64,000 bases of DNA from an uncultured delta proteobacterium (GTDB taxonomy: Bacteria; Desulfobacterota; WTBG01; CAIYCZ01). The translations under genes were made by a program, and so were the position numbers. The DNA lies in contig CAWDOY010000003.1 of NCBI GenBank assembly GCA_963803975.1, positions 1 through 64,000 of the forward strand, in the 5' to 3' direction. Numbering within the stretch: position 1 is the first letter of the stretch; every line of letters begins with the position of its first letter. Shown in pieces: positions 1 through 64,000 of the stretch. Under the pieces are notes generated by a model, which searched no databases, was not told the DNA's origin, and saw only the letters and a program-made list of their open reading frames with translations.

Positions 1-461
1 ATTTCCTTAATCAAATTAACCATCTCAATAGCTGAGATCGCAGCATCCCATCCTTTGTTGCCGGACTTGCTGCCTGCACGCTCGATCGCCTGTTCAATAT
101 TATCAGTTGTCAGGACACCAAAGGTGACGGGAATTTCCGTTTCAAGATTAACCTGAGCAATGCCTTTGGATACTTCGGCCGCCACATATTCAAAATGAGG
201 CGTTGCACCTCTGATAACCGCTCCCAGGCATATAACCGCATGGTACTTACCGGAGTTGGCAAGCTTCTTGGCGACCAGGGGAATTTCAAACGCTCCGGGA
301 ACTCTGATAATATCAATATTTTTATCTTCTGCACCATGGCGCAGAAGAGCATCCATTGTTCCCTCCAGCAGCTTGCCGACAATAAAATCGTTAAACCTGC
401 TGACAATGACTGCAAATTTGCAATCCTTTGCTACCAGTTTGCCTTCATATGTTTTGCCCAT
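1..461 (-). CDS. ribH: 6,7-dimethyl-8-ribityllumazine synthase (3' end runs off the window)
   Basis: Not in the ORF track. Hand translation from ATG at 461 gives [61 protein letters not shown], a typical RibH N-terminus; lies downstream of ribBA. Confidence 0.95.
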
Positions 462-502
462 AAAATATCTCCTTTCATAAAAGGTTATCTGACTTCAGAG
501 TT

Positions 503-570
503 TTTAGCTATCAGCGGTCAGCTGTCAGCAAACGTGCTGCAGAAGCTGAAGGCTGAAAGCTGACTGCTTA
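503..570. repeat. Inverted heptamer-repeat hairpin (TCAGCnn arm / GCTGAnn arm)
   Basis: tagcta-tcagcgg-tcagctg-tcagc followed by gctgaag-gctgaaa-gctgact-gctta in the ribH/ribBA spacer. Confidence 0.7.
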
Positions 571-573
571 AGT

Positions 574-1809
574 CTAATCAAAATCAAGAATGTGCCCCAT
601 CTTTTTTTTCTTGGTCTGCAGGTATTTAATATTGTGCTTCTTCGGCTTGGACTGGATTGATATGCGCTCGGTGATTACAAGACCGTAGGCTTCAAGGCCG
701 ATTATCTTGCGCGGGTTATTCGTGAGAAGGCGCATTTTGCTGACACCAAGGTCACGCAGTATCTGAGCCCCAATGCCATAATCCCTGAGGTCTTCATCAA
801 AACCCAGCTCAATATTAGCCTCAACCGTATCCTTGCCCTGGTCCTGAAGCGCATAAGCACGCATTTTATTGAACAGGCCGATGCCGCGGCCTTCCTGCCT
901 CATATAAACGATAATGCCTTTTCCCTCAGCTTCGATCAGGGCCATGGCTTTATGGAGCTGCTCACCGCAGTCGCAGCGCAGAGAGCCCAAGGAATCGCCG
1001 GTGAGGCACTCGGAATGGACCCGCACCAGCACTTCCTCATCAGGCTCCCATTCGCCCTTTACCAGCGCTATATGGCTATTGCTGTCCACAATGTTTTCAT
1101 AAATGATGGCCCTGAAATCTCCGCCATACTCTGTCGGCAGAAACGTATCCACGGCACGCTTCACCAAAGATTCCATATTGAGGCGGTAGCGGATAATGTC
1201 CGCAACCGTTACAATCATGAGGTCGTGCTGTTTGGCAAACTTTTCCAGATCAGGCATGCGGGACATGCTGCCGTCTTCATTCATGATTTCGCATATTACG
1301 CCGGCAGGTTTCAGCCCGGCAAGGCGGGCAAGATCAACAGAGCCTTCGGTCTGACCGGTTCTGCGCAGCACGCCGCCATCTTTTGCCTGCAGCGGGAAGA
1401 TATGCCCGGGCCGTGCCAGATCATCCGGTTTGGCGTCATCGGCAATGGCGGCAAGGACGGTCACTGCCCGGTCTGAAGCGGAAATGCCGGTCGAGGTCCC
1501 TTTTTTTGCATCAATCGAAACGGTAAAGGCGGTTTGAAACGCAGAGGTGTTCGTGCTGGTATGGACCATAAGCGGCAGGTCCAGCTGCTGAACTTTTTCT
1601 CCGGTGAGAGAAAGGCAGATAAGCCCGCGACCGTACTTTGCCATGAAATTAACCGCTTCGGGGGTCACTTTTTCCGCTGCCATGGCAAGATCGCCTTCGT
1701 TCTCCCGGTCTTCATCATCGCAGAGAATCACCATCTTACCTTTTTTGATTTCTTCGATAGCCTTTTTGACTTTGGCAATCGGGGGGGTAATGTCAGTCCT
1801 TGTTTCCAT
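574..1809 (-). CDS. ribBA: Bifunctional DHBP synthase / GTP cyclohydrolase II
   Basis: [36 protein letters not shown] and QEGRGIGL motifs. Confidence 0.97.
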
Positions 1810-1836
1810 GATGTTCCTATCGCCTGGTTACGAATG

Positions 1837-2481
1837 TTACGTAAAGTTATATTTATTCAGCAGATCCTCGGTGACAGTGCCATCCGCGGCACCCCGTTTC
1901 ACGAGAAATTTTTCTATGTATTTACCCATGATATCAGTTTCAATATTTACCTGGTCGCCGGCTTTTTTACGGTTAAGGGTGGTATAAGATGAGGTAAAGG
2001 GGATAACCATTACCGAAAAGCCGTGAGCAGTGCATTGATTAACCGTCAGGCTGATGCCATCGATTGCCACGGAACCTTTTTCAACCAAATAGCGCATTAT
2101 CTGCTGCGGTGCGGAGAACGAAATCTCTATGGCATTGGCATTCGGGGTCAGTGCTTTAATACCGGCAATGCCGTCGATGTGACCGGTTACCAGGTGCCCG
2201 CCCAGCCTGTCCGAGAGCCGCAGCGCCCGCTCCAGGTTGACACTGTCGCGCTCCCGCCTGGCGCCGAGGGTGGTGCGCTGCAGGGTCTCAGGGGAGAGGT
2301 CAACGGTGAAAAGGCTGCCAGTAATCTCGGTCACTGTAAGACACGCGCCGTCAACAGCAATGCTGTCGCCCAGGGAAATCTCTTGTGACGGAAACCTGCT
2401 TTCGATGGTCATCCGGGCAGCCGTCCCCTGGCGCATAATCTTTTTTATCGTTCCCTGATCCTCAATAATGCCGGTAAACAT
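1837..2481 (-). CDS. ribE: Riboflavin synthase alpha chain
   Basis: MFTGII N-terminus, [32 protein letters not shown]. Confidence 0.96.
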
Positions 2482-2485
2482 GTAA

Positions 2486-2541
2486 AAACCCTAAACCCTA
2501 AACCCTAAACCCTAAACCCTAAACCCTAAACCCTAAACCCT
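2486..2541 (-). repeat. Eight perfect copies of AAACCCT (TTTAGGG on the rib sense strand)
   Basis: Counted directly: 8 x 7 bp from 2486 to 2541, ending 4 nt before the ribE ATG. A degenerate inverted arm (ttaggat-taagagc-taagaat-ttagtat) follows at 2552-2579. Confidence 0.97.
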
Positions 2542-2579
2542 AACTTTTTAATTAGGATTAAGAGCTAAGAATTTAGTAT

Positions 2580-3705
2580 TTATTTAGATATGTACCCTTC
2601 AACCAGTATATCATCTCCCACTTTCCGGTAGCGCAGGTCTCTGACCTTTACTGCATGGGAGATATTGCTAATGCCTGTGCCGCCGACCATAGAGGGAGCC
2701 TTTTTCCCGCCGATAATCACCGGGGCATAGAAAAAAAAGACTTTATCCACAATGCCATCCTGCAGGGCGGCGGCGCTCAGTTCAGAGCCACCTTCAATCA
2801 GCACTGTTGCAATGCCCCGCTGCCCCAGCTTTTTCATGAGCTGCTTTAAATCTACCCGGCCATTGCGGGCAGCTATGGGCAGTAGCTCTGCACCGCTCTG
2901 TTTGACCGCGGCTGTCCGGCCTGGTGCGCTGTTACCAATTGTGGCAATGATGGTTGGTACAGCGCGGGCTGTTTTCAGCAGCTTGCTGGCCGGCGGCGTT
3001 CGCAGTCTGCTGTCCACAATAACCCGCACCGGGTTTTTCCTGGCTCCCGCGATGCAGCCGCGTCGTGAGCAGAGGGTCATCTCCAAGCACGGTGCCGATT
3101 CCCACCATCACCGCATCTGCTTCAGAGCGCAGGCGATGCACCAGCTTTCGCGATGCCGCGCCGGTAATCCACTTTGAATCGCCGCTGGCTGTTGCAATTT
3201 TACCGTCAAGGCTGGCAGCAAGCTTCAGATAAACAAAGGGAATATGTTTAGTAATATATTTTGTAAATGCTTCGTTAAGCTGCTGGCACTCGCGCTCAAG
3301 GATGCCGACCTCAACCGCAATGCCGGCGGCGCGCAGCTTTTTAATCCCGCTGCCGCTCACCCGGGGATTGGGGTCCTGCATGCCGATGAATGCCCTGCGT
3401 ATGCCGGCTGCGATCAAGGCATCGACGCACGGGGGGGTTTTCCCAACATGGCAGCACGGCTCAAGGTTGATGTACAGATCTGATCCCCGTGCCTCGCCCC
3501 GGGCGCTTTTCAGTGCGTATCGTTCAGCATGGGGGCCGCCGAAAAAATGGTGATAGCCGGCTCCAACGATTTTGTTTTCCCGCACCAGAACAGCGCCGAC
3601 CATAGGATTCGGGCTTACCATGCCAGCGCCTTTGCGGGCAAGGCGCAAGGCAGCCTTCATAAAGTCGGTCTTCTCAGCTGCTGTTGGCGCCATGCGGCCC
3701 TTCAC
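2580..3705 (-). CDS. ribD: Bifunctional pyrimidine deaminase/reductase RibD (one frameshift near 3030-3060)
   Basis: The 5' ORF has [24 protein letters not shown] and DDPLLT. The overlapping 3' frame continues [23 protein letters not shown]. Confidence 0.92.
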
Positions 3706-4160
3706 CGCTTGCTGCCCAGCAGCACTTTTACCTCAGACATAAATTCACCGATATCTTTGAACGAACGGTACACCGAGGCAAAGCGCACATAGGCAACATC
3801 GTCGAGCGCGTGCAGCTCCCGCATAACCCGCTCGCCAATTTCCGTACTTTTAATCTCCTTGACGCCGCGTTCCTGCAGCTCACGCTCGATCCGGTCAACC
3901 GCGGCCTCTATGAGATCTGTGCTGATCGGCCGTTTGCGGCATGCCACCTTCAAGCCCCGCAATATTTTGTCCCGGTCAAACGGCTCTCTGCGGCCGTCCT
4001 TCTTGATGATCGACGGAAGGGTCTCTTCAATCTTTTCGTGGGTGGTGAAGCGCTTTTTGCAGGAGATACATTCACGCCTTCTGCGAATCGAAGCGCCATC
4101 CTTACTGATGCGCGAGTCAATAACCTTATCTTCCTGTTCGTCACAAAACGGACATTTCAT
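3702..4160 (-). CDS. nrdR: Transcriptional repressor NrdR
   Basis: [28 protein letters not shown] cone, [10 protein letters not shown]. Start moved to the ATG at 4160. Confidence 0.96.
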
Positions 4161-4268
4161 GGGTACCCCCGAAAAGGTTAATAGGTGCACAGGTTAAGAG
4201 GATAAAGGACAGACATCTGTGCCCTTTTGCCGCTTCGCCATTTACTGTAACGTAGCCATTGTACCGGC

Positions 4269-4724
4269 TTATTTAACTTTTGTCAATGTAAGGTCAGTTT
4301 CGTTTAACAGGCTTTCTGTGAGCTCGTCAGGATAGCCCTGCTCGTAAATAATAGCTGTTATGCCCGCATTGATGAGCATTTTAAGGCAGATGCTGCAGGG
4401 AAGGGTGGTACAGTAAAGCGTGGCGCCGCTGATGCTGATGCCATGAAAGGCAGCCTGAATGATGGTGTTTTGCTCGGCATGAAGCCCGCGGCAGAGCTCA
4501 TGCCGCTGTCCGGACGGTATGTTGTTCTGCTCCCTGATGCAGCCGGTATCCTCACAGTGCGCAAGGCCGGTCGGCACCCCGTTGTAGCCGGTAGCCAGTA
4601 TCCGCTTGTCCTTTACCACTATGGCACCGACCTGCCGTCTGATGCAGGTAGATCTGCGTGCCACCAGGCGGGTAATGTCCATGAAATATTCGGTCCAGTC
4701 AGGGCGTTTGTGTTTTTCAGGCAT
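4269..4724 (-). CDS. Deoxycytidylate deaminase (ComEB-like Zn deaminase)
   Basis: [28 protein letters not shown] and PCSIC motifs. Confidence 0.9.
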
Positions 4725-4776
4725 GATACGTCAGGATAGCGTTATAAAAGGGGAGGGCGGATGAACTCATGAGAGG

Positions 4777-5250
4777 CTACGGTGAACTTTTAAAATTCTC
4801 CCGTTCTATCTCCATAATCTGTGCCAGCCGGCGCTGGTGCCGCTCGCCGTTGTCAAAAGCAGTTTCACACCAGACCGTAAGCATTTGCCGGGCGGTTGCA
4901 GGGTCAACATCCTCACCCAGGGCCAGCACATTAGCGTCATTATGCTGACGGCTCCGGCGCGCATCTTCAACGCTGCGGCACAGGGCAGCGCGCACCCCGG
5001 GGAACTTGTTGGCAACCATGGCCATGCCGATTCCCGACCCGCAGATGAGTATTCCCCGCTCACAGCGCTTTTCAGAAACGCTTCGGGCAACGGCCTTTGC
5101 AAACAGCGGATAATCGGAAGATTCTGCAGAATAAGCTCCCACATCCTCTACGGTTATTCCCTGTTCGGCAAGGGTTGTCTTAAGCAGGTTCTTCAAAGGC
5201 AGTCCGCGGTGGTCTGAGCCGATTGCCAGTGTTCCAGGGACCGCGGTCAT
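4777..5250 (-). CDS. rpiB: Ribose-5-phosphate isomerase B
   Basis: [40 protein letters not shown]. Confidence 0.94.
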
Positions 5251-6488
5251 CCCTCAAACCTTTTGAAAATAAGGGTTGCATTGGTACCGCCAAAGCCGAA
5301 GGAGTTACTCATGACGATGCGCACCTCTTTTTTTCTGGCCACATTGGGGACATAGTCGAGGTCGCACTCAGGGTCAGGCTCCTCATAATTTATGGTTGGC
5401 GGGATAATACTGTCACGGATGGCAAGCAGGCTGAAAATTGCCTCAACCCCTCCTGCCGCGCCGAGAAGATGTCCGGTCATGGACTTAGTTGAACTTACCG
5501 GCAATTTTTTTATATGGTCCCTGAATACCGTTTTCATGGCTATGGTTTCAGAGAGGTCATTCATCGGCGTGGAGGTGCCGTGGGCATTGATATAATCAAT
5601 GTCTTCAGGCTTGAGGCCGGCATCAGCAAGAGTTATCTGCATGCACTTCGCAGCCCCTTCTCCATTCGGCGACGGGGCGGTAATGTGGTAGGCATCTGCA
5701 TTACAGCCGAAGCCGATAATTTCGGCAAAGATGGCGGCATTGCGCTGCTGCGCCTTCTCCAGGTCTTCCAGCACCAGGATGCCCGCGCCTTCCGCCATCA
5801 CAAACCCGTCACGGTTCTTCTCAAAGGGTCGGCTTGCTTTCTGCGGTTCATCATTGCGCGTGGACAGTGCCTTCAGGGCACAGAAACCGGCAACCGCCAG
5901 AGGCGTGATGGTGGACTCAACGCCGCCTGCTATCATGGCATCTGCGTCCCCGCGCTGGATGATGCGGAATGCCTCGCCAATAGAGTGATTGCCCGTAGCG
6001 CAGGCGGTGACCACGCTGCTGTTGGGCCCGCGGCATCCAAAGTAGATCGAGATCTGGCCGGGCGCAAGGTTTACTATCAGCATGGGGACAAAGAATGGTG
6101 ATACTTTTTTCGGGCCGTTCTCCAGGAGCATCGTGTGATACTTTTCGATTGTCTGAAGGCCCCCAAGCCCGGAACCAACCAGCACGCCGACCCGGTCTGC
6201 AGTGCTTTCGTCAATCACCAGCCCGGACTGTTTAATAGCCATGGTGCCGGCAGCCAGGGCAAACTGGATAAAAATATCCATTTTTTTCAGGTCTTTTTTA
6301 TCAATATAGGCACTGGGGTCAAAGTTTTTAACCTCTCCGGCAATTTTGCAGGGATATTCCGTGGTATCAAATTTGGTGATAGGCCCAATCCCTGACCTGC
6401 CCTGGCAAATCGCAGCCCAGTTATCTTCAAGCCCTATCCCCAGCGGGGATACTATGCCCATGCCCGTGACAACAACTCGTCTTTTCAA
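5247..6488 (-). CDS. fabF: 3-oxoacyl-ACP synthase II
   Basis: [44 protein letters not shown]. Confidence 0.96.
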
Positions 6489-6576
6489 TGCTGTAGTGCC
6501 CCCTTCAAAAGTATTGACATACAGGTGCTCATGAAACTAAAAGCCGGCTATGCCTATGATGTAAGGCGCGCAGCAG

Positions 6577-6825
6577 CTACTTTTTCATGTGCGTCTTGAT
6601 ATAATCGATAGCATCCTTTACGGTCTGGATCTTTTCTGCGGCATCATCAGGAATCTCCTGGCCGAACTTCTCTTCAAACACCATGATAAGTTCAACCAGA
6701 TCCAGGGAATCAGCACCCAGGTCATCCACAAAAGAAGCCTCAGGAACCACTTCTTCTTCGCTCACTGAAAGCTGTTCGACAATTATTTCTTTTACCAATT
6801 GGTCAATGGATTTTTCGTCAGCCAT
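6577..6825 (-). CDS. acpP: Acyl carrier protein
   Basis: [12 protein letters not shown] phosphopantetheine motif; AGGAGG upstream of the ATG at 6825. Confidence 0.96.
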
Positions 6826-6918
6826 GTTGTACAACCTCCTTGTAATGTGTACCTATTGTTAATTATGTTTATGTGCTTATTTATACCCCAACCAATACCC
6901 CCGTAAAGGCCGTTACAT

Positions 6919-7659
6919 TTATGTATAGAGCCCGCCGTTAATATGTATGACCTGGCCGGTAATATAGCCGGCATAGTCACTTGCCAGGAAACAGACCAGC
7001 GCGGCGACATCTTCGGGAGTGCCCAGGCGCTTTGAAGGTATCTGGGCGATGAGCAGGTCCCGGTCTTTTTCCGGTATCGCGTCGGTCATTGCCGTCGCAA
7101 TAAAACCGGGGGCGACCGCATTGACGGTGATGCCGCGATCCGCATATTCACGGGCAACAGCCTTGGTAAAACCCATCACTCCTGCTTTGGAGGCTGAATA
7201 ATTTGCCTGTCCGGGATTGCCCATGGCACCGGTCACGGATGCGATATTTATGATACGGCCGCTTTTCTGCCGGAACATATAGCGCAGCGCTGATTTTGAA
7301 CAGTTGAAGGTGCCCTTGAGGTTGACCGTCATGACATCATCCCACTGCTGCTCAGTCATCCGCAGAAGTACCATGTCCCGGGTAATGCCGGCATTATTAA
7401 CCAGGATATCGATTCTGCCGAACCGGTCCACAGCTGCTTTCATCAGCTCTTCACATTCCTTGAGAACGGCAACATTCACCGCGCGTGACAGCCCGGTGCA
7501 GCGCAATGCTTCAACCTCAGCAATAACATTGTCGGCCAGGTCCTGCCTGATGTCAGACACCACCACGTGAGCTCCGCGCTCTGCGAGGAACAGGGCAATG
7601 GTCCGCCCGATTCCCTGGCCTGCCCCGGTAACTACCGCAATTTTACCCTCAACGTTCAC
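6919..7659 (-). CDS. fabG: 3-oxoacyl-ACP reductase
   Basis: TGAGQGIG, NNAGITRD, GNPGQANYSASK; directly upstream of acpP. Confidence 0.93.
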   Translation of the reverse strand: MNVEGKIAVVTGAGQGIGRTIALFLAERGAHVVVSDIRQDLADNVIAEVEALRCTGLSRAVNVAVLKECEELMKAAVDRFGRIDILVNNAGITRDMVLLRMTEQQWDDVMTVNLKGTFNCSKSALRYMFRQKSGRIINIASVTGAMGNPGQANYSASKAGVMGFTKAVAREYADRGITVNAVAPGFIATAMTDAIPEKDRDLLIAQIPSKRLGTPEDVAALVCFLASDYAGYITGQVIHINGGLYT

Positions 7660-7784
7660 TGCTGTTGCTCCCTCACCTACTATATATATATTATTTTAGA
7701 GATTTTTGCCAGTTCTTTAACCGGTTCTGATTTCTCTCTGCTTTAAGTAGCAGCTATAGGTGTCCTGGTTTACTGCCCGTCTTG

Positions 7785-8948
7785 TTATTCGATTTTACCG
7801 GCAGCGCCCTCTTTAATCAGGAACTGGCCGATGACATTTCTCTGTATCTGGTTGGTGCCTTCGTAAATCTGCAGGATTTTAGCATCGCGCATCATTTTTT
7901 CAACCGGGTAGTCGCGCATGTAGCCATAGCCGCCGAATATCTGTACCACATCAGTGGTTACGCGCATGCACACGTCTGAAGATAACAGCTTTGCCATGGA
8001 CGCGTACTTGGCAATGTCTTTTGCGCCAGTATCAGCGTACCGGGCAGCTGCATAGGTGAGGGCGCGTGACGCCTCGATCTGGGTTGCCATATCAGCAAGC
8101 ATGTGCTGTACTGCCTGGTGGCTGATAATGGGTTTGCCAAAGGTTTTGCGTTCCCGGGCGTAGGTAATAGCTTCGTTCAGAGCGCCCTGGGCCAAACCTA
8201 TTGCCTGCGCGGCAATGCCGGTCCTGGTCTGGTCAAAGGTTTTCATGGCAACGATAAAGCCCATACCCTCTTTAGCAAGAAGATTCTCCTTTGGTATTCT
8301 GCACTCGTCAAAAATGAGCTCACGGGTGGCAGATGCCCTGATACCGAGCTTCTTCTCTTTGTTGCCGAACTCAAAACCCGGGGTGCCTTTTTCAACAATA
8401 AAAGCGCTGGCTCCCCGTGAGCCTTTTTCCTTATCTGTTTTTGCAATGACAGAATAAATTTCCGCTTCACCGCCGTTGGTAATCCACTGCTTGGTGCCAT
8501 TCAGTATGTACGAGTCACCGTCACGCCGTGCCGTGGTGCGGATGGCGCCGGCATCGCTTCCGGCTGCGGACTCGGTTATGCCAAAGGCAGCAAGACGCTT
8601 GCCCGAGGCAATCTGCGGCAGATAGGTGTTTTTCTGTTTTTCGTTGCCAAACAGAAGTATCGGGTAGCAGCCGAGGCCGCTGGCTGCAAATGAAACCGAG
8701 ACGCCGATACAGACCTTGCTCAGCTCTTCAACTGCCAGGCAGTTGTCAAGGTTGCCGCCTCCGAGGCCGCCATACTGTTCCGGGATATAAATGCCAAACA
8801 GGCCGGCATCAGCAAGGACTTTGATTATTTCCCAGGGGAATTCTTCTTTTTCATCCAGTTCAGCCCGGGCGGGAAGAATCTTTTCCCTGGCGATTTCCCG
8901 GCAAAGATCAATGATATGGCGCTGCATTTCTGTAAAATCATAAAACAT
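7785..8948 (-). CDS. Acyl-CoA dehydrogenase (short-chain/butyryl-CoA type)
   Basis: AFGITESAAGSDA, LNGTKQWITNG, KKLGIRAS, QIFGGYGY, RDAKILQIYEGTNQIQR. Confidence 0.93.
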   Translation of the reverse strand: MFYDFTEMQRHIIDLCREIAREKILPARAELDEKEEFPWEIIKVLADAGLFGIYIPEQYGGLGGGNLDNCLAVEELSKVCIGVSVSFAASGLGCYPILLFGNEKQKNTYLPQIASGKRLAAFGITESAAGSDAGAIRTTARRDGDSYILNGTKQWITNGGEAEIYSVIAKTDKEKGSRGASAFIVEKGTPGFEFGNKEKKLGIRASATRELIFDECRIPKENLLAKEGMGFIVAMKTFDQTRTGIAAQAIGLAQGALNEAITYARERKTFGKPIISHQAVQHMLADMATQIEASRALTYAAARYADTGAKDIAKYASMAKLLSSDVCMRVTTDVVQIFGGYGYMRDYPVEKMMRDAKILQIYEGTNQIQRNVIGQFLIKEGAAGKIE

Positions 8949-8978
8949 AAAGTGTCCACCTTTCTACTATCGTATTGT

Positions 8979-9959
8979 TTACCAGCGCACCAGGGCAGAA
9001 CCCCAGGTGAAACCAGCGCCGAACGCATTCATGAGCAGGAGGTCATTTTTTTTAATGCGGTTTTGCCGGTTTGCCTCATCAAGGGCTATGGGCACTGATG
9101 CGGAGGATGTATTACCATATTTTTGAATATTTACAAAAACTTTTTCCTTCGGCAGTTCAAGCCTCTTGGCAATGGCCTGGATAATGCGCAGGTTGGCCTG
9201 ATGAGAAATGAGCAGGGCAATCTGATCGCCGGTGATTTTATTTTTCTCCAGTATTTTGACGACACAGTCTTCAAGCGCCTTTACCGCGGTTTTAAATACT
9301 TTGTTGCCGTCCATTTTAAGATAGTGATAGCGCTTTGCCAGGGTATCAAGGGAAGCAGGATGAGCTGACCCGCCGCCGGGCATATACAGGAGGTCGCTGC
9401 ATGAGCCGTCAGCGTAGAGCAGGGTGGAAAGAATGCCCTGCTGGCCCTGCTCCCTGGACAGCACTACCGCTCCCGCCCCGTCACCAAAAAGAATACAGGT
9501 GGTGCGGTCAGTATAGTCGGTAATTTTAGAGAGCGATTCTGCACCCACCACCAGCACCTTGCTGCAATTACCGGCGCGAATAAAACTGTCCGCAATTGAC
9601 AGGGCATAGAGAAAACCGGTGCAGCCGGCTGAAATATCAAAAGCAGCTGCCTGATAGGCTTTGAGCTTATGCTGCAGCAGGCAGGCAACCGATGGTGTGG
9701 GCATATCAGGGGTTACCGTACCCACAATGATCATGTCCAAATCGCCGGCAGTTATACCCGCCATCTCAAGGGCTTTAAGCGCCGCCTGATATGCAAAGGT
9801 GGACGTTGCCTCTCCGTCCCCGGCAACATGCCGTTCCTTAATCCCCGTTCTGGTCATAATCCATTCGTCGGATGTGTCGACGAGGCGCGCCAGGTCATTA
9901 TTGGACAATATCTTCCGGGGGGTATATGAGCCAGTGCCAATTATGCGAGCTCGTACCAT
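8979..9959 (-). CDS. fabH: 3-oxoacyl-ACP synthase III
   Basis: DTSDEWIMTRTGIKERH, AGCTGF, FGDGAGA, HQANLRI, YGNTSSAS. Confidence 0.95.
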   Translation of the reverse strand: MVRARIIGTGSYTPRKILSNNDLARLVDTSDEWIMTRTGIKERHVAGDGEATSTFAYQAALKALEMAGITAGDLDMIIVGTVTPDMPTPSVACLLQHKLKAYQAAAFDISAGCTGFLYALSIADSFIRAGNCSKVLVVGAESLSKITDYTDRTTCILFGDGAGAVVLSREQGQQGILSTLLYADGSCSDLLYMPGGGSAHPASLDTLAKRYHYLKMDGNKVFKTAVKALEDCVVKILEKNKITGDQIALLISHQANLRIIQAIAKRLELPKEKVFVNIQKYGNTSSASVPIALDEANRQNRIKKNDLLLMNAFGAGFTWGSALVRW

Positions 9960-10053
9960 GATAAATACTATTAAACCTCACCGTGTGGATATAGAGATAG
10001 ATTAAAGCACACTCATCGTACAGCAGGCTGAAATAAAAAGAGCTAACACGCAC

Positions 10054-10236
10054 CTACTCTTTTTTAACAGCGATTACCTCTCTATTATTATAGTAGCCGC
10101 AGTGAGGGCATGCATAATGAGGCCGCTTGGGTTCTTTACACTGAGGACAGAGACTTACGCTGGGCTGATCAAGCTTGTCATGCGTTCGTCTTTTTCTTCC
10201 TCGCGATTTAGAATGCTTTTTTGGTGGTAATGCCAT
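10054..10236 (-). CDS. rpmF: 50S ribosomal protein L32
   Basis: MALPPKKHSKSRGRKRRTH..CPQC..RPHYACPHCGYY. Confidence 0.95.
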   Translation of the reverse strand: MALPPKKHSKSRGRKRRTHDKLDQPSVSLCPQCKEPKRPHYACPHCGYYNNREVIAVKKE

Positions 10237-10271
10237 AGTTCTCTTTCCTGTCGCTTTCTCGATATACAGAT

Positions 10272-10817
10272 TTATTTTTTCAGCTGTTGAAGAACTTTAA
10301 AGGGGGAATCTGTTGTATTGGTTGCCCCGGAGCACCTGCAGTTCTTCTTATTGAGGTTTGTCCCGCAGGTGGGACAGAGGCCAAGACAGTCCTCTCTGCA
10401 ATGAGGGTTCGGCGGCACCGCAAGATAAATTTGCTCACGCACAAAAGGTTGTAATTCAATAACCCCCCCCTGATAATATCCCACCTCCATATCATCTTCT
10501 TGCAATTCTTTTTCCGCTTCAAACACGGCGGCTGATTGAGGGCAGAGAAAGTAGTGAAAATTAATATCTAACGGCTGGATAAACTCAGACAAACACCCCA
10601 CGCAGGTGGTCTCTATGGACGTCTTTATATTCCCCTCGATTATAACCTTTTCTGCCAGCAATGAGAAGGTTAAATTTAATAAAAGTGGCGAGCTGATTTT
10701 AAACCCGCTAACATCCTGCTGGATGATCTCAGCAGCAACGCGCGTATCCCACTCTGAACATATGTCTAACCCTTCTGCCGGGATCGACTCCAATTTGATG
10801 GTAAATATCTGTTTCAT
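10272..10817 (-). CDS. yceD: DUF177/YceD family metal-binding protein
   Basis: CVGCL and C-terminal CREDCLGLCPTCGTNLN..CRC; upstream of rpmF. Confidence 0.88.
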   Translation of the reverse strand: MKQIFTIKLESIPAEGLDICSEWDTRVAAEIIQQDVSGFKISSPLLLNLTFSLLAEKVIIEGNIKTSIETTCVGCLSEFIQPLDINFHYFLCPQSAAVFEAEKELQEDDMEVGYYQGGVIELQPFVREQIYLAVPPNPHCREDCLGLCPTCGTNLNKKNCRCSGATNTTDSPFKVLQQLKK

Positions 10818-11139
10818 AAATTTTAGAAATTGGAGCCTACCTTATTATAAATATTGCAATAGTTTGTCAATTAAAATTTTGGGATATAAAAGGCGCTTTC
10901 GGTTTTATCGTAACCCGTGATGCTGTCTATTATAACTACTATATATAGAATAAGGTGATGACATTTTCAACGATATTTTGTGTATGCACCTCTCCAGCAA
11001 TAAAGTTTCTGCCCCGGTTTCTTTTAAGCATCAGGCAGGAACCCCGCTGAGTTGCATGCTGTATAACAGGCTGCGATTTATGCCAGTGCATGCCGTAAGA
11101 AGGGCTTTAAAATATAATAAACACGCGGGGGAAAAATGG

Positions 11140-11168
11140 TTGACACTTGTTTTGAGATAGGTTAAGAA
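11140..11168 (+). promoter_or_regulatory. Putative sigma70 promoter for the M23 peptidase
   Basis: TTGACA-17 nt-TAAGAA about 50 nt upstream of the ORF. Confidence 0.4.
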
Positions 11169-11218
11169 AGCACTACTTTTAAGCCTGCAATAAATTCTTA
11201 TGTAAGCAATAACTATTA

Positions 11219-12505
11219 ATGGAAAAAATTAATAATTTCACATTTGCCATAAAAATAAAACTGATAGTTTTTTTATTATGCATTTGTTGTTTTTTAGTAA
11301 CTGCCTATATTGGCTGCTCGTATATAAACGTTAATCTTATATCAGCGCCCCTGCCCGTAACACTGCCCAAAGTTTCACCTGTTGAAAAAATCATTTCGCC
11401 GGTAAAAGCATACAACCATATTTTTAAAAAGAACGAGACATTTTACAGCGTTATGCATGGGTTTGGCTTGTCCGGCGCTCAAATTTCAGAACTGGTAGCA
11501 GCAGCAAAGCCGAAACATGCGCTCACCCAAATCAAAGCGGGACAGACCATAACCGTACTTTTTAACGCTGCCTCCAAAGAGCTGCTGTCCTTACAGCATG
11601 ACATTGATGGTAAATCCCGTCTTCTGCTCAGGAAGGATACGCAAGGTTACCGGGCACTCATTGAGCAGGTGCCTCTTACTGCAAGGATTAAAACCGTTTC
11701 TGTGCAAATCAGCAGCAGCCTGTATGAGGACGGAATCAGGGCAGGTCTTTCCCCTCAGAAAATACTCGAGCTGACCGATATTTTCCCATGGGATATCAAT
11801 TTTTTTACTGATCTGCATGACAATGATTCATTTAAAGTCGTTTATGAAGAAAGCTCAAAAGATGGCAGGGTCGTGGCAACAGGAAAAATTGTTACCGCTG
11901 AAATCAGAAAGAACGGCACAGCGTATCAGGCCTTTTACTTTGAGGCGGAAACAGGCACGGGGGCCTATTATGATAGAAACGGCAAATCCCTGCAGAAACA
12001 GTTCCTTAAATCACCGCTCAGATTCCGTCGCATAACATCCGGCTTTTCAAAACACCGTTTTCACCCCATCCTTCAGGAATATCGTCCTCACTATGGAATC
12101 GACTATGCAGCACCGTCAGGAACACCTATAGAAGCTGTTGCTGACGGAGTGATAACATTTTGCGGAAGGAAAAACGGCTTTGGCAACTGCCTTGAAATAC
12201 GCCACGGAAAAAGCTATGTGAGCAGCTATGGTCACCTGTCAGGTTTTGCCCGGGGCACACGCAAAGGACGCGCGGTGACACAGGGAGAGGTGATTGGCTA
12301 TGTGGGTGCCACGGGGCTGGCAACCGGGCCGCATCTGGACTACCGGCTCTGCAAAGCCGGGCACCCCGTTAATCCGCTTTCTATAAAAAATATTATTATT
12401 CATGAGGTATCACTGCAGCATCTGGACAGCTTTAATAAAACCGTAGACCTGCGATTAGCGCAGCTTTCCTCAGATACTTCGTTAACACAGGTGGCCAGCA
12501 AATAG
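11219..12505 (+). CDS. M23 family peptidoglycan endopeptidase (MepM/OapA-like)
   Basis: N-terminal TM segment, HYGIDYAAPSGTP, YGHLS, VGATGLATGPHLDY. Confidence 0.9.
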   Translation: MEKINNFTFAIKIKLIVFLLCICCFLVTAYIGCSYINVNLISAPLPVTLPKVSPVEKIISPVKAYNHIFKKNETFYSVMHGFGLSGAQISELVAAAKPKHALTQIKAGQTITVLFNAASKELLSLQHDIDGKSRLLLRKDTQGYRALIEQVPLTARIKTVSVQISSSLYEDGIRAGLSPQKILELTDIFPWDINFFTDLHDNDSFKVVYEESSKDGRVVATGKIVTAEIRKNGTAYQAFYFEAETGTGAYYDRNGKSLQKQFLKSPLRFRRITSGFSKHRFHPILQEYRPHYGIDYAAPSGTPIEAVADGVITFCGRKNGFGNCLEIRHGKSYVSSYGHLSGFARGTRKGRAVTQGEVIGYVGATGLATGPHLDYRLCKAGHPVNPLSIKNIIIHEVSLQHLDSFNKTVDLRLAQLSSDTSLTQVASK

Positions 12506-12539
12506 GCCATTGGTGTTACCCGGCAAACAATGCCCCGGC

Positions 12540-15180
12540 CTATTTGAAATGATTGCGCCGCGTTTTGTCCTTTACGGCTATCAGCCTCATGCCGTTGAAA
12601 ATGACCAGAAGAGATGTTCCCGTATCAGCAGCCACTGCCATCCACAGATTAGCCATCCCTGAAAATACCAGCATAATAAACAGCACCTTGACTGCTATGG
12701 CAAAGCAGATATTGGTTTTAATAGCAATGCGGGTTTTCCGCGCCAGGTGAATAAGAAACGGCAGCTTCAGCAGATCATCAGACATGAGTGCAATATCAGC
12801 GGCTTCCAGGGCGGTATCGGTTCCGGCCACACCCATGGCAATGCCAACAGTTGAGGCTGCAAGCGCAGGAGCATCATTGATGCCGTCACCCACCATCGCT
12901 GCGGAGCCATACCGGGATACCAGCGTGTGCACAGCGTCGACCTTTTGTTCGGGGAGCATCCCGGCGTAGTATTCAGCTATGCCCAGGCTGCGAGCCAATG
13001 CAAAAACGACCTTTTCAGTATCGCCGCTGAGAAGCGCCAGGTGCTTAATGCCGAGTTGCTGAAGCTCTTCCATACATGTTTGTGCTTCCCGGCGCGGGCT
13101 GTCTGCAAAACCGATAATTCCCTGTATACTCCCGTTCTGGACGAGAATAGCGGACTTTCCTGCATGCTCCAGACGCTGCAAATGTTTTGTGTAATGGTCA
13201 GTCGGCAGACCCTGTTCAGTAAAAAAAGCGCTATTGCCGGCGAATCCCCAGTCACCATCAATGCGTGCTTTTATGCCTTTGCCGGGGAACGAAGTAAAAT
13301 CTGCCGGTTCCTGATATTGCACACCCTCCAGAGCGGCCTTCTTGTATGACAGCTTTTGCCAGCGGATGCTCTGAGAGCAGTTCAAGTGATGCAGCAATGC
13401 CCAGCAGGTCTCGATCTGATGTGCTGTTGAGCAATATCAGGTCTGTTACCTCAAGGCGGGATCTGGTAAGGGTTCCGGTTTTATCAAAGGCAATTGCCGT
13501 GATGCCTGCCATCGCTTCAAGATAGGCACCGCCTTTTATCAAAATGCCTTTCCGCGATGAGCAGGCTATGGCCGAAACAATTGCCACCGGCGTTGAAATG
13601 ACCAAAGCGCAGGGGCAGGAAATCACCAGGAGCATCAGTCCCCGATAAAACCATTCTATGAACGGCTGGGATAACAGCAGCGGCGGGAAAACCATGACCG
13701 CCACGGAGCAGGCTATGACCAGGGGCGTATAGACTTTAGAAAACGTATCAACAAAATGCTGGGATGGGGCCTTCTGGGACTGGGCTTCTTCTATAAGATG
13801 GATAATCCGGGAAAGCGTTGAATCTTCAACACGCTTTTCTACTTTTATTTCCAGAGCTCCCGAAATATTAATGGTGCCGGCAAATACCCGGGATCCGCTC
13901 TGTTTGTCTATGGGCACAGATTCTCCGGTGATGGGCGCTTCATTTACCGAGGAATCACCCTGTATGACACTGCCGTCAACGGGGATCCGGCTGCCTGGTT
14001 TAACCACAATAACATCATTTACATTCAATTCTGCAAGGGAAACTTTTTTTAAGCTGCCGCCCCTCTTCACATGTGCTTCACGCGGCGCAAGGTCCATGAG
14101 CTGACGCAGCGCGTTTCTGGTTTTATCCAGGGTGTATGATTGCAGAAGGTTACCCAGGGAAAACAGGAATGAGACCATCGCCGCTTCTTCCAATTCACCG
14201 ATGACTATTGCTCCAATGACGGCAAGTGTCATGAGCACGTTCATATCCGTTGTTTTTGCCCGTACCGTGTAAAAACCGCTCCGTGCCGCATAGAAGCCGC
14301 CGGTTATTGTTGCCAGCAGATAACAGAGATGAACTGCGGTAAACTGAAACATGCCTATGGCAAAGAGCAGTGCCGGCGGGTCGTCTTTGAAAAGCGATGC
14401 CGCCATTGCGCAGATGATAAAAAGCCCGGAGAGCAGGGTGAGAAGCAGGCGAGCATTGTTGATGCTGAAAAAACCGGTCAGACGCTTTTTCATCTCAGCG
14501 TCATGCACTTTTGCGCTGTATCCGGATTTTTCTACAAAAGCAATTATCTCGGCACGGTTGATCAGCGTTGGGTCATGCTTTACGGTCAGGGTAGCGCTGG
14601 TGAAATTAACGTCCGCCTGTTCAATGCCATCACAGAGGGATAGTTTTTTTTGCAGCTTGTGAGCACAATCCGGGCAATCGAGGCCTGATAGCATAAAAGA
14701 CGATGTAGAACCGGATGTTGATACGATCGATACTGCCGGTTCGTGATATTGGTAGCCTGCCTTTTGTATGGTGGAAAGAATTGCCGGGAGAGCAATTGCT
14801 TCCGGTTCATATTCAAGCCAGATAGTTGAGGCGGCAAAATTGAGAGAGGCCCAGGTGACTCCCTGCAGTTTGGATATGCGCTGTTCGAGTTTTACCGCAC
14901 AGTCAGGGCAATCGAGATTTTCTATAAAATAGTGCTTGTGATCATAATGTTTTTGAATGCGCACTCCCTGCCGAATAATGAAATTTTCAATACTTTCCAA
15001 TGAAGTAAAATTGGGATCATAGGTTATCTGCAGCTGGCATGGTTCTCCTGCTGCTGCAACGGTATGTATGCCCTTGAGACGTTTTATATCATCCATCAGC
15101 CGGGTCGTGCAGTTGAAACATTCCCCGCTCTCCCTGATAGACAAGGGAATTTTTATATACTTCTCCTCAACCACACCCAT
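12540..15180 (-). CDS. cadA: P1B-type heavy-metal (Zn/Cd/Pb) ATPase, frameshift near 13340
   Basis: N-terminal CxxC metal-binding repeats (CFNC, two CPDC), TGES, SCPCAL, DKTGT and SEHPLA. The downstream frame holds LSGD and MVGDGINDAPALA. Confidence 0.88.
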
Positions 15181-15245
15181 ACTGCACCTTTGTAATCTGC
15201 CTTATAGTAGCATAGCTGCGCATATAACAGCCTGATAGCCTTTGG

Positions 15246-15602
15246 TTACTCACGTTCCCGAACATGAACCAGCCCTTCATTAAACAAGTGCCTTATATGA
15301 TCATCGTCAAGGCTGTAAAAGGCGTTTTGGCCTTCACGCCGCACTTTCACCAGCCGCAGATTCCTCAGCACTCTCAACTGGTGCGATATGAGCGAGTTGG
15401 TTGCCCTGAGGATCGAGGCAATGTCACAGACACAAAATTCCTGTTTTGCCAGGAGGTTTATTATGTTCAGGCGGGTCGGATCTCCCAGGACCTTAAATGT
15501 TTCTGCCAGCTCCTGCAGGGTTCCGGGTGACAGCAGGGATTGTTGCAGCGCGCTAATCTTCTCTGGAGCGAGATGTTTTAACTGGCAGCGTTTCAGGCTC
15601 AT
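15246..15602 (-). CDS. ArsR/SmtB/CadC family metal-sensing repressor
   Basis: FKVLGDPTRLNI, EFCVCDIA, ISHQLRVLR, and C-terminal DDHI..HV.E resembling the alpha5 site. Confidence 0.9.
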   Translation of the reverse strand: MSLKRCQLKHLAPEKISALQQSLLSPGTLQELAETFKVLGDPTRLNIINLLAKQEFCVCDIASILRATNSLISHQLRVLRNLRLVKVRREGQNAFYSLDDDHIRHLFNEGLVHVRERE

Positions 15603-15621
15603 GGGATTATTGATAAATAAT

Positions 15622-15635
15622 TGAACATATATTCA
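15622..15635. promoter_or_regulatory. SmtB/CadC-type operator core TGAACATATATTCA
   Basis: TGAA-N6-TTCA inverted repeat 20 nt upstream of the repressor start. Confidence 0.65.
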
Positions 15636-15805
15636 TATATCAAATAGATTATTATAATAGTCAAGGAAATATTTTAAAGTAAGGGGGGGTAGGGAGAAGA
15701 CGAGTAATGCGCTCTATGGCTCAATGGGTATTCGGCAGCGAACCGTGCTAAGTGCTTAGATTCGCAAATACGGTGACATAGGGGATCCAAAAAAATGCCC
15801 TGCAA

Positions 15806-15874
15806 TGCTCACTCAGCCCTTCGATAAGCTCAGGGCGGTGAGCCAGTCTAACCGCACTAAGTCCTGAGTGAGTA
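15806..15874. repeat. Nested palindromic (REP-like) element
   Basis: Outer IR CTCACTCAG (15808-15816) / CTGAGTGAG (15864-15872) encloses GCCCT..AGGGC and GCGGT..ACCGC hairpins. Confidence 0.6.
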
Positions 15875-15904
15875 AATTCGACACCTAATTTATGAATCGT
15901 AGGA

Positions 15905-17811
15905 CTATGCATGGTGCAAACGTGCAGGTAACGAAGGAGCTGGGTTATGCCTGGTTGCGCAAAACGGGCATATTATCCAATCCTGCTGCAATGGTTTTCC
16001 GCAGAATTTACAGTCCGACTTTATGAGCTGGCCACAGTGGGGGCATTGTTCAGCGTCGGGCATGACGATTTTGGAGCAGCTGGGGCACACGCCATCTTTA
16101 TCCATACTGTCTTTGGACAGATAGACCACCCGGGTAAGCTCTTCAATGGTCGTAATGCCGGCAGCAACTTTTATTAAACCATCCAGGTAAAGGGGGGTCA
16201 TCCCGGATTCCAGGGCGGCTTTCGCTATATCATTCTCCGGAGCATCTCCTGCTATCATATCTCTGATTTTACTGTTGATCGTTAAAACTTCAAACACCCC
16301 GGTTCTCCCGCTATAGCCGGTTCCATTACAGCGCTTGCATCCTTTGCCACGGTAAAGCTTGTTATTGTTTACCCGGTTAAAACCCATTTTACCAAGCTCC
16401 TCATCCGCAGGAGTATATTCCTCTTTACAGTGCGGGCAGATTTTTCTCACCAGACGCTGCGCAATAATGCCGTTAAGCGAAGATGCAATTAAATAGGACG
16501 GCAGGCCCATGTTTCTGAGTCTCGATATTGAGGAAACAGCATCGTTGGTGTGCAGCGTAGAAAATACTAAATGGCCGGTCATGGATGCCTGAAAGCCAAT
16601 CATGGCTGTTTCACTGTCCCTGATCTCTCCTACCATTATAACATCAGGGTCCTGACGAAGTACCGAACGGAGCGTATACGCAAAGCTAAGCCCGGTTTTT
16701 TCATTCACGCTCACCTGATTTACCCCTTTCAGCTCATATTCAATAGGGTCTTCGATGGTGATGATATTTATCTCTTCCCCTTTAATATGTTCTATCATTG
16801 CATACAGGGTTGAGGTCTTCCCTGACCCGGTAGGGCCCGTTATAATGACAACCCCCTGGGGCCGGTCGATCATCTCAATAACGCGGCTCTCGTCCTCTTT
16901 GAGAAAGCCGACGCTATTAAGGTCTGATACTGCAGACCTGGGATCGAGAATACGCATGACCACCGTCTCACCGTATTGCGTCGGGAGCGAGGATACCCTT
17001 ATATCGAGCGCTTTGTCTCCGACGCGTACCTTAATTTTGCCGTCCTGGCAGACCCGCCGTTCAGCGATATCCATGCCTGACATGATCTTAATACGTGAAA
17101 CAATCGGTCCCTGTACCCATTTGGGAAGCTGCATGGATTCCCGCATCAGGCCGTCAACACGTAGCCTTACTTTTATCCATCGCTGCTGCGGTTCCAGATG
17201 CACATCGCTGGCCCCATTCTCAATCCCATGGATAATGATTGAGTCGACCATCTTGATGATAGGCGGGGCGGAACTTTTTTTTACGTGGTCAGCAATATCC
17301 CGCGTAGGATCAGCATCATGAATTACTTCTATATTTTTTTTTTTATGGCAAGGTCATCAATGAGGTCATTTATGGGCGGGGATAAATTGTAATGGATGCG
17401 CATTGCCTCTGCTATATCTGAGGGAGTAGCAACGCACGGCTGCAGCTGCAGGCCGGAAGAAAAACGCACGTCATTGATGGCATTGAGATCCAGGGGATCT
17501 TCCATTGCTATCTTTAAAACATGATGGTCCCGGCACAGGGGCAGTACATGATATTTTTGGGCAAGCTTTTCATTAATAAGATTAATGGCGTCAGGATCAA
17601 CCGGATAGGAAGAAATATCCACAAACGGGATGTTTAACTGGTAGGCAAGGGTCTGTGCTATATCAAGTTCAGTGGTATAGCCTTTTTTGACCAGGAGCGT
17701 TCCGATCCGCAGGCCCCGGTTCTTTTTGCTGTCTTTGAGCACACTTTCAAGCTGTTCATCAGTAATGAGGCCTGCTTCGACGAGGAGTTCGCCTATTTTT
17801 TTTGCTGCCAT
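15905..17811 (-). CDS. PilB/GspE-type secretion ATPase with N-terminal MshEN domain and C-terminal double zinc ribbon; frameshift at an A11 tract (17334-17344)
   Basis: KKIGELLVEAGLIT..RIGTLLVKKGY (MshEN-like), ASDVHLEP, GPTGSGKTST, TIEDPIE, LRQDPDVIMVGEIRD, STLHTND, and a C-terminal CxxC x4. Confidence 0.88.
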
Positions 17812-17874
17812 CTGGTTTATTGCTTTCTATAAAAAAGGTGATGCATCTGTGGTGTGGGCCGACCGGCATTATTT

Positions 17875-18861
17875 TTATGCGGAATACTCTAACGCGGCTG
17901 CTGCATCCGCATCGGGCAGAATCTGCTGAGAGCCTCTTTGCTGGTTTAGAACGAGTTTAAAATGCTTCACCACTTCAGGATCAAACTGGGTTCCCGTACA
18001 CCGGTCCAGTTCTTCGAGAGCTTTCCATGTTGGCATGCCGGCCCGATACGGCCGATCAGTTACCATGGCATCATAGGAATCAGCAACAGCTATAATGCGA
18101 GCACCCATGGGTGGCACAGCAGTCGCATTATTTTTAGCCTCACCGGGGGCAAAATGTTGGTGGTGGGCAAGCACCAAGGGTACCGCTTCGCTCAAAACGT
18201 CACCCACCGAGGAGAGCAGTTGCGCACCTTTTTCAGTATGCGACGACATGAGCGCTTTTTCATCTTTGCTCAATTCCGCAGCCTGGCGTATGAGCTCGCT
18301 GCTGACCTCAACCTTGCCAACATCATGCAGCAACGCCGCAACCTTTATATTCTCAACTTCATGGAGATTCAATTTCATTGCCTGAGCAATACTCGTGGCA
18401 TGTTGAGAAACCCGGACCGAGTGGCCCTGGGTATATTTGTCTGCAGATTCGATATATTTTGACAGGATTTCCAGTATGCCGATATAGGCAGCTCTTAATT
18501 GATGGTATCTTTTTTCATTTTCTTCATGGAGATGGCCCACTATTATTGATGAGAGCGTTAAAAAGCTGCCCCAGGAGATGAGGGTAATGGTAAGGGAAAG
18601 GATCGATTGAGAGGGCTTATAACTTTGCGGGAACATGATCACATAAAATGAAACTGAGGCTATGCTTAAAATACTGGTCAGCACTGCCTTTCTTTTGCCA
18701 AGAATAAATCCGGCCACCAGTACCGGCAGGTAAAAGAGATTGAGCAGGGCTATTTTCTGGTCAATAAAATAATTGAGTGAAATAACAGACACTAATATAA
18801 ACAGGACCAGCAGCTGCTCAAAATTATTTAATATATAGGACTTAATGCGTGTCATCATCAT
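17875..18861 (-). CDS. Membrane-anchored HD-GYP-like phosphohydrolase
   Basis: About 4 N-terminal TM segments, YTQGHSVRV, LLHDVGK, IIAVADSYDAMVTDRPYR, GTQFDPEVV. The GYP loop is not recognisable. Confidence 0.85.
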   Translation of the reverse strand: MMMTRIKSYILNNFEQLLVLFILVSVISLNYFIDQKIALLNLFYLPVLVAGFILGKRKAVLTSILSIASVSFYVIMFPQSYKPSQSILSLTITLISWGSFLTLSSIIVGHLHEENEKRYHQLRAAYIGILEILSKYIESADKYTQGHSVRVSQHATSIAQAMKLNLHEVENIKVAALLHDVGKVEVSSELIRQAAELSKDEKALMSSHTEKGAQLLSSVGDVLSEAVPLVLAHHQHFAPGEAKNNATAVPPMGARIIAVADSYDAMVTDRPYRAGMPTWKALEELDRCTGTQFDPEVVKHFKLVLNQQRGSQQILPDADAAAALEYSA

Positions 18862-19227
18862 TCCCCTATCCTTAGTTTGTTTTGGAGCAATTTTTCTTAT
18901 TGGTTTAATTATTCGGCATTAGAGATAAATTCTTGAGTTGTAAAAAGGATTATTATTTGCATTCATTTTGAGCGAGTTCTGCATGTAATATAGATTATTT
19001 TACAGGGTAACTAACGATATTAGACGATTTGTTAGCGCTCGGCAGAAATATGTGCTCAGAAGGGAAATAAATCAATCTACGTCGACGAAGGAAAAAAGGA
19101 AGATGAGGAATATTTCAATAGTTAATTAAAAAGAAATACTTTTGAAAGAAGCAAAGATTTGTGGTACCAATGAAAACCAATACATTCCTGATAGTGAAAG
19201 ATATTTCATATAATGGAGGGCTATGCC

Positions 19228-20169
19228 ATGCCGCAGGTTAGATTAAGCAAGGAAGCAGAGAGAACACTACAGAAAATTATTGCCATCTGGCCGCAGATTA
19301 TGCATCAGCAAAGAAAAGAGAAAATACTCACTATGCTGTCTTTGCTGATGGGCGCGCGAAAAGCCCGCATTGCTGATCAAGCCCTCGTTATTGAGGCGGT
19401 AAAACTTATTGTTCCCAAATCCTATGACCCGTTTTTTCATATGATGGAAAATATGGAGAAGTTCAAGCGGCTGACCCTTGATCCGTTTGATGATATGCAG
19501 GCGTATGCGGCACTGCCCATACAAGTAAAAAGATGGAAGTCTCCACGGCGCTCGCATAAGAAGGCCACGGCAAAAAAGAAAAACGTCATAGCATTCTGCG
19601 CCAGTCCCCGCAGGGGCGGCAACACTGACATTTTAATAGATGAAGCCCTGTGCGGGGCTCGAGATGCTGGATGTGAGACGGAAAAAATTATGCTGCAGAA
19701 GATAAAGCTTGGCTACTGTATTGGCTGCAGGAAATGCAAAGACAAGGGCTATGAGGGGATGTGCACGGTAAAAGATGATATGACACCACTCTACCAGAAA
19801 ATTATAGATGCAGATGCGATTATCATTGGCTTTCCTATTTATACCGGGCGGGAATGTGCCCAGCTGTCAACATTCATGGACCGGTGGGACTGTTTTGAGC
19901 GTTTTAAATTTGGCGCAAAACTACAGCCCGGAAGAGTTGCGCTGGTTATCGGAACCTGGGGCTATGCCTATGATGATACCTATGATCATATCATTGAAAA
20001 TATCATGGTCATTTTAAAGCTGCACAAGATAGAGACCGTTGAGGCACTCTCTGCCTGCGGTTTTGAAGGCATTCTCCACGGGCTTGATGAAAAGCGCAGG
20101 GGCGTCATCGCAAAGTTTCCCAAAGAGCTTAAGAAAGCCTATGATGCCGGAGCAGCACTGGTTACATAA
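19228..20169 (+). CDS. Iron-sulfur flavoprotein / FMN-reductase family protein with an extra N-terminal domain
   Basis: ASPRRGGNT, CIGCRKC..C and DADAIIIGFPIY; about 115 extra N-terminal residues. Confidence 0.82.
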   Translation: MPQVRLSKEAERTLQKIIAIWPQIMHQQRKEKILTMLSLLMGARKARIADQALVIEAVKLIVPKSYDPFFHMMENMEKFKRLTLDPFDDMQAYAALPIQVKRWKSPRRSHKKATAKKKNVIAFCASPRRGGNTDILIDEALCGARDAGCETEKIMLQKIKLGYCIGCRKCKDKGYEGMCTVKDDMTPLYQKIIDADAIIIGFPIYTGRECAQLSTFMDRWDCFERFKFGAKLQPGRVALVIGTWGYAYDDTYDHIIENIMVILKLHKIETVEALSACGFEGILHGLDEKRRGVIAKFPKELKKAYDAGAALVT

Positions 20170-20194
20170 TAACTGAAGACGGAGAAGGAATAGT

Positions 20195-20659
20195 ATGAAT
20201 TATGCAGAACGAGCGGCGGATTACTTTGCCCGGGGATTCAACTGTTCGCAGTCAGTGCTTGCGGCGTATGCTGAGCAGTTCGGGCTGACAGAAGAGCAGG
20301 CATTAAAAGTGGCCGGTGGATTCGGCGGCGGCATGGGCCGCATGGCAGAGACCTGCGGTGCGGTAACCGGTGCCATTATGGTCATTGGATTGAAGTTTGC
20401 CAGCACAACTCCGGGGGATATTCAGGGCAAGGAAAATGCCTATGCAGTGGTACGGGAATTTGTTCACCGGTTCAAGGGCAGAAATGTGACTGTGCTGTGC
20501 CGGGAGCTCCTTGACTGTGATATCAGCACCCCGGAAGGCATGAAGCGTGCGCAGCAGGAGAAGCTTATTAAAAAGTGCTGCCCGAAGTTAATCCAGGACG
20601 CTGCAGAGATACTTGATCAGCTTATTGAGTTGTGGCATCCGAAGGAAAGCAGGGAATAG
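20195..20659 (+). CDS. C-GCAxxG-C-C family putative redox protein
   Basis: GFNCSQSV, GFGGGMG..TCGAVTG, LCRELL, CC. Confidence 0.88.
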   Translation: MNYAERAADYFARGFNCSQSVLAAYAEQFGLTEEQALKVAGGFGGGMGRMAETCGAVTGAIMVIGLKFASTTPGDIQGKENAYAVVREFVHRFKGRNVTVLCRELLDCDISTPEGMKRAQQEKLIKKCCPKLIQDAAEILDQLIELWHPKESRE

Positions 20660-20710
20660 GGTATGGGGATACGTGATTAGGAATACAGGTTAACCGGTAA
20701 AATTATCTTC

Positions 20711-21941
20711 ATGAACGAATTAGCAATTTTATTTGCTCTCATCATTGGATTTGCTGCCGGGCTGGCTGCAGCGTATATTTTACGTCTGATGCAGGGAAAG
20801 ACGGCCCGGGAATTTGCCGATGAGCTGTTTCGTGAAAGCGAAATGCAGCGCAAAGCGCAACTGGATACGGTGATAGAGAATGTGAAGGCAAGCTTTGGCA
20901 GCATGTCGCTCGAGGCGCTGTCAAAGTCAACAGAGGAATTTCTCAAGCTGGCCAAAGCACGGCTTGAATCCGAGCGGGAGGTCGGTGCCAGGGAACTTGA
21001 TGCCAAAAAGGGTCTCATCGACCAGCAGCTGCTGCGGATGACCGGGGAACTGGAGAATGTTTCAAAATTGATGCAGAGCCTGGAAAAGGACCGTGTGGAA
21101 AAATTTGGAGAGCTTGCAAGCCATTTAAAAATTGTCGGCGAGCAGACCAAAGCACTTACCCAGAGCACCAGCACGCTGCGCGAAGCTCTGGCCAGCACCA
21201 AGGCGCGCGGGCAGTGGGGTGAGCGGATGGCGGAAGATGTCCTGCGCATTGCGGGCTTTATCGAGAATGTTAATTACCTGAAGCAGAAGACCATTGCCGG
21301 AACAGGTTCGCGGCCTGACTTTACCTTTCTGCTGCCGCGGGAACTCCGGCTCAACATGGATGTTAAATTTCCCCTGGACAATTATGTCAGGTTCCTGGAG
21401 GCTCAGGTAGAAACGGAAAAGGTAAAATTCCGCGCAGATTTTCTCCGGGACGTCAAGGGTAAGATCAGGGAAGTTGCGACGCGCGATTATATTAATCCTG
21501 AGCAGAACACCGTTGACTATGTGCTGCTGTTCATCCCCAATGAACAGGTGTATGCGTTCATCCATGAGCAGGACAGCTCAATGCTTGAGGATGGGATCAA
21601 AAACCATGTTATTTTCTGTTCCCCGGTAACGCTGTTTGCAGTGCTTGCCGTTATACGGCAGGCGGTTGACAATTTTGCCCTGGAGAGGACGTCCCATGAA
21701 ATATTGTCACTGCTTGGTTCTTTTAAAAAGCAATGGGATGAATATATAAAAAAGTTTGATATGACTGGGCAAGCGTATTGAGGATGTGCGGAAGGAATAT
21801 GATGCCCTTCTGACTACCAGGCGTCGGCAGGTTGAGCGGCCCCTGCACAAAATTGAAGCCCTGAGAACCCAGCACGGACTGCCGCCGGCGCCGGATGATG
21901 AAGAAATCATCATCAGTGCCGAAGAGCTGGAAAGCCCGTAG
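20711..21941 (+). CDS. rmuC: DNA recombination protein RmuC (frameshift near 21765)
   Basis: N-terminal TM, RGQWGE, RPDF, DVKFPL, DYVLLFIPNE, SPVTL. The shifted frame continues GKRIEDVRKEYDALLTTRRRQVERPL to TAG at 21941. Confidence 0.88.
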
Positions 21942-21958
21942 GAGGCTGCACGTCATTC

Positions 21959-23053
21959 TCAGCGGGGATAGCGGTCAAACAACTGCCCCCAGGGTGATTC
22001 GGCAATCCATGTATTAACCTGGGGCACGCCCTTGCGGGGATACCAGATTTTATCGTGATAGAACTCAGAGCCAAATATAAACAGGTTAACGATTGGAGTA
22101 TGGAAGAAAAAGTTCTGAATGTATTTTAGCGGCGTATCATGCCAGAATAATCTGCCTACTCCGGTAGCAAAATTAACCCCCACCTCAAAATTCCAGTTCT
22201 CTTTTGCGGCATCAATATCGCCAACAATCTCAATCTCTGCCGGGTCGCCAATCCCCAGACCATGCTCATGCGAGAGGGCAATGCAGGGAAGATCACGCCA
22301 GTTGAAACCCATCAGTTTTGCTGCCACGGAATCAATTGCCACCTGGTCGGCTGACGCAAGTATTACATTCTTATCATGGGGAACCACGGTGCGCGGCCCG
22401 GGTCCTGAGCCGGCGGTAGTGCCGTCCATGGTGGCGAACATGCCGGTGTGAATTTCCTTGCCGATCGCGAGCAGGTCAACCAGGGTCTCGTGAATCCAGG
22501 TGTGGGTATAGTGGCGGTGGTAATTCAGCAGGCCGCCGAAGGCATTTTTAAGCGCGCCGGTGTATGTTGTGTATGAATGGGTTTTGACGGTCGGCATATG
22601 CACGATGTTTTTGCCCTGAAAATAATCGGGGATGCGGATGCCGTCAGGAAATATTTTGTGCAGGGCAAGGGTTTTAAATTTCGGCCGGTACTCTACCCAG
22701 CGCATGTGCTCCTCTTTAAAATTGAAGCGCACCGGTATAGCATGTTTTGCGTAAAGGGGCTTAAACTTTAAATCCTCTTCGCCTTTTTCCGGTATGGTGA
22801 CGACCGTGTGGTTATGCACGGCGACCAGATCGGAAAAACCATAGTACTTCAGGGCCTCGATAGTTCCCTCAAGCTGCCAGGGGGTGGTATTGACACCGGG
22901 AAAGACATTATGCCAGGTAATATTGTCCTTGAGGATGGTGGTTGCTGAGGGGTCGAGCGCCTTGCGCAAACCGGCAAGCTCGCAGAGGCGCCGGTAATCT
23001 TCTATCACGGTCTCAGGTTTTGTCCTCAGGATTGCTACGGTTGCTTTTGCCAT
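21959..23053 (-). CDS. DUF362 family protein
   Basis: ILKDNITW, TTPWQLEG, HMPTVKTH..TGALKNAFG, ILASADQVAIDSVA. Confidence 0.75.
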   Translation of the reverse strand: MAKATVAILRTKPETVIEDYRRLCELAGLRKALDPSATTILKDNITWHNVFPGVNTTPWQLEGTIEALKYYGFSDLVAVHNHTVVTIPEKGEEDLKFKPLYAKHAIPVRFNFKEEHMRWVEYRPKFKTLALHKIFPDGIRIPDYFQGKNIVHMPTVKTHSYTTYTGALKNAFGGLLNYHRHYTHTWIHETLVDLLAIGKEIHTGMFATMDGTTAGSGPGPRTVVPHDKNVILASADQVAIDSVAAKLMGFNWRDLPCIALSHEHGLGIGDPAEIEIVGDIDAAKENWNFEVGVNFATGVGRLFWHDTPLKYIQNFFFHTPIVNLFIFGSEFYHDKIWYPRKGVPQVNTWIAESPWGQLFDRYPR

Positions 23054-23187
23054 AAAGTTTTGTCCTATGAATTCTAAAGTAATGATATAAAAAGTGATGT
23101 GCTGCTCTGTATCTGAATTGTGAAACAGTATAGCACACTTGTTTTAAGAAATAAAATATCAAAGAAAGCAGGGAAAGGACAGGGCAC

Positions 23188-23795
23188 ATGAAGAAACTGG
23201 TTCTTGCATCACGCTCTCCCCGGCGCAGGCAATTATTAAAGACTCTGGGAGTGAATTTTATTGCAGCAGAAAGCGGGTTTCATGAAATTGATCATGCTGG
23301 CGGCACACCCGGGCAGCACGTCCAGGACAATGCGCTGGGCAAAGCCCGGGCCGCAGCTGCGCGTTATAAAAATGCCCTGGTAATCGGCGCTGACACGGTG
23401 GTGGTTTACCGGCAGCGCGTTCTCGGGAAACCGAAAAACATGGCAGAGGCAATGGAATATCTCCAGCTGCTGCAGGGAAAAACCCACGCGGTGTATACCG
23501 GCCTGGGAATAATTGATACAAAAAAAAATATAACAGTAGTTGATTTTGAAAAAACACTGGTTACCATGCGCTCCCTCAATGATCGAAGGAAATACGGGCT
23601 TATCTAAAGCGTATTAAGCCCCTTGATAAGGCTGGTGCGTATGCAATCCAGGGAGCCGGTGCTATCATCGTGAATAAGATTTCCGGCTGTTACTATAATG
23701 TGGTTGGATTTCCCCTGGCAAAACTTGAGGAAATGCTGCTCCGTCTTAAAATAACGCTTTTTGACTATATGAACACAAACAATAAACGGGGTTAA
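23188..23795 (+). CDS. maf: Maf family nucleotide pyrophosphatase (frameshift near 23585)
   Basis: LVLASRSPRRRQLL, IGADTVV, LGKP. The shifted frame gives PLDKAGAYAIQG..GCYYNVVGFP and ends at TAA 23795. Confidence 0.92.
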
Positions 23796-23853
23796 TGAGC
23801 AGGCAGGGAATAAACAGCTTGACAAAAGGGTGATTTTGGTACACTCTTATAAC

Positions 23854-23867
23854 ACTCCAAATGGAGT
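23854..23867. promoter_or_regulatory. Palindrome ACTCCA-AA-TGGAGT, candidate RHH operator
   Basis: Perfect 6-2-6 inverted repeat between a TTGACA at 23819 and the RBS of the RHH gene. Confidence 0.4.
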
Positions 23868-23882
23868 TTTAAGGAGTTGCTC

Positions 23883-24095
23883 ATGAAAGATAAAGTAACA
23901 ATAAAAATACCGCGCTCGCTCTACAATACCCTGAAAACAAGGATCGAGGGAACCGGTTTTAATTCAGTCACTGATTTTGTTGTTTACCTGCTTCGTGACA
24001 TCGTATCAAGCGGCAGGGTGGATAAGGATATTGCCCTCACAAAACAGGAGGTTGACGCAATCAGGAAACGGCTCAAGTCACTTGGCTATATATAA
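23883..24095 (+). CDS. Ribbon-helix-helix (CopG-like) regulator
   Basis: VTIKIPRSLY..GFNSVTDFVVYLLR matches the RHH pattern; ends IRKRLKSLGYI. Confidence 0.8.
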   Translation: MKDKVTIKIPRSLYNTLKTRIEGTGFNSVTDFVVYLLRDIVSSGRVDKDIALTKQEVDAIRKRLKSLGYI

Positions 24096-24116
24096 AACAA
24101 AGACGGAGGTGTAATT

Positions 24117-25153
24117 ATGAAAAGCACGATACGGATCAGCTTAATGGTATCATTGTTATGGGTTATCTGCATTGGCGTGCTGCCTCAAGCTGCAGCAGAA
24201 GAAACAACCATTATCTTTGCTGCTTACACGGTCCCCAAGGAAGCATACCAAAGGGCAATCATCCCTGCGTTTAAAAAATACTGGAAAGAAAAAACCGGAC
24301 AGGATGTCACTTTTCAGGAGTCCTATGAGGCATCGGGTGCACAGTCGCGTGCAATTGCGGCAGGGCTTGAAGCAGACATTGCTGCGCTTTCACTCGAAAA
24401 AGACATCAGCAGGTTGAAGGATGCAGGCCTCATAACCCATGAATGGAAGAATAATAAATATAACGGCTTTGTTACCAGGTCTCTTACGGTTATAGCCTAC
24501 CGGCAGGGAAATCCCAAAAATATCAAAAGCTGGGATGACCTCACCCGGCAGGATGTGGATGTGATTTACCCCAGCCCGAAAACTTCCGGCGGCGCCATGT
24601 GGTTTGTCAACGCAATATATGGGGCGGGGCTGAAGCTGTCAGAGGTTAAAAACGGTAAAAAAGATCCCCAGGCAGCACGCCAGCTGTTAAAGTCCATTCA
24701 GAAGCGTGTCAAAGTGATGGATAAATCCGGACGGGGTTCGGTGACAACATTTGAAAACGGTGTCGGCGATGTGATCCTGACCTACGAAGATGAGGCGCTG
24801 CTCAGACAGCAGCAGGGGAAGGACTTTCCTTTTATAATCCCAGATGCCACCATCCTTATTGAAAATCCGATTGCCCTCATTGATAAAAACGTCGATAAGC
24901 ATAAAAACCGCCCGGTAGTCGAGGCATTTATTGCGTTTGTTCATACCGCCGAGCGCCCAGCGCTTGTTTGCCCAGTACGGGCTGCGCCCTGTAGTTGATG
25001 ACGTGGCGCCAGAGTTTAAAGAGAAATTTCCCGTACCTCCCTACCTGTTTGACACAGTAATATCTCGGTGGCTGGGACAAGGTGGAAAAGGAAATTTACG
25101 GCAAGGACGGTATCTGGACAAAGATTATTGAAGAGTTAGCCCAAGATAAATGA
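24117..25153 (+). CDS. sbp: Sulfate/thiosulfate ABC transporter substrate-binding protein (two frameshifts, near 24950 and 25060)
   Basis: Signal peptide, SYEASGAQSRAI..GLEADI, GNPKNIKSWDDL, PKTSGGA. Later frames give AQRLFAQYGLRP and YLGGWDKVEKEIYGKDGIW, ending at a TGA that overlaps the cysT ATG. Confidence 0.88.
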
Positions 25154-25986
25154 CAGAAAATATTCTGCCCAGGCCTAAAATGAGGAGCGGAGATGCGCTT
25201 CTGAGAAGCGCATCCTTTGGCTATATAGGACTGCTCATCATTCTTCCCATCATTGTCATGATTGTCCGTTCGCTGCAGGGGGGGCTGAGCGCATTGTGGG
25301 CAGACATAACATTACCCCAGGCTCTGTTCTCGCTGCGCCTCACCATTGTAACAGCCTTCATCATGGTGCTCATTAATATTGTAACCGGCACTGCTACGGC
25401 CTGGGTGCTGGTTCGCTACAGCTTTCCGGGCAAACAGGTGATGGACGCTCTCATTGACCTGCCGTTTGCCATGCCGACCATTGTGGCAGGCATTATGCTG
25501 GTTGCCCTGTACGGCCCACGGAGTGTTATAGGGAGTTTTTTAAAGGGTTATAACATAGAAGTTATGTTTAATACCCCGGGCATAATTCTCGCGCTGCTGT
25601 TTGTAACCTTTCCTTTTGTTGTCCGGGCTGTGCAGCCGGTGCTAATAGAGCTGGATCAGGACATGGAAGAAGCGGCAAAAACCCTGGGCGCATCTTCCGC
25701 CACCATCTTCTTCCGCATTGTCCTGCCATCGCTTATGCCGTCAATTCTGACCGGGGCTGCTTTGTCATTCAGCAGGGCGCTCGGTGAGTTTGGATCAATA
25801 ATCATGGTAGCGGGGAACATTCCCTTCAGGACGCAGGTTGCTTCTGTCTATATCTACGGAGAAATTGAAAGCTACAACCCCCAGGGCGCGCTGGGGTTGT
25901 CAGTGGTGCTGCTGTTTTTTTCCTTTGCCATATTACTGCTGTTGAATTTTATTCAGTATTGGAACAGAAGGCATGAAAACCAATAA
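25150..25986 (+). CDS. cysT: Sulfate ABC transporter permease CysT
   Basis: DLPFAMPTIVAG, FVTFPFVVRAVQPVL, EEAA..LGA, RALGEFGS. Confidence 0.92.
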   Translation: MTENILPRPKMRSGDALLRSASFGYIGLLIILPIIVMIVRSLQGGLSALWADITLPQALFSLRLTIVTAFIMVLINIVTGTATAWVLVRYSFPGKQVMDALIDLPFAMPTIVAGIMLVALYGPRSVIGSFLKGYNIEVMFNTPGIILALLFVTFPFVVRAVQPVLIELDQDMEEAAKTLGASSATIFFRIVLPSLMPSILTGAALSFSRALGEFGSIIMVAGNIPFRTQVASVYIYGEIESYNPQGALGLSVVLLFFSFAILLLLNFIQYWNRRHENQ

Positions 25987-26779
25987 TCCAGGCCGGTTAG
26001 TATTGATTACGCTGGTGGTCGGCTGGTTTGCACTGCTGATCCTGCTGCCGGTGTACGGGATTGTTCAGGAGACGGTAAAAAGCGGACTATCGCTTGTTGT
26101 GTCATCATTAAGTACACCGCATGCCCGTCACGCATTTTTACTCACCTTCTGGATCACCCTGGCAGCGGTAATCATTAATACGGTATTTGGAATAATCATT
26201 GCCCTGGTTTTAGTAAAACAGGAATTCAGGGGCAAACTGCTTATCGAGGGGCTTCTTGATCTGCCGTTCGCGGTCTCACCGATTGTCGCAGGATTCATGT
26301 TTATCATTCTGTTTGGGCCGAATGGATTAATCGGGAGCTGGTTTGAGGGGCAGGGCATAAAAATAATATATGCTCTTCCCGGCATGATTATAGCCACCCT
26401 GTTTGTGACGCTGCCCTTTGTTGCCCGTGAAGTTATGCCGGTACTGCGCGAAGCCGGCCTTGAGCAGGAAGAAGCTGCCTATGTGCTGGGAGCCTCGCCA
26501 TGGCAGGCATTCTGGAGAGTGACACTTCCCTCGGTAAAGTGGGGGTTGATTTACGGTGTAACATTAACCGTTGCCCGGTCAATTGGCGAGTTCGGGGCGG
26601 TTATCGTGGTAAGCGGCAATATAATTAACCGGACCCAGACCGCCACGCTGCACATCCATCAGGAATTCACCGATTTTAATTATGCTGCTGCGTATTCCGC
26701 GGCATTGCTCCTGGCAATACTGTCATTTACCCTGTTAATCACCATGCAGACCCTTAACCGGCGCACCAACGAGAGTTAA
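25973..26779 (+). CDS. cysW: Sulfate ABC transporter permease CysW
   Basis: DLPFAVSPIVAG, FVTLPFVARE, QEEAA..LGAS, VTLPSVKWGL, ARSIGEFGA. Confidence 0.92.
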   Translation: MKTNNPGRLVLITLVVGWFALLILLPVYGIVQETVKSGLSLVVSSLSTPHARHAFLLTFWITLAAVIINTVFGIIIALVLVKQEFRGKLLIEGLLDLPFAVSPIVAGFMFIILFGPNGLIGSWFEGQGIKIIYALPGMIIATLFVTLPFVAREVMPVLREAGLEQEEAAYVLGASPWQAFWRVTLPSVKWGLIYGVTLTVARSIGEFGAVIVVSGNIINRTQTATLHIHQEFTDFNYAAAYSAALLLAILSFTLLITMQTLNRRTNES

Positions 26780-26782
26780 ACC

Positions 26783-27877
26783 ATGACCATTGAGGTACGC
26801 AATATAGCCAAACATTTTGGCAGTTTCTGTGCTGTTGATAACGTCAGTTTTAATGTCGAGGAGGGCGAACTGGTTGCATTGCTTGGTCCCAGCGGCTCCG
26901 GCAAAAGCACTATATTGCGGATTATCGCCGGCCTTGAAACGCCTGACCGTGGAGAGGTATTCATAACCGGAAGAAATGTCACCGAACTTACGGCGCAGCA
27001 GCGCAAAGTCGGATTTGTTTTTCAGCATTACGCGTTGTTTAAGCACATGACTGTGGCGAAGAATATTGCCTTCGGCCTTGAAATCCAGAAGCGGCCGAGA
27101 CAGGAGATTGCAGCAAAGGTCGACGAGCTGATTAATCTGGTAAAGCTGCAGGGCTATGAAAAGCACTATCCGTCACAGCTGTCCGGCGGGCAGCGCCAGC
27201 GGGTCGCCCTTGCCCGCACCATTGCAACAGAGCCGGCAGTGCTCCTTCTGGATGAGCCGTTCGGCGCGCTTGATATGAAGGTCAGGCAGAATCTGGCCGC
27301 CTGGCTGAAGGAGCTGCATGATAAGCTGCATATAACCAGCGTGTTTGTCACCCATGACCAGAGCGAGGCAATAGAGATTTCCGACAAGATAGTTATTATT
27401 AATAGAGGCCGGGTCGAGCAGATGGGCAATGCCCATGACGTCTATGAGCACCCGGGGAGCAAATTTGTCGCAAGCTTTATCGGCCAGGTAAATGTTATCG
27501 ATGCGTCAATCCTCAACAACAGAATCATGATCAAGGATACGCGCCACTCAATAGATAATATAAGCGATATCCCGAACGGAAACGATATCGTGCTCTTGAT
27601 ACGGCCGGAGGATATCACCCTGGAAGAGAAATCCGGTGAGCGCTGCCTGCCGTGTGTCATAAAGCAAATCCATTACCGGGGCAGTTTTTATGAGCTGGAT
27701 TTAGATATCGGCGGCTTCATCGTTAAAGCACTGGAGAACAAAAACAGTTTCAAGCGGGAGCAATGGAAACAAAACCAGCAGGCCTTTATGCACGTTAAGC
27801 ACTATAAAGTATTTGAGACCGAGGAGGGACACAACATTATCCGAGAGCAGCTGCGGCAGCTCGGGTATATAGAATAA
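26783..27877 (+). CDS. cysA: Sulfate ABC transporter ATP-binding protein CysA
   Basis: [49 protein letters not shown]. Confidence 0.92.
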
Positions 27878-27904
27878 AACAGAATCGCTGAATCAATTAA
27901 CGAT

Positions 27905-27939
27905 AAAAAAAGCTTAGTGGTGGTCACTAAGCTTTTTTT
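27905..27939. terminator. Bidirectional intrinsic terminator
   Basis: A7-GCTTAGTG-gtggt-CACTAAGC-T7 between convergent cysA and tRNA-Arg. Confidence 0.85.
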
Positions 27940-27948
27940 ATAATGATA

Positions 27949-28023
27949 TGCCCTCGACACGACTCGAACGTGCGACCTAAGGATTAGGAATCCTTCGCTC
28001 TATCCAAACTGAGCTACGAGGGC
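27949..28023 (-). tRNA. tRNA-Arg(CCT), CCA not encoded
   Basis: Reverse complement GCCCTCGTAGCTCAGTTTGGATAGAGCGAAGGATTCCTAATCCTTAGGTCGCACGTTCGAGTCGTGTCGAGGGCA folds as a cloverleaf with anticodon CCT. Confidence 0.96.
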
Positions 28024-28072
28024 AGAGTGTTTATTCGCCGGCTAAAATTTATAGCGTTAGTAAAAATGAAAG

Positions 28073-28309
28073 TCAATCCTTTTGCTTGTCTTTCCCGTTG
28101 GCAGCATTGCCAAACGCTTCAGTGCACTCAGAGCAGGGCACCTGGTGCGAACAGTAAAGAATTTTCTTTTCCCCCTTGGTGAATTTGCCCGCGTCCTTGC
28201 ACATCTGGTGACACTCAATATTCGGCGGAGCCATGCAGTAATATTTACCATCTACCAGGACATGATATTCGCCTTTACAGCACTGAATGGAAGTTTTTTT
28301 TATGGCCAT
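28073..28309 (-). CDS. Small Cys-rich hypothetical protein
   Basis: 78-aa ORF filling the gap, with 8 Cys (CC, C, CxxxC, C, CxxC). Confidence 0.5.
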   Translation of the reverse strand: MAIKKTSIQCCKGEYHVLVDGKYYCMAPPNIECHQMCKDAGKFTKGEKKILYCSHQVPCSECTEAFGNAANGKDKQKD

Positions 28310-28510
28310 TGTAAAATCCAGATGACTCTAGTTAAGGGATTGATAGCTGCGGATACTTGAATCAAGCTCCAGATGCAATATATATCATGACTTCATGTAA
28401 AAGGCAAAATCAATGGCTCCGCAAAACGCCTTGCAGCTCTATAGAAAAGATGTTAGTCAATTACATTGGCAAACTGTTTAAAACAGCCCAGACAAGAGGA
28501 GACAGGGAAG

Positions 28511-28954
28511 ATGGCCGTGAGCGGCACAGTAGTCGGCGTTTGTATCAGCAGCAAGAAAAGTGTCCGGAAAAAAAACATTGGGTCCGGTGTGCTGATTGAA
28601 AATTACGGACTTGAGGGAGATGCCCACGGCGATGCAGAGACGCACCGCCAGGTAAGCCTCCTCGCCATTGAGAGTATCAAAAAGATGCAGGATATGGGGG
28701 CAAAGGTGGGGATTGGTGATTTTGCTGAAAATCTCGCCACCGAGGGCATTAACCTGCTCTCCCTGCCCATCGGGGCACAGATTAAGGTCGGCATGGAAGC
28801 AATTCTGGAAATTACCCAGCACGGCAAAGTCTGCCACACGCCATGCGCTATATATTATCAGGCCGGTATGTGCATAATGCCGCAGGAGGGAATATTTGCC
28901 CGAGTCCTTCACGGCGGCCCGGTAAAAACCGGGGATGAGATTATTGTGATGTAA
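28511..28954 (+). CDS. MOSC domain protein
   Basis: GLEGDAH, HRQVSLL, GDFAENL, LEITQHGKVCH..CAIY..CIMPQEGIFARV; start set at ATG 28511 after a GAGGAG. Confidence 0.88.
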   Translation: MAVSGTVVGVCISSKKSVRKKNIGSGVLIENYGLEGDAHGDAETHRQVSLLAIESIKKMQDMGAKVGIGDFAENLATEGINLLSLPIGAQIKVGMEAILEITQHGKVCHTPCAIYYQAGMCIMPQEGIFARVLHGGPVKTGDEIIVM

Positions 28955-28977
28955 CGGTAAGACAAGGTACATGCATT

Positions 28978-29898
28978 GTGGCAATAGATCGCACTCAAGA
29001 GATTTTAGATAAAATCACGTTATTAAAACAGCAGCGTAATGCCGTAATCCTTGCGCACAATTACCAGCCGCCGGAAGTGCAGGACTGTGCTGATTTTCTG
29101 GGAGATTCACTGGAACTGAGCCAGAAAGCAGCCCGGACTGACGCCGAGGTGATCGTATTCTGCGGCGTGCACTTTATGGCCGAGACTGCGTCAATAATCT
29201 GCCCTGACAAGACCGTGCTGCTGCCTGAGGAAAATGCGGGATGCCCCATGGCCAGCATGATCAATGCCGAGCAGTTGCGGGAGGTAAAAAAATGTCATCC
29301 CGACGCCCTGGTGGTCACCTACGTCAACTCGACTGCTGAGGTCAAGGCTGAGAGCGATTACTGCTGCACATCGGGGAATGCCCTGAAAGTGATTGAGAAG
29401 CTGCAGGGTATGGGAGACATTATATTTGTGCCTGACAAGTATCTGGGAAGTTTTGCCTCGGCTAAAACCGGCAAGCCCCTCATTCTCTGGCCGGGCTATT
29501 GCCCGACACACATTAAAATCCTTCCCGATGACATGCTGCGAGAGAAGACCGCCCATCCTGCTGCAAAAGTGATGGTACATCCTGAATGTCATACGTCTGT
29601 GACACAACTTGCGGATGAGGTGCTGAGCACCGGGGGGATGCTGAAGTATCCAGGGCAATCAGCTGCCGAAGAGTTTATTGTAGGGACCGAGATAGGTTTG
29701 GTGTACCGGCTGCAGAAACTGTATCCGGATAAGATATTTTACCCGGCGAGCGAAAAAGCGCTCTGCCCGAACATGAAAATGATCAGCCTGGAAAAGATTT
29801 TAAGGTCTCTGCAGGAGATGTCAGCGGTGATAACAGTTCCTGAGCCTATCAGGGAAAAAGCTTATGCACCGGTAAAAAGAATGCTTGAAATAGTATGA
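28978..29898 (+). CDS. nadA: Quinolinate synthase
   Basis: ILAHNYQ, GDSLELS, FCGVHFMAE, AGCPMA, YVNS, GYCPTH, HPEC, CPNMK. Confidence 0.96.
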   Translation: MAIDRTQEILDKITLLKQQRNAVILAHNYQPPEVQDCADFLGDSLELSQKAARTDAEVIVFCGVHFMAETASIICPDKTVLLPEENAGCPMASMINAEQLREVKKCHPDALVVTYVNSTAEVKAESDYCCTSGNALKVIEKLQGMGDIIFVPDKYLGSFASAKTGKPLILWPGYCPTHIKILPDDMLREKTAHPAAKVMVHPECHTSVTQLADEVLSTGGMLKYPGQSAAEEFIVGTEIGLVYRLQKLYPDKIFYPASEKALCPNMKMISLEKILRSLQEMSAVITVPEPIREKAYAPVKRMLEIV

Positions 29899-29905
29899 TA
29901 TAGCT

Positions 29906-31258
29906 TCACTTTTTACCGCCTCTTGATTTTATTTCTTTCCGCTTGTTCTCCCGATATTCCATCCGTTCCTTAATAATCTTCTCTAAGCCCTGCCCGGAAG
30001 GGATATAAAATTTAGCACCCGCAATTTTATCAGGGAGAAATTCCTGATCAACGATTGCATCCTGATAGTTATGCGCGTACTGGTAGCCCTTACCGTAATC
30101 AAGCTCCTTCATGAGAGCGGTAGGAGCATTGCGTATGTGCAGGGGTACGGGAAGCGAGCCGGTCTGCATAATCTCTTTTTTTGCCCGTCCATAGGCAGTA
30201 TACACCGCGTTGCTTTTGGGCGCGGTTGCCAGATAGAGCGTTATCTGCGCCAGGGCGAGCTCACCCTCGGGATGGCCGATGAAGTGAAAGGCGTCCTTTG
30301 CCGCAATGGCAAGCAGAAGGGCCTGGGGGTCAGCATTGCCAACGTCCTCGCTGGCAAACCTGATGAGGCGGCGGGCGATATAGAGCGGGTCCTCTCCTGC
30401 CTCCAGCATCCGCGCCAGCCAGTAGAGCGATGCATCGGGGTCACTGCCGCGCAGGCTTTTGTGCAGGGCAGAGATGATATTATAATGCTCCTCTCCTGAT
30501 TTATCATAGAGCAGCACTTTTTTCTGCAAGGCCTCTTCCACGGCAGAAACAGTCAGCATCCTTGCATTGTTTCCGTCCGGAGGGGTCATCATCACCGCCA
30601 TCTCCAGAGTGTTGAGCGCGACCCGGGCATCGCCCTGGCAGTAGTCAATTATGTGCTGCAGCACTTCATGGGAGGCCTGGGCGTTCAGTTTTCCCAGGCC
30701 TTTCTTCGCATCAGACAAAGCCCGCTGAAGAATTACTATCAGATGCGTTTCAGTGAGCGGCTGCAGCACCAGAACCTTGGTGCGGGAAAGAAGCGGTGAA
30801 ATGACCTCAAAAGAGGGGTTTTCCGTGGTAGCGCCGAGAAGGATAACATCTCCCTTTTCAATGTGCGGAAGAAATGCGTCCTGCTGGGCTTTATTGAAGC
30901 GATGGATTTCATCAACAAACAGGACGGTCCGTTTGCCCATGCGCTTCTTCAGTTCAGATGCTTCCTGAATAACCTGCTTGACCTCCTTTATCCCTGAGAC
31001 TACGGCACTGATAGCGATGAAATGCGCTTTGGTAGCTTCTGCAATAATATGGGCCAGGGTAGTTTTGCCGGTGCCGGGCGGGCCCCAGAAGATGAGCGAG
31101 TGCAGTTCATCACCGTCAATAATTTTTCTGAGAAGTTTCCCTTTGTCCAGCAGGTGCTCCTGCCCCATAAACTCGTCAATACGTGCGGGCCGCATGCGGT
31201 CGGCAAGTGGCGCCATCGCATCATAGGAGACAGTTTTTTCGGGTGGGAAGAGTTCCAT
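29906..31258 (-). CDS. rarA: Replication-associated recombination AAA+ ATPase RarA/MgsA
   Basis: [63 protein letters not shown]. Confidence 0.95.
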
Positions 31259-31270
31259 TTTAAAGTCGTT

Positions 31271-31384
31271 AGTGAATGGTGAACAGTGAATAGTGAACGG
31301 TGAATAGTGAACAGTGAATGGTGAATAGTGAATGGTGAATAGTAATAAAAACAGCTATTCACTATCGACAATATACTATTCACT
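31271..31384. repeat. Ten tandem RGTGAAY heptamers plus a degenerate inverted arm
   Basis: 10 x 7 bp at 31271-31340; inverted ATTCACT copies at 31357-31363 and 31378-31384. Confidence 0.92.
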
Positions 31385-31386
31385 TC

Positions 31387-31655
31387 CTACAGGCATTTGA
31401 TTAAGCTGGTTGTCATTTTATTGAGCTCATCTATGAAAGACAAGACGGCTGTGCAGTGTTCTGTTGTTATAAAATCTATCCAAACATTCATTTGAAATTT
31501 CTGTAGGAGCGCATTTATGCGCGATTGTCTCGCGGCTGAAGCCGCTCCTACATTGAAACACCATGTCTCCGAAATAGTCTGAGAGCAAAATACTCATTAT
31601 TTGATGGTACTGAGACGGCAGCCCGTCTCATCTGACTGACAATACCGTATTTCTC
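31387..31655 (-). pseudogene. Disrupted four-helix-bundle (23S rRNA IVP-like) gene in two fragments
   Basis: 31599-31655 reads EKYGIVSQMRRAAVSVPSN (family core motif). 31387-31491 reads ..DFITTEHCTAVLSFIDELNKMTTSLIKCL*, resembling the family C-terminus. Confidence 0.7.
31502..31552. repeat. GTAG-family REP doublet
   Basis: TGTAGGAGCGC..GCGCGA / TCGCGGCTGAAGCCGCTCCTACA in inverted orientation. Confidence 0.8.
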
Positions 31656-31959
31656 AATCGAAGACATAGTGAACCTCGGCTTCTGCTATAACCCTGTCGC
31701 GGAAATACTTGCTTAAGCAATCAGGAGTGTTTAAATCTACTTTTCGACCATCAAGCAAGGAAGAAAGCTCCTGTTCCATATCGTATAGTTCAAAAAAACC
31801 AATTATTGCTCCCGACTCAAACTCTACAAGAACATCGATATCGCTTTCCGGGCCAAAATCATCATGCAACACAGAACCAAACAGGGCAAGCTTGTGGATA
31901 TGGTTGCGGTGGCAGAACTGAGCTATTTTTTCTTTAGGTAAAGTTAAATGATTTGACAT
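31654..31959 (-). CDS. Minimal nucleotidyltransferase (MNT antitoxin)
   Basis: LALFGSVLHDDFGPESDIDVLVEF..GRKVDL. Confidence 0.9.
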   Translation of the reverse strand: MSNHLTLPKEKIAQFCHRNHIHKLALFGSVLHDDFGPESDIDVLVEFESGAIIGFFELYDMEQELSSLLDGRKVDLNTPDCLSKYFRDRVIAEAEVHYVFD

Positions 31960-32066
31960 GGTTAAGACTTTCTAACAGTTGTATTCCAATTTCATATAAT
32001 CGTACCTGTTTTGGACATAATATCAAGAAATTTGTTTATTCAAGGGTTTCGTGATAAAGGAGATAG

Positions 32067-32147
32067 CAACGATATACCAGGGAATTTACAGAACAGAGTC
32101 TTAATGAGATTAAAAGGATATTCTCATGGTTGAAAAAGAAATTTTAG
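32067..32147 (+). pseudogene. C-terminal remnant of a HEPN-domain gene
   Basis: QRYTREFTEQSLNEIKRIFSWLKKKF* overlaps the MNT start, has no start codon, and resembles the last helix of HEPN proteins. Confidence 0.5.
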
Positions 32148-32446
32148 AAAAGTTAAGGGCCTTTCAGACAGCACTTGAAAATGAAGGGATCCGGGTAGAA
32201 AAAATTATTTTATACGGCTCCCATGCTGCCGGAGCATGCCATGAGGATAGTGACATTGACGTTGCGGTGGTATCCCCTGATTTCGGAAGTGATCGTTTTG
32301 AAGAAGGGGTGAGGCTGTTTCAAATTGCTTCAAAAATTGATCCGCATCTTGAGCCGGTTCCCATTTCAGCGGAGGCATACGAACATGATACATGGGTGCC
32401 GTTAGTATATGAAATACGGGAGAAAGGCATAACAGTGCATCTTTAA
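32126..32446 (+). CDS. Minimal nucleotidyltransferase (MNT)
   Basis: IILYGSHAAG..DSDIDVAVVSPDF..YEIREKG. Confidence 0.88.
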   Translation: MVEKEILEKLRAFQTALENEGIRVEKIILYGSHAAGACHEDSDIDVAVVSPDFGSDRFEEGVRLFQIASKIDPHLEPVPISAEAYEHDTWVPLVYEIREKGITVHL

Positions 32447-32450
32447 ATAA

Positions 32451-32519
32451 CTACAACATCCTCCAGAACCACTCTGCTGCAAGCGGCGCGGTAATATTTA
32501 TGTGCTCCAGTGGCAGCAT
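32451..32519 (-). repeat. Diverged copy of the last 23 codons of the alpha/beta hydrolase gene
   Basis: 57/69 nt identical to 33319-33387; translates MLPLEHINITAPLAAEWFWRML* versus LLPQEHINITVPLVAEWFWRTL*. Confidence 0.85.
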
Positions 32520-32611
32520 TTAAGATAATTTTCGCTCATGGTCGTAAGATTTACAGCATTTTAAACGATTAGACAAAGATATTTACAGTTCTACGAAGGC
32601 ATTATTTATAT

Positions 32612-33013
32612 TTATGCAATCCAGTGGATGGAGATTTCGTTAGAAAGCTTTCTGAATTCAGGGTCGCCTGTAACCAGCGTAGCTTTTAACTGGGAGCAAA
32701 GCGCGGCGGCAAAACAGTCCGCGTAAGCAATTTTGTATTGTGCCTTTAATTTTGCCGCCCGGTAGGTTAATTCCTTGTCGGCATCGATTAGCTTAATGGG
32801 ATATTTTGTCATCTGTTTTATTACACGTTCAGCATCAGCAACCCCTTGTTCTCGCATAGTGCTGTAATAAATTTCCCCCCAATTAATTATCGACATAAAA
32901 CCCTCAGCCTTTTTCGAGGTTATATCCTTGAGAATTCTTTCGGTGATATCAGCGCCGGCCTCATCTTCATAAAAAGCAATCATTGCAAAACTGTCAAGCA
33001 CATATCTTTTCAT
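32612..33013 (-). CDS. vapC: PIN-domain toxin VapC
   Basis: YVLDSFA, INWGEI, IAYADCF, LVTGDPEF acidic PIN residues. Confidence 0.9.
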   Translation of the reverse strand: MKRYVLDSFAMIAFYEDEAGADITERILKDITSKKAEGFMSIINWGEIYYSTMREQGVADAERVIKQMTKYPIKLIDADKELTYRAAKLKAQYKIAYADCFAAALCSQLKATLVTGDPEFRKLSNEISIHWIA

Positions 33014-33240
33014 CGCTTAGCTTCCCTTTTACGCTCCTCCACCAAACGTTTCAGGACGCGGCCCTTTGTTTTTAATATCCCTCGACCTTCGGCAACAGGG
33101 TCCTGGTGAACAGGTTCCAAAATGATTTTCTTGTTATGCTCATAGATGTTAACCCTGGAACCTTGCTTAAGACCGAATTTTTTTCTGATGGTTGCAGGTA
33201 TCACTATCTGCCCCTTGATGGTAGTTGTTACAATTGACAT
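33010..33240 (-). CDS. AbrB/MazE/SpoVT-type antitoxin
   Basis: TIKGQIVIPATIRKKFGLKQG; ATGA overlap with vapC. Confidence 0.9.
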   Translation of the reverse strand: MSIVTTTIKGQIVIPATIRKKFGLKQGSRVNIYEHNKKIILEPVHQDPVAEGRGILKTKGRVLKRLVEERKREAKR

Positions 33241-33255
33241 AATACATACCTCCTT

Positions 33256-33304
33256 GTATTACTTATTTTGATAATAACGTAATACGCTTAAGGTTAGCTG
33301 TCAA
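33256..33304 (-). promoter_or_regulatory. TA promoter and operator
   Basis: TTGACA-17-TACGTT on the minus strand, overlapping a GTATTAC..GTAATAC inverted repeat (33256-33285). Confidence 0.55.
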
Positions 33305-33318
33305 TGAAAAATATGTTG

Positions 33319-34177
33319 CTATAACGTCCTCCAGAACCACTCTGCTACCAGCGGCACGGTTATGTTTATATGCTCTTGCGGCAGCAAATGGCGCGCTCCG
33401 GGAACAATCACCAGGTCTTTAGTGCATCTGAGCCGCTCATAGAAAGTCCGGGTATAGGCCGGGGTGAAAAGCTTATCTTTTTCACCCACGAGAATGCGTA
33501 CCGGAGTCTGCTGTTCTTCTATGGCTGGTTTATCGGATGGATCAAGAAAAACAGATATCCATGAGCTGCAGCGATATGACCAGGTGCAAAGCGGGTCTTT
33601 AATTATGTATTGAACATTTTCAATCTTATCAAAAACATGCCGGGGTTCCAAGTACGATATTGTGGGGAGAGATAACCGGGGAATAAGACGGCATAATGGC
33701 CGAATGATTCCGGACATGCGTTGAAACCAAAAATGCCGCTTTAAATAGAAAATGGAAGATGCATTGCGCAGGTCTAAAACGCAATGGCACACAGCTGATT
33801 TAATGCGTTTATCAGTGAGTGCTGCATAAAAAGATAGAATTCCTCCCATGCTGGTGCCGGTCATCCCGATTCTGTCAGTGTAATGCTCAAGAGCATAGTC
33901 AACAGCACGCGTTATGTTTCCCATTAGTTCTTTGTAGGTGAATAGCCCGCGGGTGCCGCCGCTGCGGCCATGGCCCTGCAGGTCAAGCCCTATAACATTG
34001 AAGCCCTGCTCAGAAAGGGCTTTCAGAAAATTGGCGTTTGGAATAGTGTCGATGTAGCTGCCCGCATGCATGGACATGCCGTGGATAAAGATGAGGGCAG
34101 GGGCATCCTGACCAGGTCTCATATATGGTCAGATGCAGCGGCGTTCCCTGGTAGTCGACAGAGGCGTGTTTCAGCAT
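33319..34177 (-). CDS. Alpha/beta hydrolase (lysophospholipase-like); probable frameshift near 34115
   Basis: FIHG, DLQGHGRSGG, GTSMGG nucleophile elbow, GEKDKL, GARH. An upstream frame MLKHASVDYQGTPLHLTIYE starts at 34177. Confidence 0.82.
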
Positions 34178-34292
34178 TTATGCATAGTATGATTATCGGG
34201 CAGCAACTGCAAGAAATTCTTTATCAAAACTAACAATAAGACTGCCAGAATGATCAGGGGAAGCTGCGAAGGATGAGCAGTAAACTATTTCA

Positions 34293-36048
34293 TTATGAAT
34301 AGAAAAAAAACAAAAGGCAGAAGAAGGAAAAAATACCCAGGAAATACATAACCCCTATCCCGATTGCCTGGCGGTAGGCATCGGGATTGTACTGATCGGC
34401 CGGTGGGGTGTTATTAAAAAGAATCGCGCTGAAAAGGCGTGCCGGATTTCTGCATATTGCTACGAGCCTGTCTGTCAACCGGGATGCAACCACCTGCAGG
34501 GTTGTGCGGACTTTGTCAAAACCAAAGCACCCCTGCATAAAAACCTGAGCACCTCTCCGGTAAAACCAGTCGGTATCAAGGCTTATGGTGCGCTCACCAT
34601 ACAGCCTGTTCATAAAAAGCGAATAACCCAGCCCGGAAAATATGAGAATCTGCAGCATGGCAGAAACTGCAGACAACCTGAACGGAGAGTATGTCGCCTT
34701 GAAGGGAAGAATATCGTACAGCACCCGGGGATACACCCCGGTAACAATACAGAGGAGCGCGGCCATGCCCATGGCAATGAGCATGTTCAGGGGCGGCTCC
34801 TTTATCTCTGCAAGCTCTATTGCTCTGGTCAACCGGTGCTCTCCCGAACCACATGCCGTACGGGAGCTTGAGGGTTAACGACAGGAAGGTGCCGACTGAT
34901 GCCAGCTCAAGGAGCAGATAAATTATTGGCCGGTGAATTTCCCCGGCAGCGAATACGATCATATTTTTGCTGATGAACCCGTTGAAGAGCGGCACAGCAG
35001 AAATTGAAAAAGCACCGACCATATACATGGCAAAGCAGATGGGCATCCGGGTGAACAGCCTCCGCCCCTGGAGCTCGGTTATTTTTTCCCTGCCGGTCAC
35101 CTGGATAACTGCGCCGACCGCCATAAACAGCAGCGCTTTATACAGAATGTGGCAGAAGGCGTGCGCAGCAGAACCGTTCATGGACAGCTCCGTACCCATC
35201 CCCACCCCGCACACCATGAACCCGACCTGGCTCACAATATGATAGGCAAGGAATCTGCGGATATTATTTTCCAGCAGGGCGTATACAATGCCGTACAGGG
35301 CCATGATTGCTCCCATCCAGGTGAGCAGCTCCCAGCCGGGGAATCCCCTCAGGAGCACGTACACGGCGCTCTTGGTGGTAAATATGGAAAGAAAAACACT
35401 GCCGGTAACGGTTGCCTCAGGATAAGAGTCGGAAAGCCAGGCATTAAATGGCGGTACCGCTGCATTGATGAGAAAACCGAGAAGGATGAGATAACAGCCA
35501 GTACTTCCAGAAGACACGGGATTAAATGCTATGGAGCCGGTACGGGAGACTTCCATCACAATGCCGGCAAGAAGAGCGGCGCCTCCTGAGAGGTGCACCA
35601 TAAGGTATCTGAATCCGGCGCTGAGTGCCTGGTCGCTTTTCCGGTACCAGATGATAATAGCGGAAGTAATGGCCATAAGCTCCCAGAATGCAAAGAGGGT
35701 GAAATAGTCTCCTGCAAAAGTTACCCCCAGTGCTCCCCCCGCATAAATAAAGGCAGCAGCATGCTGCCCGTCTTCCTTCACCTGGAGAGCGTAGACCATC
35801 CCGAGAAAAGCGGCAATGACAAACACATAGGCAAAGCAGAGGCTGAGGGTGTCAACCCTGCCCAGAACCAGCTCATAGCCCAAGAACGGGTATTTCCAGT
35901 AGCTGCCCTGGGGCATGAGCAGCAGGTCAATAAAGGCAAGGGAAGGGATGGCAAGCAGCGCGAACTGCTTCAGCAGCCGCCCCTGCAGCAGCGGCAGAAG
36001 CAGGGCTCCGCAGAAGAATATCAATGCCGGATGGACCGCATTATTCAT
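34293..36048 (-). CDS. Mrp/Mnh antiporter-like subunit (MrpA/D, NuoL-like), frameshift near 34830
   Basis: FWELMA, WLSDSYPEAT, TTKSAVY, AHAFCHILYKALLF. The downstream frame has IKEPP and SLDTDWFYRRG. Confidence 0.85.
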
Positions 36049-36250
36049 AGTAATTCTCATCCCGCTTGATAAAGAATTTGCCGAGGGCTTTTGAGACAAT
36101 GATCAGTACGATGCACCCGGCAAAACCGAACAGCGCGTAAAAGACCGGCAGCTTCTCCCAGAAGAAGTGCGCCCCGCTGGTCGGCGTAAAAAAACTTAAA
36201 ACCAGAATAACAATCGCGCTGACGAGCATTTTTCTGTTTTTCCAGAACAT
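36041..36250 (-). CDS. Small two-TM protein of the Mrp cluster
   Basis: HFFWEKLPVFYALFGFAGC..SK.LG..IKRDENYY; coupled to both neighbours. Confidence 0.75.
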   Translation of the reverse strand: MFWKNRKMLVSAIVILVLSFFTPTSGAHFFWEKLPVFYALFGFAGCIVLIIVSKALGKFFIKRDENYYE

Positions 36251-37740
36251 CAGATACCCCACGACAGGGAGGACACGACACGTCCTGCCAGGTTATAAAA
36301 ATTAAAAATCAGATCGGGAGAGAAGCAAAACAGGATAGAGAACAGCGCAGTAAGAGCAAGCGGAATTACTATGAGCAGCGGCGCCTCGCTGACCTGCGGC
36401 TGCTCTGAATCTGTTTTTTTAAAAAACGCGCTATAGACAATGGGGAACAGGTATGCCGCATCAAGCAGGGAGCTGATGAGAAAGACAACCAGGAACCATG
36501 TTTCATGAGACTGATAGGCACCAATGCAGAGATACCATTTGCTGATGAATCCGCACACCGGCGGTATGCCCACCAGCCCGGCAGCAGCTATGCTGAAGGC
36601 CGCCATGGTCAGGGGCATCTGCCTGCCGATACCATCCAGCTCACTGACCAGCTTTTTCCCGGTTTTTAAAAAGATAGCGCCTGAACACATGAACAGCGTG
36701 ATCTTCATGAACCCGTGAAACGGGATATACAGAATCGCGCCCCGCGCGCTGTCGGCATTGAGCAGGCAGGCACCGAGGATAATCATCGCCAGGCTGCTGA
36801 TGGTGGAAAACGCCAGCCTGCGCTTCAGGTTGTCCTGGGTGAGGGCAATGATGTTTGCAGCAATAACGGTAAAAGAAACGATATAAGCAAGGGCCGCCCA
36901 GACATTCAGCTGTTTGAGCAATGCCGGGCCAAAGACATACAGAATGACCCGCAGGACACAGAAGACCCCGGCCTTGACCACCGCTACCGCATGAAGCAGG
37001 GCGCTCACCGGCGTAAGGGCCACCATTGCCGAAGGCAGCCATTCGTGGAACGGCATGAGCGCGGCCTTGGAGCCGAAGCCGATCATAAAGCACACCAGTA
37101 TCACCTTGAGAATCTGTGGCGAACCTTTTCCCTGCAGAAAGCCGCCTGCCGCAAAATCCATGGTTCCGGATATATAATAGACACAGCCCATGGAAAACAG
37201 TATAAACACGGCGCCGGTCATCAGGTAAATGAGATATTTTTGGCCGGCCTTCATTGCTTCCGGTGTTTCCTTGTGCACCACCAGGGGAAACGTGGAGATC
37301 GTCAGTATTTCGTAAAACATGAACAGGGTGAGCAGGTTACCAGCAAGCGCTACACCGACAGCGCCCATGAGCGCCAGAGCGAAGCAGCAAAAGTACCGGG
37401 TCTGCGCGTGCTCTTGCAGGCTGCGCATGTACCCAATGGAATAGATGGAAACAATGACCCAGAGAAATGATGACAGGAGGGCAAAAACCATCCCGAAAGC
37501 ATCTACCCTGAACATAAACGCCGTATCCCGGTAGATCGTAACCAGCGAATACTCAATAACGCTGCCCCGCAGCACCGGGGAGAGCATTGCATAGACAAAG
37601 GTGCACTGGGCCAGTGCTGCAAGCAGTGTCCAGGCTTCGCGCAGGTTCGGTCTTTTATTCCCTGTTACCAGTATGAGCACAGCTCCGCCGAGAGGCGCCA
37701 GCACAGCGTAGAGCGGTAAGGGAGAATAGACCGTTGCCAT
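36250..37740 (-). CDS. Mrp/Mnh antiporter subunit D family protein
   Basis: FYEILT, HEWLPSAMVALTPVSALLHAVAVVKAG, QDNLKRRLAFST, GFISKW. Confidence 0.88.
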   Translation of the reverse strand: MATVYSPLPLYAVLAPLGGAVLILVTGNKRPNLREAWTLLAALAQCTFVYAMLSPVLRGSVIEYSLVTIYRDTAFMFRVDAFGMVFALLSSFLWVIVSIYSIGYMRSLQEHAQTRYFCCFALALMGAVGVALAGNLLTLFMFYEILTISTFPLVVHKETPEAMKAGQKYLIYLMTGAVFILFSMGCVYYISGTMDFAAGGFLQGKGSPQILKVILVCFMIGFGSKAALMPFHEWLPSAMVALTPVSALLHAVAVVKAGVFCVLRVILYVFGPALLKQLNVWAALAYIVSFTVIAANIIALTQDNLKRRLAFSTISSLAMIILGACLLNADSARGAILYIPFHGFMKITLFMCSGAIFLKTGKKLVSELDGIGRQMPLTMAAFSIAAAGLVGIPPVCGFISKWYLCIGAYQSHETWFLVVFLISSLLDAAYLFPIVYSAFFKKTDSEQPQVSEAPLLIVIPLALTALFSILFCFSPDLIFNFYNLAGRVVSSLSWGI

Positions 37741-37752
37741 ATCTAAAGAAGC

Positions 37753-39258
37753 CTAAAATGTGCCGGGAATAGCCCGGCTTATAAAACGGGTGATGAGCAT
37801 GTTGCTGAAAAATCCCAGCAGGATTAAAAAACAGGCCAGACATGCTGCCGGTATCAGTTCCCCCATCGGCACCGGATCGAGCCGAAACGGAGTATCATGG
37901 TGTGCGTGCCCGGCCGGGATAGCTTCGCGGGGCGGGAAGTATACCTGCTCGATGATACGGAAAAAGAGAACGGTGTTTAAAAGCGAGCTCATGAGAATCA
38001 CGAACACAAAAAACCACTGCTGAGCCTGAATCGCCCCGAGGACGAGATACCACTTGCTGAAAAAACCGCACAGCGGCGGGACGCCGATTACCGCCAGCGC
38101 GCCGATGACAAACACCGCCATGGTCAGCGGAAGCGTCCGGTGCAGGTTGCGCAGCTCATAAATATTTCTGGTGCGGGCATGAGCGTAAATAATCCCCGTG
38201 ACTGCAAACAGGCATGCCATCATGAACATGTCATTTACCAGATGCAGCAGCGCGCCGGTCAGACCAAGCCGGTTTGATGAGGAAATACCAATGACGATAT
38301 AGCCTATTTCGCAGACGATAAGATAACAGAGCATGCGCTTCAAATCAGACTGGGCAATCGCCAGAAACGCGGCAAACAGCACCCCTGCCGCTGCGATCCA
38401 GCCGAGCACCGGGGCTGCCGGATAGAGGGAGGTGTAAAAGGGCGCATTGAAAACAGACAGTAATATTCTGATAAGTACATATGCACCCACTTTTGTGGAA
38501 AGCGGCGCTAACAGGACGCTCACGCTGGACGGCGCGAGGGTATATGAGTCGGGCAGCCAGGTATGTACCGGGAAAAGCGCCATCTTTATCGCAATGCCGA
38601 CTATTAACAGGGAAAAGCCGGCAAGCAGGGCCTTTGACTGGTACAGTGCGGGAAGCAGCTGGTTAAGGTCCGCCATGTTAAGCGAGCCGGTAAGAATGTA
38701 CAGATAGCCGACCCCGAGCAGATAGGCGCAGGCACCAATGGTCCCGAAAATCATGTAGCGGAAAGCGGCAAACGCGGCACCCCGCTCACCCATGGCGATC
38801 ATTGCGTATGCGGAGAAAGAAGCGATTTCCAGCAGCACGTACAGGTTGAATACATCCCCGGTGATGGTGATGCCGAAAAGCCCGGTCACCTGGAGCAGAT
38901 ACAGGGTGTAGAGCTGGGGAAGCTTTGCCTGCGGAAATTCGCGGGCAGCCATTGATCGGGAATAGACAGCACTGAGGAGCGCTATGACAGCGATGGCAAG
39001 CAGGATGAGCGCATTAAGGTGGTCGACGACATATTCAATGCCCCAGGGAGGCGGCCATGCACCCAGATGGTAGTGCAGCGGATTGCCAGTGCTTAAAACG
39101 GCAGCCGCAAGGCCCGCGGCAAAAATAAGGCATGCAGTGAGGGCAATGATGACTAACGGGAAGCAGTATCTGCGGTCAAACCAGCCGACCGCAAATACTA
39201 TGAACGACGCTATCAGAGGCGTCACCACGATGAGGGCGGGGAAATGAACCGTCGTCAC
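37753..39258 (-). CDS. mnhD: Mrp/Mnh antiporter subunit D
   Basis: GAWPPPWGIE, GDVFNLYVLLEI, KMALFPVHTWLPDSY, STKV, GFFSKW. Confidence 0.88.
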   Translation of the reverse strand: MTTVHFPALIVVTPLIASFIVFAVGWFDRRYCFPLVIIALTACLIFAAGLAAAVLSTGNPLHYHLGAWPPPWGIEYVVDHLNALILLAIAVIALLSAVYSRSMAAREFPQAKLPQLYTLYLLQVTGLFGITITGDVFNLYVLLEIASFSAYAMIAMGERGAAFAAFRYMIFGTIGACAYLLGVGYLYILTGSLNMADLNQLLPALYQSKALLAGFSLLIVGIAIKMALFPVHTWLPDSYTLAPSSVSVLLAPLSTKVGAYVLIRILLSVFNAPFYTSLYPAAPVLGWIAAAGVLFAAFLAIAQSDLKRMLCYLIVCEIGYIVIGISSSNRLGLTGALLHLVNDMFMMACLFAVTGIIYAHARTRNIYELRNLHRTLPLTMAVFVIGALAVIGVPPLCGFFSKWYLVLGAIQAQQWFFVFVILMSSLLNTVLFFRIIEQVYFPPREAIPAGHAHHDTPFRLDPVPMGELIPAACLACFLILLGFFSNMLITRFISRAIPGTF

Positions 39259-39635
39259 TTTTTAAGCGCCTCTATAATCTCATCTTCCTCGAGCGTACCG
39301 TACTTCTGGTAAATGATGATCAGCAGAGCAAGGGCAATGCCGGTTGTAGCCACCCCCACGACAATCGCCGTGAGCATGAGAACATGGGGCAGGGGATTGA
39401 TATAGTCTGCTGCCTTGACCGCCTGATTGAGGACGCCGTGCGTCTCAATGTCGGGGATCGTCGCTCCCCTTTTAGCCCCGATGGAAATAAAAAACAGGAT
39501 AATTGACCACTGGAATATATTCATGCCGATAAGCTTCTTCATCAGGTTGTTCTTTACCATCATGCCGTAGAAGCCCATCATGATAAGGATTATATAAAAC
39601 CAGTAGCTGTGTTTGGTCACAAGGTATTCAATCAT
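39255..39635 (-). CDS. mnhC: Mrp/Mnh antiporter subunit C
   Basis: NLMKKLIG, NPLPHVLMLTAIVVG, YGTLEEDEI. Confidence 0.9.
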   Translation of the reverse strand: MIEYLVTKHSYWFYIILIMMGFYGMMVKNNLMKKLIGMNIFQWSIILFFISIGAKRGATIPDIETHGVLNQAVKAADYINPLPHVLMLTAIVVGVATTGIALALLIIIYQKYGTLEEDEIIEALKK

Positions 39636-40110
39636 CTTCCCAGTCCAGAACTTCCCCGTGGTCACCCTTGGTAACCAGATCCATAAAAATCGAAATCATT
39701 ACTGCCATGACGGTAATCTGTACGCCCAGTTCTATCAGTGCCATGCCATAATAGCGCGCCATGACCGGCGTTGTGGGTAAAATATGCGTCCATTTGCTGT
39801 AATCAAGGAAATTGCCGGAAAAAAAGATCGCCACCGCCCCGGTACCTGCATAGATAAAAGCTCCCAGACTGCAGAATATAACAATATATTTTTCTTTAAA
39901 GCGGCGCTTTGCCTCCCTGATACTGAAAGCCACCGCCAGAAGAATGAAGCTTGCTGCCATGATGCAGCCTCCCTGAAATCCGCCGCCGGGGCTGGTATGG
40001 CCGTGGATCAGCACATACAGGCTAAAGAGCTGGATAAAGGGCAGCATAATCCGGGAACAGGTCCGGATAATTATATCATCAAGAATAATATCATCGAGGA
40101 TTCTTACCAT
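39628..40110 (-). CDS. mnhB: Mrp/Mnh antiporter subunit B
   Basis: HGHTSPGGGFQGG and ELGVQITV. Confidence 0.88.
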   Translation of the reverse strand: MVRILDDIILDDIIIRTCSRIMLPFIQLFSLYVLIHGHTSPGGGFQGGCIMAASFILLAVAFSIREAKRRFKEKYIVIFCSLGAFIYAGTGAVAIFFSGNFLDYSKWTHILPTTPVMARYYGMALIELGVQITVMAVMISIFMDLVTKGDHGEVLDWEDD

Positions 40111-40381
40111 GTCTCATACCCCTGAGCAGCATCATCACTGCAACCCCTGCGCAAAAAATGACGCTGGTCTCAAACATCGTGTCATATCCCCGGTAATCAG
40201 CGAGCACTGAAGTTACCGCATTCGGCACCCCGGTTTCCTCCACCGTCTTTTCAATATAGCGCGGCGATACGTGGATGCTTGCCGGCTGCTGCGGGTCACC
40301 CCATTGGGGGAACTCCTCCGCGCTGTATACCAGCAATGCACCGGCAATCATGGTAATGAACAGTGCCAGCATCTTATTCAA
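40091..40381 (-). CDS. MbhE-like / MnhB-associated small subunit
   Basis: PNAVTSVLADYRGYDTMFETSVI motif. Confidence 0.85.
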   Translation of the reverse strand: MNKMLALFITMIAGALLVYSAEEFPQWGDPQQPASIHVSPRYIEKTVEETGVPNAVTSVLADYRGYDTMFETSVIFCAGVAVMMLLRGMRHGKNPR

Positions 40382-40623
40382 TCTTTGCTCCTCCTGCTCG
40401 TGTTGTACAGGGCTGCGATGAAAAACGCGGTGCTCACTCCGGCCCCGACAGCGGCTTCGGTGAAGGCCACGTCAACAGCGCCCATTTCAGTCCACAGCAG
40501 ACACATAAAAAAGCTGAAGGCGCTCAGGAGCACGATGGCGCTCAATAAATCTTTCACCGTAAGCGCCGCAGCCGCAACGATAACCGCAAATAGACACAGT
40601 ATGAAATTCAACGAGGGGATCAT
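40378..40623 (-). CDS. DUF4040 / MbhD-like small subunit
   Basis: KDLLSAI..GAVDVAFTEAAVGAG. Confidence 0.85.
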   Translation of the reverse strand: MIPSLNFILCLFAVIVAAAALTVKDLLSAIVLLSAFSFFMCLLWTEMGAVDVAFTEAAVGAGVSTAFFIAALYNTSRRSKD

Positions 40624-40991
40624 GTACGCACCTCTGTCTCTGTTTTATCTATGATCACCGTACCGTCTTTTGTCCATGGGGTCACCCCGGACTCAAATGC
40701 GGAGCGCAGTAATGCGTGGGTTGCGGTCGGGCTCGCGAGAAACCAGAATACGGCAATGGACATGAGTTTTGCGCTCTGCACAAAACCATACCAGCAGAAA
40801 TTATCGAACAGGTTGTAAAGGGCAAGACCGGTGACGCACAGAAGCAGCGCCAGGGTATCGCCTTTGCCGACCGCGTGCATCCGCGTATAGACATCAGGAA
40901 AGCGCAAAAATCCCACGGTTGCCGAGAAGAAAAAAAACAGCCCGACTGATAGCAGTGTCACGGTTACGGTAATTACAAGCACGGACATCAT
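40620..40991 (-). CDS. mnhG: Mrp/Mnh antiporter subunit G
   Basis: GFLRFPDVYTRMHAVGKGDT, SPTATHAL. Confidence 0.9.
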   Translation of the reverse strand: MMSVLVITVTVTLLSVGLFFFFSATVGFLRFPDVYTRMHAVGKGDTLALLLCVTGLALYNLFDNFCWYGFVQSAKLMSIAVFWFLASPTATHALLRSAFESGVTPWTKDGTVIIDKTETEVRT

Positions 40992-41263
40992 GGATGGACA
41001 TGCACTCCTTTTTTAATGAAATAGCGTGATACGATAAGCGTGCTGATAAAATTTAATATGGAGTAGACCAGCGCCAGGTCTACAAACATATCTATCCTTC
41101 TGTAAAGAAATCCAATCAGCAGCAGCAGAATAGCTGTCTTGGTTCCCACGAAACCGGCGCCAATGACTCTGTCAAAAACGGTGGGCCCCCATACCGCCCG
41201 GTACAGGCACAACAGAATGAAAAAACACAAGGCAAGGGCAACCCCTAAAAAGAAATTCTGCAT
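40988..41263 (-). CDS. mnhF: Mrp/Mnh antiporter subunit F
   Basis: YRAVWGPTVFDRVIG, DLALVY. Confidence 0.9.
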   Translation of the reverse strand: MQNFFLGVALALCFFILLCLYRAVWGPTVFDRVIGAGFVGTKTAILLLLIGFLYRRIDMFVDLALVYSILNFISTLIVSRYFIKKGVHVHP

Positions 41264-41743
41264 TCAGTCCTCTCCAAAAATATGTCCGACCCGTGTTTCC
41301 ATATCTCCCGGCAGGGATTCTGCCACCGGCTTGTCAATTGCATGGACATAAAAGTAATCGTTTTCGACAAGCACGGTTATGGTTCCGGGGGTGAGGGTGA
41401 TTGAATTGGCAAAGGTGAAAACAGATACGTCTTTTTTGAGCCTGGTTCTGAATTTTACAATATGCGGGTAGAGGCGGTCAGACATCCGGGGAGAAAGGGC
41501 TAATTTAACAACGTATATGTTGGCCAGATAGATTTGATAGAGAAGCCACGGCAGGTATTTAATCAGGCGGATAACTTCTCTCCCTTTACCCGATACCTGC
41601 TTATCCGTGAATAACAGGTCATTGGACATGTACGCAACCAGGGCGCATGAAATGATGCCAAGCCCGAAATGCCACAGGTCAAAAAGCCCGGACATAAATA
41701 TCCAGAAGAGAAGCAGAAGGATGAACGTAACAGCAAACGACAT
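41264..41743 (-). CDS. mnhE: Mrp/Mnh antiporter subunit E
   Basis: ANIYV and FANSITLTPGTIT..VHAI; start set at ATG 41743. Confidence 0.9.
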   Translation of the reverse strand: MSFAVTFILLLLFWIFMSGLFDLWHFGLGIISCALVAYMSNDLLFTDKQVSGKGREVIRLIKYLPWLLYQIYLANIYVVKLALSPRMSDRLYPHIVKFRTRLKKDVSVFTFANSITLTPGTITVLVENDYFYVHAIDKPVAESLPGDMETRVGHIFGED

Positions 41744-41882
41744 AGACAAAATACAGATCAAATATTGGTTGTTTCGTGATCACCAATTGAACTATAGCAA
41801 TCCTCTCGCTGCGATGTTCTGTATCCGTTTCCTGAAGTGTTTAAGGTGCGCCGCTGTATGGAGGAGAAAAATGACTGCGGTC

Positions 41883-41911
41883 ATATTACAAAGTACACGT
41901 ACTGTTGTCAA
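41883..41911 (-). promoter_or_regulatory. sigma70 promoter of the mnh operon with a palindromic spacer
   Basis: TTGACA-17-TAATAT on the minus strand; the spacer contains AGTAC-NN-GTACT. Confidence 0.65.
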
Positions 41912-42061
41912 GACGATTTCATTATCACGCTGAAAAAATATGACCAATGTTTAGCATAACGGTAAAAAAATACAATGCCATTCATCAGAAATAGACCCTT
42001 GGGTTTTCCTGATTCCTTGAGCAGTGCGATCTGGTCCGTTCTGGTCAGGCAGTACTTTGTA

Positions 42062-44161
42062 TTAACAGGCATAACGTCGCCAGAGAATGACCCAAAAACC
42101 GATACAAAAAATCAGCAACGGCTCCATGACGACACACGACCAGAACACCAGACGGCCTTCTGCCTCTGTTAAAGAATGCAGCGGGGCACGTTGATAACCT
42201 TGAGGAACAGGTCGGGCACTAATAACTGCTTTTTCTTCAGCAAGCCAGTTAGTGATGCTCAGAATAAAATCTTTATTCCCAAGAATATTCACGTATTCAT
42301 TTGCGGCAAAACGCGAGTTGCCTAATACCACCATGCGCCCTTCCTGAGTCGTATTTTTTTTGTCTGGAACCTTCTTTACCATGACCCCAACCTGAACCGG
42401 ACCGCGCAGATCTATTCCGTCCTGGTACTGTGCGGTTTTATTATAAGCACTCGCAAAATCCCGTTCTGCCCAAGAACCCCTGCCTGACTGCCCCAGAATT
42501 TCCCAGGAAAACCCGGCTGCAGGATGCGTTCCCACCTGTACAGAACAAGCGTGAGGAAATAATACGGCAGCGCGGAGATCACTTGAGATAGGATGCTCGC
42601 GGTTGATATGAATTATCGGCGTGAGTTCGTCCATATCCGGGAGCCGGTTGTCCGTATCAACGACAATATCATAGCCGATTTCCACATTATAGCGCTCCAG
42701 AAATGCCTTCAGATGAGGCAAGGGAACAGGATCAATAAGCAATAGAACCCGCCCGCCCTGTTCAAAATAGTTCCCTAAAGCAGCCAGCGCTGCAGCAGAA
42801 AAATCATGCTCTGGCCCCGCTATTATTATGATGCGGGTGCTTGCAGAAATCCCCTGTATTCCATCAAACACTCCCTGCGTAACGGTGAAATTATCAGACT
42901 GAAGTGCCGACGCAACATCTGAAAATCCATCTTTCCCTGTGCTCGCAAGGTCTTTCTCACCATGCCCCGTGGTAAACCAGGCACCCTTATCCTGTCCCCG
43001 GGTAAGAAAGTAAATTGTTTTCAGCAACTCTTCCTCGCTGAGCGATGCAACATACTCTCGATGCCCCTGATATTCAACCATGCCCGCCTTTTCATTGGTT
43101 CCCTTCAATGCCGCTGCTTTAGCAGAATTTTTATCCACATCTATGTAGGTATGGGAAAGATGGGGGCAGTTGGCCCTCATGCGTTCCAGGAGGTCTTCTA
43201 TCGCCCTGCGCTGTTCCTTCTTGCCGAATACTGAAATGTTCACGGGATCCCGGACAGACGCCAGTACTTCAAGGGCTTGCTCAGACAGGGTGAACCGTTT
43301 ATCCGGGGTAAGGTCAAACTGCTTATGGTACGCATTGCCCTGCACATTAATCGTAATAAGGGCAGCAATAATAATGACGATACTTCCTAAACGACCCAGT
43401 GTCTTCAGCCCGGCATTCTTTAACGATACCCCCTGCCACATCCGGGATTGCAGGGATATGAGGGTCAGAAGCAGGCAGGCACAGCTTACGGTAATAAAAT
43501 ACATAAGGTTCCTGGTATCAATAACTCCCACGGTAAAGTTGAAAAAATGCCTGAACAGGGATATATTCTGCAGTATCCGGGTACCATATTCACCCGCACT
43601 ACCTTCATTGTGATCAATAAACCAGAACACTATCAACAGCCCTACCGTTGCTATTGCCGCAACAATTTGATTTTCTGTTAATGACGAGATTAAAATGCCA
43701 CAGGCAAGAAAGCATGCGCCCAGCAGGAACAGGCCTGCGTAGCCGGTAAGTAGTATGGGTACATCCAGGAAGTGTATGCGTGCAAACAGCAGCGGGTACA
43801 GAGCGGTGAGAAGCAACATCAGGGCCAGCACCAGGAGACTTGCCAGGTACTTGCCGAACAGAATATCAGCATCCCTGAGCGGACAGGTAAAGAGGAGTTC
43901 TATGGTGCCCAGCTTTTTTTCTTCAGCAAAGAGCCGCATGGTAACCAGGGGGAGCAGGAGCAGCAGCATATAGCTGATGTCATTGAACATATATTCCCAG
44001 AGGTCAATGCTCACCCCGCTACCGGCAAACAGAACGTACATGACGAGGTTAGTGTAGAAAAAGTAGCCGGAAATAATCAGGAATACCGCTAATACGACAT
44101 AAATAATAAAAGAGGTGAAATAGCTATTCAGCTCTCGCTTAACTATGGACAGTACCGTCAT
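42062..44161 (-). CDS. Fused ABC-2 permease (GldF-like) and GldG-like periplasmic domain
   Basis: KRELNSYF, TMRLFAEEKKLGTIELL, SSLTENQIVA, then DLTPDKRFTLS, FTTGHGE, IIAGP and a C-terminal TM. Confidence 0.85.
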   Translation of the reverse strand: MTVLSIVKRELNSYFTSFIIYVVLAVFLIISGYFFYTNLVMYVLFAGSGVSIDLWEYMFNDISYMLLLLLPLVTMRLFAEEKKLGTIELLFTCPLRDADILFGKYLASLLVLALMLLLTALYPLLFARIHFLDVPILLTGYAGLFLLGACFLACGILISSLTENQIVAAIATVGLLIVFWFIDHNEGSAGEYGTRILQNISLFRHFFNFTVGVIDTRNLMYFITVSCACLLLTLISLQSRMWQGVSLKNAGLKTLGRLGSIVIIIAALITINVQGNAYHKQFDLTPDKRFTLSEQALEVLASVRDPVNISVFGKKEQRRAIEDLLERMRANCPHLSHTYIDVDKNSAKAAALKGTNEKAGMVEYQGHREYVASLSEEELLKTIYFLTRGQDKGAWFTTGHGEKDLASTGKDGFSDVASALQSDNFTVTQGVFDGIQGISASTRIIIIAGPEHDFSAAALAALGNYFEQGGRVLLLIDPVPLPHLKAFLERYNVEIGYDIVVDTDNRLPDMDELTPIIHINREHPISSDLRAAVLFPHACSVQVGTHPAAGFSWEILGQSGRGSWAERDFASAYNKTAQYQDGIDLRGPVQVGVMVKKVPDKKNTTQEGRMVVLGNSRFAANEYVNILGNKDFILSITNWLAEEKAVISARPVPQGYQRAPLHSLTEAEGRLVFWSCVVMEPLLIFCIGFWVILWRRYAC
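44125..44147. repeat. Left copy of a 23-bp direct repeat (within the permease 5' end)
   Basis: TATTCAGCTCTCGCTTAACTATG matches 63978-64000 at 22/23 positions. Confidence 0.85.
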
Positions 44162-44204
44162 TCGCTCAAGCCTGCTTCCCTATGCCGGTCATTCTTGAAT
44201 AGTG

Positions 44205-44313
44205 TTATCGCTTTACAATAATTATTCCCTTGAATTCAGCTGCCGGCGACAGTCCTGATGGACCGGCGCCGACCACTACCACAGCATATTGTTCTTGCCT
44301 GAATTTTTTGCAT
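44205..44313 (-). pseudogene. N-terminal stub of an FAD-dependent oxidoreductase
   Basis: QEQYAVVVVGAGPSGLSPA (Rossmann GxGxxG) follows an RBS and ATG at 44313 with one frameshift; stops after about 35 codons. Confidence 0.55.
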
Positions 44314-44473
44314 TTCGGCTTTTGATTCCCTCTATAACATTGCATTCTCAAGGCAGCTATTGTATGTTAATTTTTATAATTATGGCAAGAAATTTCATAA
44401 CCGAGCCACAGAATCCACAGAGCACTTCTCTGTGATTTGAAAATAAATTTCGTTCTGCGGTTTAATCTTAGTC

Positions 44474-45862
44474 ATGGAGGGGACCATGCACAGCACCCTG
44501 GGAACCTATCTTAAAGAAATCAATAAAACTATAGTGCGAATTAAAAAACAGGTGGACCCCATAACACAGGTGGGTGACTTGTGCTCTCAGAGCGAAAAGA
44601 CTATCCTGTTTGAAAACATCAAGGGGTTCCCGGGATGGAAAATTTGCGACCTTCTGGTAAAGGACAGGAAAAGGCAAGCAATTGCTCTGAAAACAACTCC
44701 GGAACATGTGGTGCAGAACCTGGCAGCAAAAATTAATAAAGGACCGGGGAAGACAGCAGTTGTTGCTAAAGGTCCGGTAAAAGAAAAAATTCTAACCGGA
44801 AAACAGGCTCGTTTCAACAAAATACCATTTTGCGTGCACAGCCCCGGGGATGGAGGTCCTTATATCGGCTCAGGAATGTGTACCGTGCGCGACCCCGATA
44901 CCGGCCTGCAGAATGTTGCTATCCATAGAATCCAAATAAAAGGTCCTGATTGTGCCGCTGTGTCGCTTTTTTCTCCACACAGCAAGGCAATTTTACAAAA
45001 ATATGCCGAAAGGAAAAAGCCCGCGGCCATGGCAGTTGTTATCGGCCATCATCCCTGCTTTGAAATTGCCACTAACTATTTCGGCCCCCATGATACCTGG
45101 AGCGAGTTTGAGCTTGCGGCACGATTACTGGAAGAGGAAGTCGAAATGGTTCGCTGCGAAAATTCTGACATCCTCGTGCCGGCACATGCAGAGATCGTTC
45201 TGGAGTGTGAGATTAAACCGGGTGTGACAGAGATAGAGGGGCCGTTTGCCGAGTTCCATAATTATTATGCGTCAGAACCTGCACCCAAGCCGCGCCTTGA
45301 CTTGAAAACTATAACTATGAGAAAAGATGCCATCTACCGGCATCTGAACGCAACACCGTACACTGATCATCAGCCCCTGGCAGTGCTTCCCAGCGAGGCA
45401 CGGCTCTTTGATCAGCTTACGCGCAGGGGATTTAATATCCATGATGTGTTTATACCACCCTGGGGCGGACTTTTTATTGTCATTATCCAGATGACCGGGG
45501 CTATTGAAGAACAGGTCCGGGAGGCACTCCTCATGGCGCTGTTTAGCCCGGTATTGCTGTTCAGCAAGATTGCCATCGCTGTCGACGATGACATTGATAT
45601 ATATGATGCACAGGATATTATGTATGCGCTGGCAACCAGGGTAAATCCTGATAAAGACATCATACAGATACACGGTACCCAGGGCATACCCTACGATCTG
45701 TCGCTTCCTGAAATACCTGAAGCGCTGCCACTGCGCAGAGGAGGAAAACTTGCCATTGATGCAACCAAGCCGCCGACGGCAAAGAAAAAAATGCGGGACA
45801 AATTCAAGCGAGTGAGCCCCAGGGGGTGGGGGAACGTTTTGTTGAAGGATTTTATAGAATAG
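44474..45862 (+). CDS. UbiD family (prFMN-dependent) (de)carboxylase
   Basis: LFENIKG, DGGPYI, NVAIHRIQ, VPAHAEIVLE, EGPFAEF, VDDDIDI, KLAIDATKP. Confidence 0.9.
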   Translation: MEGTMHSTLGTYLKEINKTIVRIKKQVDPITQVGDLCSQSEKTILFENIKGFPGWKICDLLVKDRKRQAIALKTTPEHVVQNLAAKINKGPGKTAVVAKGPVKEKILTGKQARFNKIPFCVHSPGDGGPYIGSGMCTVRDPDTGLQNVAIHRIQIKGPDCAAVSLFSPHSKAILQKYAERKKPAAMAVVIGHHPCFEIATNYFGPHDTWSEFELAARLLEEEVEMVRCENSDILVPAHAEIVLECEIKPGVTEIEGPFAEFHNYYASEPAPKPRLDLKTITMRKDAIYRHLNATPYTDHQPLAVLPSEARLFDQLTRRGFNIHDVFIPPWGGLFIVIIQMTGAIEEQVREALLMALFSPVLLFSKIAIAVDDDIDIYDAQDIMYALATRVNPDKDIIQIHGTQGIPYDLSLPEIPEALPLRRGGKLAIDATKPPTAKKKMRDKFKRVSPRGWGNVLLKDFIE

Positions 45863-45906
45863 AATACAGAAGTCTGAATTCAGAATAAAATCTTCTGACT
45901 ACTGCC

Positions 45907-47751
45907 TCAGACACTAGCTGCTAAATCCAATTCCTCAAGTTTTGCCTTTGTGGGGACACCCGTTTTTATGTCCCACCCCCGTGCCTGGTAATAATCATCT
46001 AACAGCCGGTCCATCTCAAATATCTGGCCCTTGCTCGCCCCATCCGGCACCGGCTCTTTTATAAACCGTTCAGGCAGATAATCATCCTTTCGCTGCAACC
46101 CTTCACGCATATTAAATAACCGCTCAAGATTATAAATGCGCTCCCCGGCTTTTATGAGATACGTAACATCGCCAAATTCCTCAATGCCGGTAGCTGCCAC
46201 CAGCAGTTGCGCGTAGATTTCAGGGCTTATCCAGCCGAAGCAGGCGGGGAATCCGCACACAATAAGAGAATCATAGGTTGCCGTCTTGTCCTGGTTCTGC
46301 CTGGTGAGAGCACCTTTTCCCTCCACGACGAAACGATCGACCTGCTCGGGAATCCCGAACAATTCCTGCATGCCATACCCTGTCATGTGGCTGGCGCCGA
46401 TAGTTGACGTGGCAATATTTAAGCCATGTGCCTTTGCCCCTCGTGGCTCATAGGCAGGTATTTCCAGGCCTTTAACATGCATTGCGTACTTCTCCGCCCC
46501 GCGGCCGATCTTTTCCGCAGCCCTTCTTGTGCCCAGTGCCAGCACGTCGCCGATCCCTTCCCGTTTCACTATTTTCTTAAGCAGCTGATAAGCTGCCTGG
46601 TGATTCCCCCAGGTGAGTTCTATCCCATCAAGATCATTTTGGGAAAGTATTTTCTTCTCATACAGCTCCATGGCAAATGATAGCGTAACACCCGCAGCTA
46701 TAGTATCGATACCATAGTCATCACAGAGCTTGTTCGCAGCAACGACGAAACCAAGGTCCGTGCTCCCGATATTGGCGCCGAAACACCACATGGTCTCGTA
46801 TTCCGGTCCTTCAACAGCATCTCCTTTGTACTTGCCTTCTTTTACCTGCAAAATACTGCCGCAGTGTATGAAACAGCGGGCACATGCCATATCTTTTATA
46901 AATATCTGATCCATCTTGTCGGTCGTGAGCCCGGTAAAATCATCCAGATGCCCTGATTGAAAGTTCCTGACCGGATGCATGCCGATTTCATGCATCAGCG
47001 CAGTTATGCCTGATGAACCATGATGGCTGAATCCTCCGTATACCGGATGCTGCCTGGCCGCTGCAACCATGTCCCGGGTAACGGTATTAAGCCGCTGCCT
47101 GTCTGCAACGGCAACTTCGCTTGTTCCCCGCACGGCGATCGCCTTGATGTTCTTGGAACCCATGACCGTGCCCACGCCGCCTCTGCTCGCGCTCCTGCGC
47201 AGGTTCATGATTGCCGCGAACAGCGTGCCGTTCTCTCCTGCGGGCCCGATACACGCCACCTGGATTTTTTCATCCCCTAATTCTTTGATGATCATATCCT
47301 GAACTGTTCCGGTATCAATCCCCGTTCCCCAGAGGTGAGATGCATCTTTAAATTCAACGGTATCATTATTAATAAAAATAGTTGTTGGCCTCGGGGCTTT
47401 CCCTTCAATAATGACAAGATCAAAGCCGGTGTTTTTAAGCTCCTGCCCGAAAGCGCCGCCTCCTGTTGAGCGTATAAAAGCGCCGCTGAGCGGTGATTTG
47501 GTCACAACCATCCAGCGCGAGCTTGACTGGGCCCCTGTCGCGGTTAACGGGCCGGTTACAAAGTAAAGCTTATTATCGGGCCCGAGAGGGTCAGTGCCCG
47601 GCTTAAGTTCATCAAACAGATACTTTGCCCCCAGGCCTCTGCCGCCAAGAAACAGCTTTGCATCTTTATCGCTCAGCACCTCTTTCGATATCCGGCTGGT
47701 TGTTACATTTATCCTGAGCACATTACCTGCATAACCATATTTCAATGCCAT
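45907..47751 (-). CDS. Aldehyde:ferredoxin oxidoreductase (tungstopterin AOR family)
   Basis: GYAGNVLRIN, GGRGLG, KSPLSG, IGPAGE, GVGTVMGSKNIKAI, CARCFIHC, GPEYET, DDYGIDTI; start set at ATG 47751. Confidence 0.92.
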   Translation of the reverse strand: MALKYGYAGNVLRINVTTSRISKEVLSDKDAKLFLGGRGLGAKYLFDELKPGTDPLGPDNKLYFVTGPLTATGAQSSSRWMVVTKSPLSGAFIRSTGGGAFGQELKNTGFDLVIIEGKAPRPTTIFINNDTVEFKDASHLWGTGIDTGTVQDMIIKELGDEKIQVACIGPAGENGTLFAAIMNLRRSASRGGVGTVMGSKNIKAIAVRGTSEVAVADRQRLNTVTRDMVAAARQHPVYGGFSHHGSSGITALMHEIGMHPVRNFQSGHLDDFTGLTTDKMDQIFIKDMACARCFIHCGSILQVKEGKYKGDAVEGPEYETMWCFGANIGSTDLGFVVAANKLCDDYGIDTIAAGVTLSFAMELYEKKILSQNDLDGIELTWGNHQAAYQLLKKIVKREGIGDVLALGTRRAAEKIGRGAEKYAMHVKGLEIPAYEPRGAKAHGLNIATSTIGASHMTGYGMQELFGIPEQVDRFVVEGKGALTRQNQDKTATYDSLIVCGFPACFGWISPEIYAQLLVAATGIEEFGDVTYLIKAGERIYNLERLFNMREGLQRKDDYLPERFIKEPVPDGASKGQIFEMDRLLDDYYQARGWDIKTGVPTKAKLEELDLAASV

Positions 47752-47776
47752 TATAACCTCTCCCAAGTTTCTGTTA

Positions 47777-49403
47777 TTACAAAATTCCCTTCTCTTTTGC
47801 CCGGGCAACACACTCAGGATCTTTCCACCATTTATTAATTCCCAGATCCTGGGCAATGGTATTAGCTGCAAGATACCCCGGGCCCCAGATCACGCAACCA
47901 CCAGGGTATACTGAAGAACCACCGACGTAGAGCTTTTTTACCGGAGTCTTATTGCGCGAGCAATCTTCGTTTGGCCTGAGGAAGCCCATCTGGAAGGGGA
48001 TGTAGGCTCCCTGTTTATATGAGCCCTCACGCATATCAGGAAATTTATTCTGCATATCAAGCGGGGTGCTGATATAGCTTTGGAGGACTTTATCCGCGGT
48101 GATATTTGGAGCATACTGCCTTAACACTGCAATAGCACTGTTCAGCAAGCTCCTGCTTGAATTTGAGGTTATACCACTTCTCCGGGCCCTCTTTGAGGTT
48201 ATACGGAGCCATCATGGAAAGCTGGCTTGAACACCTTCCCGGTGGCGCAAGCAGTGGATCGTGGACACTGGGGAAACAGGCATTAAAGCCAATGGTATCA
48301 CCCATCTCTGCGTTATACAGGGCATCAAAGTGCTTCACCAGCTCTTCCATGGTCTCATAGCCAAGCACATACACACAGGCCTTATTGATGTCGGGATTTT
48401 TTTCTGCCGCTTTAAAATTCGGCGGCTCGGATAATGCGCTGTGGACACCAAACAAGCTGTAGCTTTCCCACTTCCATTTCTGAATTTTACTGGCAAATGC
48501 TTCAGTTATGCCGCCCTTGTCCATCAGGTCAATAAATGTTTGAATGGGGTCAATGGTGCTCAGAACTGCCTGTGAGGCCTCATAAAAAATCCCGTTTTCC
48601 ATCTCCACGCCCTTTGCCTCACCATTTTGCACAACAATTTTCTTAATCATCTGGTTGTTTTTAACCAGGCCATGATTTTCATGGATTACTTTGTTGAGCG
48701 CCTGTGCAACCATATGGGAGCCGCCTCTGACCAGTTGATAATTATGGGCGCGATTCAGGTACAGCAGCACTAAATAACCGAGGTTAACCAAGTCGTACTT
48801 TACCCCCCAGTGGCAGGCAATATAAAGGAGAAGGGCGCGAATATGTTCATTTTCAAACGCATCTTTTATAATATCAATTGGCTTGCGCTCACTGTAAGAC
48901 ATCATCGTTTTGCCTATCTCAATCTTCTGCATGTGCACAATGGCGTCCAATGCTCCTACGGGAGGGATATAGGTGGCCGGGCCAATATAGTCATCAACAC
49001 AGCGCTTGGCCGTGTGATAAAATTCACGGTACGCATCCGCATCCTTTTGGGAAAATTGCGCAAATGATTTGCATGTTCGGTCTATGTCCTTATAGATGCA
49101 TACGCAGCGTCCATCTGAGAGCGGCATGGCAAATTGAAGATCGGGATACAGGTGGTGCACCTTGTAGTCTTCCTCAAGCCGGAAATCAGGATACACCGGA
49201 GCAAAATCCACCATCATCATATACACGGCATGAGTGCTGTGCAAAAAACCTGGAAGGGTTGACTCTTCTGTCCAGAGTCCTCCGCCGCATTCGTATCTGC
49301 GCTCAAGAACCAGAACCTTCAGCCCCGCCTTGCTGAGATATGCTCCCGCCTCAAGACCGTTGGGCCCAGCCCCAATTATGATAATATCATACTTGGTATC
49401 CAT
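47777..49403 (-). CDS. Phytoene-dehydrogenase-family (COG1233) flavoprotein B, frameshift near 48130
   Basis: IIIGAGPNGL, ERRYECGGG, GGSH, PSVHDPLLAPPG. The downstream frame has QYAPNI, STPLD and TPVKKLYVGGSSVYPGG. Confidence 0.85.
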
Positions 49404-49486
49404 GGTATCTCCTTCTTACGCAGTTTATGGCCGCGACCATTACGTCGTGACATAAGCCCCTGCTATGCTCTGGTATCATTCAATGT

Positions 49487-51128
49487 TTAAAAGGGGTAGC
49501 CGTTCTTTTCCCAATGCTTTTCCAGATTATGCTCCTCGGCGATAACCTTAAAGCAGTTGTATGCCTGGGCATCCATTGCTCCTGCGCTGAAACCCCACGC
49601 AACACCGGTACAATAAAGGTTCTTTATGGGCGTTTTATACCGGGCCAGTTCCGGAACCGGTCGAAATTTTCCCGTTTGGCCAGGAATAACATCAATCACA
49701 CCCCAGTTCCCCTGGGGGCCCATATTTTTCAGACGCAGGCAGTCATACGGGGTGAGCGGGTCATAGCCGATGATGTTATCCCAATTCATATTAGGTGCAT
49801 ACTCCTGCCAGTATTTTAAAACATCTTCAGCGTTTTTCTTCTTATAATCCAGCCATTCCCGCTCCGACATCTGGTTGGCAGCAAGGACAAACTGCTCAGA
49901 CCCGGCAATATGCTTTCCCTTCGGCGCCTGGGTTGGATCGTCCTGGCTGAGGCACCATACCAGCAGTGCCGAATCAGAGGTATTTGCGGGCGGCATCTTG
50001 CCCAAAACCCGCCAGGCATTTTCCCGGACGAGTACTTCAGGGTCTTTTATACTCAGACGCCAGAAGACCGGTCCGGTGAATATCCTGTTGAAATGCCTCG
50101 GCAAGGTAGCGGGGCCGCTCATGGATGGCCCAATGGTACCAGGTAATACAAATTAATTTGCGGGAAAGGTGTTTCACCCTGCGGATTGTCCTCGGTTCAA
50201 AATATTCTTCTCCGGTTAATTGCAAACAGAGCTGTTCGGGCGACAGCGTGCTCACTACCAGCTTTTTAGCCTCAATTTCAGTGCCATCAACCAGACGAAT
50301 CCCCTTGGCAACGCCATTTTCTATGAGCACTTTATCAACCTCATGCTTGGTAAAACTTTTCCCCCCGTTTTCCAGATACACCTTGTGACAGGCGTGTGCG
50401 TAGCTGTGGGTTCCACCGACGACACCGCCAAATTGTATCAGAAGGGGCAGGAGCAGAAGCTGCGAGATGCCGGTGCCTGGCATCAGGGGTGAATAGGGCA
50501 TGCCGGCATGCGAGGGCCGGAGCACTGAGGTTACCACCTCATCAGATTCAAACAGGTCTCTCAGTACCTCAAGGGCTGATTTTACTCCCCAGATGGGATC
50601 AATGCCGAGAGCAGGGTCCATCAGGGTCTTTTCCATGGTATCCGGCTCGTAATGGGGAGGAGGCGGGTTATATATCCATTTGCAGAAAGCAGGCTCTATT
50701 TTCTCCTGCCATTTTTTCCATAGCTCCAGCCAGGTATCTGCATCCTTTTGTGAGAAGCGGGCTATTGAGGCAGCGGTCTTTTCCTGACTGGGATCACAGG
50801 CCGGGTTATACCAGGCAATACATGATTGATCCTCTTTGAAAATAGTTGCCATTGCAGGATTAAACGGAAACCACTGCCCTCCCTTTTCAATAAATTCAGG
50901 GAAGTCCCGCTCAAGCACTATTTTCCAGTACTTGTCTATATTCACCGCATGGGTATTGGTGATAAATCCCGGTGCAGCGCTCTCCTCGCAGGACCATCCG
51001 CCCCCCAGCTCGTGCCGGCAATCAAAAATACCAACACTCATGCCGGCATATTTAGTCAGATACATGCCGGTAATAAGTCCTTTATTGCCTCCCCCGATAA
51101 TAATTGCGTCAAAAGATTTATCAGCCAT
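49487..51128 (-). CDS. Phytoene-dehydrogenase-family (COG1233) flavoprotein A, frameshift(s) near 50050-50090
   Basis: IIIGGGNKGL, ELGGGW, GGTH. The downstream frame has DPTQAPKGKH, EYAPNM, TPYD and YKTPIKNLYCTG. Confidence 0.85.
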
Positions 51129-51169
51129 ACGTGTGTTCCTTCCGTATTGATTGCTTATATGCTCTCTAT

Positions 51170-51418
51170 TTAAAAGTCATTTGTATTTCTTGGATTCCTC
51201 CAATTCTTCAAACCAAAAAGAAGAAACTTAAAAACCGGTCCCTTTAAAATCAGCTTGACCATGGTCAACAGGTCGCCATAATCCATGGCAGCCCTGACGT
51301 GCCATTGAACGGGATCAATGGTCTGGACGTGGAGGATCAAGTAATCCTGAACCATGGTAATCTTGTCCAGCTTACTCACCAGTACTGTTTCACCTAACCC
51401 TGTTGACCGCAGTTTCAT
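51170..51418 (-). CDS. Small hypothetical protein upstream of the COG1233 pair
   Basis: 82-aa co-oriented ORF (MKLRSTGLGETVL..WHVRAAM..) preceded by a GGGGG purine run. Confidence 0.7.
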   Translation of the reverse strand: MKLRSTGLGETVLVSKLDKITMVQDYLILHVQTIDPVQWHVRAAMDYGDLLTMVKLILKGPVFKFLLFGLKNWRNPRNTNDF

Positions 51419-51520
51419 GTTTTTTACCCCCAGTCTTATTTATAGTCTATTATCGCTGTCATGCACTTCTGCGAGATAAATCAAAACTATCCAGAAGCAG
51501 TTCCCCATGGATGCTCATCC

Positions 51521-52285
51521 TTAATAGAAACAAATTCCTCCATCTACCGGCAGCGCCTGGCCGGTCATCATGTCGCTTTCATCAGACGCTAAAAAAACGA
51601 GACCACCCACCAGGTCCTCCGGCATGAGCTTGCGATGCCTGAGCTGCATCTGGTTGATCAGAGCCTCATCAGCGCCCGGGCCAAGATGACTGACGAATTT
51701 CTCCGTAGCCTCATCCCAGGTGCCGCCCGGCATAAAAACATTGGCTCTGATATTGTCAGCCGCGAGCTGCGCTGCCATCTGCCGCATCATGCCCATTTCA
51801 CCAGCCTTGGTAACGGCATAATGCATACAGGGGAGTCTCCCCACCACCCAGAAAACCGATGAAACGATAATAATATTGCCCTTTTTCTGCTCGCGCATAT
51901 ACGGTAAAACGCCCCGGGCACTGAGGAAGGGGCCCTTCAAGTTAACCGACATCACCCAGTCCCATTCTTTCAGGTCAATATTCTCGAATGGCTGTGGTTT
52001 AAGCTGTCCGTATATACCGGCATTGGCAACCAGCACATCAATTCTGCCAAAGGCTTCGCTGGTCTTTGCTGCCATCTGTTTCGTGCTCTCTTCATCTCTG
52101 ACATCAACTTTAATTCCTATCGCCTGTCCACCCTTGGCTTTAATCTCATTAACAACAGGGCCGGGATCAGTTGCATGGGAACAGACAGCTACCTTTGCAC
52201 CTTCATGTGCCAGCCCGAGGCTGAAGGTCCTGCCGAGACCCGAGGCTCCGCCAGTAACGATGCATACCTTGTCTTTTAGTCTCAT
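51521..52285 (-). CDS. Short-chain dehydrogenase/reductase
   Basis: TGGASGLG, VANAG, YAVTK catalytic motif, TGQALPVDGG. Confidence 0.92.
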   Translation of the reverse strand: MRLKDKVCIVTGGASGLGRTFSLGLAHEGAKVAVCSHATDPGPVVNEIKAKGGQAIGIKVDVRDEESTKQMAAKTSEAFGRIDVLVANAGIYGQLKPQPFENIDLKEWDWVMSVNLKGPFLSARGVLPYMREQKKGNIIIVSSVFWVVGRLPCMHYAVTKAGEMGMMRQMAAQLAADNIRANVFMPGGTWDEATEKFVSHLGPGADEALINQMQLRHRKLMPEDLVGGLVFLASDESDMMTGQALPVDGGICFY

Positions 52286-52351
52286 TGCTGACTCCTTTTG
52301 AAATGGGTTGATACTAAATGTGACGTCTATCTCGGGCGTTTGCCGTTACTT

Positions 52352-52855
52352 TCACTTCCTTTTATCTACAAAGGGAATACTTTCTGCGAATTTGGTCTGA
52401 AGATCAATTACAAATGTTGCCATCCGCGGATCATTTTCACAGCCTATCTTAAACGCATAACTGCCTCCCGGCGGGAAATTCTCAGTATATGCATCCGACG
52501 TAACTGTCCTCAGGAACTGTCCCGATGCATCATTCCATCTAAGATTTACATAAACATATTCAATTTTCTTGCTGGTAATATTTTTAATCGTGCCCTCAAG
52601 ATAGCGCTTTTCCCCTTCAACAAAATCTCTGGTATATTCAAGAGCCAGTTGGGGTTCTATGCCAATTTTTACTATTTCCTTTGGGGCAATTTCCTTAAAA
52701 AATTCCTCCTTCTCTTTTACGCTCCCCTTATAGGCCACATAGAGCACAGCAAAAAAGATTATAAAACCGACCATGACGGCTGAAAAGGAGAACAAATCCT
52801 TTAGCCATTTTTTCTTTTCTTTTTTATCTGGTTCCTCACTATATCTGGTATCCAT
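52352..52855 (-). CDS. Membrane-anchored FxLYD-like domain protein
   Basis: One TM, then LEGTIKNIT..YVYVNLRWNDASG..PGGSYAFKI. Confidence 0.6.
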   Translation of the reverse strand: MDTRYSEEPDKKEKKKWLKDLFSFSAVMVGFIIFFAVLYVAYKGSVKEKEEFFKEIAPKEIVKIGIEPQLALEYTRDFVEGEKRYLEGTIKNITSKKIEYVYVNLRWNDASGQFLRTVTSDAYTENFPPGGSYAFKIGCENDPRMATFVIDLQTKFAESIPFVDKRK

Positions 52856-52894
52856 TTGCCTTTCGCACAGTTATTGTTATCCGGGGGTACATAA

Positions 52895-54157
52895 TTAATG
52901 TCCTAATCTGATTAAATAATCGGTACTGAAATTATCCTTCGGTATTTCTTCACCTATAAACTGAGGATAACCTATTGCAGGAGTAGCATGGACTCTCTGG
53001 ACATCTACGGTATTAGAACTGAATACCGTAGTCACCATACCACCCTTGGAATTAACAGGAGCTGCAGTAAATTCAGTGGTTTTCCACAGCCGTCCCTGCT
53101 GGTCATATTGATCTTCATAAGGCATGCGCCACGTCTCAGGGTCGATCCAGCAGATTCTCTTGCTGTAAATATAATCGGTATCCTTGCTGATAAATTCGAC
53201 CACATAACAATTTATTCTCTCCCGTTGCGTACCGCTATGGTCGATGTTGCCTTTGGTCGGCGGAAGCGGTTTATCTGAATGCCTTCCCATAAGCACTTCC
53301 TGGGTCTTTAAGAGCCGGTATTTGTTCCTTCGGATGTGTCCATCCCATCCCCAGGTATCATCCCAGGTATTGTCTCCGCCGCCAACCGAATCGCCCCGCT
53401 GCGCGGTTGACATGCGCCGCACCCTCCTCATGGCCGGAACAAATGCCCAGGAATCATCTTCCTTGGTGGCATCCTTATAGCGAATACTGAGATTGCGGAT
53501 TCCACGCATATCTTGTGGTTCAATAAAGCAATAGATCAACCCTCTCCGGTATCCCTTGTTATTGTCCGGGAATTCCGGAATTGGCGGCACATCAGTCCTG
53601 CCGCTGAAATACATGCGCCATATTTTTACCCTTCCCAAAAATCGTTCGTTTTTCCGTTTGCCATCAATGAGCCACGCCCGGTTAGTTATTAATTCAGTAT
53701 CCCCGTGGGTGATGGCATCAAAATTCCAGGCGATTTCAGCACCTGTTTTGGGTTCAGGAAATGGTATGCCATTGACCCAGTTATGCAGTACTTCGTCATT
53801 ATCGACTGATGCTTTACCCGCTGCATCATTGGTAGCCTTTATTAATCCATCGGTTGGCTTGATATACTGATAGGGAATGATTGTGAACGAAACAGTTCCC
53901 CATTTTTCAGGATGCTTTATCCGGTCATAATAGGTTTCAGGCAGAAAGTCCTTAACGCCATCTACATTTGATGCATCAACGGTTTTCCCAGCCCACTGCT
54001 TTTCCCAGGCTCTCACCTCTTCAAGCTTCTGCCCCTCATAACTGGAATTGGGCCATTTCAATTCGGCACTCTGCACACCGGTCAGCATAAGAAATAATGT
54101 GCATGAAAACATGGTGGTAATTCCCATAACCCATTTTGATTTCATTCTTGCTTTCAT
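52895..54157 (-). CDS. DUF1329 family periplasmic (LolA-like) protein
   Basis: Signal peptide, GIPFPEPKTGAEIAWN, WAFVPAMRRVRR, YSKRICWIDPET, YDQQGRLWK. Confidence 0.85.
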   Translation of the reverse strand: MKARMKSKWVMGITTMFSCTLFLMLTGVQSAELKWPNSSYEGQKLEEVRAWEKQWAGKTVDASNVDGVKDFLPETYYDRIKHPEKWGTVSFTIIPYQYIKPTDGLIKATNDAAGKASVDNDEVLHNWVNGIPFPEPKTGAEIAWNFDAITHGDTELITNRAWLIDGKRKNERFLGRVKIWRMYFSGRTDVPPIPEFPDNNKGYRRGLIYCFIEPQDMRGIRNLSIRYKDATKEDDSWAFVPAMRRVRRMSTAQRGDSVGGGDNTWDDTWGWDGHIRRNKYRLLKTQEVLMGRHSDKPLPPTKGNIDHSGTQRERINCYVVEFISKDTDYIYSKRICWIDPETWRMPYEDQYDQQGRLWKTTEFTAAPVNSKGGMVTTVFSSNTVDVQRVHATPAIGYPQFIGEEIPKDNFSTDYLIRLGH

Positions 54158-54181
54158 ATTCTCCCTCCTTTAAGTCCTCAT

Positions 54182-55623
54182 TTAAAACTCGTAGCGTATC
54201 TTAAAAGTAACTTCATCATTGTTTCTAAAAATACCCATACCTTCAGTTTTGTTATGTCCCCAATATACTCCGCCCCCCAGAATGAATCTCAAGTGACTTC
54301 CGATTTTATATTTAACAGAAGGCAGAAAGAATCCCCAGCCGGTTGTTGAATAGGCAACTAACATTGATGGAACAATGGAATCATTGCGAAAACCGGTCTC
54401 AAGAATTAATGTAAAGGCGGTAAAAGTGGTATCATTTGCACCCATATCCGCCGGTCTGACCCACCCGGGCGGGGGGTGCATAATATATCTCTGGAACATC
54501 TGCATGCTGATGAAGACGCTGCGGTAGTTATTCCATTCTGAGAGGTAGGGCACCATGGTGGGTCGGTCAAAGCCGATCATATAGGAAAACACATCTGATG
54601 ACCTGATTCCAAACGGGGGTGCTCCCGTTAGAGTGGTGTTAAACTTCTGTCCCATATTCAATCCCCACTCTCCGCGCAGCACCGCCTTGCTCCATTCATT
54701 ATAGCCGGTTACTGTTCCTCCCAGTACATTATAGCGCCTGTATTTAAATAATTTCTCTCCCCCAAATAAAACTCCTTTGATAAGCTTGTTCGCATTATCA
54801 GTAAAAATGGGATCATCGCTTCGTGTATAAAAATCATGAAGATTGATATCCCATCCTTTGATTTTTGCACTGATACGGAACCCTATCTCACCATTATTAA
54901 TGTCATTGTCCGGCCTTGATTGCTTGAAATTGAGCCAGAACTGCCGGGTAATAGCGGGGACTCCCCAGTTCATTCCGTTAGCTGCCAGTTGGGTAGGTTC
55001 AAAATCATAAGGTATATAGACCGTCTCAAAAGAGATATCCCCAGGAAGCTCAGTTTTATACCATGCTCTCATCATCCAGACGGGGATGACCAGGTCCTCC
55101 CAGGCTTCGAATGTCCAGTGCCATGACTGGTCCAGCGGGTTGATGATATCTGCAATGCGAAAGCCATCAGCCTCCCCCCAGGTAGCAACCTGTTTGCCAA
55201 TGCGAATCTGGAACGGTCCACTGGCAATATCTGTATAAATTTCCCTGAGCCGATTGTTGCCATTTTCATGTCTTAATCGGCTATGATCGCTTCTATTTGA
55301 AGCTCTGCTGTAATCCTGGTCAATGTCAAAAGCACTCTCATAGAAATCACGCAGGGTACCATAAAAGCTGACATTGTAATTAGGACACTCGATGAGTTTA
55401 TAACCCATTTCAAGATAAAAGGTATTCCGGCTATTGGAAAAATAGCCGCGATCCTCCTGCTTGGACTTCTGGGGACGCCAGGCGGTAAAATTTTCAAAGT
55501 ATCCTGATATGTCAAGCTTGCCGTCCAGATATTCCTTGGCATATCGCATCAGGCCCAGCTAACGAGAACAGCTGCAATCAGGACAGGAAAGAACAATGTA
55601 AATTGTTTGACTATTGTTTTCAT
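54182..55623 (-). CDS. DUF1302 family outer-membrane beta-barrel protein (frameshift just after the signal peptide)
   Basis: LREIYTD, RIGKQVATWGEADG..DIINPLD, C-terminal YEF. Signal peptide MKTIVKQFTLFFPVLIAAVLVSWA starts at 55623 in another frame. Confidence 0.8.
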
Positions 55624-55648
55624 AACCCCTCCATTGCTAAAAAGTTTT

Positions 55649-56098
55649 TTACCTGACAATGATCTTACCTTTGAACTCTTCTGTGCGAGAATAGGGGGTT
55701 GGTGATGGCCTCCTCACCGTATAATCGAATGTCCCCTTCTCGATAAAACAGAGGCTTGCCACCGCTCCCAAAGGAATTTTGTCAGAGATAAAGGAGCCCT
55801 GTGCATCCACCACGAAATGAACCGGCTTGTCGCAGGCAATGGTAACTTCCTTACCCGTAAACTGTATTTCCGCCATCTCCCGGGAGTAGTTCAGCCAGAT
55901 AACAGTGGTGCCGGAGTCAACGGTGACTGTCGGCGGGTTTATACCGGATATTGCTTGAAGAGAAATGACCTGATGGCCCTGAAGCTTTTTTTCAGGTATG
56001 ATCTTCCCCTCCTGGCTCCATGCAGTCGTCACCGTAACCAGGAAACTGCAAAAAATTCCTGTAACAAGTATGATCCTTAGATATGCTCGTTTTTTCAT
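55649..56098 (-). CDS. Secreted cupredoxin-like fold protein
   Basis: Signal peptide, NPPTVTVDSGTTVIWLN, F.EKGTFDY, FKGKIIV; no C-x-x-H-x-M copper loop. Confidence 0.55.
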   Translation of the reverse strand: MKKRAYLRIILVTGIFCSFLVTVTTAWSQEGKIIPEKKLQGHQVISLQAISGINPPTVTVDSGTTVIWLNYSREMAEIQFTGKEVTIACDKPVHFVVDAQGSFISDKIPLGAVASLCFIEKGTFDYTVRRPSPTPYSRTEEFKGKIIVR

Positions 56099-56141
56099 AA
56101 GCTACCCTCCTTCTTTTGTTATCTAGGTGCTTCTCAAAGGC

Positions 56142-58514
56142 TTACTTTGGCTCTCTGAGAAACTTTGGCTTAAATATCGCTATGAAACTGGGAACAAGAA
56201 GCAGAGCCCCGAGCGCATTAAAGAACAAAAGAATTGCGAGCAGGATTCCCATCTCTGCCTGGAACCGTAATGAAGAAAAGTACCATGAAATAAGCCCAAG
56301 CAGCAGCGTAGAGGCAATAATCAAGACCGCCTTTCCGTTGCTTTTCAAAGCTTCAGCGACCGCTGCATTCAGGTCATCAGTTTTTTCTCGTTCTTCCAGT
56401 ATCCGGCTCAACAGGTACAGCCCGTAATCAATTCCCAACCCGATTCCAACCGATGAAACCGGGTACGTGCCCACCGTAAGCCCGATCTGAAAAATCCCCA
56501 TATAGGCAAAGGCAAACAGGTTGGATATGGCCAGAGGCACCACCAGGATGATCCCCGCTACTATTGAGCGGTACGTGAGGGCACAGAATACAAACACACC
56601 AAACAGGGCAAGCGTGAGGTTCCATATCTCTGACCTCTCAATGACCTCGTTCGTGGCTGCTTCGACACCTACCACACCACCACCTAATTTATAGCGACCT
56701 TCCTTTAACTGAGAATGTTTTTCTATAAAGGTCTTTGCCTCCTGTATGACGTGCCTGACGGTATCGCCTTTCCGGTCTTTGGCATAACAGATCAGATTTC
56801 CTTCCTGATTATTGTGGGTAATGTATTTATCAAAGTCGCCGGCATCTGAACTGGTAAGAAGTTGATAAAAGAAGTTACCTATGTCACTTGCCGTGTCAGG
56901 GATGATTTCCCATTTGGGATAGTATTCACGTAATTGCATATTAATCTTTTTAATCAAATCAACCATGGAAAGGGTGCTGATCACCAGGGGAGATTTTGCC
57001 ATGTAGCGCTGAAATGCCTCTATATCCCGGTGTACGCCTGGTTGTTTCATTGCTTCCGGTTCATTTCCCTCCATGACAATATACAGCGGTGTCTGCAGCC
57101 CGGGAAATTTATTATCAATTCGTTGCACATCGAGATTGTATCGTGAGTCCGGCCACAGCAGGGATGATCCCGGGTAAACATCTCCGGTCGTCATCTTGTT
57201 TGCATAACCGAAGCTTATGACAACTAATACGATGGTACCGGCAAGGATAACCCAGCAGCCCTTGCCCATAATCCAATAGCCCATCCTGGGCATCAATCTA
57301 TCAATGATATCCTGTTTCAGCGTTCCGTCCTGCAATTCCTGTGCTTTCTTTTTCATGCCCCTGGCTTCCGGCATGTAGGAAAGCACGACCGGTGTAAAGA
57401 CAAGAGCAAAGATAATGGTGGCAATAGACCAGAAAGCACAGGTAATAGAGATTTTCTGCAAAATGGGAATAGGCGCCAATGCCACTAACCCGATGCCGAA
57501 AGCATCCGTGACGATTCCTGTCACACCGGCCATAAACATTGCCTCAACCACGTTGCCGGCGGCAGTGCGTGAATTCCCAACCAGTACATATTCCTCCATG
57601 TAGCGATTCACCTTCTGCATGGCATGACGAGCAGTCATGAGAGCTATAAGAAAGGGAAGTACCAGCACCAGAGGATCCAGGTTGAAACCCATTAACGCCA
57701 TGAACCCTAATCCCCAGATCCCGCTTAACACTGCTGCAAGGATTGGGACAAACATCGCCCTTTTGGATTGATAGGTAAAATACATGTAAATTAGTACCAC
57801 CACGGTAGAGAGTACCAGAATGAGCACAACTTCGCCCACCAGATCGCGCACGATACCCAGGAGCACAGGGTTACCAACAATAGAAACAGTGGTATTCTTA
57901 TCCTCGTACTTGTTTCTAATCTCATGTAACGTATTAAACAGGTATTGATAGTCAACATCTTCTTCAAAAAAATCGGATAGGATAAGGGCTGCCTTGCTAT
58001 CCATGGAAACAAGGCTGCCATAAATGAGATCATTTGAATAAATTGCCCGTTTCAGTTTTTTCATCTCATCGTCATTTTGAGGCACATAGGGAAACATGAT
58101 CGAGGTTGTTTCAATGCCCCAGTCAGTCACTTTCAGATCCTTTACTTTTCTCTGGGCAATAGAGAGAATCTTGTAGCGGTCAACGCCGGGAATCTTTACC
58201 AATTCCTCTGAGATATTTTTAATTGTACTCAGCGTTTTTTTATTGAAGATGGTCCCCTCTTTTACTTCTACAGAAATCAACAGCAGGTTGGCACCGCCAA
58301 ATATCTCGCGGAATTTATTATGTATCTTTACATAGGGATGGCTCTGCGGCAGCAGGTCGCCAAAATCAGTAAACACGCGCAGTTTGGTTATCTGGTAGGC
58401 AAAAAACAGGGTAATTGCAATAACTGCCATAAGGATCGAAAATCGCCAGCCGATAACAAAATTTGCTATGCGCTGCCCGCCGGTTTTTTTCTGTTGTTCC
58501 ATGTTCTCCATCAA
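56142..58514 (-). CDS. MMPL/RND family transporter
   Basis: Two repeats of TM, large periplasmic loop and 5 TM; FGGAN, TDAFG, GIGLGIDYGLY. Confidence 0.88.
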   Translation of the reverse strand: MMENMEQQKKTGGQRIANFVIGWRFSILMAVIAITLFFAYQITKLRVFTDFGDLLPQSHPYVKIHNKFREIFGGANLLLISVEVKEGTIFNKKTLSTIKNISEELVKIPGVDRYKILSIAQRKVKDLKVTDWGIETTSIMFPYVPQNDDEMKKLKRAIYSNDLIYGSLVSMDSKAALILSDFFEEDVDYQYLFNTLHEIRNKYEDKNTTVSIVGNPVLLGIVRDLVGEVVLILVLSTVVVLIYMYFTYQSKRAMFVPILAAVLSGIWGLGFMALMGFNLDPLVLVLPFLIALMTARHAMQKVNRYMEEYVLVGNSRTAAGNVVEAMFMAGVTGIVTDAFGIGLVALAPIPILQKISITCAFWSIATIIFALVFTPVVLSYMPEARGMKKKAQELQDGTLKQDIIDRLMPRMGYWIMGKGCWVILAGTIVLVVISFGYANKMTTGDVYPGSSLLWPDSRYNLDVQRIDNKFPGLQTPLYIVMEGNEPEAMKQPGVHRDIEAFQRYMAKSPLVISTLSMVDLIKKINMQLREYYPKWEIIPDTASDIGNFFYQLLTSSDAGDFDKYITHNNQEGNLICYAKDRKGDTVRHVIQEAKTFIEKHSQLKEGRYKLGGGVVGVEAATNEVIERSEIWNLTLALFGVFVFCALTYRSIVAGIILVVPLAISNLFAFAYMGIFQIGLTVGTYPVSSVGIGLGIDYGLYLLSRILEEREKTDDLNAAVAEALKSNGKAVLIIASTLLLGLISWYFSSLRFQAEMGILLAILLFFNALGALLLVPSFIAIFKPKFLREPK

Positions 58515-58559
58515 CGCCCTAACCCCTCTGATATGTCCTCTAAGAAGTCTCTGAAACTG

Positions 58560-59600
58560 CTACTCTTCTGTTATGGATGTCCCGGAGATGATCTCCCAGG
58601 AACTCCCCTGATTTGATGTGCGGACAACAGTTCCATGAGCTCCTACTATCCAGCCCTCCTGTGAGTCATCTGCAAAAGCAATGTCCATAAGCCAGGATTT
58701 CGAATTAATGGCTTTTTCCATCTCTTTCCAGGTAGCACCACTGTCGTTTGAAACAATAAATGCACCCCGAGTGCCGACTGCAAACCCCTTGTCCCCGATA
58801 AACTTCATGCTGTAGAGATGTTTACTGGTGCCGCTGTCTTTTTTCTTCCAGTTCCGGCCCCCATCTTCAGTGGCTATCATAATCCCGTCCATCCCGATAG
58901 CCCATCCCCGTTGCTGATCCTTAAAAAATACTCCATACAGCGAGACAGTGCCAACCCCGCTCTCCTGTTTTACCCAGGTTTTGCCCCCATCTGCCGTATG
59001 ATAGATGGTCCCGTATTCCCCGACAACCCAGCCGTTAAGATTATCTGCAAAATAAAGGCTGTTATATAACCGGTCTTCATCCTCTTTTTGAATGCTCCAT
59101 GATGCACCGCCGTCAGCGGTGTGAATAATTATTCCATTCATGCCATAGCCCGTCGCCCAGCCATTCTTTTCATCAACAAACATTACTTCATAGAGAGTGG
59201 CCTTGGTGGGGCTGGTTTGGGCGACCCACGTTGCACCGCCATCAGCCGTGTGGAGGATCGTGCCGTGCCTGCCGACTACCCACCCTTTTTTCTGATTCAC
59301 GAACGCAACGCCGTACAACTCATCAATGGTGTTGCTTTTCTGCTGAATCCAGTCTTTGCCACCGTTGCTGCTGTGGTAGATCTTTCCATAATAGCCTGCA
59401 CACCACACTGATGAGCCGCCCTTGGAATCTATGCTGTAGAGGTTATCGATATAGGTAATAGGGGAGGGTGTGAGGGACCTGTTTTGCGCAGAGGAATTTG
59501 CAGTATCTTGCTCTGCACAGCCGCTCAGGGCAGATGTGACAAGAAGGCAAGTAATGGTTAAAACAAACGCTGAGCCCGATATTTTTTTTGCGAAAGACAT
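58560..59600 (-). CDS. Ycf48/BNR-repeat beta-propeller lipoprotein
   Basis: Lipobox LSGC; repeated GW.VG..GTI.HT.DGG.TW motifs. Confidence 0.88.
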   Translation of the reverse strand: MSFAKKISGSAFVLTITCLLVTSALSGCAEQDTANSSAQNRSLTPSPITYIDNLYSIDSKGGSSVWCAGYYGKIYHSSNGGKDWIQQKSNTIDELYGVAFVNQKKGWVVGRHGTILHTADGGATWVAQTSPTKATLYEVMFVDEKNGWATGYGMNGIIIHTADGGASWSIQKEDEDRLYNSLYFADNLNGWVVGEYGTIYHTADGGKTWVKQESGVGTVSLYGVFFKDQQRGWAIGMDGIMIATEDGGRNWKKKDSGTSKHLYSMKFIGDKGFAVGTRGAFIVSNDSGATWKEMEKAINSKSWLMDIAFADDSQEGWIVGAHGTVVRTSNQGSSWEIISGTSITEE

Positions 59601-59827
59601 GTCTTTTAGCCCCTCTTCTATCCATGAGGATAGAATACTGTGTACGGACAAAAAAACTCTTTCCCCTTATTCAGTATGCGTATCGCGGCTTAACTATATA
59701 TGCTGCTCTGATGATAGACTTCATCAAACAGGTAGCGTTAGTGTCAAAATAGCTCCGGTATATTTTAGGTTTAAAGAGTTTCAATGGTATAATTTCCAGA
59801 CTGCCGAAATCTGTAAGTGCGCTGCAT

Positions 59828-60442
59828 TTAGCCTGAAGATTTCTCGTCCCTGGTCAGTCCGTCTGCAATCAGATTAATGAGAATATTTTTAAACTCATCA
59901 AAATTGTCAACTCCCAGATTCTGCTTATGATAACACACAAAACAAAACGCACGGATAATCCCGACAAGAATTTCGATTTTCTGTTTTTTAATTTGTTTTT
60001 TTTCCAGCAGCTTTTTAAAAAATAAATGCAATATTCTGACGTCATCATTTACTAATTCCTCATATTTGCCCCGGGGCAATTTTATTTTCAGTATATCCTT
60101 GGCATCGTAGATATAAAATTCAATTATATGTCTTTTAGTTTCTATATAATCAGCAGCGAATGTCATAAGAGCTTTAAAATATTCTTGTGCTGATAAATCT
60201 GATTCGAGCAGGTCATCCATGAATTTCCTGCGTATATTCACCTCATGCTTTAATACCTCTACAAAAAGATCCTCCTTGGAATTAAAGAAGTTATAAAAGG
60301 TGCCCTTTCCTATGCCGACTAATTTTGTTATGTCTTCGATACCCGTTTTTCTAAGCCCGTAGCGGGAGAAACAGTGACTCCCCTTTTCTAAAAGCTGTTT
60401 TCGAATGACTTCCTTTTCAGTTTCGGTAAATGTTCGCGGCAT
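59828..60442 (-). CDS. TetR/AcrR family regulator
   Basis: FSRYGLRKTGIEDITKLVGIGKGTFYNFFNSKEDLF helix-turn-helix. Confidence 0.92.
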   Translation of the reverse strand: MPRTFTETEKEVIRKQLLEKGSHCFSRYGLRKTGIEDITKLVGIGKGTFYNFFNSKEDLFVEVLKHEVNIRRKFMDDLLESDLSAQEYFKALMTFAADYIETKRHIIEFYIYDAKDILKIKLPRGKYEELVNDDVRILHLFFKKLLEKKQIKKQKIEILVGIIRAFCFVCYHKQNLGVDNFDEFKNILINLIADGLTRDEKSSG

Positions 60443-60462
60443 ACAAGGCTTTCATTGAATAT

Positions 60463-60487
60463 ATGACTTATGTTGTCATTATAGTCA
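60463..60487. promoter_or_regulatory. Candidate TetR operator ATGAC-N7-GTCAT
   Basis: Inverted repeat 20 nt upstream of tetR, with a further GTCA half-site at 60484. Confidence 0.45.
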
Positions 60488-60591
60488 CTGCTACCGTACT
60501 GTAAATAGCATGTCAAGAGTTTTTATGTAAAATGTTAAAAAAAAGAGAACGGTAAAAATAGTCACAAAATAATAAAATATTATCTCGGGCG

Positions 60592-62316
60592 CTACTTCAT
60601 ACCGAATTTTATCGGCTCCATGCCGTTCATCTGCCGCAGTCCGTTAATAGCATCTGCCAACGGCTGGGGAACGTTTGCCAGCTCTTCTTCAGTGAACACA
60701 TAGCGGCCGGGAGCGCAGACATTATTCGGGTCCAGCACCTTCCTGAACTTTCTCAGAAGAAGATGCACATTGGGCCCCATCTCCGGGAAAAACGAGGTGA
60801 GCGGTTCAAGACTTGCTCCAAAACCGGTTACCCCTGGGCCGATCTTATCAGCCATTGACTTTCCGATGCCGAACATCATAAGCTGCTGGGCCTTCATCAG
60901 TGCCTGGGGATCCATGCCGTTGGGATAGACATCAGCTTCGGTCAAAAAACTCCTTCCGCACGGGTCGGCGGCATACATGAACGGGGTGTTATCTACTCCG
61001 CCGCGGTCAGTAATATACGTCTCGCCAATGGTATTAATTGCTTTTGTCCATAAATCCTGCGCTTCCCTGCCGATGTCAGGGTCACCGCAGCAGAACCAGG
61101 TGTCCAGATAATAAAACCGCGACATGCGGTAGCCGCACACGTGCCTGATGCAATCAAGGTTCCAGGGACTCAGGGCGGCAAGAACCTCAGGCTTGTATTC
61201 TGCCGATAGAAACGTACCTCCCAGTCGCTCTATGATTTTTCTCAGGACCTTTTCCTCGTAGTCAAGCTGCTTGTCCGCTACGTATGCGCCGCTGATGACA
61301 TAAATATTATAGGGAGGGAAAAAGTTTTCCTGTACCCGTTTAAGCGTCAGCTCCTGGGTCGCAGAACAGTAATATGCGTTATAAATGCCCGTGGCATTCA
61401 ATCCGATGCCGATTCCTGCGTGCGCCACATCCCGCAGCGCCTGTATCTCCGTTTCCATGTCGGGAAGCTCGATCCAGTGCAGGCGATAGTTCTGCGGCGG
61501 GTTGACCGTATCGTGCCGGTCGTCATAATAGGTTCTGATGCAGGGTCTTCCTGCTGCCGGCTCCGGCAGGATTTCTCCACCCGGCCATGGGTGCAGTTTT
61601 ACGGTTACCTCGGCTACAATTCCCGATGCCCCCGAACTCCCTCTGAACATGCTGTAGAGATCAGGGCCCGGAGCGTATTCATAAAAGTCGTCCACTCCTT
61701 CCACCGCCTGCGAGCCGGTTTTAAGAAGCTCACCATCGGGCAGCACCAGGGTAAACCCGACGATATTTTTACAGATGGTGCCGTACTTTTTGCTTGTTTG
61801 CCAGAGTCCGGCCAGAACCGCCTGTGATGATATCTTGCACAGAGATGTCGCCAGGGGCGTGCCGCCGTTCCAGAGCCCGCGCTTCATGGCCTCTGCCTGC
61901 ACCTGTCCGTAATCCACATAGGGCTGGACGCGCATGGTCATTGCGTCTTCATCTATTTCGATAATCTGATTCATTCTGCTGTAGTGGATACAAACAGTCG
62001 GGGCAGGCGTTGTGGGCATACAGGCAATGCCGAGCTGGCCGTTGGTCATTGAGATAAAAGGAACTTTATATTTGTTGGCAATCCGGACAACAGCCTGTAT
62101 CTCTTCTGTCGTTCCGGGCAAAATAATACAGGCAGGGATGTTGGAAGGATCTTTTGCGTGTTTTTTCAGGTATCCAATTATATCGATCCCGAACCTGCTG
62201 TAGGTTTCTATAACCGCACGGTCCTGGCTGATATAGTCTTTCCCTACAACAGCTTCAAGTTCTGCGTAGATTGCCGGAGGCAGACGGTTTGCCCTGACTG
62301 CTTTCTTTTCTTCCAT
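60592..62316 (-). CDS. VAO/PCMH-type FAD-binding oxidoreductase 1
   Basis: PACIILPGTTEEIQAVVRIAN, RMNQIIEIDED, VLPDGELLKTGS, DPNNV..PG. Confidence 0.8.
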   Translation of the reverse strand: MEEKKAVRANRLPPAIYAELEAVVGKDYISQDRAVIETYSRFGIDIIGYLKKHAKDPSNIPACIILPGTTEEIQAVVRIANKYKVPFISMTNGQLGIACMPTTPAPTVCIHYSRMNQIIEIDEDAMTMRVQPYVDYGQVQAEAMKRGLWNGGTPLATSLCKISSQAVLAGLWQTSKKYGTICKNIVGFTLVLPDGELLKTGSQAVEGVDDFYEYAPGPDLYSMFRGSSGASGIVAEVTVKLHPWPGGEILPEPAAGRPCIRTYYDDRHDTVNPPQNYRLHWIELPDMETEIQALRDVAHAGIGIGLNATGIYNAYYCSATQELTLKRVQENFFPPYNIYVISGAYVADKQLDYEEKVLRKIIERLGGTFLSAEYKPEVLAALSPWNLDCIRHVCGYRMSRFYYLDTWFCCGDPDIGREAQDLWTKAINTIGETYITDRGGVDNTPFMYAADPCGRSFLTEADVYPNGMDPQALMKAQQLMMFGIGKSMADKIGPGVTGFGASLEPLTSFFPEMGPNVHLLLRKFRKVLDPNNVCAPGRYVFTEEELANVPQPLADAINGLRQMNGMEPIKFGMK

Positions 62317-62340
62317 AGTGCAACACCTTTGTCTTAAAAT

Positions 62341-62410
62341 CCAGTTGTCAGCCGTCAGGAGTCAGAATCATTTCATTCTGATTTTCGGATTCTGTCTTCT
62401 GAATTCTGTA
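62341..62410. repeat. Degenerate inverted heptamer repeats (TCAG arm / TTCTG arm)
   Basis: gtcagcc-gtcagga-gtcagaa followed by ttctgat-tttcgga-ttctgtc-ttctgaa-ttctgta. Confidence 0.6.
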
Positions 62411-62412
62411 GT

Positions 62413-63879
62413 TTAAAACCCAAGCTTCCCCGGATTCAGTATCCCCTGTGGATCCATCTCCTTTTTGAGCTGCTTAAGCTTTGAGAAGTAGTGCGGCGCC
62501 TTGGCGTAAACCATTTCGGCCCAGTAGCCGTAGGGCCGGTCAAAAAGAGCCCCCTTATCCTGAAGCATCGAACTTGCTGATTGCCACAGTTTATAAACCT
62601 TGTCCCGCTCGCCGTCATCCGCGCCGCAGTGAAGATCGAGCTCACAGTGTATTGACCTGCCCCGTTCAATTATCGTAAAATAACCGCCAACGTCTTCCGG
62701 GGCATAGCCGGCTGCCCTGGCAGCAGCGGAAACTGCTGCTGCAAGCTCCGGCAGCTTTTTCAAAGGCGCCTTGAACGAAAGATCATGGACTGAACCCTTA
62801 TAATTGAATTTTCTTAAAACTCCCCATGGCCTGAGACTTTCCCTGAGAAAAACTTTTTCTATCTCAGGGAATGCGGGTAGTTCGGTAACTACACGCAAGC
62901 CCAGTTTTTGCCCCATAGCGTACAGCGACTCCTCCTGAATCTGCACCCATTCTTCCGGGAAGTGGGGGAACCCTGCCAGACCGATAACTATTGTCCAGGA
63001 CGGCAACAGCTGTTGTAACTGCTTAAACCTCTCAGATGGCGTGGCAGGAGCGGGGAACCCTCCGGGGATCTGCCACTCCTCATTAAGAAGGGCCGCCAGG
63101 TTAAAGCGATTGAGCGCAAAACACTCAAGCCCTATTTCCTTTCTCTGAATCTGCTTTAATGCCTCGGGGATGTCCTGTAAATTATCAAATGCTATAAAGA
63201 AGAACTTTCGCACAGAGGACAGGTGCTGCGCGCTTATAACCATTTTCGTAACAATGCCCAGCGTGCCCTGAGCTCCTGTCCAGAGCCGGTAGATTGTATT
63301 CAGGCCGGGACCGTAGAGGCCTCCCGGCCTGCCCCCGAGATTCCAGCAGCCGGTACGGAACAGCTCCCCATCGGGCAGTACCATCTCCGTGTCATGGGTG
63401 AGATAATTGCCAAGCTCCAGATGAGCTGCGGCCATCACCACATCCCGCTCCAGATAACTGGTCAAAACAGATCTTCCCGGGGGAATACCAAACGGCATCA
63501 TTACCCGCAGCCCCTTTTTCTCTAATGCGTCCTGCAGCTTTGCATAGGTCACCCCGGGCTCAATGATTACATACAGGTCTTTGTCATTTATCTCTATAAT
63601 GCTGTCCATGCCGGACATATCCAGCACTATTCCTCCATATGCAGGAATTGCGGCACCGTGCAGATTAAGGCCGGAGCTGAAAGGAGTAAGCGGGGTTTTG
63701 GTCCGGTTGGCAAGCCGCACAATCTCCTGTATTGCTGCTACACTCTGCGGCCGGACAATAACATCCGGGCGGCTGGCCTTTACAAAGCTCTGGTCAGCTG
63801 CATAGCGCTCTTTCAGGGCAGGGTCATCAAACACATTGCCAGAACCCGCAATCTGCTCAAGCTGTTTTATCAGGCTCAT
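62413..63879 (-). CDS. VAO/PCMH-type FAD-binding oxidoreductase 2
   Basis: PDVIVRP, IEPGVT, VLPDGELFRTG, GAQGTLGIVTK, KKEMDPQGILNPGKL. Confidence 0.85.
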   Translation of the reverse strand: MSLIKQLEQIAGSGNVFDDPALKERYAADQSFVKASRPDVIVRPQSVAAIQEIVRLANRTKTPLTPFSSGLNLHGAAIPAYGGIVLDMSGMDSIIEINDKDLYVIIEPGVTYAKLQDALEKKGLRVMMPFGIPPGRSVLTSYLERDVVMAAAHLELGNYLTHDTEMVLPDGELFRTGCWNLGGRPGGLYGPGLNTIYRLWTGAQGTLGIVTKMVISAQHLSSVRKFFFIAFDNLQDIPEALKQIQRKEIGLECFALNRFNLAALLNEEWQIPGGFPAPATPSERFKQLQQLLPSWTIVIGLAGFPHFPEEWVQIQEESLYAMGQKLGLRVVTELPAFPEIEKVFLRESLRPWGVLRKFNYKGSVHDLSFKAPLKKLPELAAAVSAAARAAGYAPEDVGGYFTIIERGRSIHCELDLHCGADDGERDKVYKLWQSASSMLQDKGALFDRPYGYWAEMVYAKAPHYFSKLKQLKKEMDPQGILNPGKLGF

Positions 63880-63977
63880 AGAAACTCGGGAAAAAAGATT
63901 TTAAGTCTGCTCCCTGGTACGTGTTGAACAGGTACAAGGTGGAGGGAAGCGTCTCCGGTTATCAGCTTGAAGAGATA

Positions 63978-64000
63978 TATTCAGCTCTCGCTTCACTATG
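63978..64000. repeat. Right copy of the 23-bp direct repeat (runs to the window edge)
   Basis: TATTCAGCTCTCGCTTCACTATG; the minus strand encodes IVKRELN, as at the permease N-terminus. Confidence 0.85.

Follow-up and report, generated by a model that had tools for sequence, protein, structure and literature searches.

A co-inherited gene set around a CtmAB-like flavoprotein pair in an uncultured delta proteobacterium, and its possible role in stripping a methyl group from a (hetero)aromatic ring without oxygen

In a 64,000-nucleotide stretch of DNA from an uncultured delta proteobacterium (the window), a small partner protein, two COG1233 flavoproteins (A and B), a short-chain dehydrogenase/reductase (SDR), an aldehyde:ferredoxin oxidoreductase (AOR) and a UbiD-family (de)carboxylase form a co-inherited core. 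The best reading of this core, to which we give a probability of roughly 45%, is that a sediment bacterium uses it to strip a methyl group from an activated (hetero)aromatic ring, possibly a furan-like one, without oxygen. The parts of this reading differ in strength. It is probable that the route is a redox one acting on a side group of one carbon, and we lean toward its oxidative direction. The action of UbiD on the product acid is favored by slightly better than even odds, and a five-membered heteroaromatic such as methylfuran is an unlikely guess at the substrate.

Below, G000 is the genome that carries the window, and G- and L-numbers denote genomes and loci or contigs, respectively, in the comparison sets. 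Every gene named in the preliminary description was found again by open reading frame and Pfam/NCBIfam annotation. The run also holds two ORFs absent from that description, encoding an FxLYD-domain membrane-anchored protein (52352..52855, minus strand; NF038353; single copy in the genome) and a 149-aa exported protein (55649..56098, minus strand; no Pfam/NCBIfam match; 11 related loci); the former was not seen beside the COG1233 pair at other loci. From VAO-fold flavoprotein 1 (VAO1) to AOR, the minus-strand genes are separated by intergenic gaps of 24-176 bp. In G000, the COG1233 pair and the small partner each occur once and UbiD occurs twice, alongside 14 DUF1329, 24 AOR and 21-22 VAO-type loci; therefore, local adjacency alone means little for these repeated families. 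A promoter/terminator scan gave 41 sites versus 30.6±4.9 and 20 versus 19.7±4.2, which is uninformative. RNA-library contigs of two runs covered 29 of 30 bins, although such contigs without a silent control cannot show transcription, and a plasmid search (147 records, best rows below 30% identity) gave no clue to the pathway.

Flavoproteins A (CtmA-like; 49487..51128, minus strand; 546 aa if intact) and B (CtmB-like; 47777..49403, minus strand; 541 aa if intact) are each split by a net one-base insertion relative to L134, a 97.8% identical metagenome contig in which both genes are intact. The insertion in A (near 50056-50058) is missing from the contigs of all four public DNA runs, and that in B (near 48130-48135) is missing from three of the four, the fourth of which does not bridge the site. 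The same kind of split was present in 10 of 38 G000 genes tested. Since the insertions are absent from near-identical strains, the frameshifts in A and B are very likely assembly errors, and we rejected the view that A and B are pseudogenes.

Judged by sequence, A and B likely constitute a CtmAB-family enzyme with covalent flavin, and very probably form a complex. A adjoins B in 37 of 38 long loci. As the preliminary description had stated, the two are divergent from each other (27.6% identity) and fall into separate clades (A, 53 sequences, support 1.0; B, 79 sequences, support 0.99). This tree was built with FastTree from 156 sequences (480-640 aa, taken from dereplicated loci) and rooted at the midpoint, with L134 representing the split genes of the window and characterized members not included. 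According to the accessible part of PMC11061730, both subunits of CtmAB and of Δ24-steroid desaturase (Δ24-SD) carry the covalent-flavin motif G-F-L/R-X-N/S-T/L-H-A. B matches this motif exactly (GFLHSTHA; His58 in 72 of 72 aligned homologues), and A deviates at one position, with I instead of L/R (GFITNTHA; His60 is His in 43 of 62 homologues and Cys in 19). CtmAB from Castellaniella defragrans likewise consists of two adjacent COG1233 genes of ~550 aa, with the His motif in both subunits and an identity of 27-28% between subunits across the two systems; the accessible texts give subunit identities of 27% for CtmA and CtmB (PMC4109377) and 26% for Δ24-SD (PMC11061730). Strain NaphS2 has one COG1233 pair of this type, to which window B is 58% and window A 41% identical, and, as far as the accessible text of PMC4109377 goes, a NaphS2 protein is the best match of both CtmB (41%) and CtmA (30%). 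Motif, architecture and the NaphS2 bridge support the kinship with CtmAB suggested at the outset. Among structures, no solved CtmAB-like protein was found, the nearest being CrtI 4dgk, and a cluster look-up for ten homologues gave no match. Close B homologues are present in 35 of 401 genomes sampled from the phylum. They usually bear a wrong label, phytoene dehydrogenase or CrtO.

To our knowledge, only two enzymes of the family have been characterized, both from denitrifiers. They differ in chemistry, with hydroxylation by CtmAB and desaturation by Δ24-SD, as the accessible part of PMC11061730 describes. Δ24-SD from Sterolibacterium denitrificans shares the family, the alpha/beta pair and the His-linked flavin motif with A and B, whereas it desaturates by a radical mechanism (PMC11061730, accessible part), and no steroid-degradation genes recur beside the clade of the window. 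In the CtmAB pathway, as here, alcohol and then aldehyde dehydrogenases come next. However, the window has SDR and AOR in place of GeoA/GeoB and UbiD in place of a CoA ligase and ring cleavage, and its host belongs to an obligate-anaerobe lineage rather than the denitrifiers. Additionally, a CtmEF-like ferredoxin/reductase was found neither in the window nor among the recurring neighbors of the pair.

The small partner (82 aa; 51170..51418, minus strand) belongs to no Pfam family and carries the motif M.xRSTGLG...PVxW. Among the 401 genomes, 31 have both B and the partner, of 35 with B and 36 with the partner; in G005, the pair is present and the small gene was not found. The predicted fold has four strands and two helices, with no metal-binding motif. 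A structure search gave no clear match (best Z 5.2, COMM-domain-like, not trusted), an Atlas search returned unnamed clusters only, and the predicted complex of B and the partner scored 0.05, which speaks neither for nor against a contact. No fusion into a longer protein was present among 7996 candidates, which is weak evidence. In C. defragrans, two small hypothetical genes, ctmCD, come after ctmB, much as two small partners come after B in NaphS2. The window's small protein would likely act as a docking or assembly factor.

The co-inheritance of the core was observed at two levels. Within the order (21 genomes), B (at least 61% identity), SDR (at least 83%) and UbiD (at least 71%) have their orthologues in the same four genomes, where the genes lie on different contigs and the gene order is shuffled; AOR (at least 67%) occurs in those four plus one. 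In 38 dereplicated loci of at least 12 kb, neighbors of the pair included SDR in 25, the small partner in 25, AOR in 18 and UbiD in 8, compared with background frequencies at random places of G000 of 5.5% for SDR, 10.5% for AOR and 1% for UbiD. SDR orthologues (83-87%) adjoin the pair in G003, G004 and G005, an AOR orthologue (78-80%) follows it in L030, L076 and L128, and both AOR and UbiD recur next to the pair across the phylum, most of the UbiDs in long loci being of other subfamilies (about 28-32% identity). In a strain 94% identical over the operon, a 73% identical UbiD lies downstream and is co-directional. Outside the order, six genomes (59-98% complete) have the UbiD orthologue without B at E<=1e-110, and close SDR or AOR orthologues are missing from G028 and G041, both of which carry the pair. 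The partners of the pair also differ by clade and include PEP-synthase-like pairs, CoA ligases and hydantoinase-like genes. The grouping first proposed from the window alone recurs elsewhere, with conserved linkage for the pair, the partner, SDR, AOR and UbiD. Literature searches outside subscription journals and bioRxiv supplements found no description of the module.

The SDR (51521..52285, minus strand; 254 aa; Pfam adh_short) has the TGxxxGxG, NAG and YxxxK motifs. The AOR (45907..47751, minus strand; 614 aa from the ATG at 47751) has the AFOR_N and AFOR_C Pfam domains and the EYET and Cys motifs, which confirms the family named earlier; its metal is not readable from sequence. The prFMN (de)carboxylase UbiD (44474..45862, plus strand, convergent with the operon; 462 aa; Pfam UbiD and TIGR00148 above cut-off) lies in an HmfF-like branch. 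Its best PDB matches are 6h6x and 6h6v (E 1e-58; next 2e-35, ~24 orders of magnitude apart), which we take to be the furan-2,5-dicarboxylate decarboxylase HmfF, and five members of its cluster are database-labeled 2,5-furandicarboxylate decarboxylase. Both catalytic motifs of HmfF (HR, EGPF-E) and its heteroatom-binding His are kept in the window UbiD. However, Arg304 and Arg331 of the 6h6v chain, which presumably bind the second carboxylate, are replaced by Ser and gap/Leu, and no hmfABCDE-like neighbors were seen around the gene. His299 is kept in eight of eight close orthologues aligned and aligns with His296 of the 6h6v chain; we infer its equivalence with H297 of PMC7976604. According to the accessible part of that paper, this HmfF-type His is key for furan-type specificity, and UbiD tree position does not fix the substrate (PMC7976604). 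UbiX is present in five of five close carriers.

The remaining genes are tied to the core less closely. VAO2 (60592..62316, minus strand; 574 aa; uncharacterized subfamily) and VAO1 (62413..63879, minus strand; 488 aa) both have FAD_binding_4 and are ~20% identical. In the nearest clade, VAO2 orthologues (80% and 83%) directly follow the pair in L026 and L080, and VAO orthologues neighbor the pair in G004 and L080 and UbiD in G003 and G026. A view of the VAO pair and UbiD as unrelated bystanders was rejected. Phylum-wide, VAO genes flank B in 4 of 38 loci and uptake genes in 6 of 38, at most about twice the background, and VAO2 orthologues occur in 8 of the 21 order genomes, four of them without the pair. 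GlcD and D-lactate dehydrogenases have a C-terminal EHG metal motif. This motif is absent from VAO1, VAO2 and the conserved columns of their 16 aligned homologues, and the GlcD NCBIfam scores of VAO1 and VAO2 (77 and 76 bits) are far under the cut-off of 568; a housekeeping GlcD/LDH role was rejected. The VAO/PCMH-type label of the preliminary description holds for the fold, whereas p-cresol methylhydroxylase (PCMH) specificity is no more than a candidate; matches to such proteins are confined to the FAD domain. The VAO fold of this domain is shared with p-cresol methylhydroxylase and vanillyl-alcohol oxidases, whereas no cytochrome c subunit gene adjoins the VAO pair. Structural identity to PCMH/vanillyl-alcohol oxidases is 14-19%, level with D-lactate dehydrogenases, and the VAO2 model, with a pLDDT of 62 and an rmsd of about 16-17 to every structure matched, is too poor for subfamily assignment. 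Being more widespread than the COG1233 pair and about equidistant from D-lactate dehydrogenases and phenol oxidases, the VAO pair is at most a candidate methylhydroxylase.

Between VAO2 and the core lie a TetR-family regulator (59828..60442) and the uptake module, namely a Ycf48/BNR repeat protein (58560..59651; 13 loci in the genome), an MMPL/RND transporter (56142..58514; 14 loci), a DUF1302 outer-membrane protein (54182..55549; 13 loci) and a DUF1329/LolA-like protein (52895..54157; 14 loci), all identified by Pfam and on the minus strand. The module proposed for uptake of a hydrophobic substrate is present as one of 14 paralogues, but its linkage is weak: related loci are flanked by paralogous modules that are not orthologous to it (23-43% identity). 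In the accessible part of PMC13101534, the benzene-degrading Desulfobacterota ORM2a has GlcDEF-like 'Magic' proteins 24-26 and a 'Nanopod' cluster. As far as that text goes, the window resembles ORM2a in gene content, with two divergent FAD-binding proteins plus a module of DUF1329, Ycf48 and MMPL in a member of the Desulfobacterota that uses aromatics, but CoA enzymes belong to the ORM2a cluster and a COG1233 pair is not mentioned there (PMC13101534). Moreover, the window VAO pair lacks an Fe-S gene between its members; several VAO paralogue pairs of G000 have a CCG Fe-S protein between the two FAD-binding genes.

We propose a putative mechanism for the core. A/B is predicted to convert ring-CH3 and water to ring-CH2OH, SDR would oxidize this alcohol to an aldehyde and AOR the aldehyde to the acid, and UbiD would release CO2 from the acid, giving the net reaction R-CH3 + 2 H2O -> R-H + CO2 + 6 [H]. 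Multiheme cytochromes would receive the first, high-potential electron pair by way of quinone. The VAO pair probably supplies the same AOR/UbiD steps with a related alcohol or aldehyde, and the DUF1329/DUF1302/MMPL/Ycf48 module probably moves a hydrophobic substrate or product. The route from hydroxylation through alcohol, aldehyde and acid to (de)carboxylation was already in the preliminary description; CtmAB kinship and the conserved core speak for it, while VAO as the methylhydroxylase is at most a candidate role and the link to uptake is weak. Three or more CxxCH motifs occur in each of 36 ORFs of G000, and one of these is a GSU2203-family decaheme above cut-off. In five of five close carriers, host included, DsrA and TIGR03200 (benzoyl-CoA ring-opening hydrolase) were not found, with positive controls working; DsrA is present in four of four other carriers tested. 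Against the reading, the accessible part of PMC12583861 argues that limonene dehydrogenase requires a positive-potential acceptor, yet many carriers have DsrA. We extend the proposed mechanism, as an improbable speculation, to a non-sulfate-reducing Desulfobacterota lineage that would live by oxidative C-demethylation. With a CtmAB-type enzyme of three proteins, in which a new 82-aa subunit family joins A and B, together with SDR, a tungsten AOR and a UbiD of the HmfF type, it would turn the methyls of furans or other (hetero)aromatics into CO2, excrete the intact ring and pass the electrons to extracellular acceptors.

The main rival reverses the first step. Here, (hetero)aromatic aldehydes or alcohols would be disproportionated, with AOR and UbiD oxidizing some of it to acid and CO2 and A/B reducing ring-CH2OH to ring-CH3 as an electron sink. 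Textbook formation energies place the alcohol/methyl couples near +45 to +85 mV, so reduction is favored in low-potential cells, and a 2018 JBC paper reportedly found CtmAB to be reversible. The family is also common in DsrA-bearing genomes, where the accessible part of PMC12583861 doubts the oxidative direction. We nevertheless consider this reversal unlikely, with DsrA not found in the host and nearest carriers, a large multiheme inventory in G000 that could reach high-potential acceptors, both characterized members acting oxidatively, and no paper on such a reductase retrieved by our literature search. Equally unlikely is an attack of A/B on another activated C-H, either side-chain desaturation, for which Δ24-SD is a precedent within the family, or oxidation of a ring-CH2-N/O/S group directly to the aldehyde for AOR and UbiD. 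The weak amine-oxidase Pfam match in B fits such chemistry, and the presence of AOR beside the pair in 18 of 38 loci, with partners varying by clade, suggests several chemistries. However, SDR, found in 25 of 38 loci, is the commonest catabolic neighbor, and its 83-87% conservation within the nearest clade is what an alcohol product would lead one to expect, and, in the accessible sources, the NaphS2 protein is nearer to CtmB (41%) than Δ24-SD beta is (38%).

It is still less likely that the region combines, as a patchwork, catabolic cassettes serving several substrates, with A, B and the small protein as its only unit; this view is much likelier to hold for the uptake module and the VAO pair than it is for the core. 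The many AOR, VAO-type and DUF1329 loci of G000, the near-background frequency of VAO and uptake genes beside B, and the VAO2 orthologues without the pair in four of eight order genomes favor it. Against it, the distribution of SDR and UbiD orthologues within the order matches that of B exactly, even though the genes are scattered over contigs, the 94%-identical strain has its UbiD co-directional and downstream, and VAO orthologues adjoin the pair or UbiD in the four nearest-clade cases given above. A role of A/B in modifying carotenoids or other isoprenoid lipids, CrtO/CrtI-like, is very improbable and largely refuted. CrtO is the best NCBIfam match of the COG1233 genes, some databases label the homologues so, and a separate carotenoid locus with a phytoene-synthase-like gene and crtI is present on contig C5 of G000; the earlier statement that crtB and crtE are missing thus holds within the region but not genome-wide. 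However, the CrtO scores are 137 and 206, where the cut-off is 1000, and crtI_fam reaches 92 against 238 and carot_isom 51 against 587, whereas G000's own crtI passes crtI_fam with 419. The recurring neighbors of the pair are also without carotenoid gene families, B occurs without a PF00494 match in G005 (97% complete) and G024, and 33 of 42 class genomes have PF00494 compared with 9 of 42 with B. The preliminary view that A and B are not carotenoid biosynthesis enzymes accordingly stands, and oxidative demethylation of a (hetero)aromatic ring remains our preferred reading.

Close B homologues are spread through this anaerobic phylum, although a 2025 paper doubts that the family works where conditions are strongly reduced. 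A pair is present in the cultured strain NaphS2, and SDR and UbiD, being co-inherited, offer a cheap route to the substrate. There is a demand for O2-free methyl hydroxylases and heteroaromatic (de)carboxylases as biocatalysts. Either strict anaerobes own a fourth, flavin-based methyl activation in addition to glycyl radical, molybdenum and PCMH chemistry, or the enzyme works in reverse, as an unrecognized alcohol reductase. If oxidative demethylation is true, an anaerobe could live on side groups and leave the ring unopened.

The region reads downward on the minus strand from position 63879, through genes for two VAO-fold FAD_binding_4 flavoproteins (VAO1 and VAO2), TetR, Ycf48, MMPL, a 149-aa protein, DUF1302, DUF1329, an FxLYD protein, an SDR, an 82-aa ORF (the small partner), the COG1233 flavoproteins A and B, and an AOR, with intergenic gaps of 24-176 bp; UbiD lies on the plus strand, convergent with the AOR at 44 bp. 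The exported 149-aa protein (55649-56098) has no family match, and its 11 related loci mostly adjoin transport modules. A fused ABC permease/GldG-like gene (42062-44161) also borders the cluster in the relatives G003 and G004 and at locus L128. Just beyond the window end, directly upstream of VAO1, sits a second DUF1329/DUF1302/MMPL/Ycf48 module (L001:4059-11527), whose DUF1329 and DUF1302 carry frameshifts. A and B are each split in the window assembly. These breaks are very likely assembly errors, because a metagenome contig 97.8% identical to the window (L134) carries both genes uninterrupted (546 and 541 aa), with one net base difference at each of the two breaks; because the first extra base is missing in contigs of all four public DNA runs and the second in three (contigs of the fourth do not span the site); and because 10 of the 38 host genes with an orthologue of at least 55% in our loci set are split. 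Metagenomes of freshwater or sediment make up most of the public runs in which the region occurs.

The host genome (G000) holds 24 AOR, 21-22 VAO-type, 14 DUF1329 and 14 MMPL loci; the A/B pair and the small partner occur once and UbiD twice. Families with so many copies can easily lie side by side by chance, and therefore linkage was examined in other genomes. Counted as ORFs, pieces included, the host has 35 VAO-type, 33 AOR and 27 geranylgeranyl-reductase-like sequences, and it looks like a side-chain redox specialist. The preliminary description would have been refuted had the genes never co-occurred elsewhere, but the core genes do co-occur: among 21 genomes of the order, B (at least 61%), SDR (at least 83%) and UbiD (at least 71%) are all present in G000, G003, G004 and G005, and none was found at these thresholds in the other 17, same-genus sisters G001 and G019 included. 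AOR (at least 67%) occurs in the same four and G002, and VAO2 (at least 73%) in the same four and four more. Gene order varies among them: in G003, one place carries SDR-small-A-B-VAO-AOR and a second carries UbiD facing VAO2/VAO1 orthologues, AOR and an SDR; G004 has SDR-A-B-GGR-VAO1-VAO2 and small-PAS-AOR-UbiD; G005, in which the small gene was not found, has A-B..SDR, AOR-UbiD and a VAO pair adjoining an uptake module; and locus L131 has small-A-B-AOR-GGR-UbiD, all on one strand. Some cases in the rest of the class run against the co-inheritance: G028 and G041 carry the pair but no close orthologues of SDR or AOR, and six genomes (59-98% complete) carry a UbiD orthologue but no B. The UbiD/AOR/VAO part is thus also found apart from the pair, which would be expected of a lower pathway.

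Across the phylum, dereplication at 85% left 76 of the 116 loci with B at 42% or more, among them 38 with a length of at least 12 kb. Within 10 kb of B, the long loci contain an adjacent A (37), SDR (25), the small gene (25), AOR (18), PEP-synthase-like genes (10), UbiD (8), CoA ligase (7), uptake genes (6) and VAO (4). Random places in G000 gave SDR 5.5%, AOR 10.5%, UbiD 1%, VAO 6.7% and uptake 7.7%, a rough yardstick from a single genome with detection that differs from the loci counts. SDR, AOR and UbiD are enriched near B; VAO and uptake genes barely are. A distinct B subclade (L046, L050, L051, L053, L059, L063 and others) keeps the order LysR, B, small, A, SDR and two PEP-synthase-like subunits, often with AOR; there, phosphorylation at the expense of ATP could drive a thermodynamically uphill hydroxylation or prime an alcohol for reduction.

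A tree of 156 sequences resolves A (53 sequences, support 1.0) and B (79, support 0.99) as two clades, and it groups the window's species closely with G003, G004 and G028 in one tight subclade. A and B are 27.6% identical, much like the subunits of the limonene dehydrogenase CtmAB of Castellaniella defragrans (27%) and the Δ24-steroid desaturase of Sterolibacterium denitrificans (26%). The His-flavinylation consensus common to these two enzymes, as set out in PMC11061730, is exact in B and deviates at one position in A. Its His is present in 72/72 aligned B proteins; among 62 A proteins, 43 have His and 19 Cys. The Cys-bearing A proteins in alignment A3 (e.g. L028, L041, L045) are possibly a cysteinyl-flavin variant. 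In PMC4109377, a protein of the cultured strain NaphS2 is the best match of CtmB (41%) and CtmA (30%). At E<=1e-10 a single pair of this kind is present in that strain, 58% identical to B and 41% to A; the bridge from the window pair to CtmAB through NaphS2 is an indirect one. The NaphS2 pair (L023:111-20980) is flanked by two old-yellow-enzyme-type and four hydantoinase/acetophenone-carboxylase-like genes, and its locus has two small partners and a duplicated SDR. Several tandem A genes share a single B (four in L082:807-9630, three in L040), which suggests that A sets the substrate range. In one genome, G024, strong matches to COG1233 number more than 20 and those to UbiD 22.

The small partner has no Pfam or NCBIfam match, and no account of its family was found in the literature searched. 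The pattern S.G.G ... P..W is invariant in 43/43 aligned homologues, and a confident model (pLDDT 89.5) has two helices and four strands. Among 401 sampled genomes of the phylum, with three B candidates scored in each, B occurs in 35, the small gene in 36 and both in 31; independence would predict about 3, although kin among the 401 are not independent. It may serve in docking or assembly.

The nearest structures to UbiD are 6h6x/6h6v, which we take to be HmfF (E 1e-58; next 2e-35), and its catalytic motifs are kept. Two HmfF arginines are absent from it and, given the role we assume for them, their loss suggests a mono-acid as the substrate. UbiX was found in all five carriers tested. A His described as key for furan-type substrates in PMC7976604 aligns with a His of the window UbiD that is kept in 8/8 close orthologues and in 0/12 other aligned UbiDs.

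Our best reading, with a probability of about 0.45, is ring-methyl hydroxylation, oxidation and decarboxylation by A/B, SDR, AOR and UbiD. A/B would hydroxylate a ring CH3 with water via a stabilised cation, SDR and AOR would oxidise the product, and UbiD would decarboxylate it to a bare ring, the whole route yielding six electrons. It is rather unlikely that A/B instead runs in reverse, as an alcohol reductase within aldehyde disproportionation, and a role in desaturation or C-N/C-O oxidation is about equally doubtful. A carotenoid role, which would have refuted the preliminary description if the COG1233 proteins had grouped with carotenoid or hopanoid enzymes, is highly improbable: the CrtO profile gives 137 bits for intact A and 206 for intact B (cut-off 1000), B reaches 92 bits on crtI_fam (cut-off 238), and the host has its own crtI (419 bits). 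That gene, on contig C5, adjoins a phytoene-synthase-like gene in a locus (L229:6692-12346) that also holds a 149-aa His-rich gene, presumably crtZ-like, with no NCBIfam match; this carotenoid locus sits in the genome of an anaerobe.

That the region is a patchwork is improbable for the whole, and less so for the VAO pair and the uptake module. The uptake module that the preliminary description had joined to the pathway is present, but its link is weakened by the near-background enrichment and by the modules near the pair in relatives, only 23-43% identical to it. Published opinions on such modules diverge: they are treated as exporting a wall component in bioRxiv 072470, and as moving aromatics, direction not known, in PMC13101534. 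The evidence supports the fold part of the label VAO/PCMH-type and does not single out the PCMH type: VAO1 and VAO2, about 20% identical, lie far under the GlcD cut-off and resemble phenol oxidases and D-lactate dehydrogenases to much the same degree, over the FAD domain only. Their paralogues often border a CCG Fe-S gene, a layout like the GlcDEF-like arrangement of the uncharacterised 'Magic' proteins of the benzene-degrading ORM2a (PMC13101534); the host also has VAO-CCG-VAO triads resembling that complex.

Neither DsrA, a sulfate-reduction marker, nor the benzoyl-CoA ring-opening hydrolase (TIGR03200) was found in the host (98% complete) or four close carriers, with controls positive. The host itself has acetyl-CoA synthase and 36 ORFs with at least three heme motifs, including a GSU2203-family decaheme and HmcA. 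Dense multiheme cytochrome clusters (L200-L202 and L207, on contigs C19, C53 and C20) reach 28 hemes and include a GSU2203/GSU2204-like pair, which suggests extracellular electron transfer. Since no hydrolase was found and multihemes are many, the canonical ring-cleavage route appears to be absent, and extracellular acceptors of high potential are plausible; it would therefore make sense for the route to end with a decarboxylase. Such acceptors would also ease, for this host and not for DsrA-bearing carriers, the thermodynamic objection to limonene-dehydrogenase-type oxidation raised in PMC12583861.

No account of the module was found in the literature searched. The enzyme family is already known, from two members; new are the exact co-inheritance in the order, the co-occurrence of the partner with B, the HmfF-type His, and a host where sulfate reduction and ring cleavage were both looked for and not found. 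NaphS2 provides a cultured test case for the pair.
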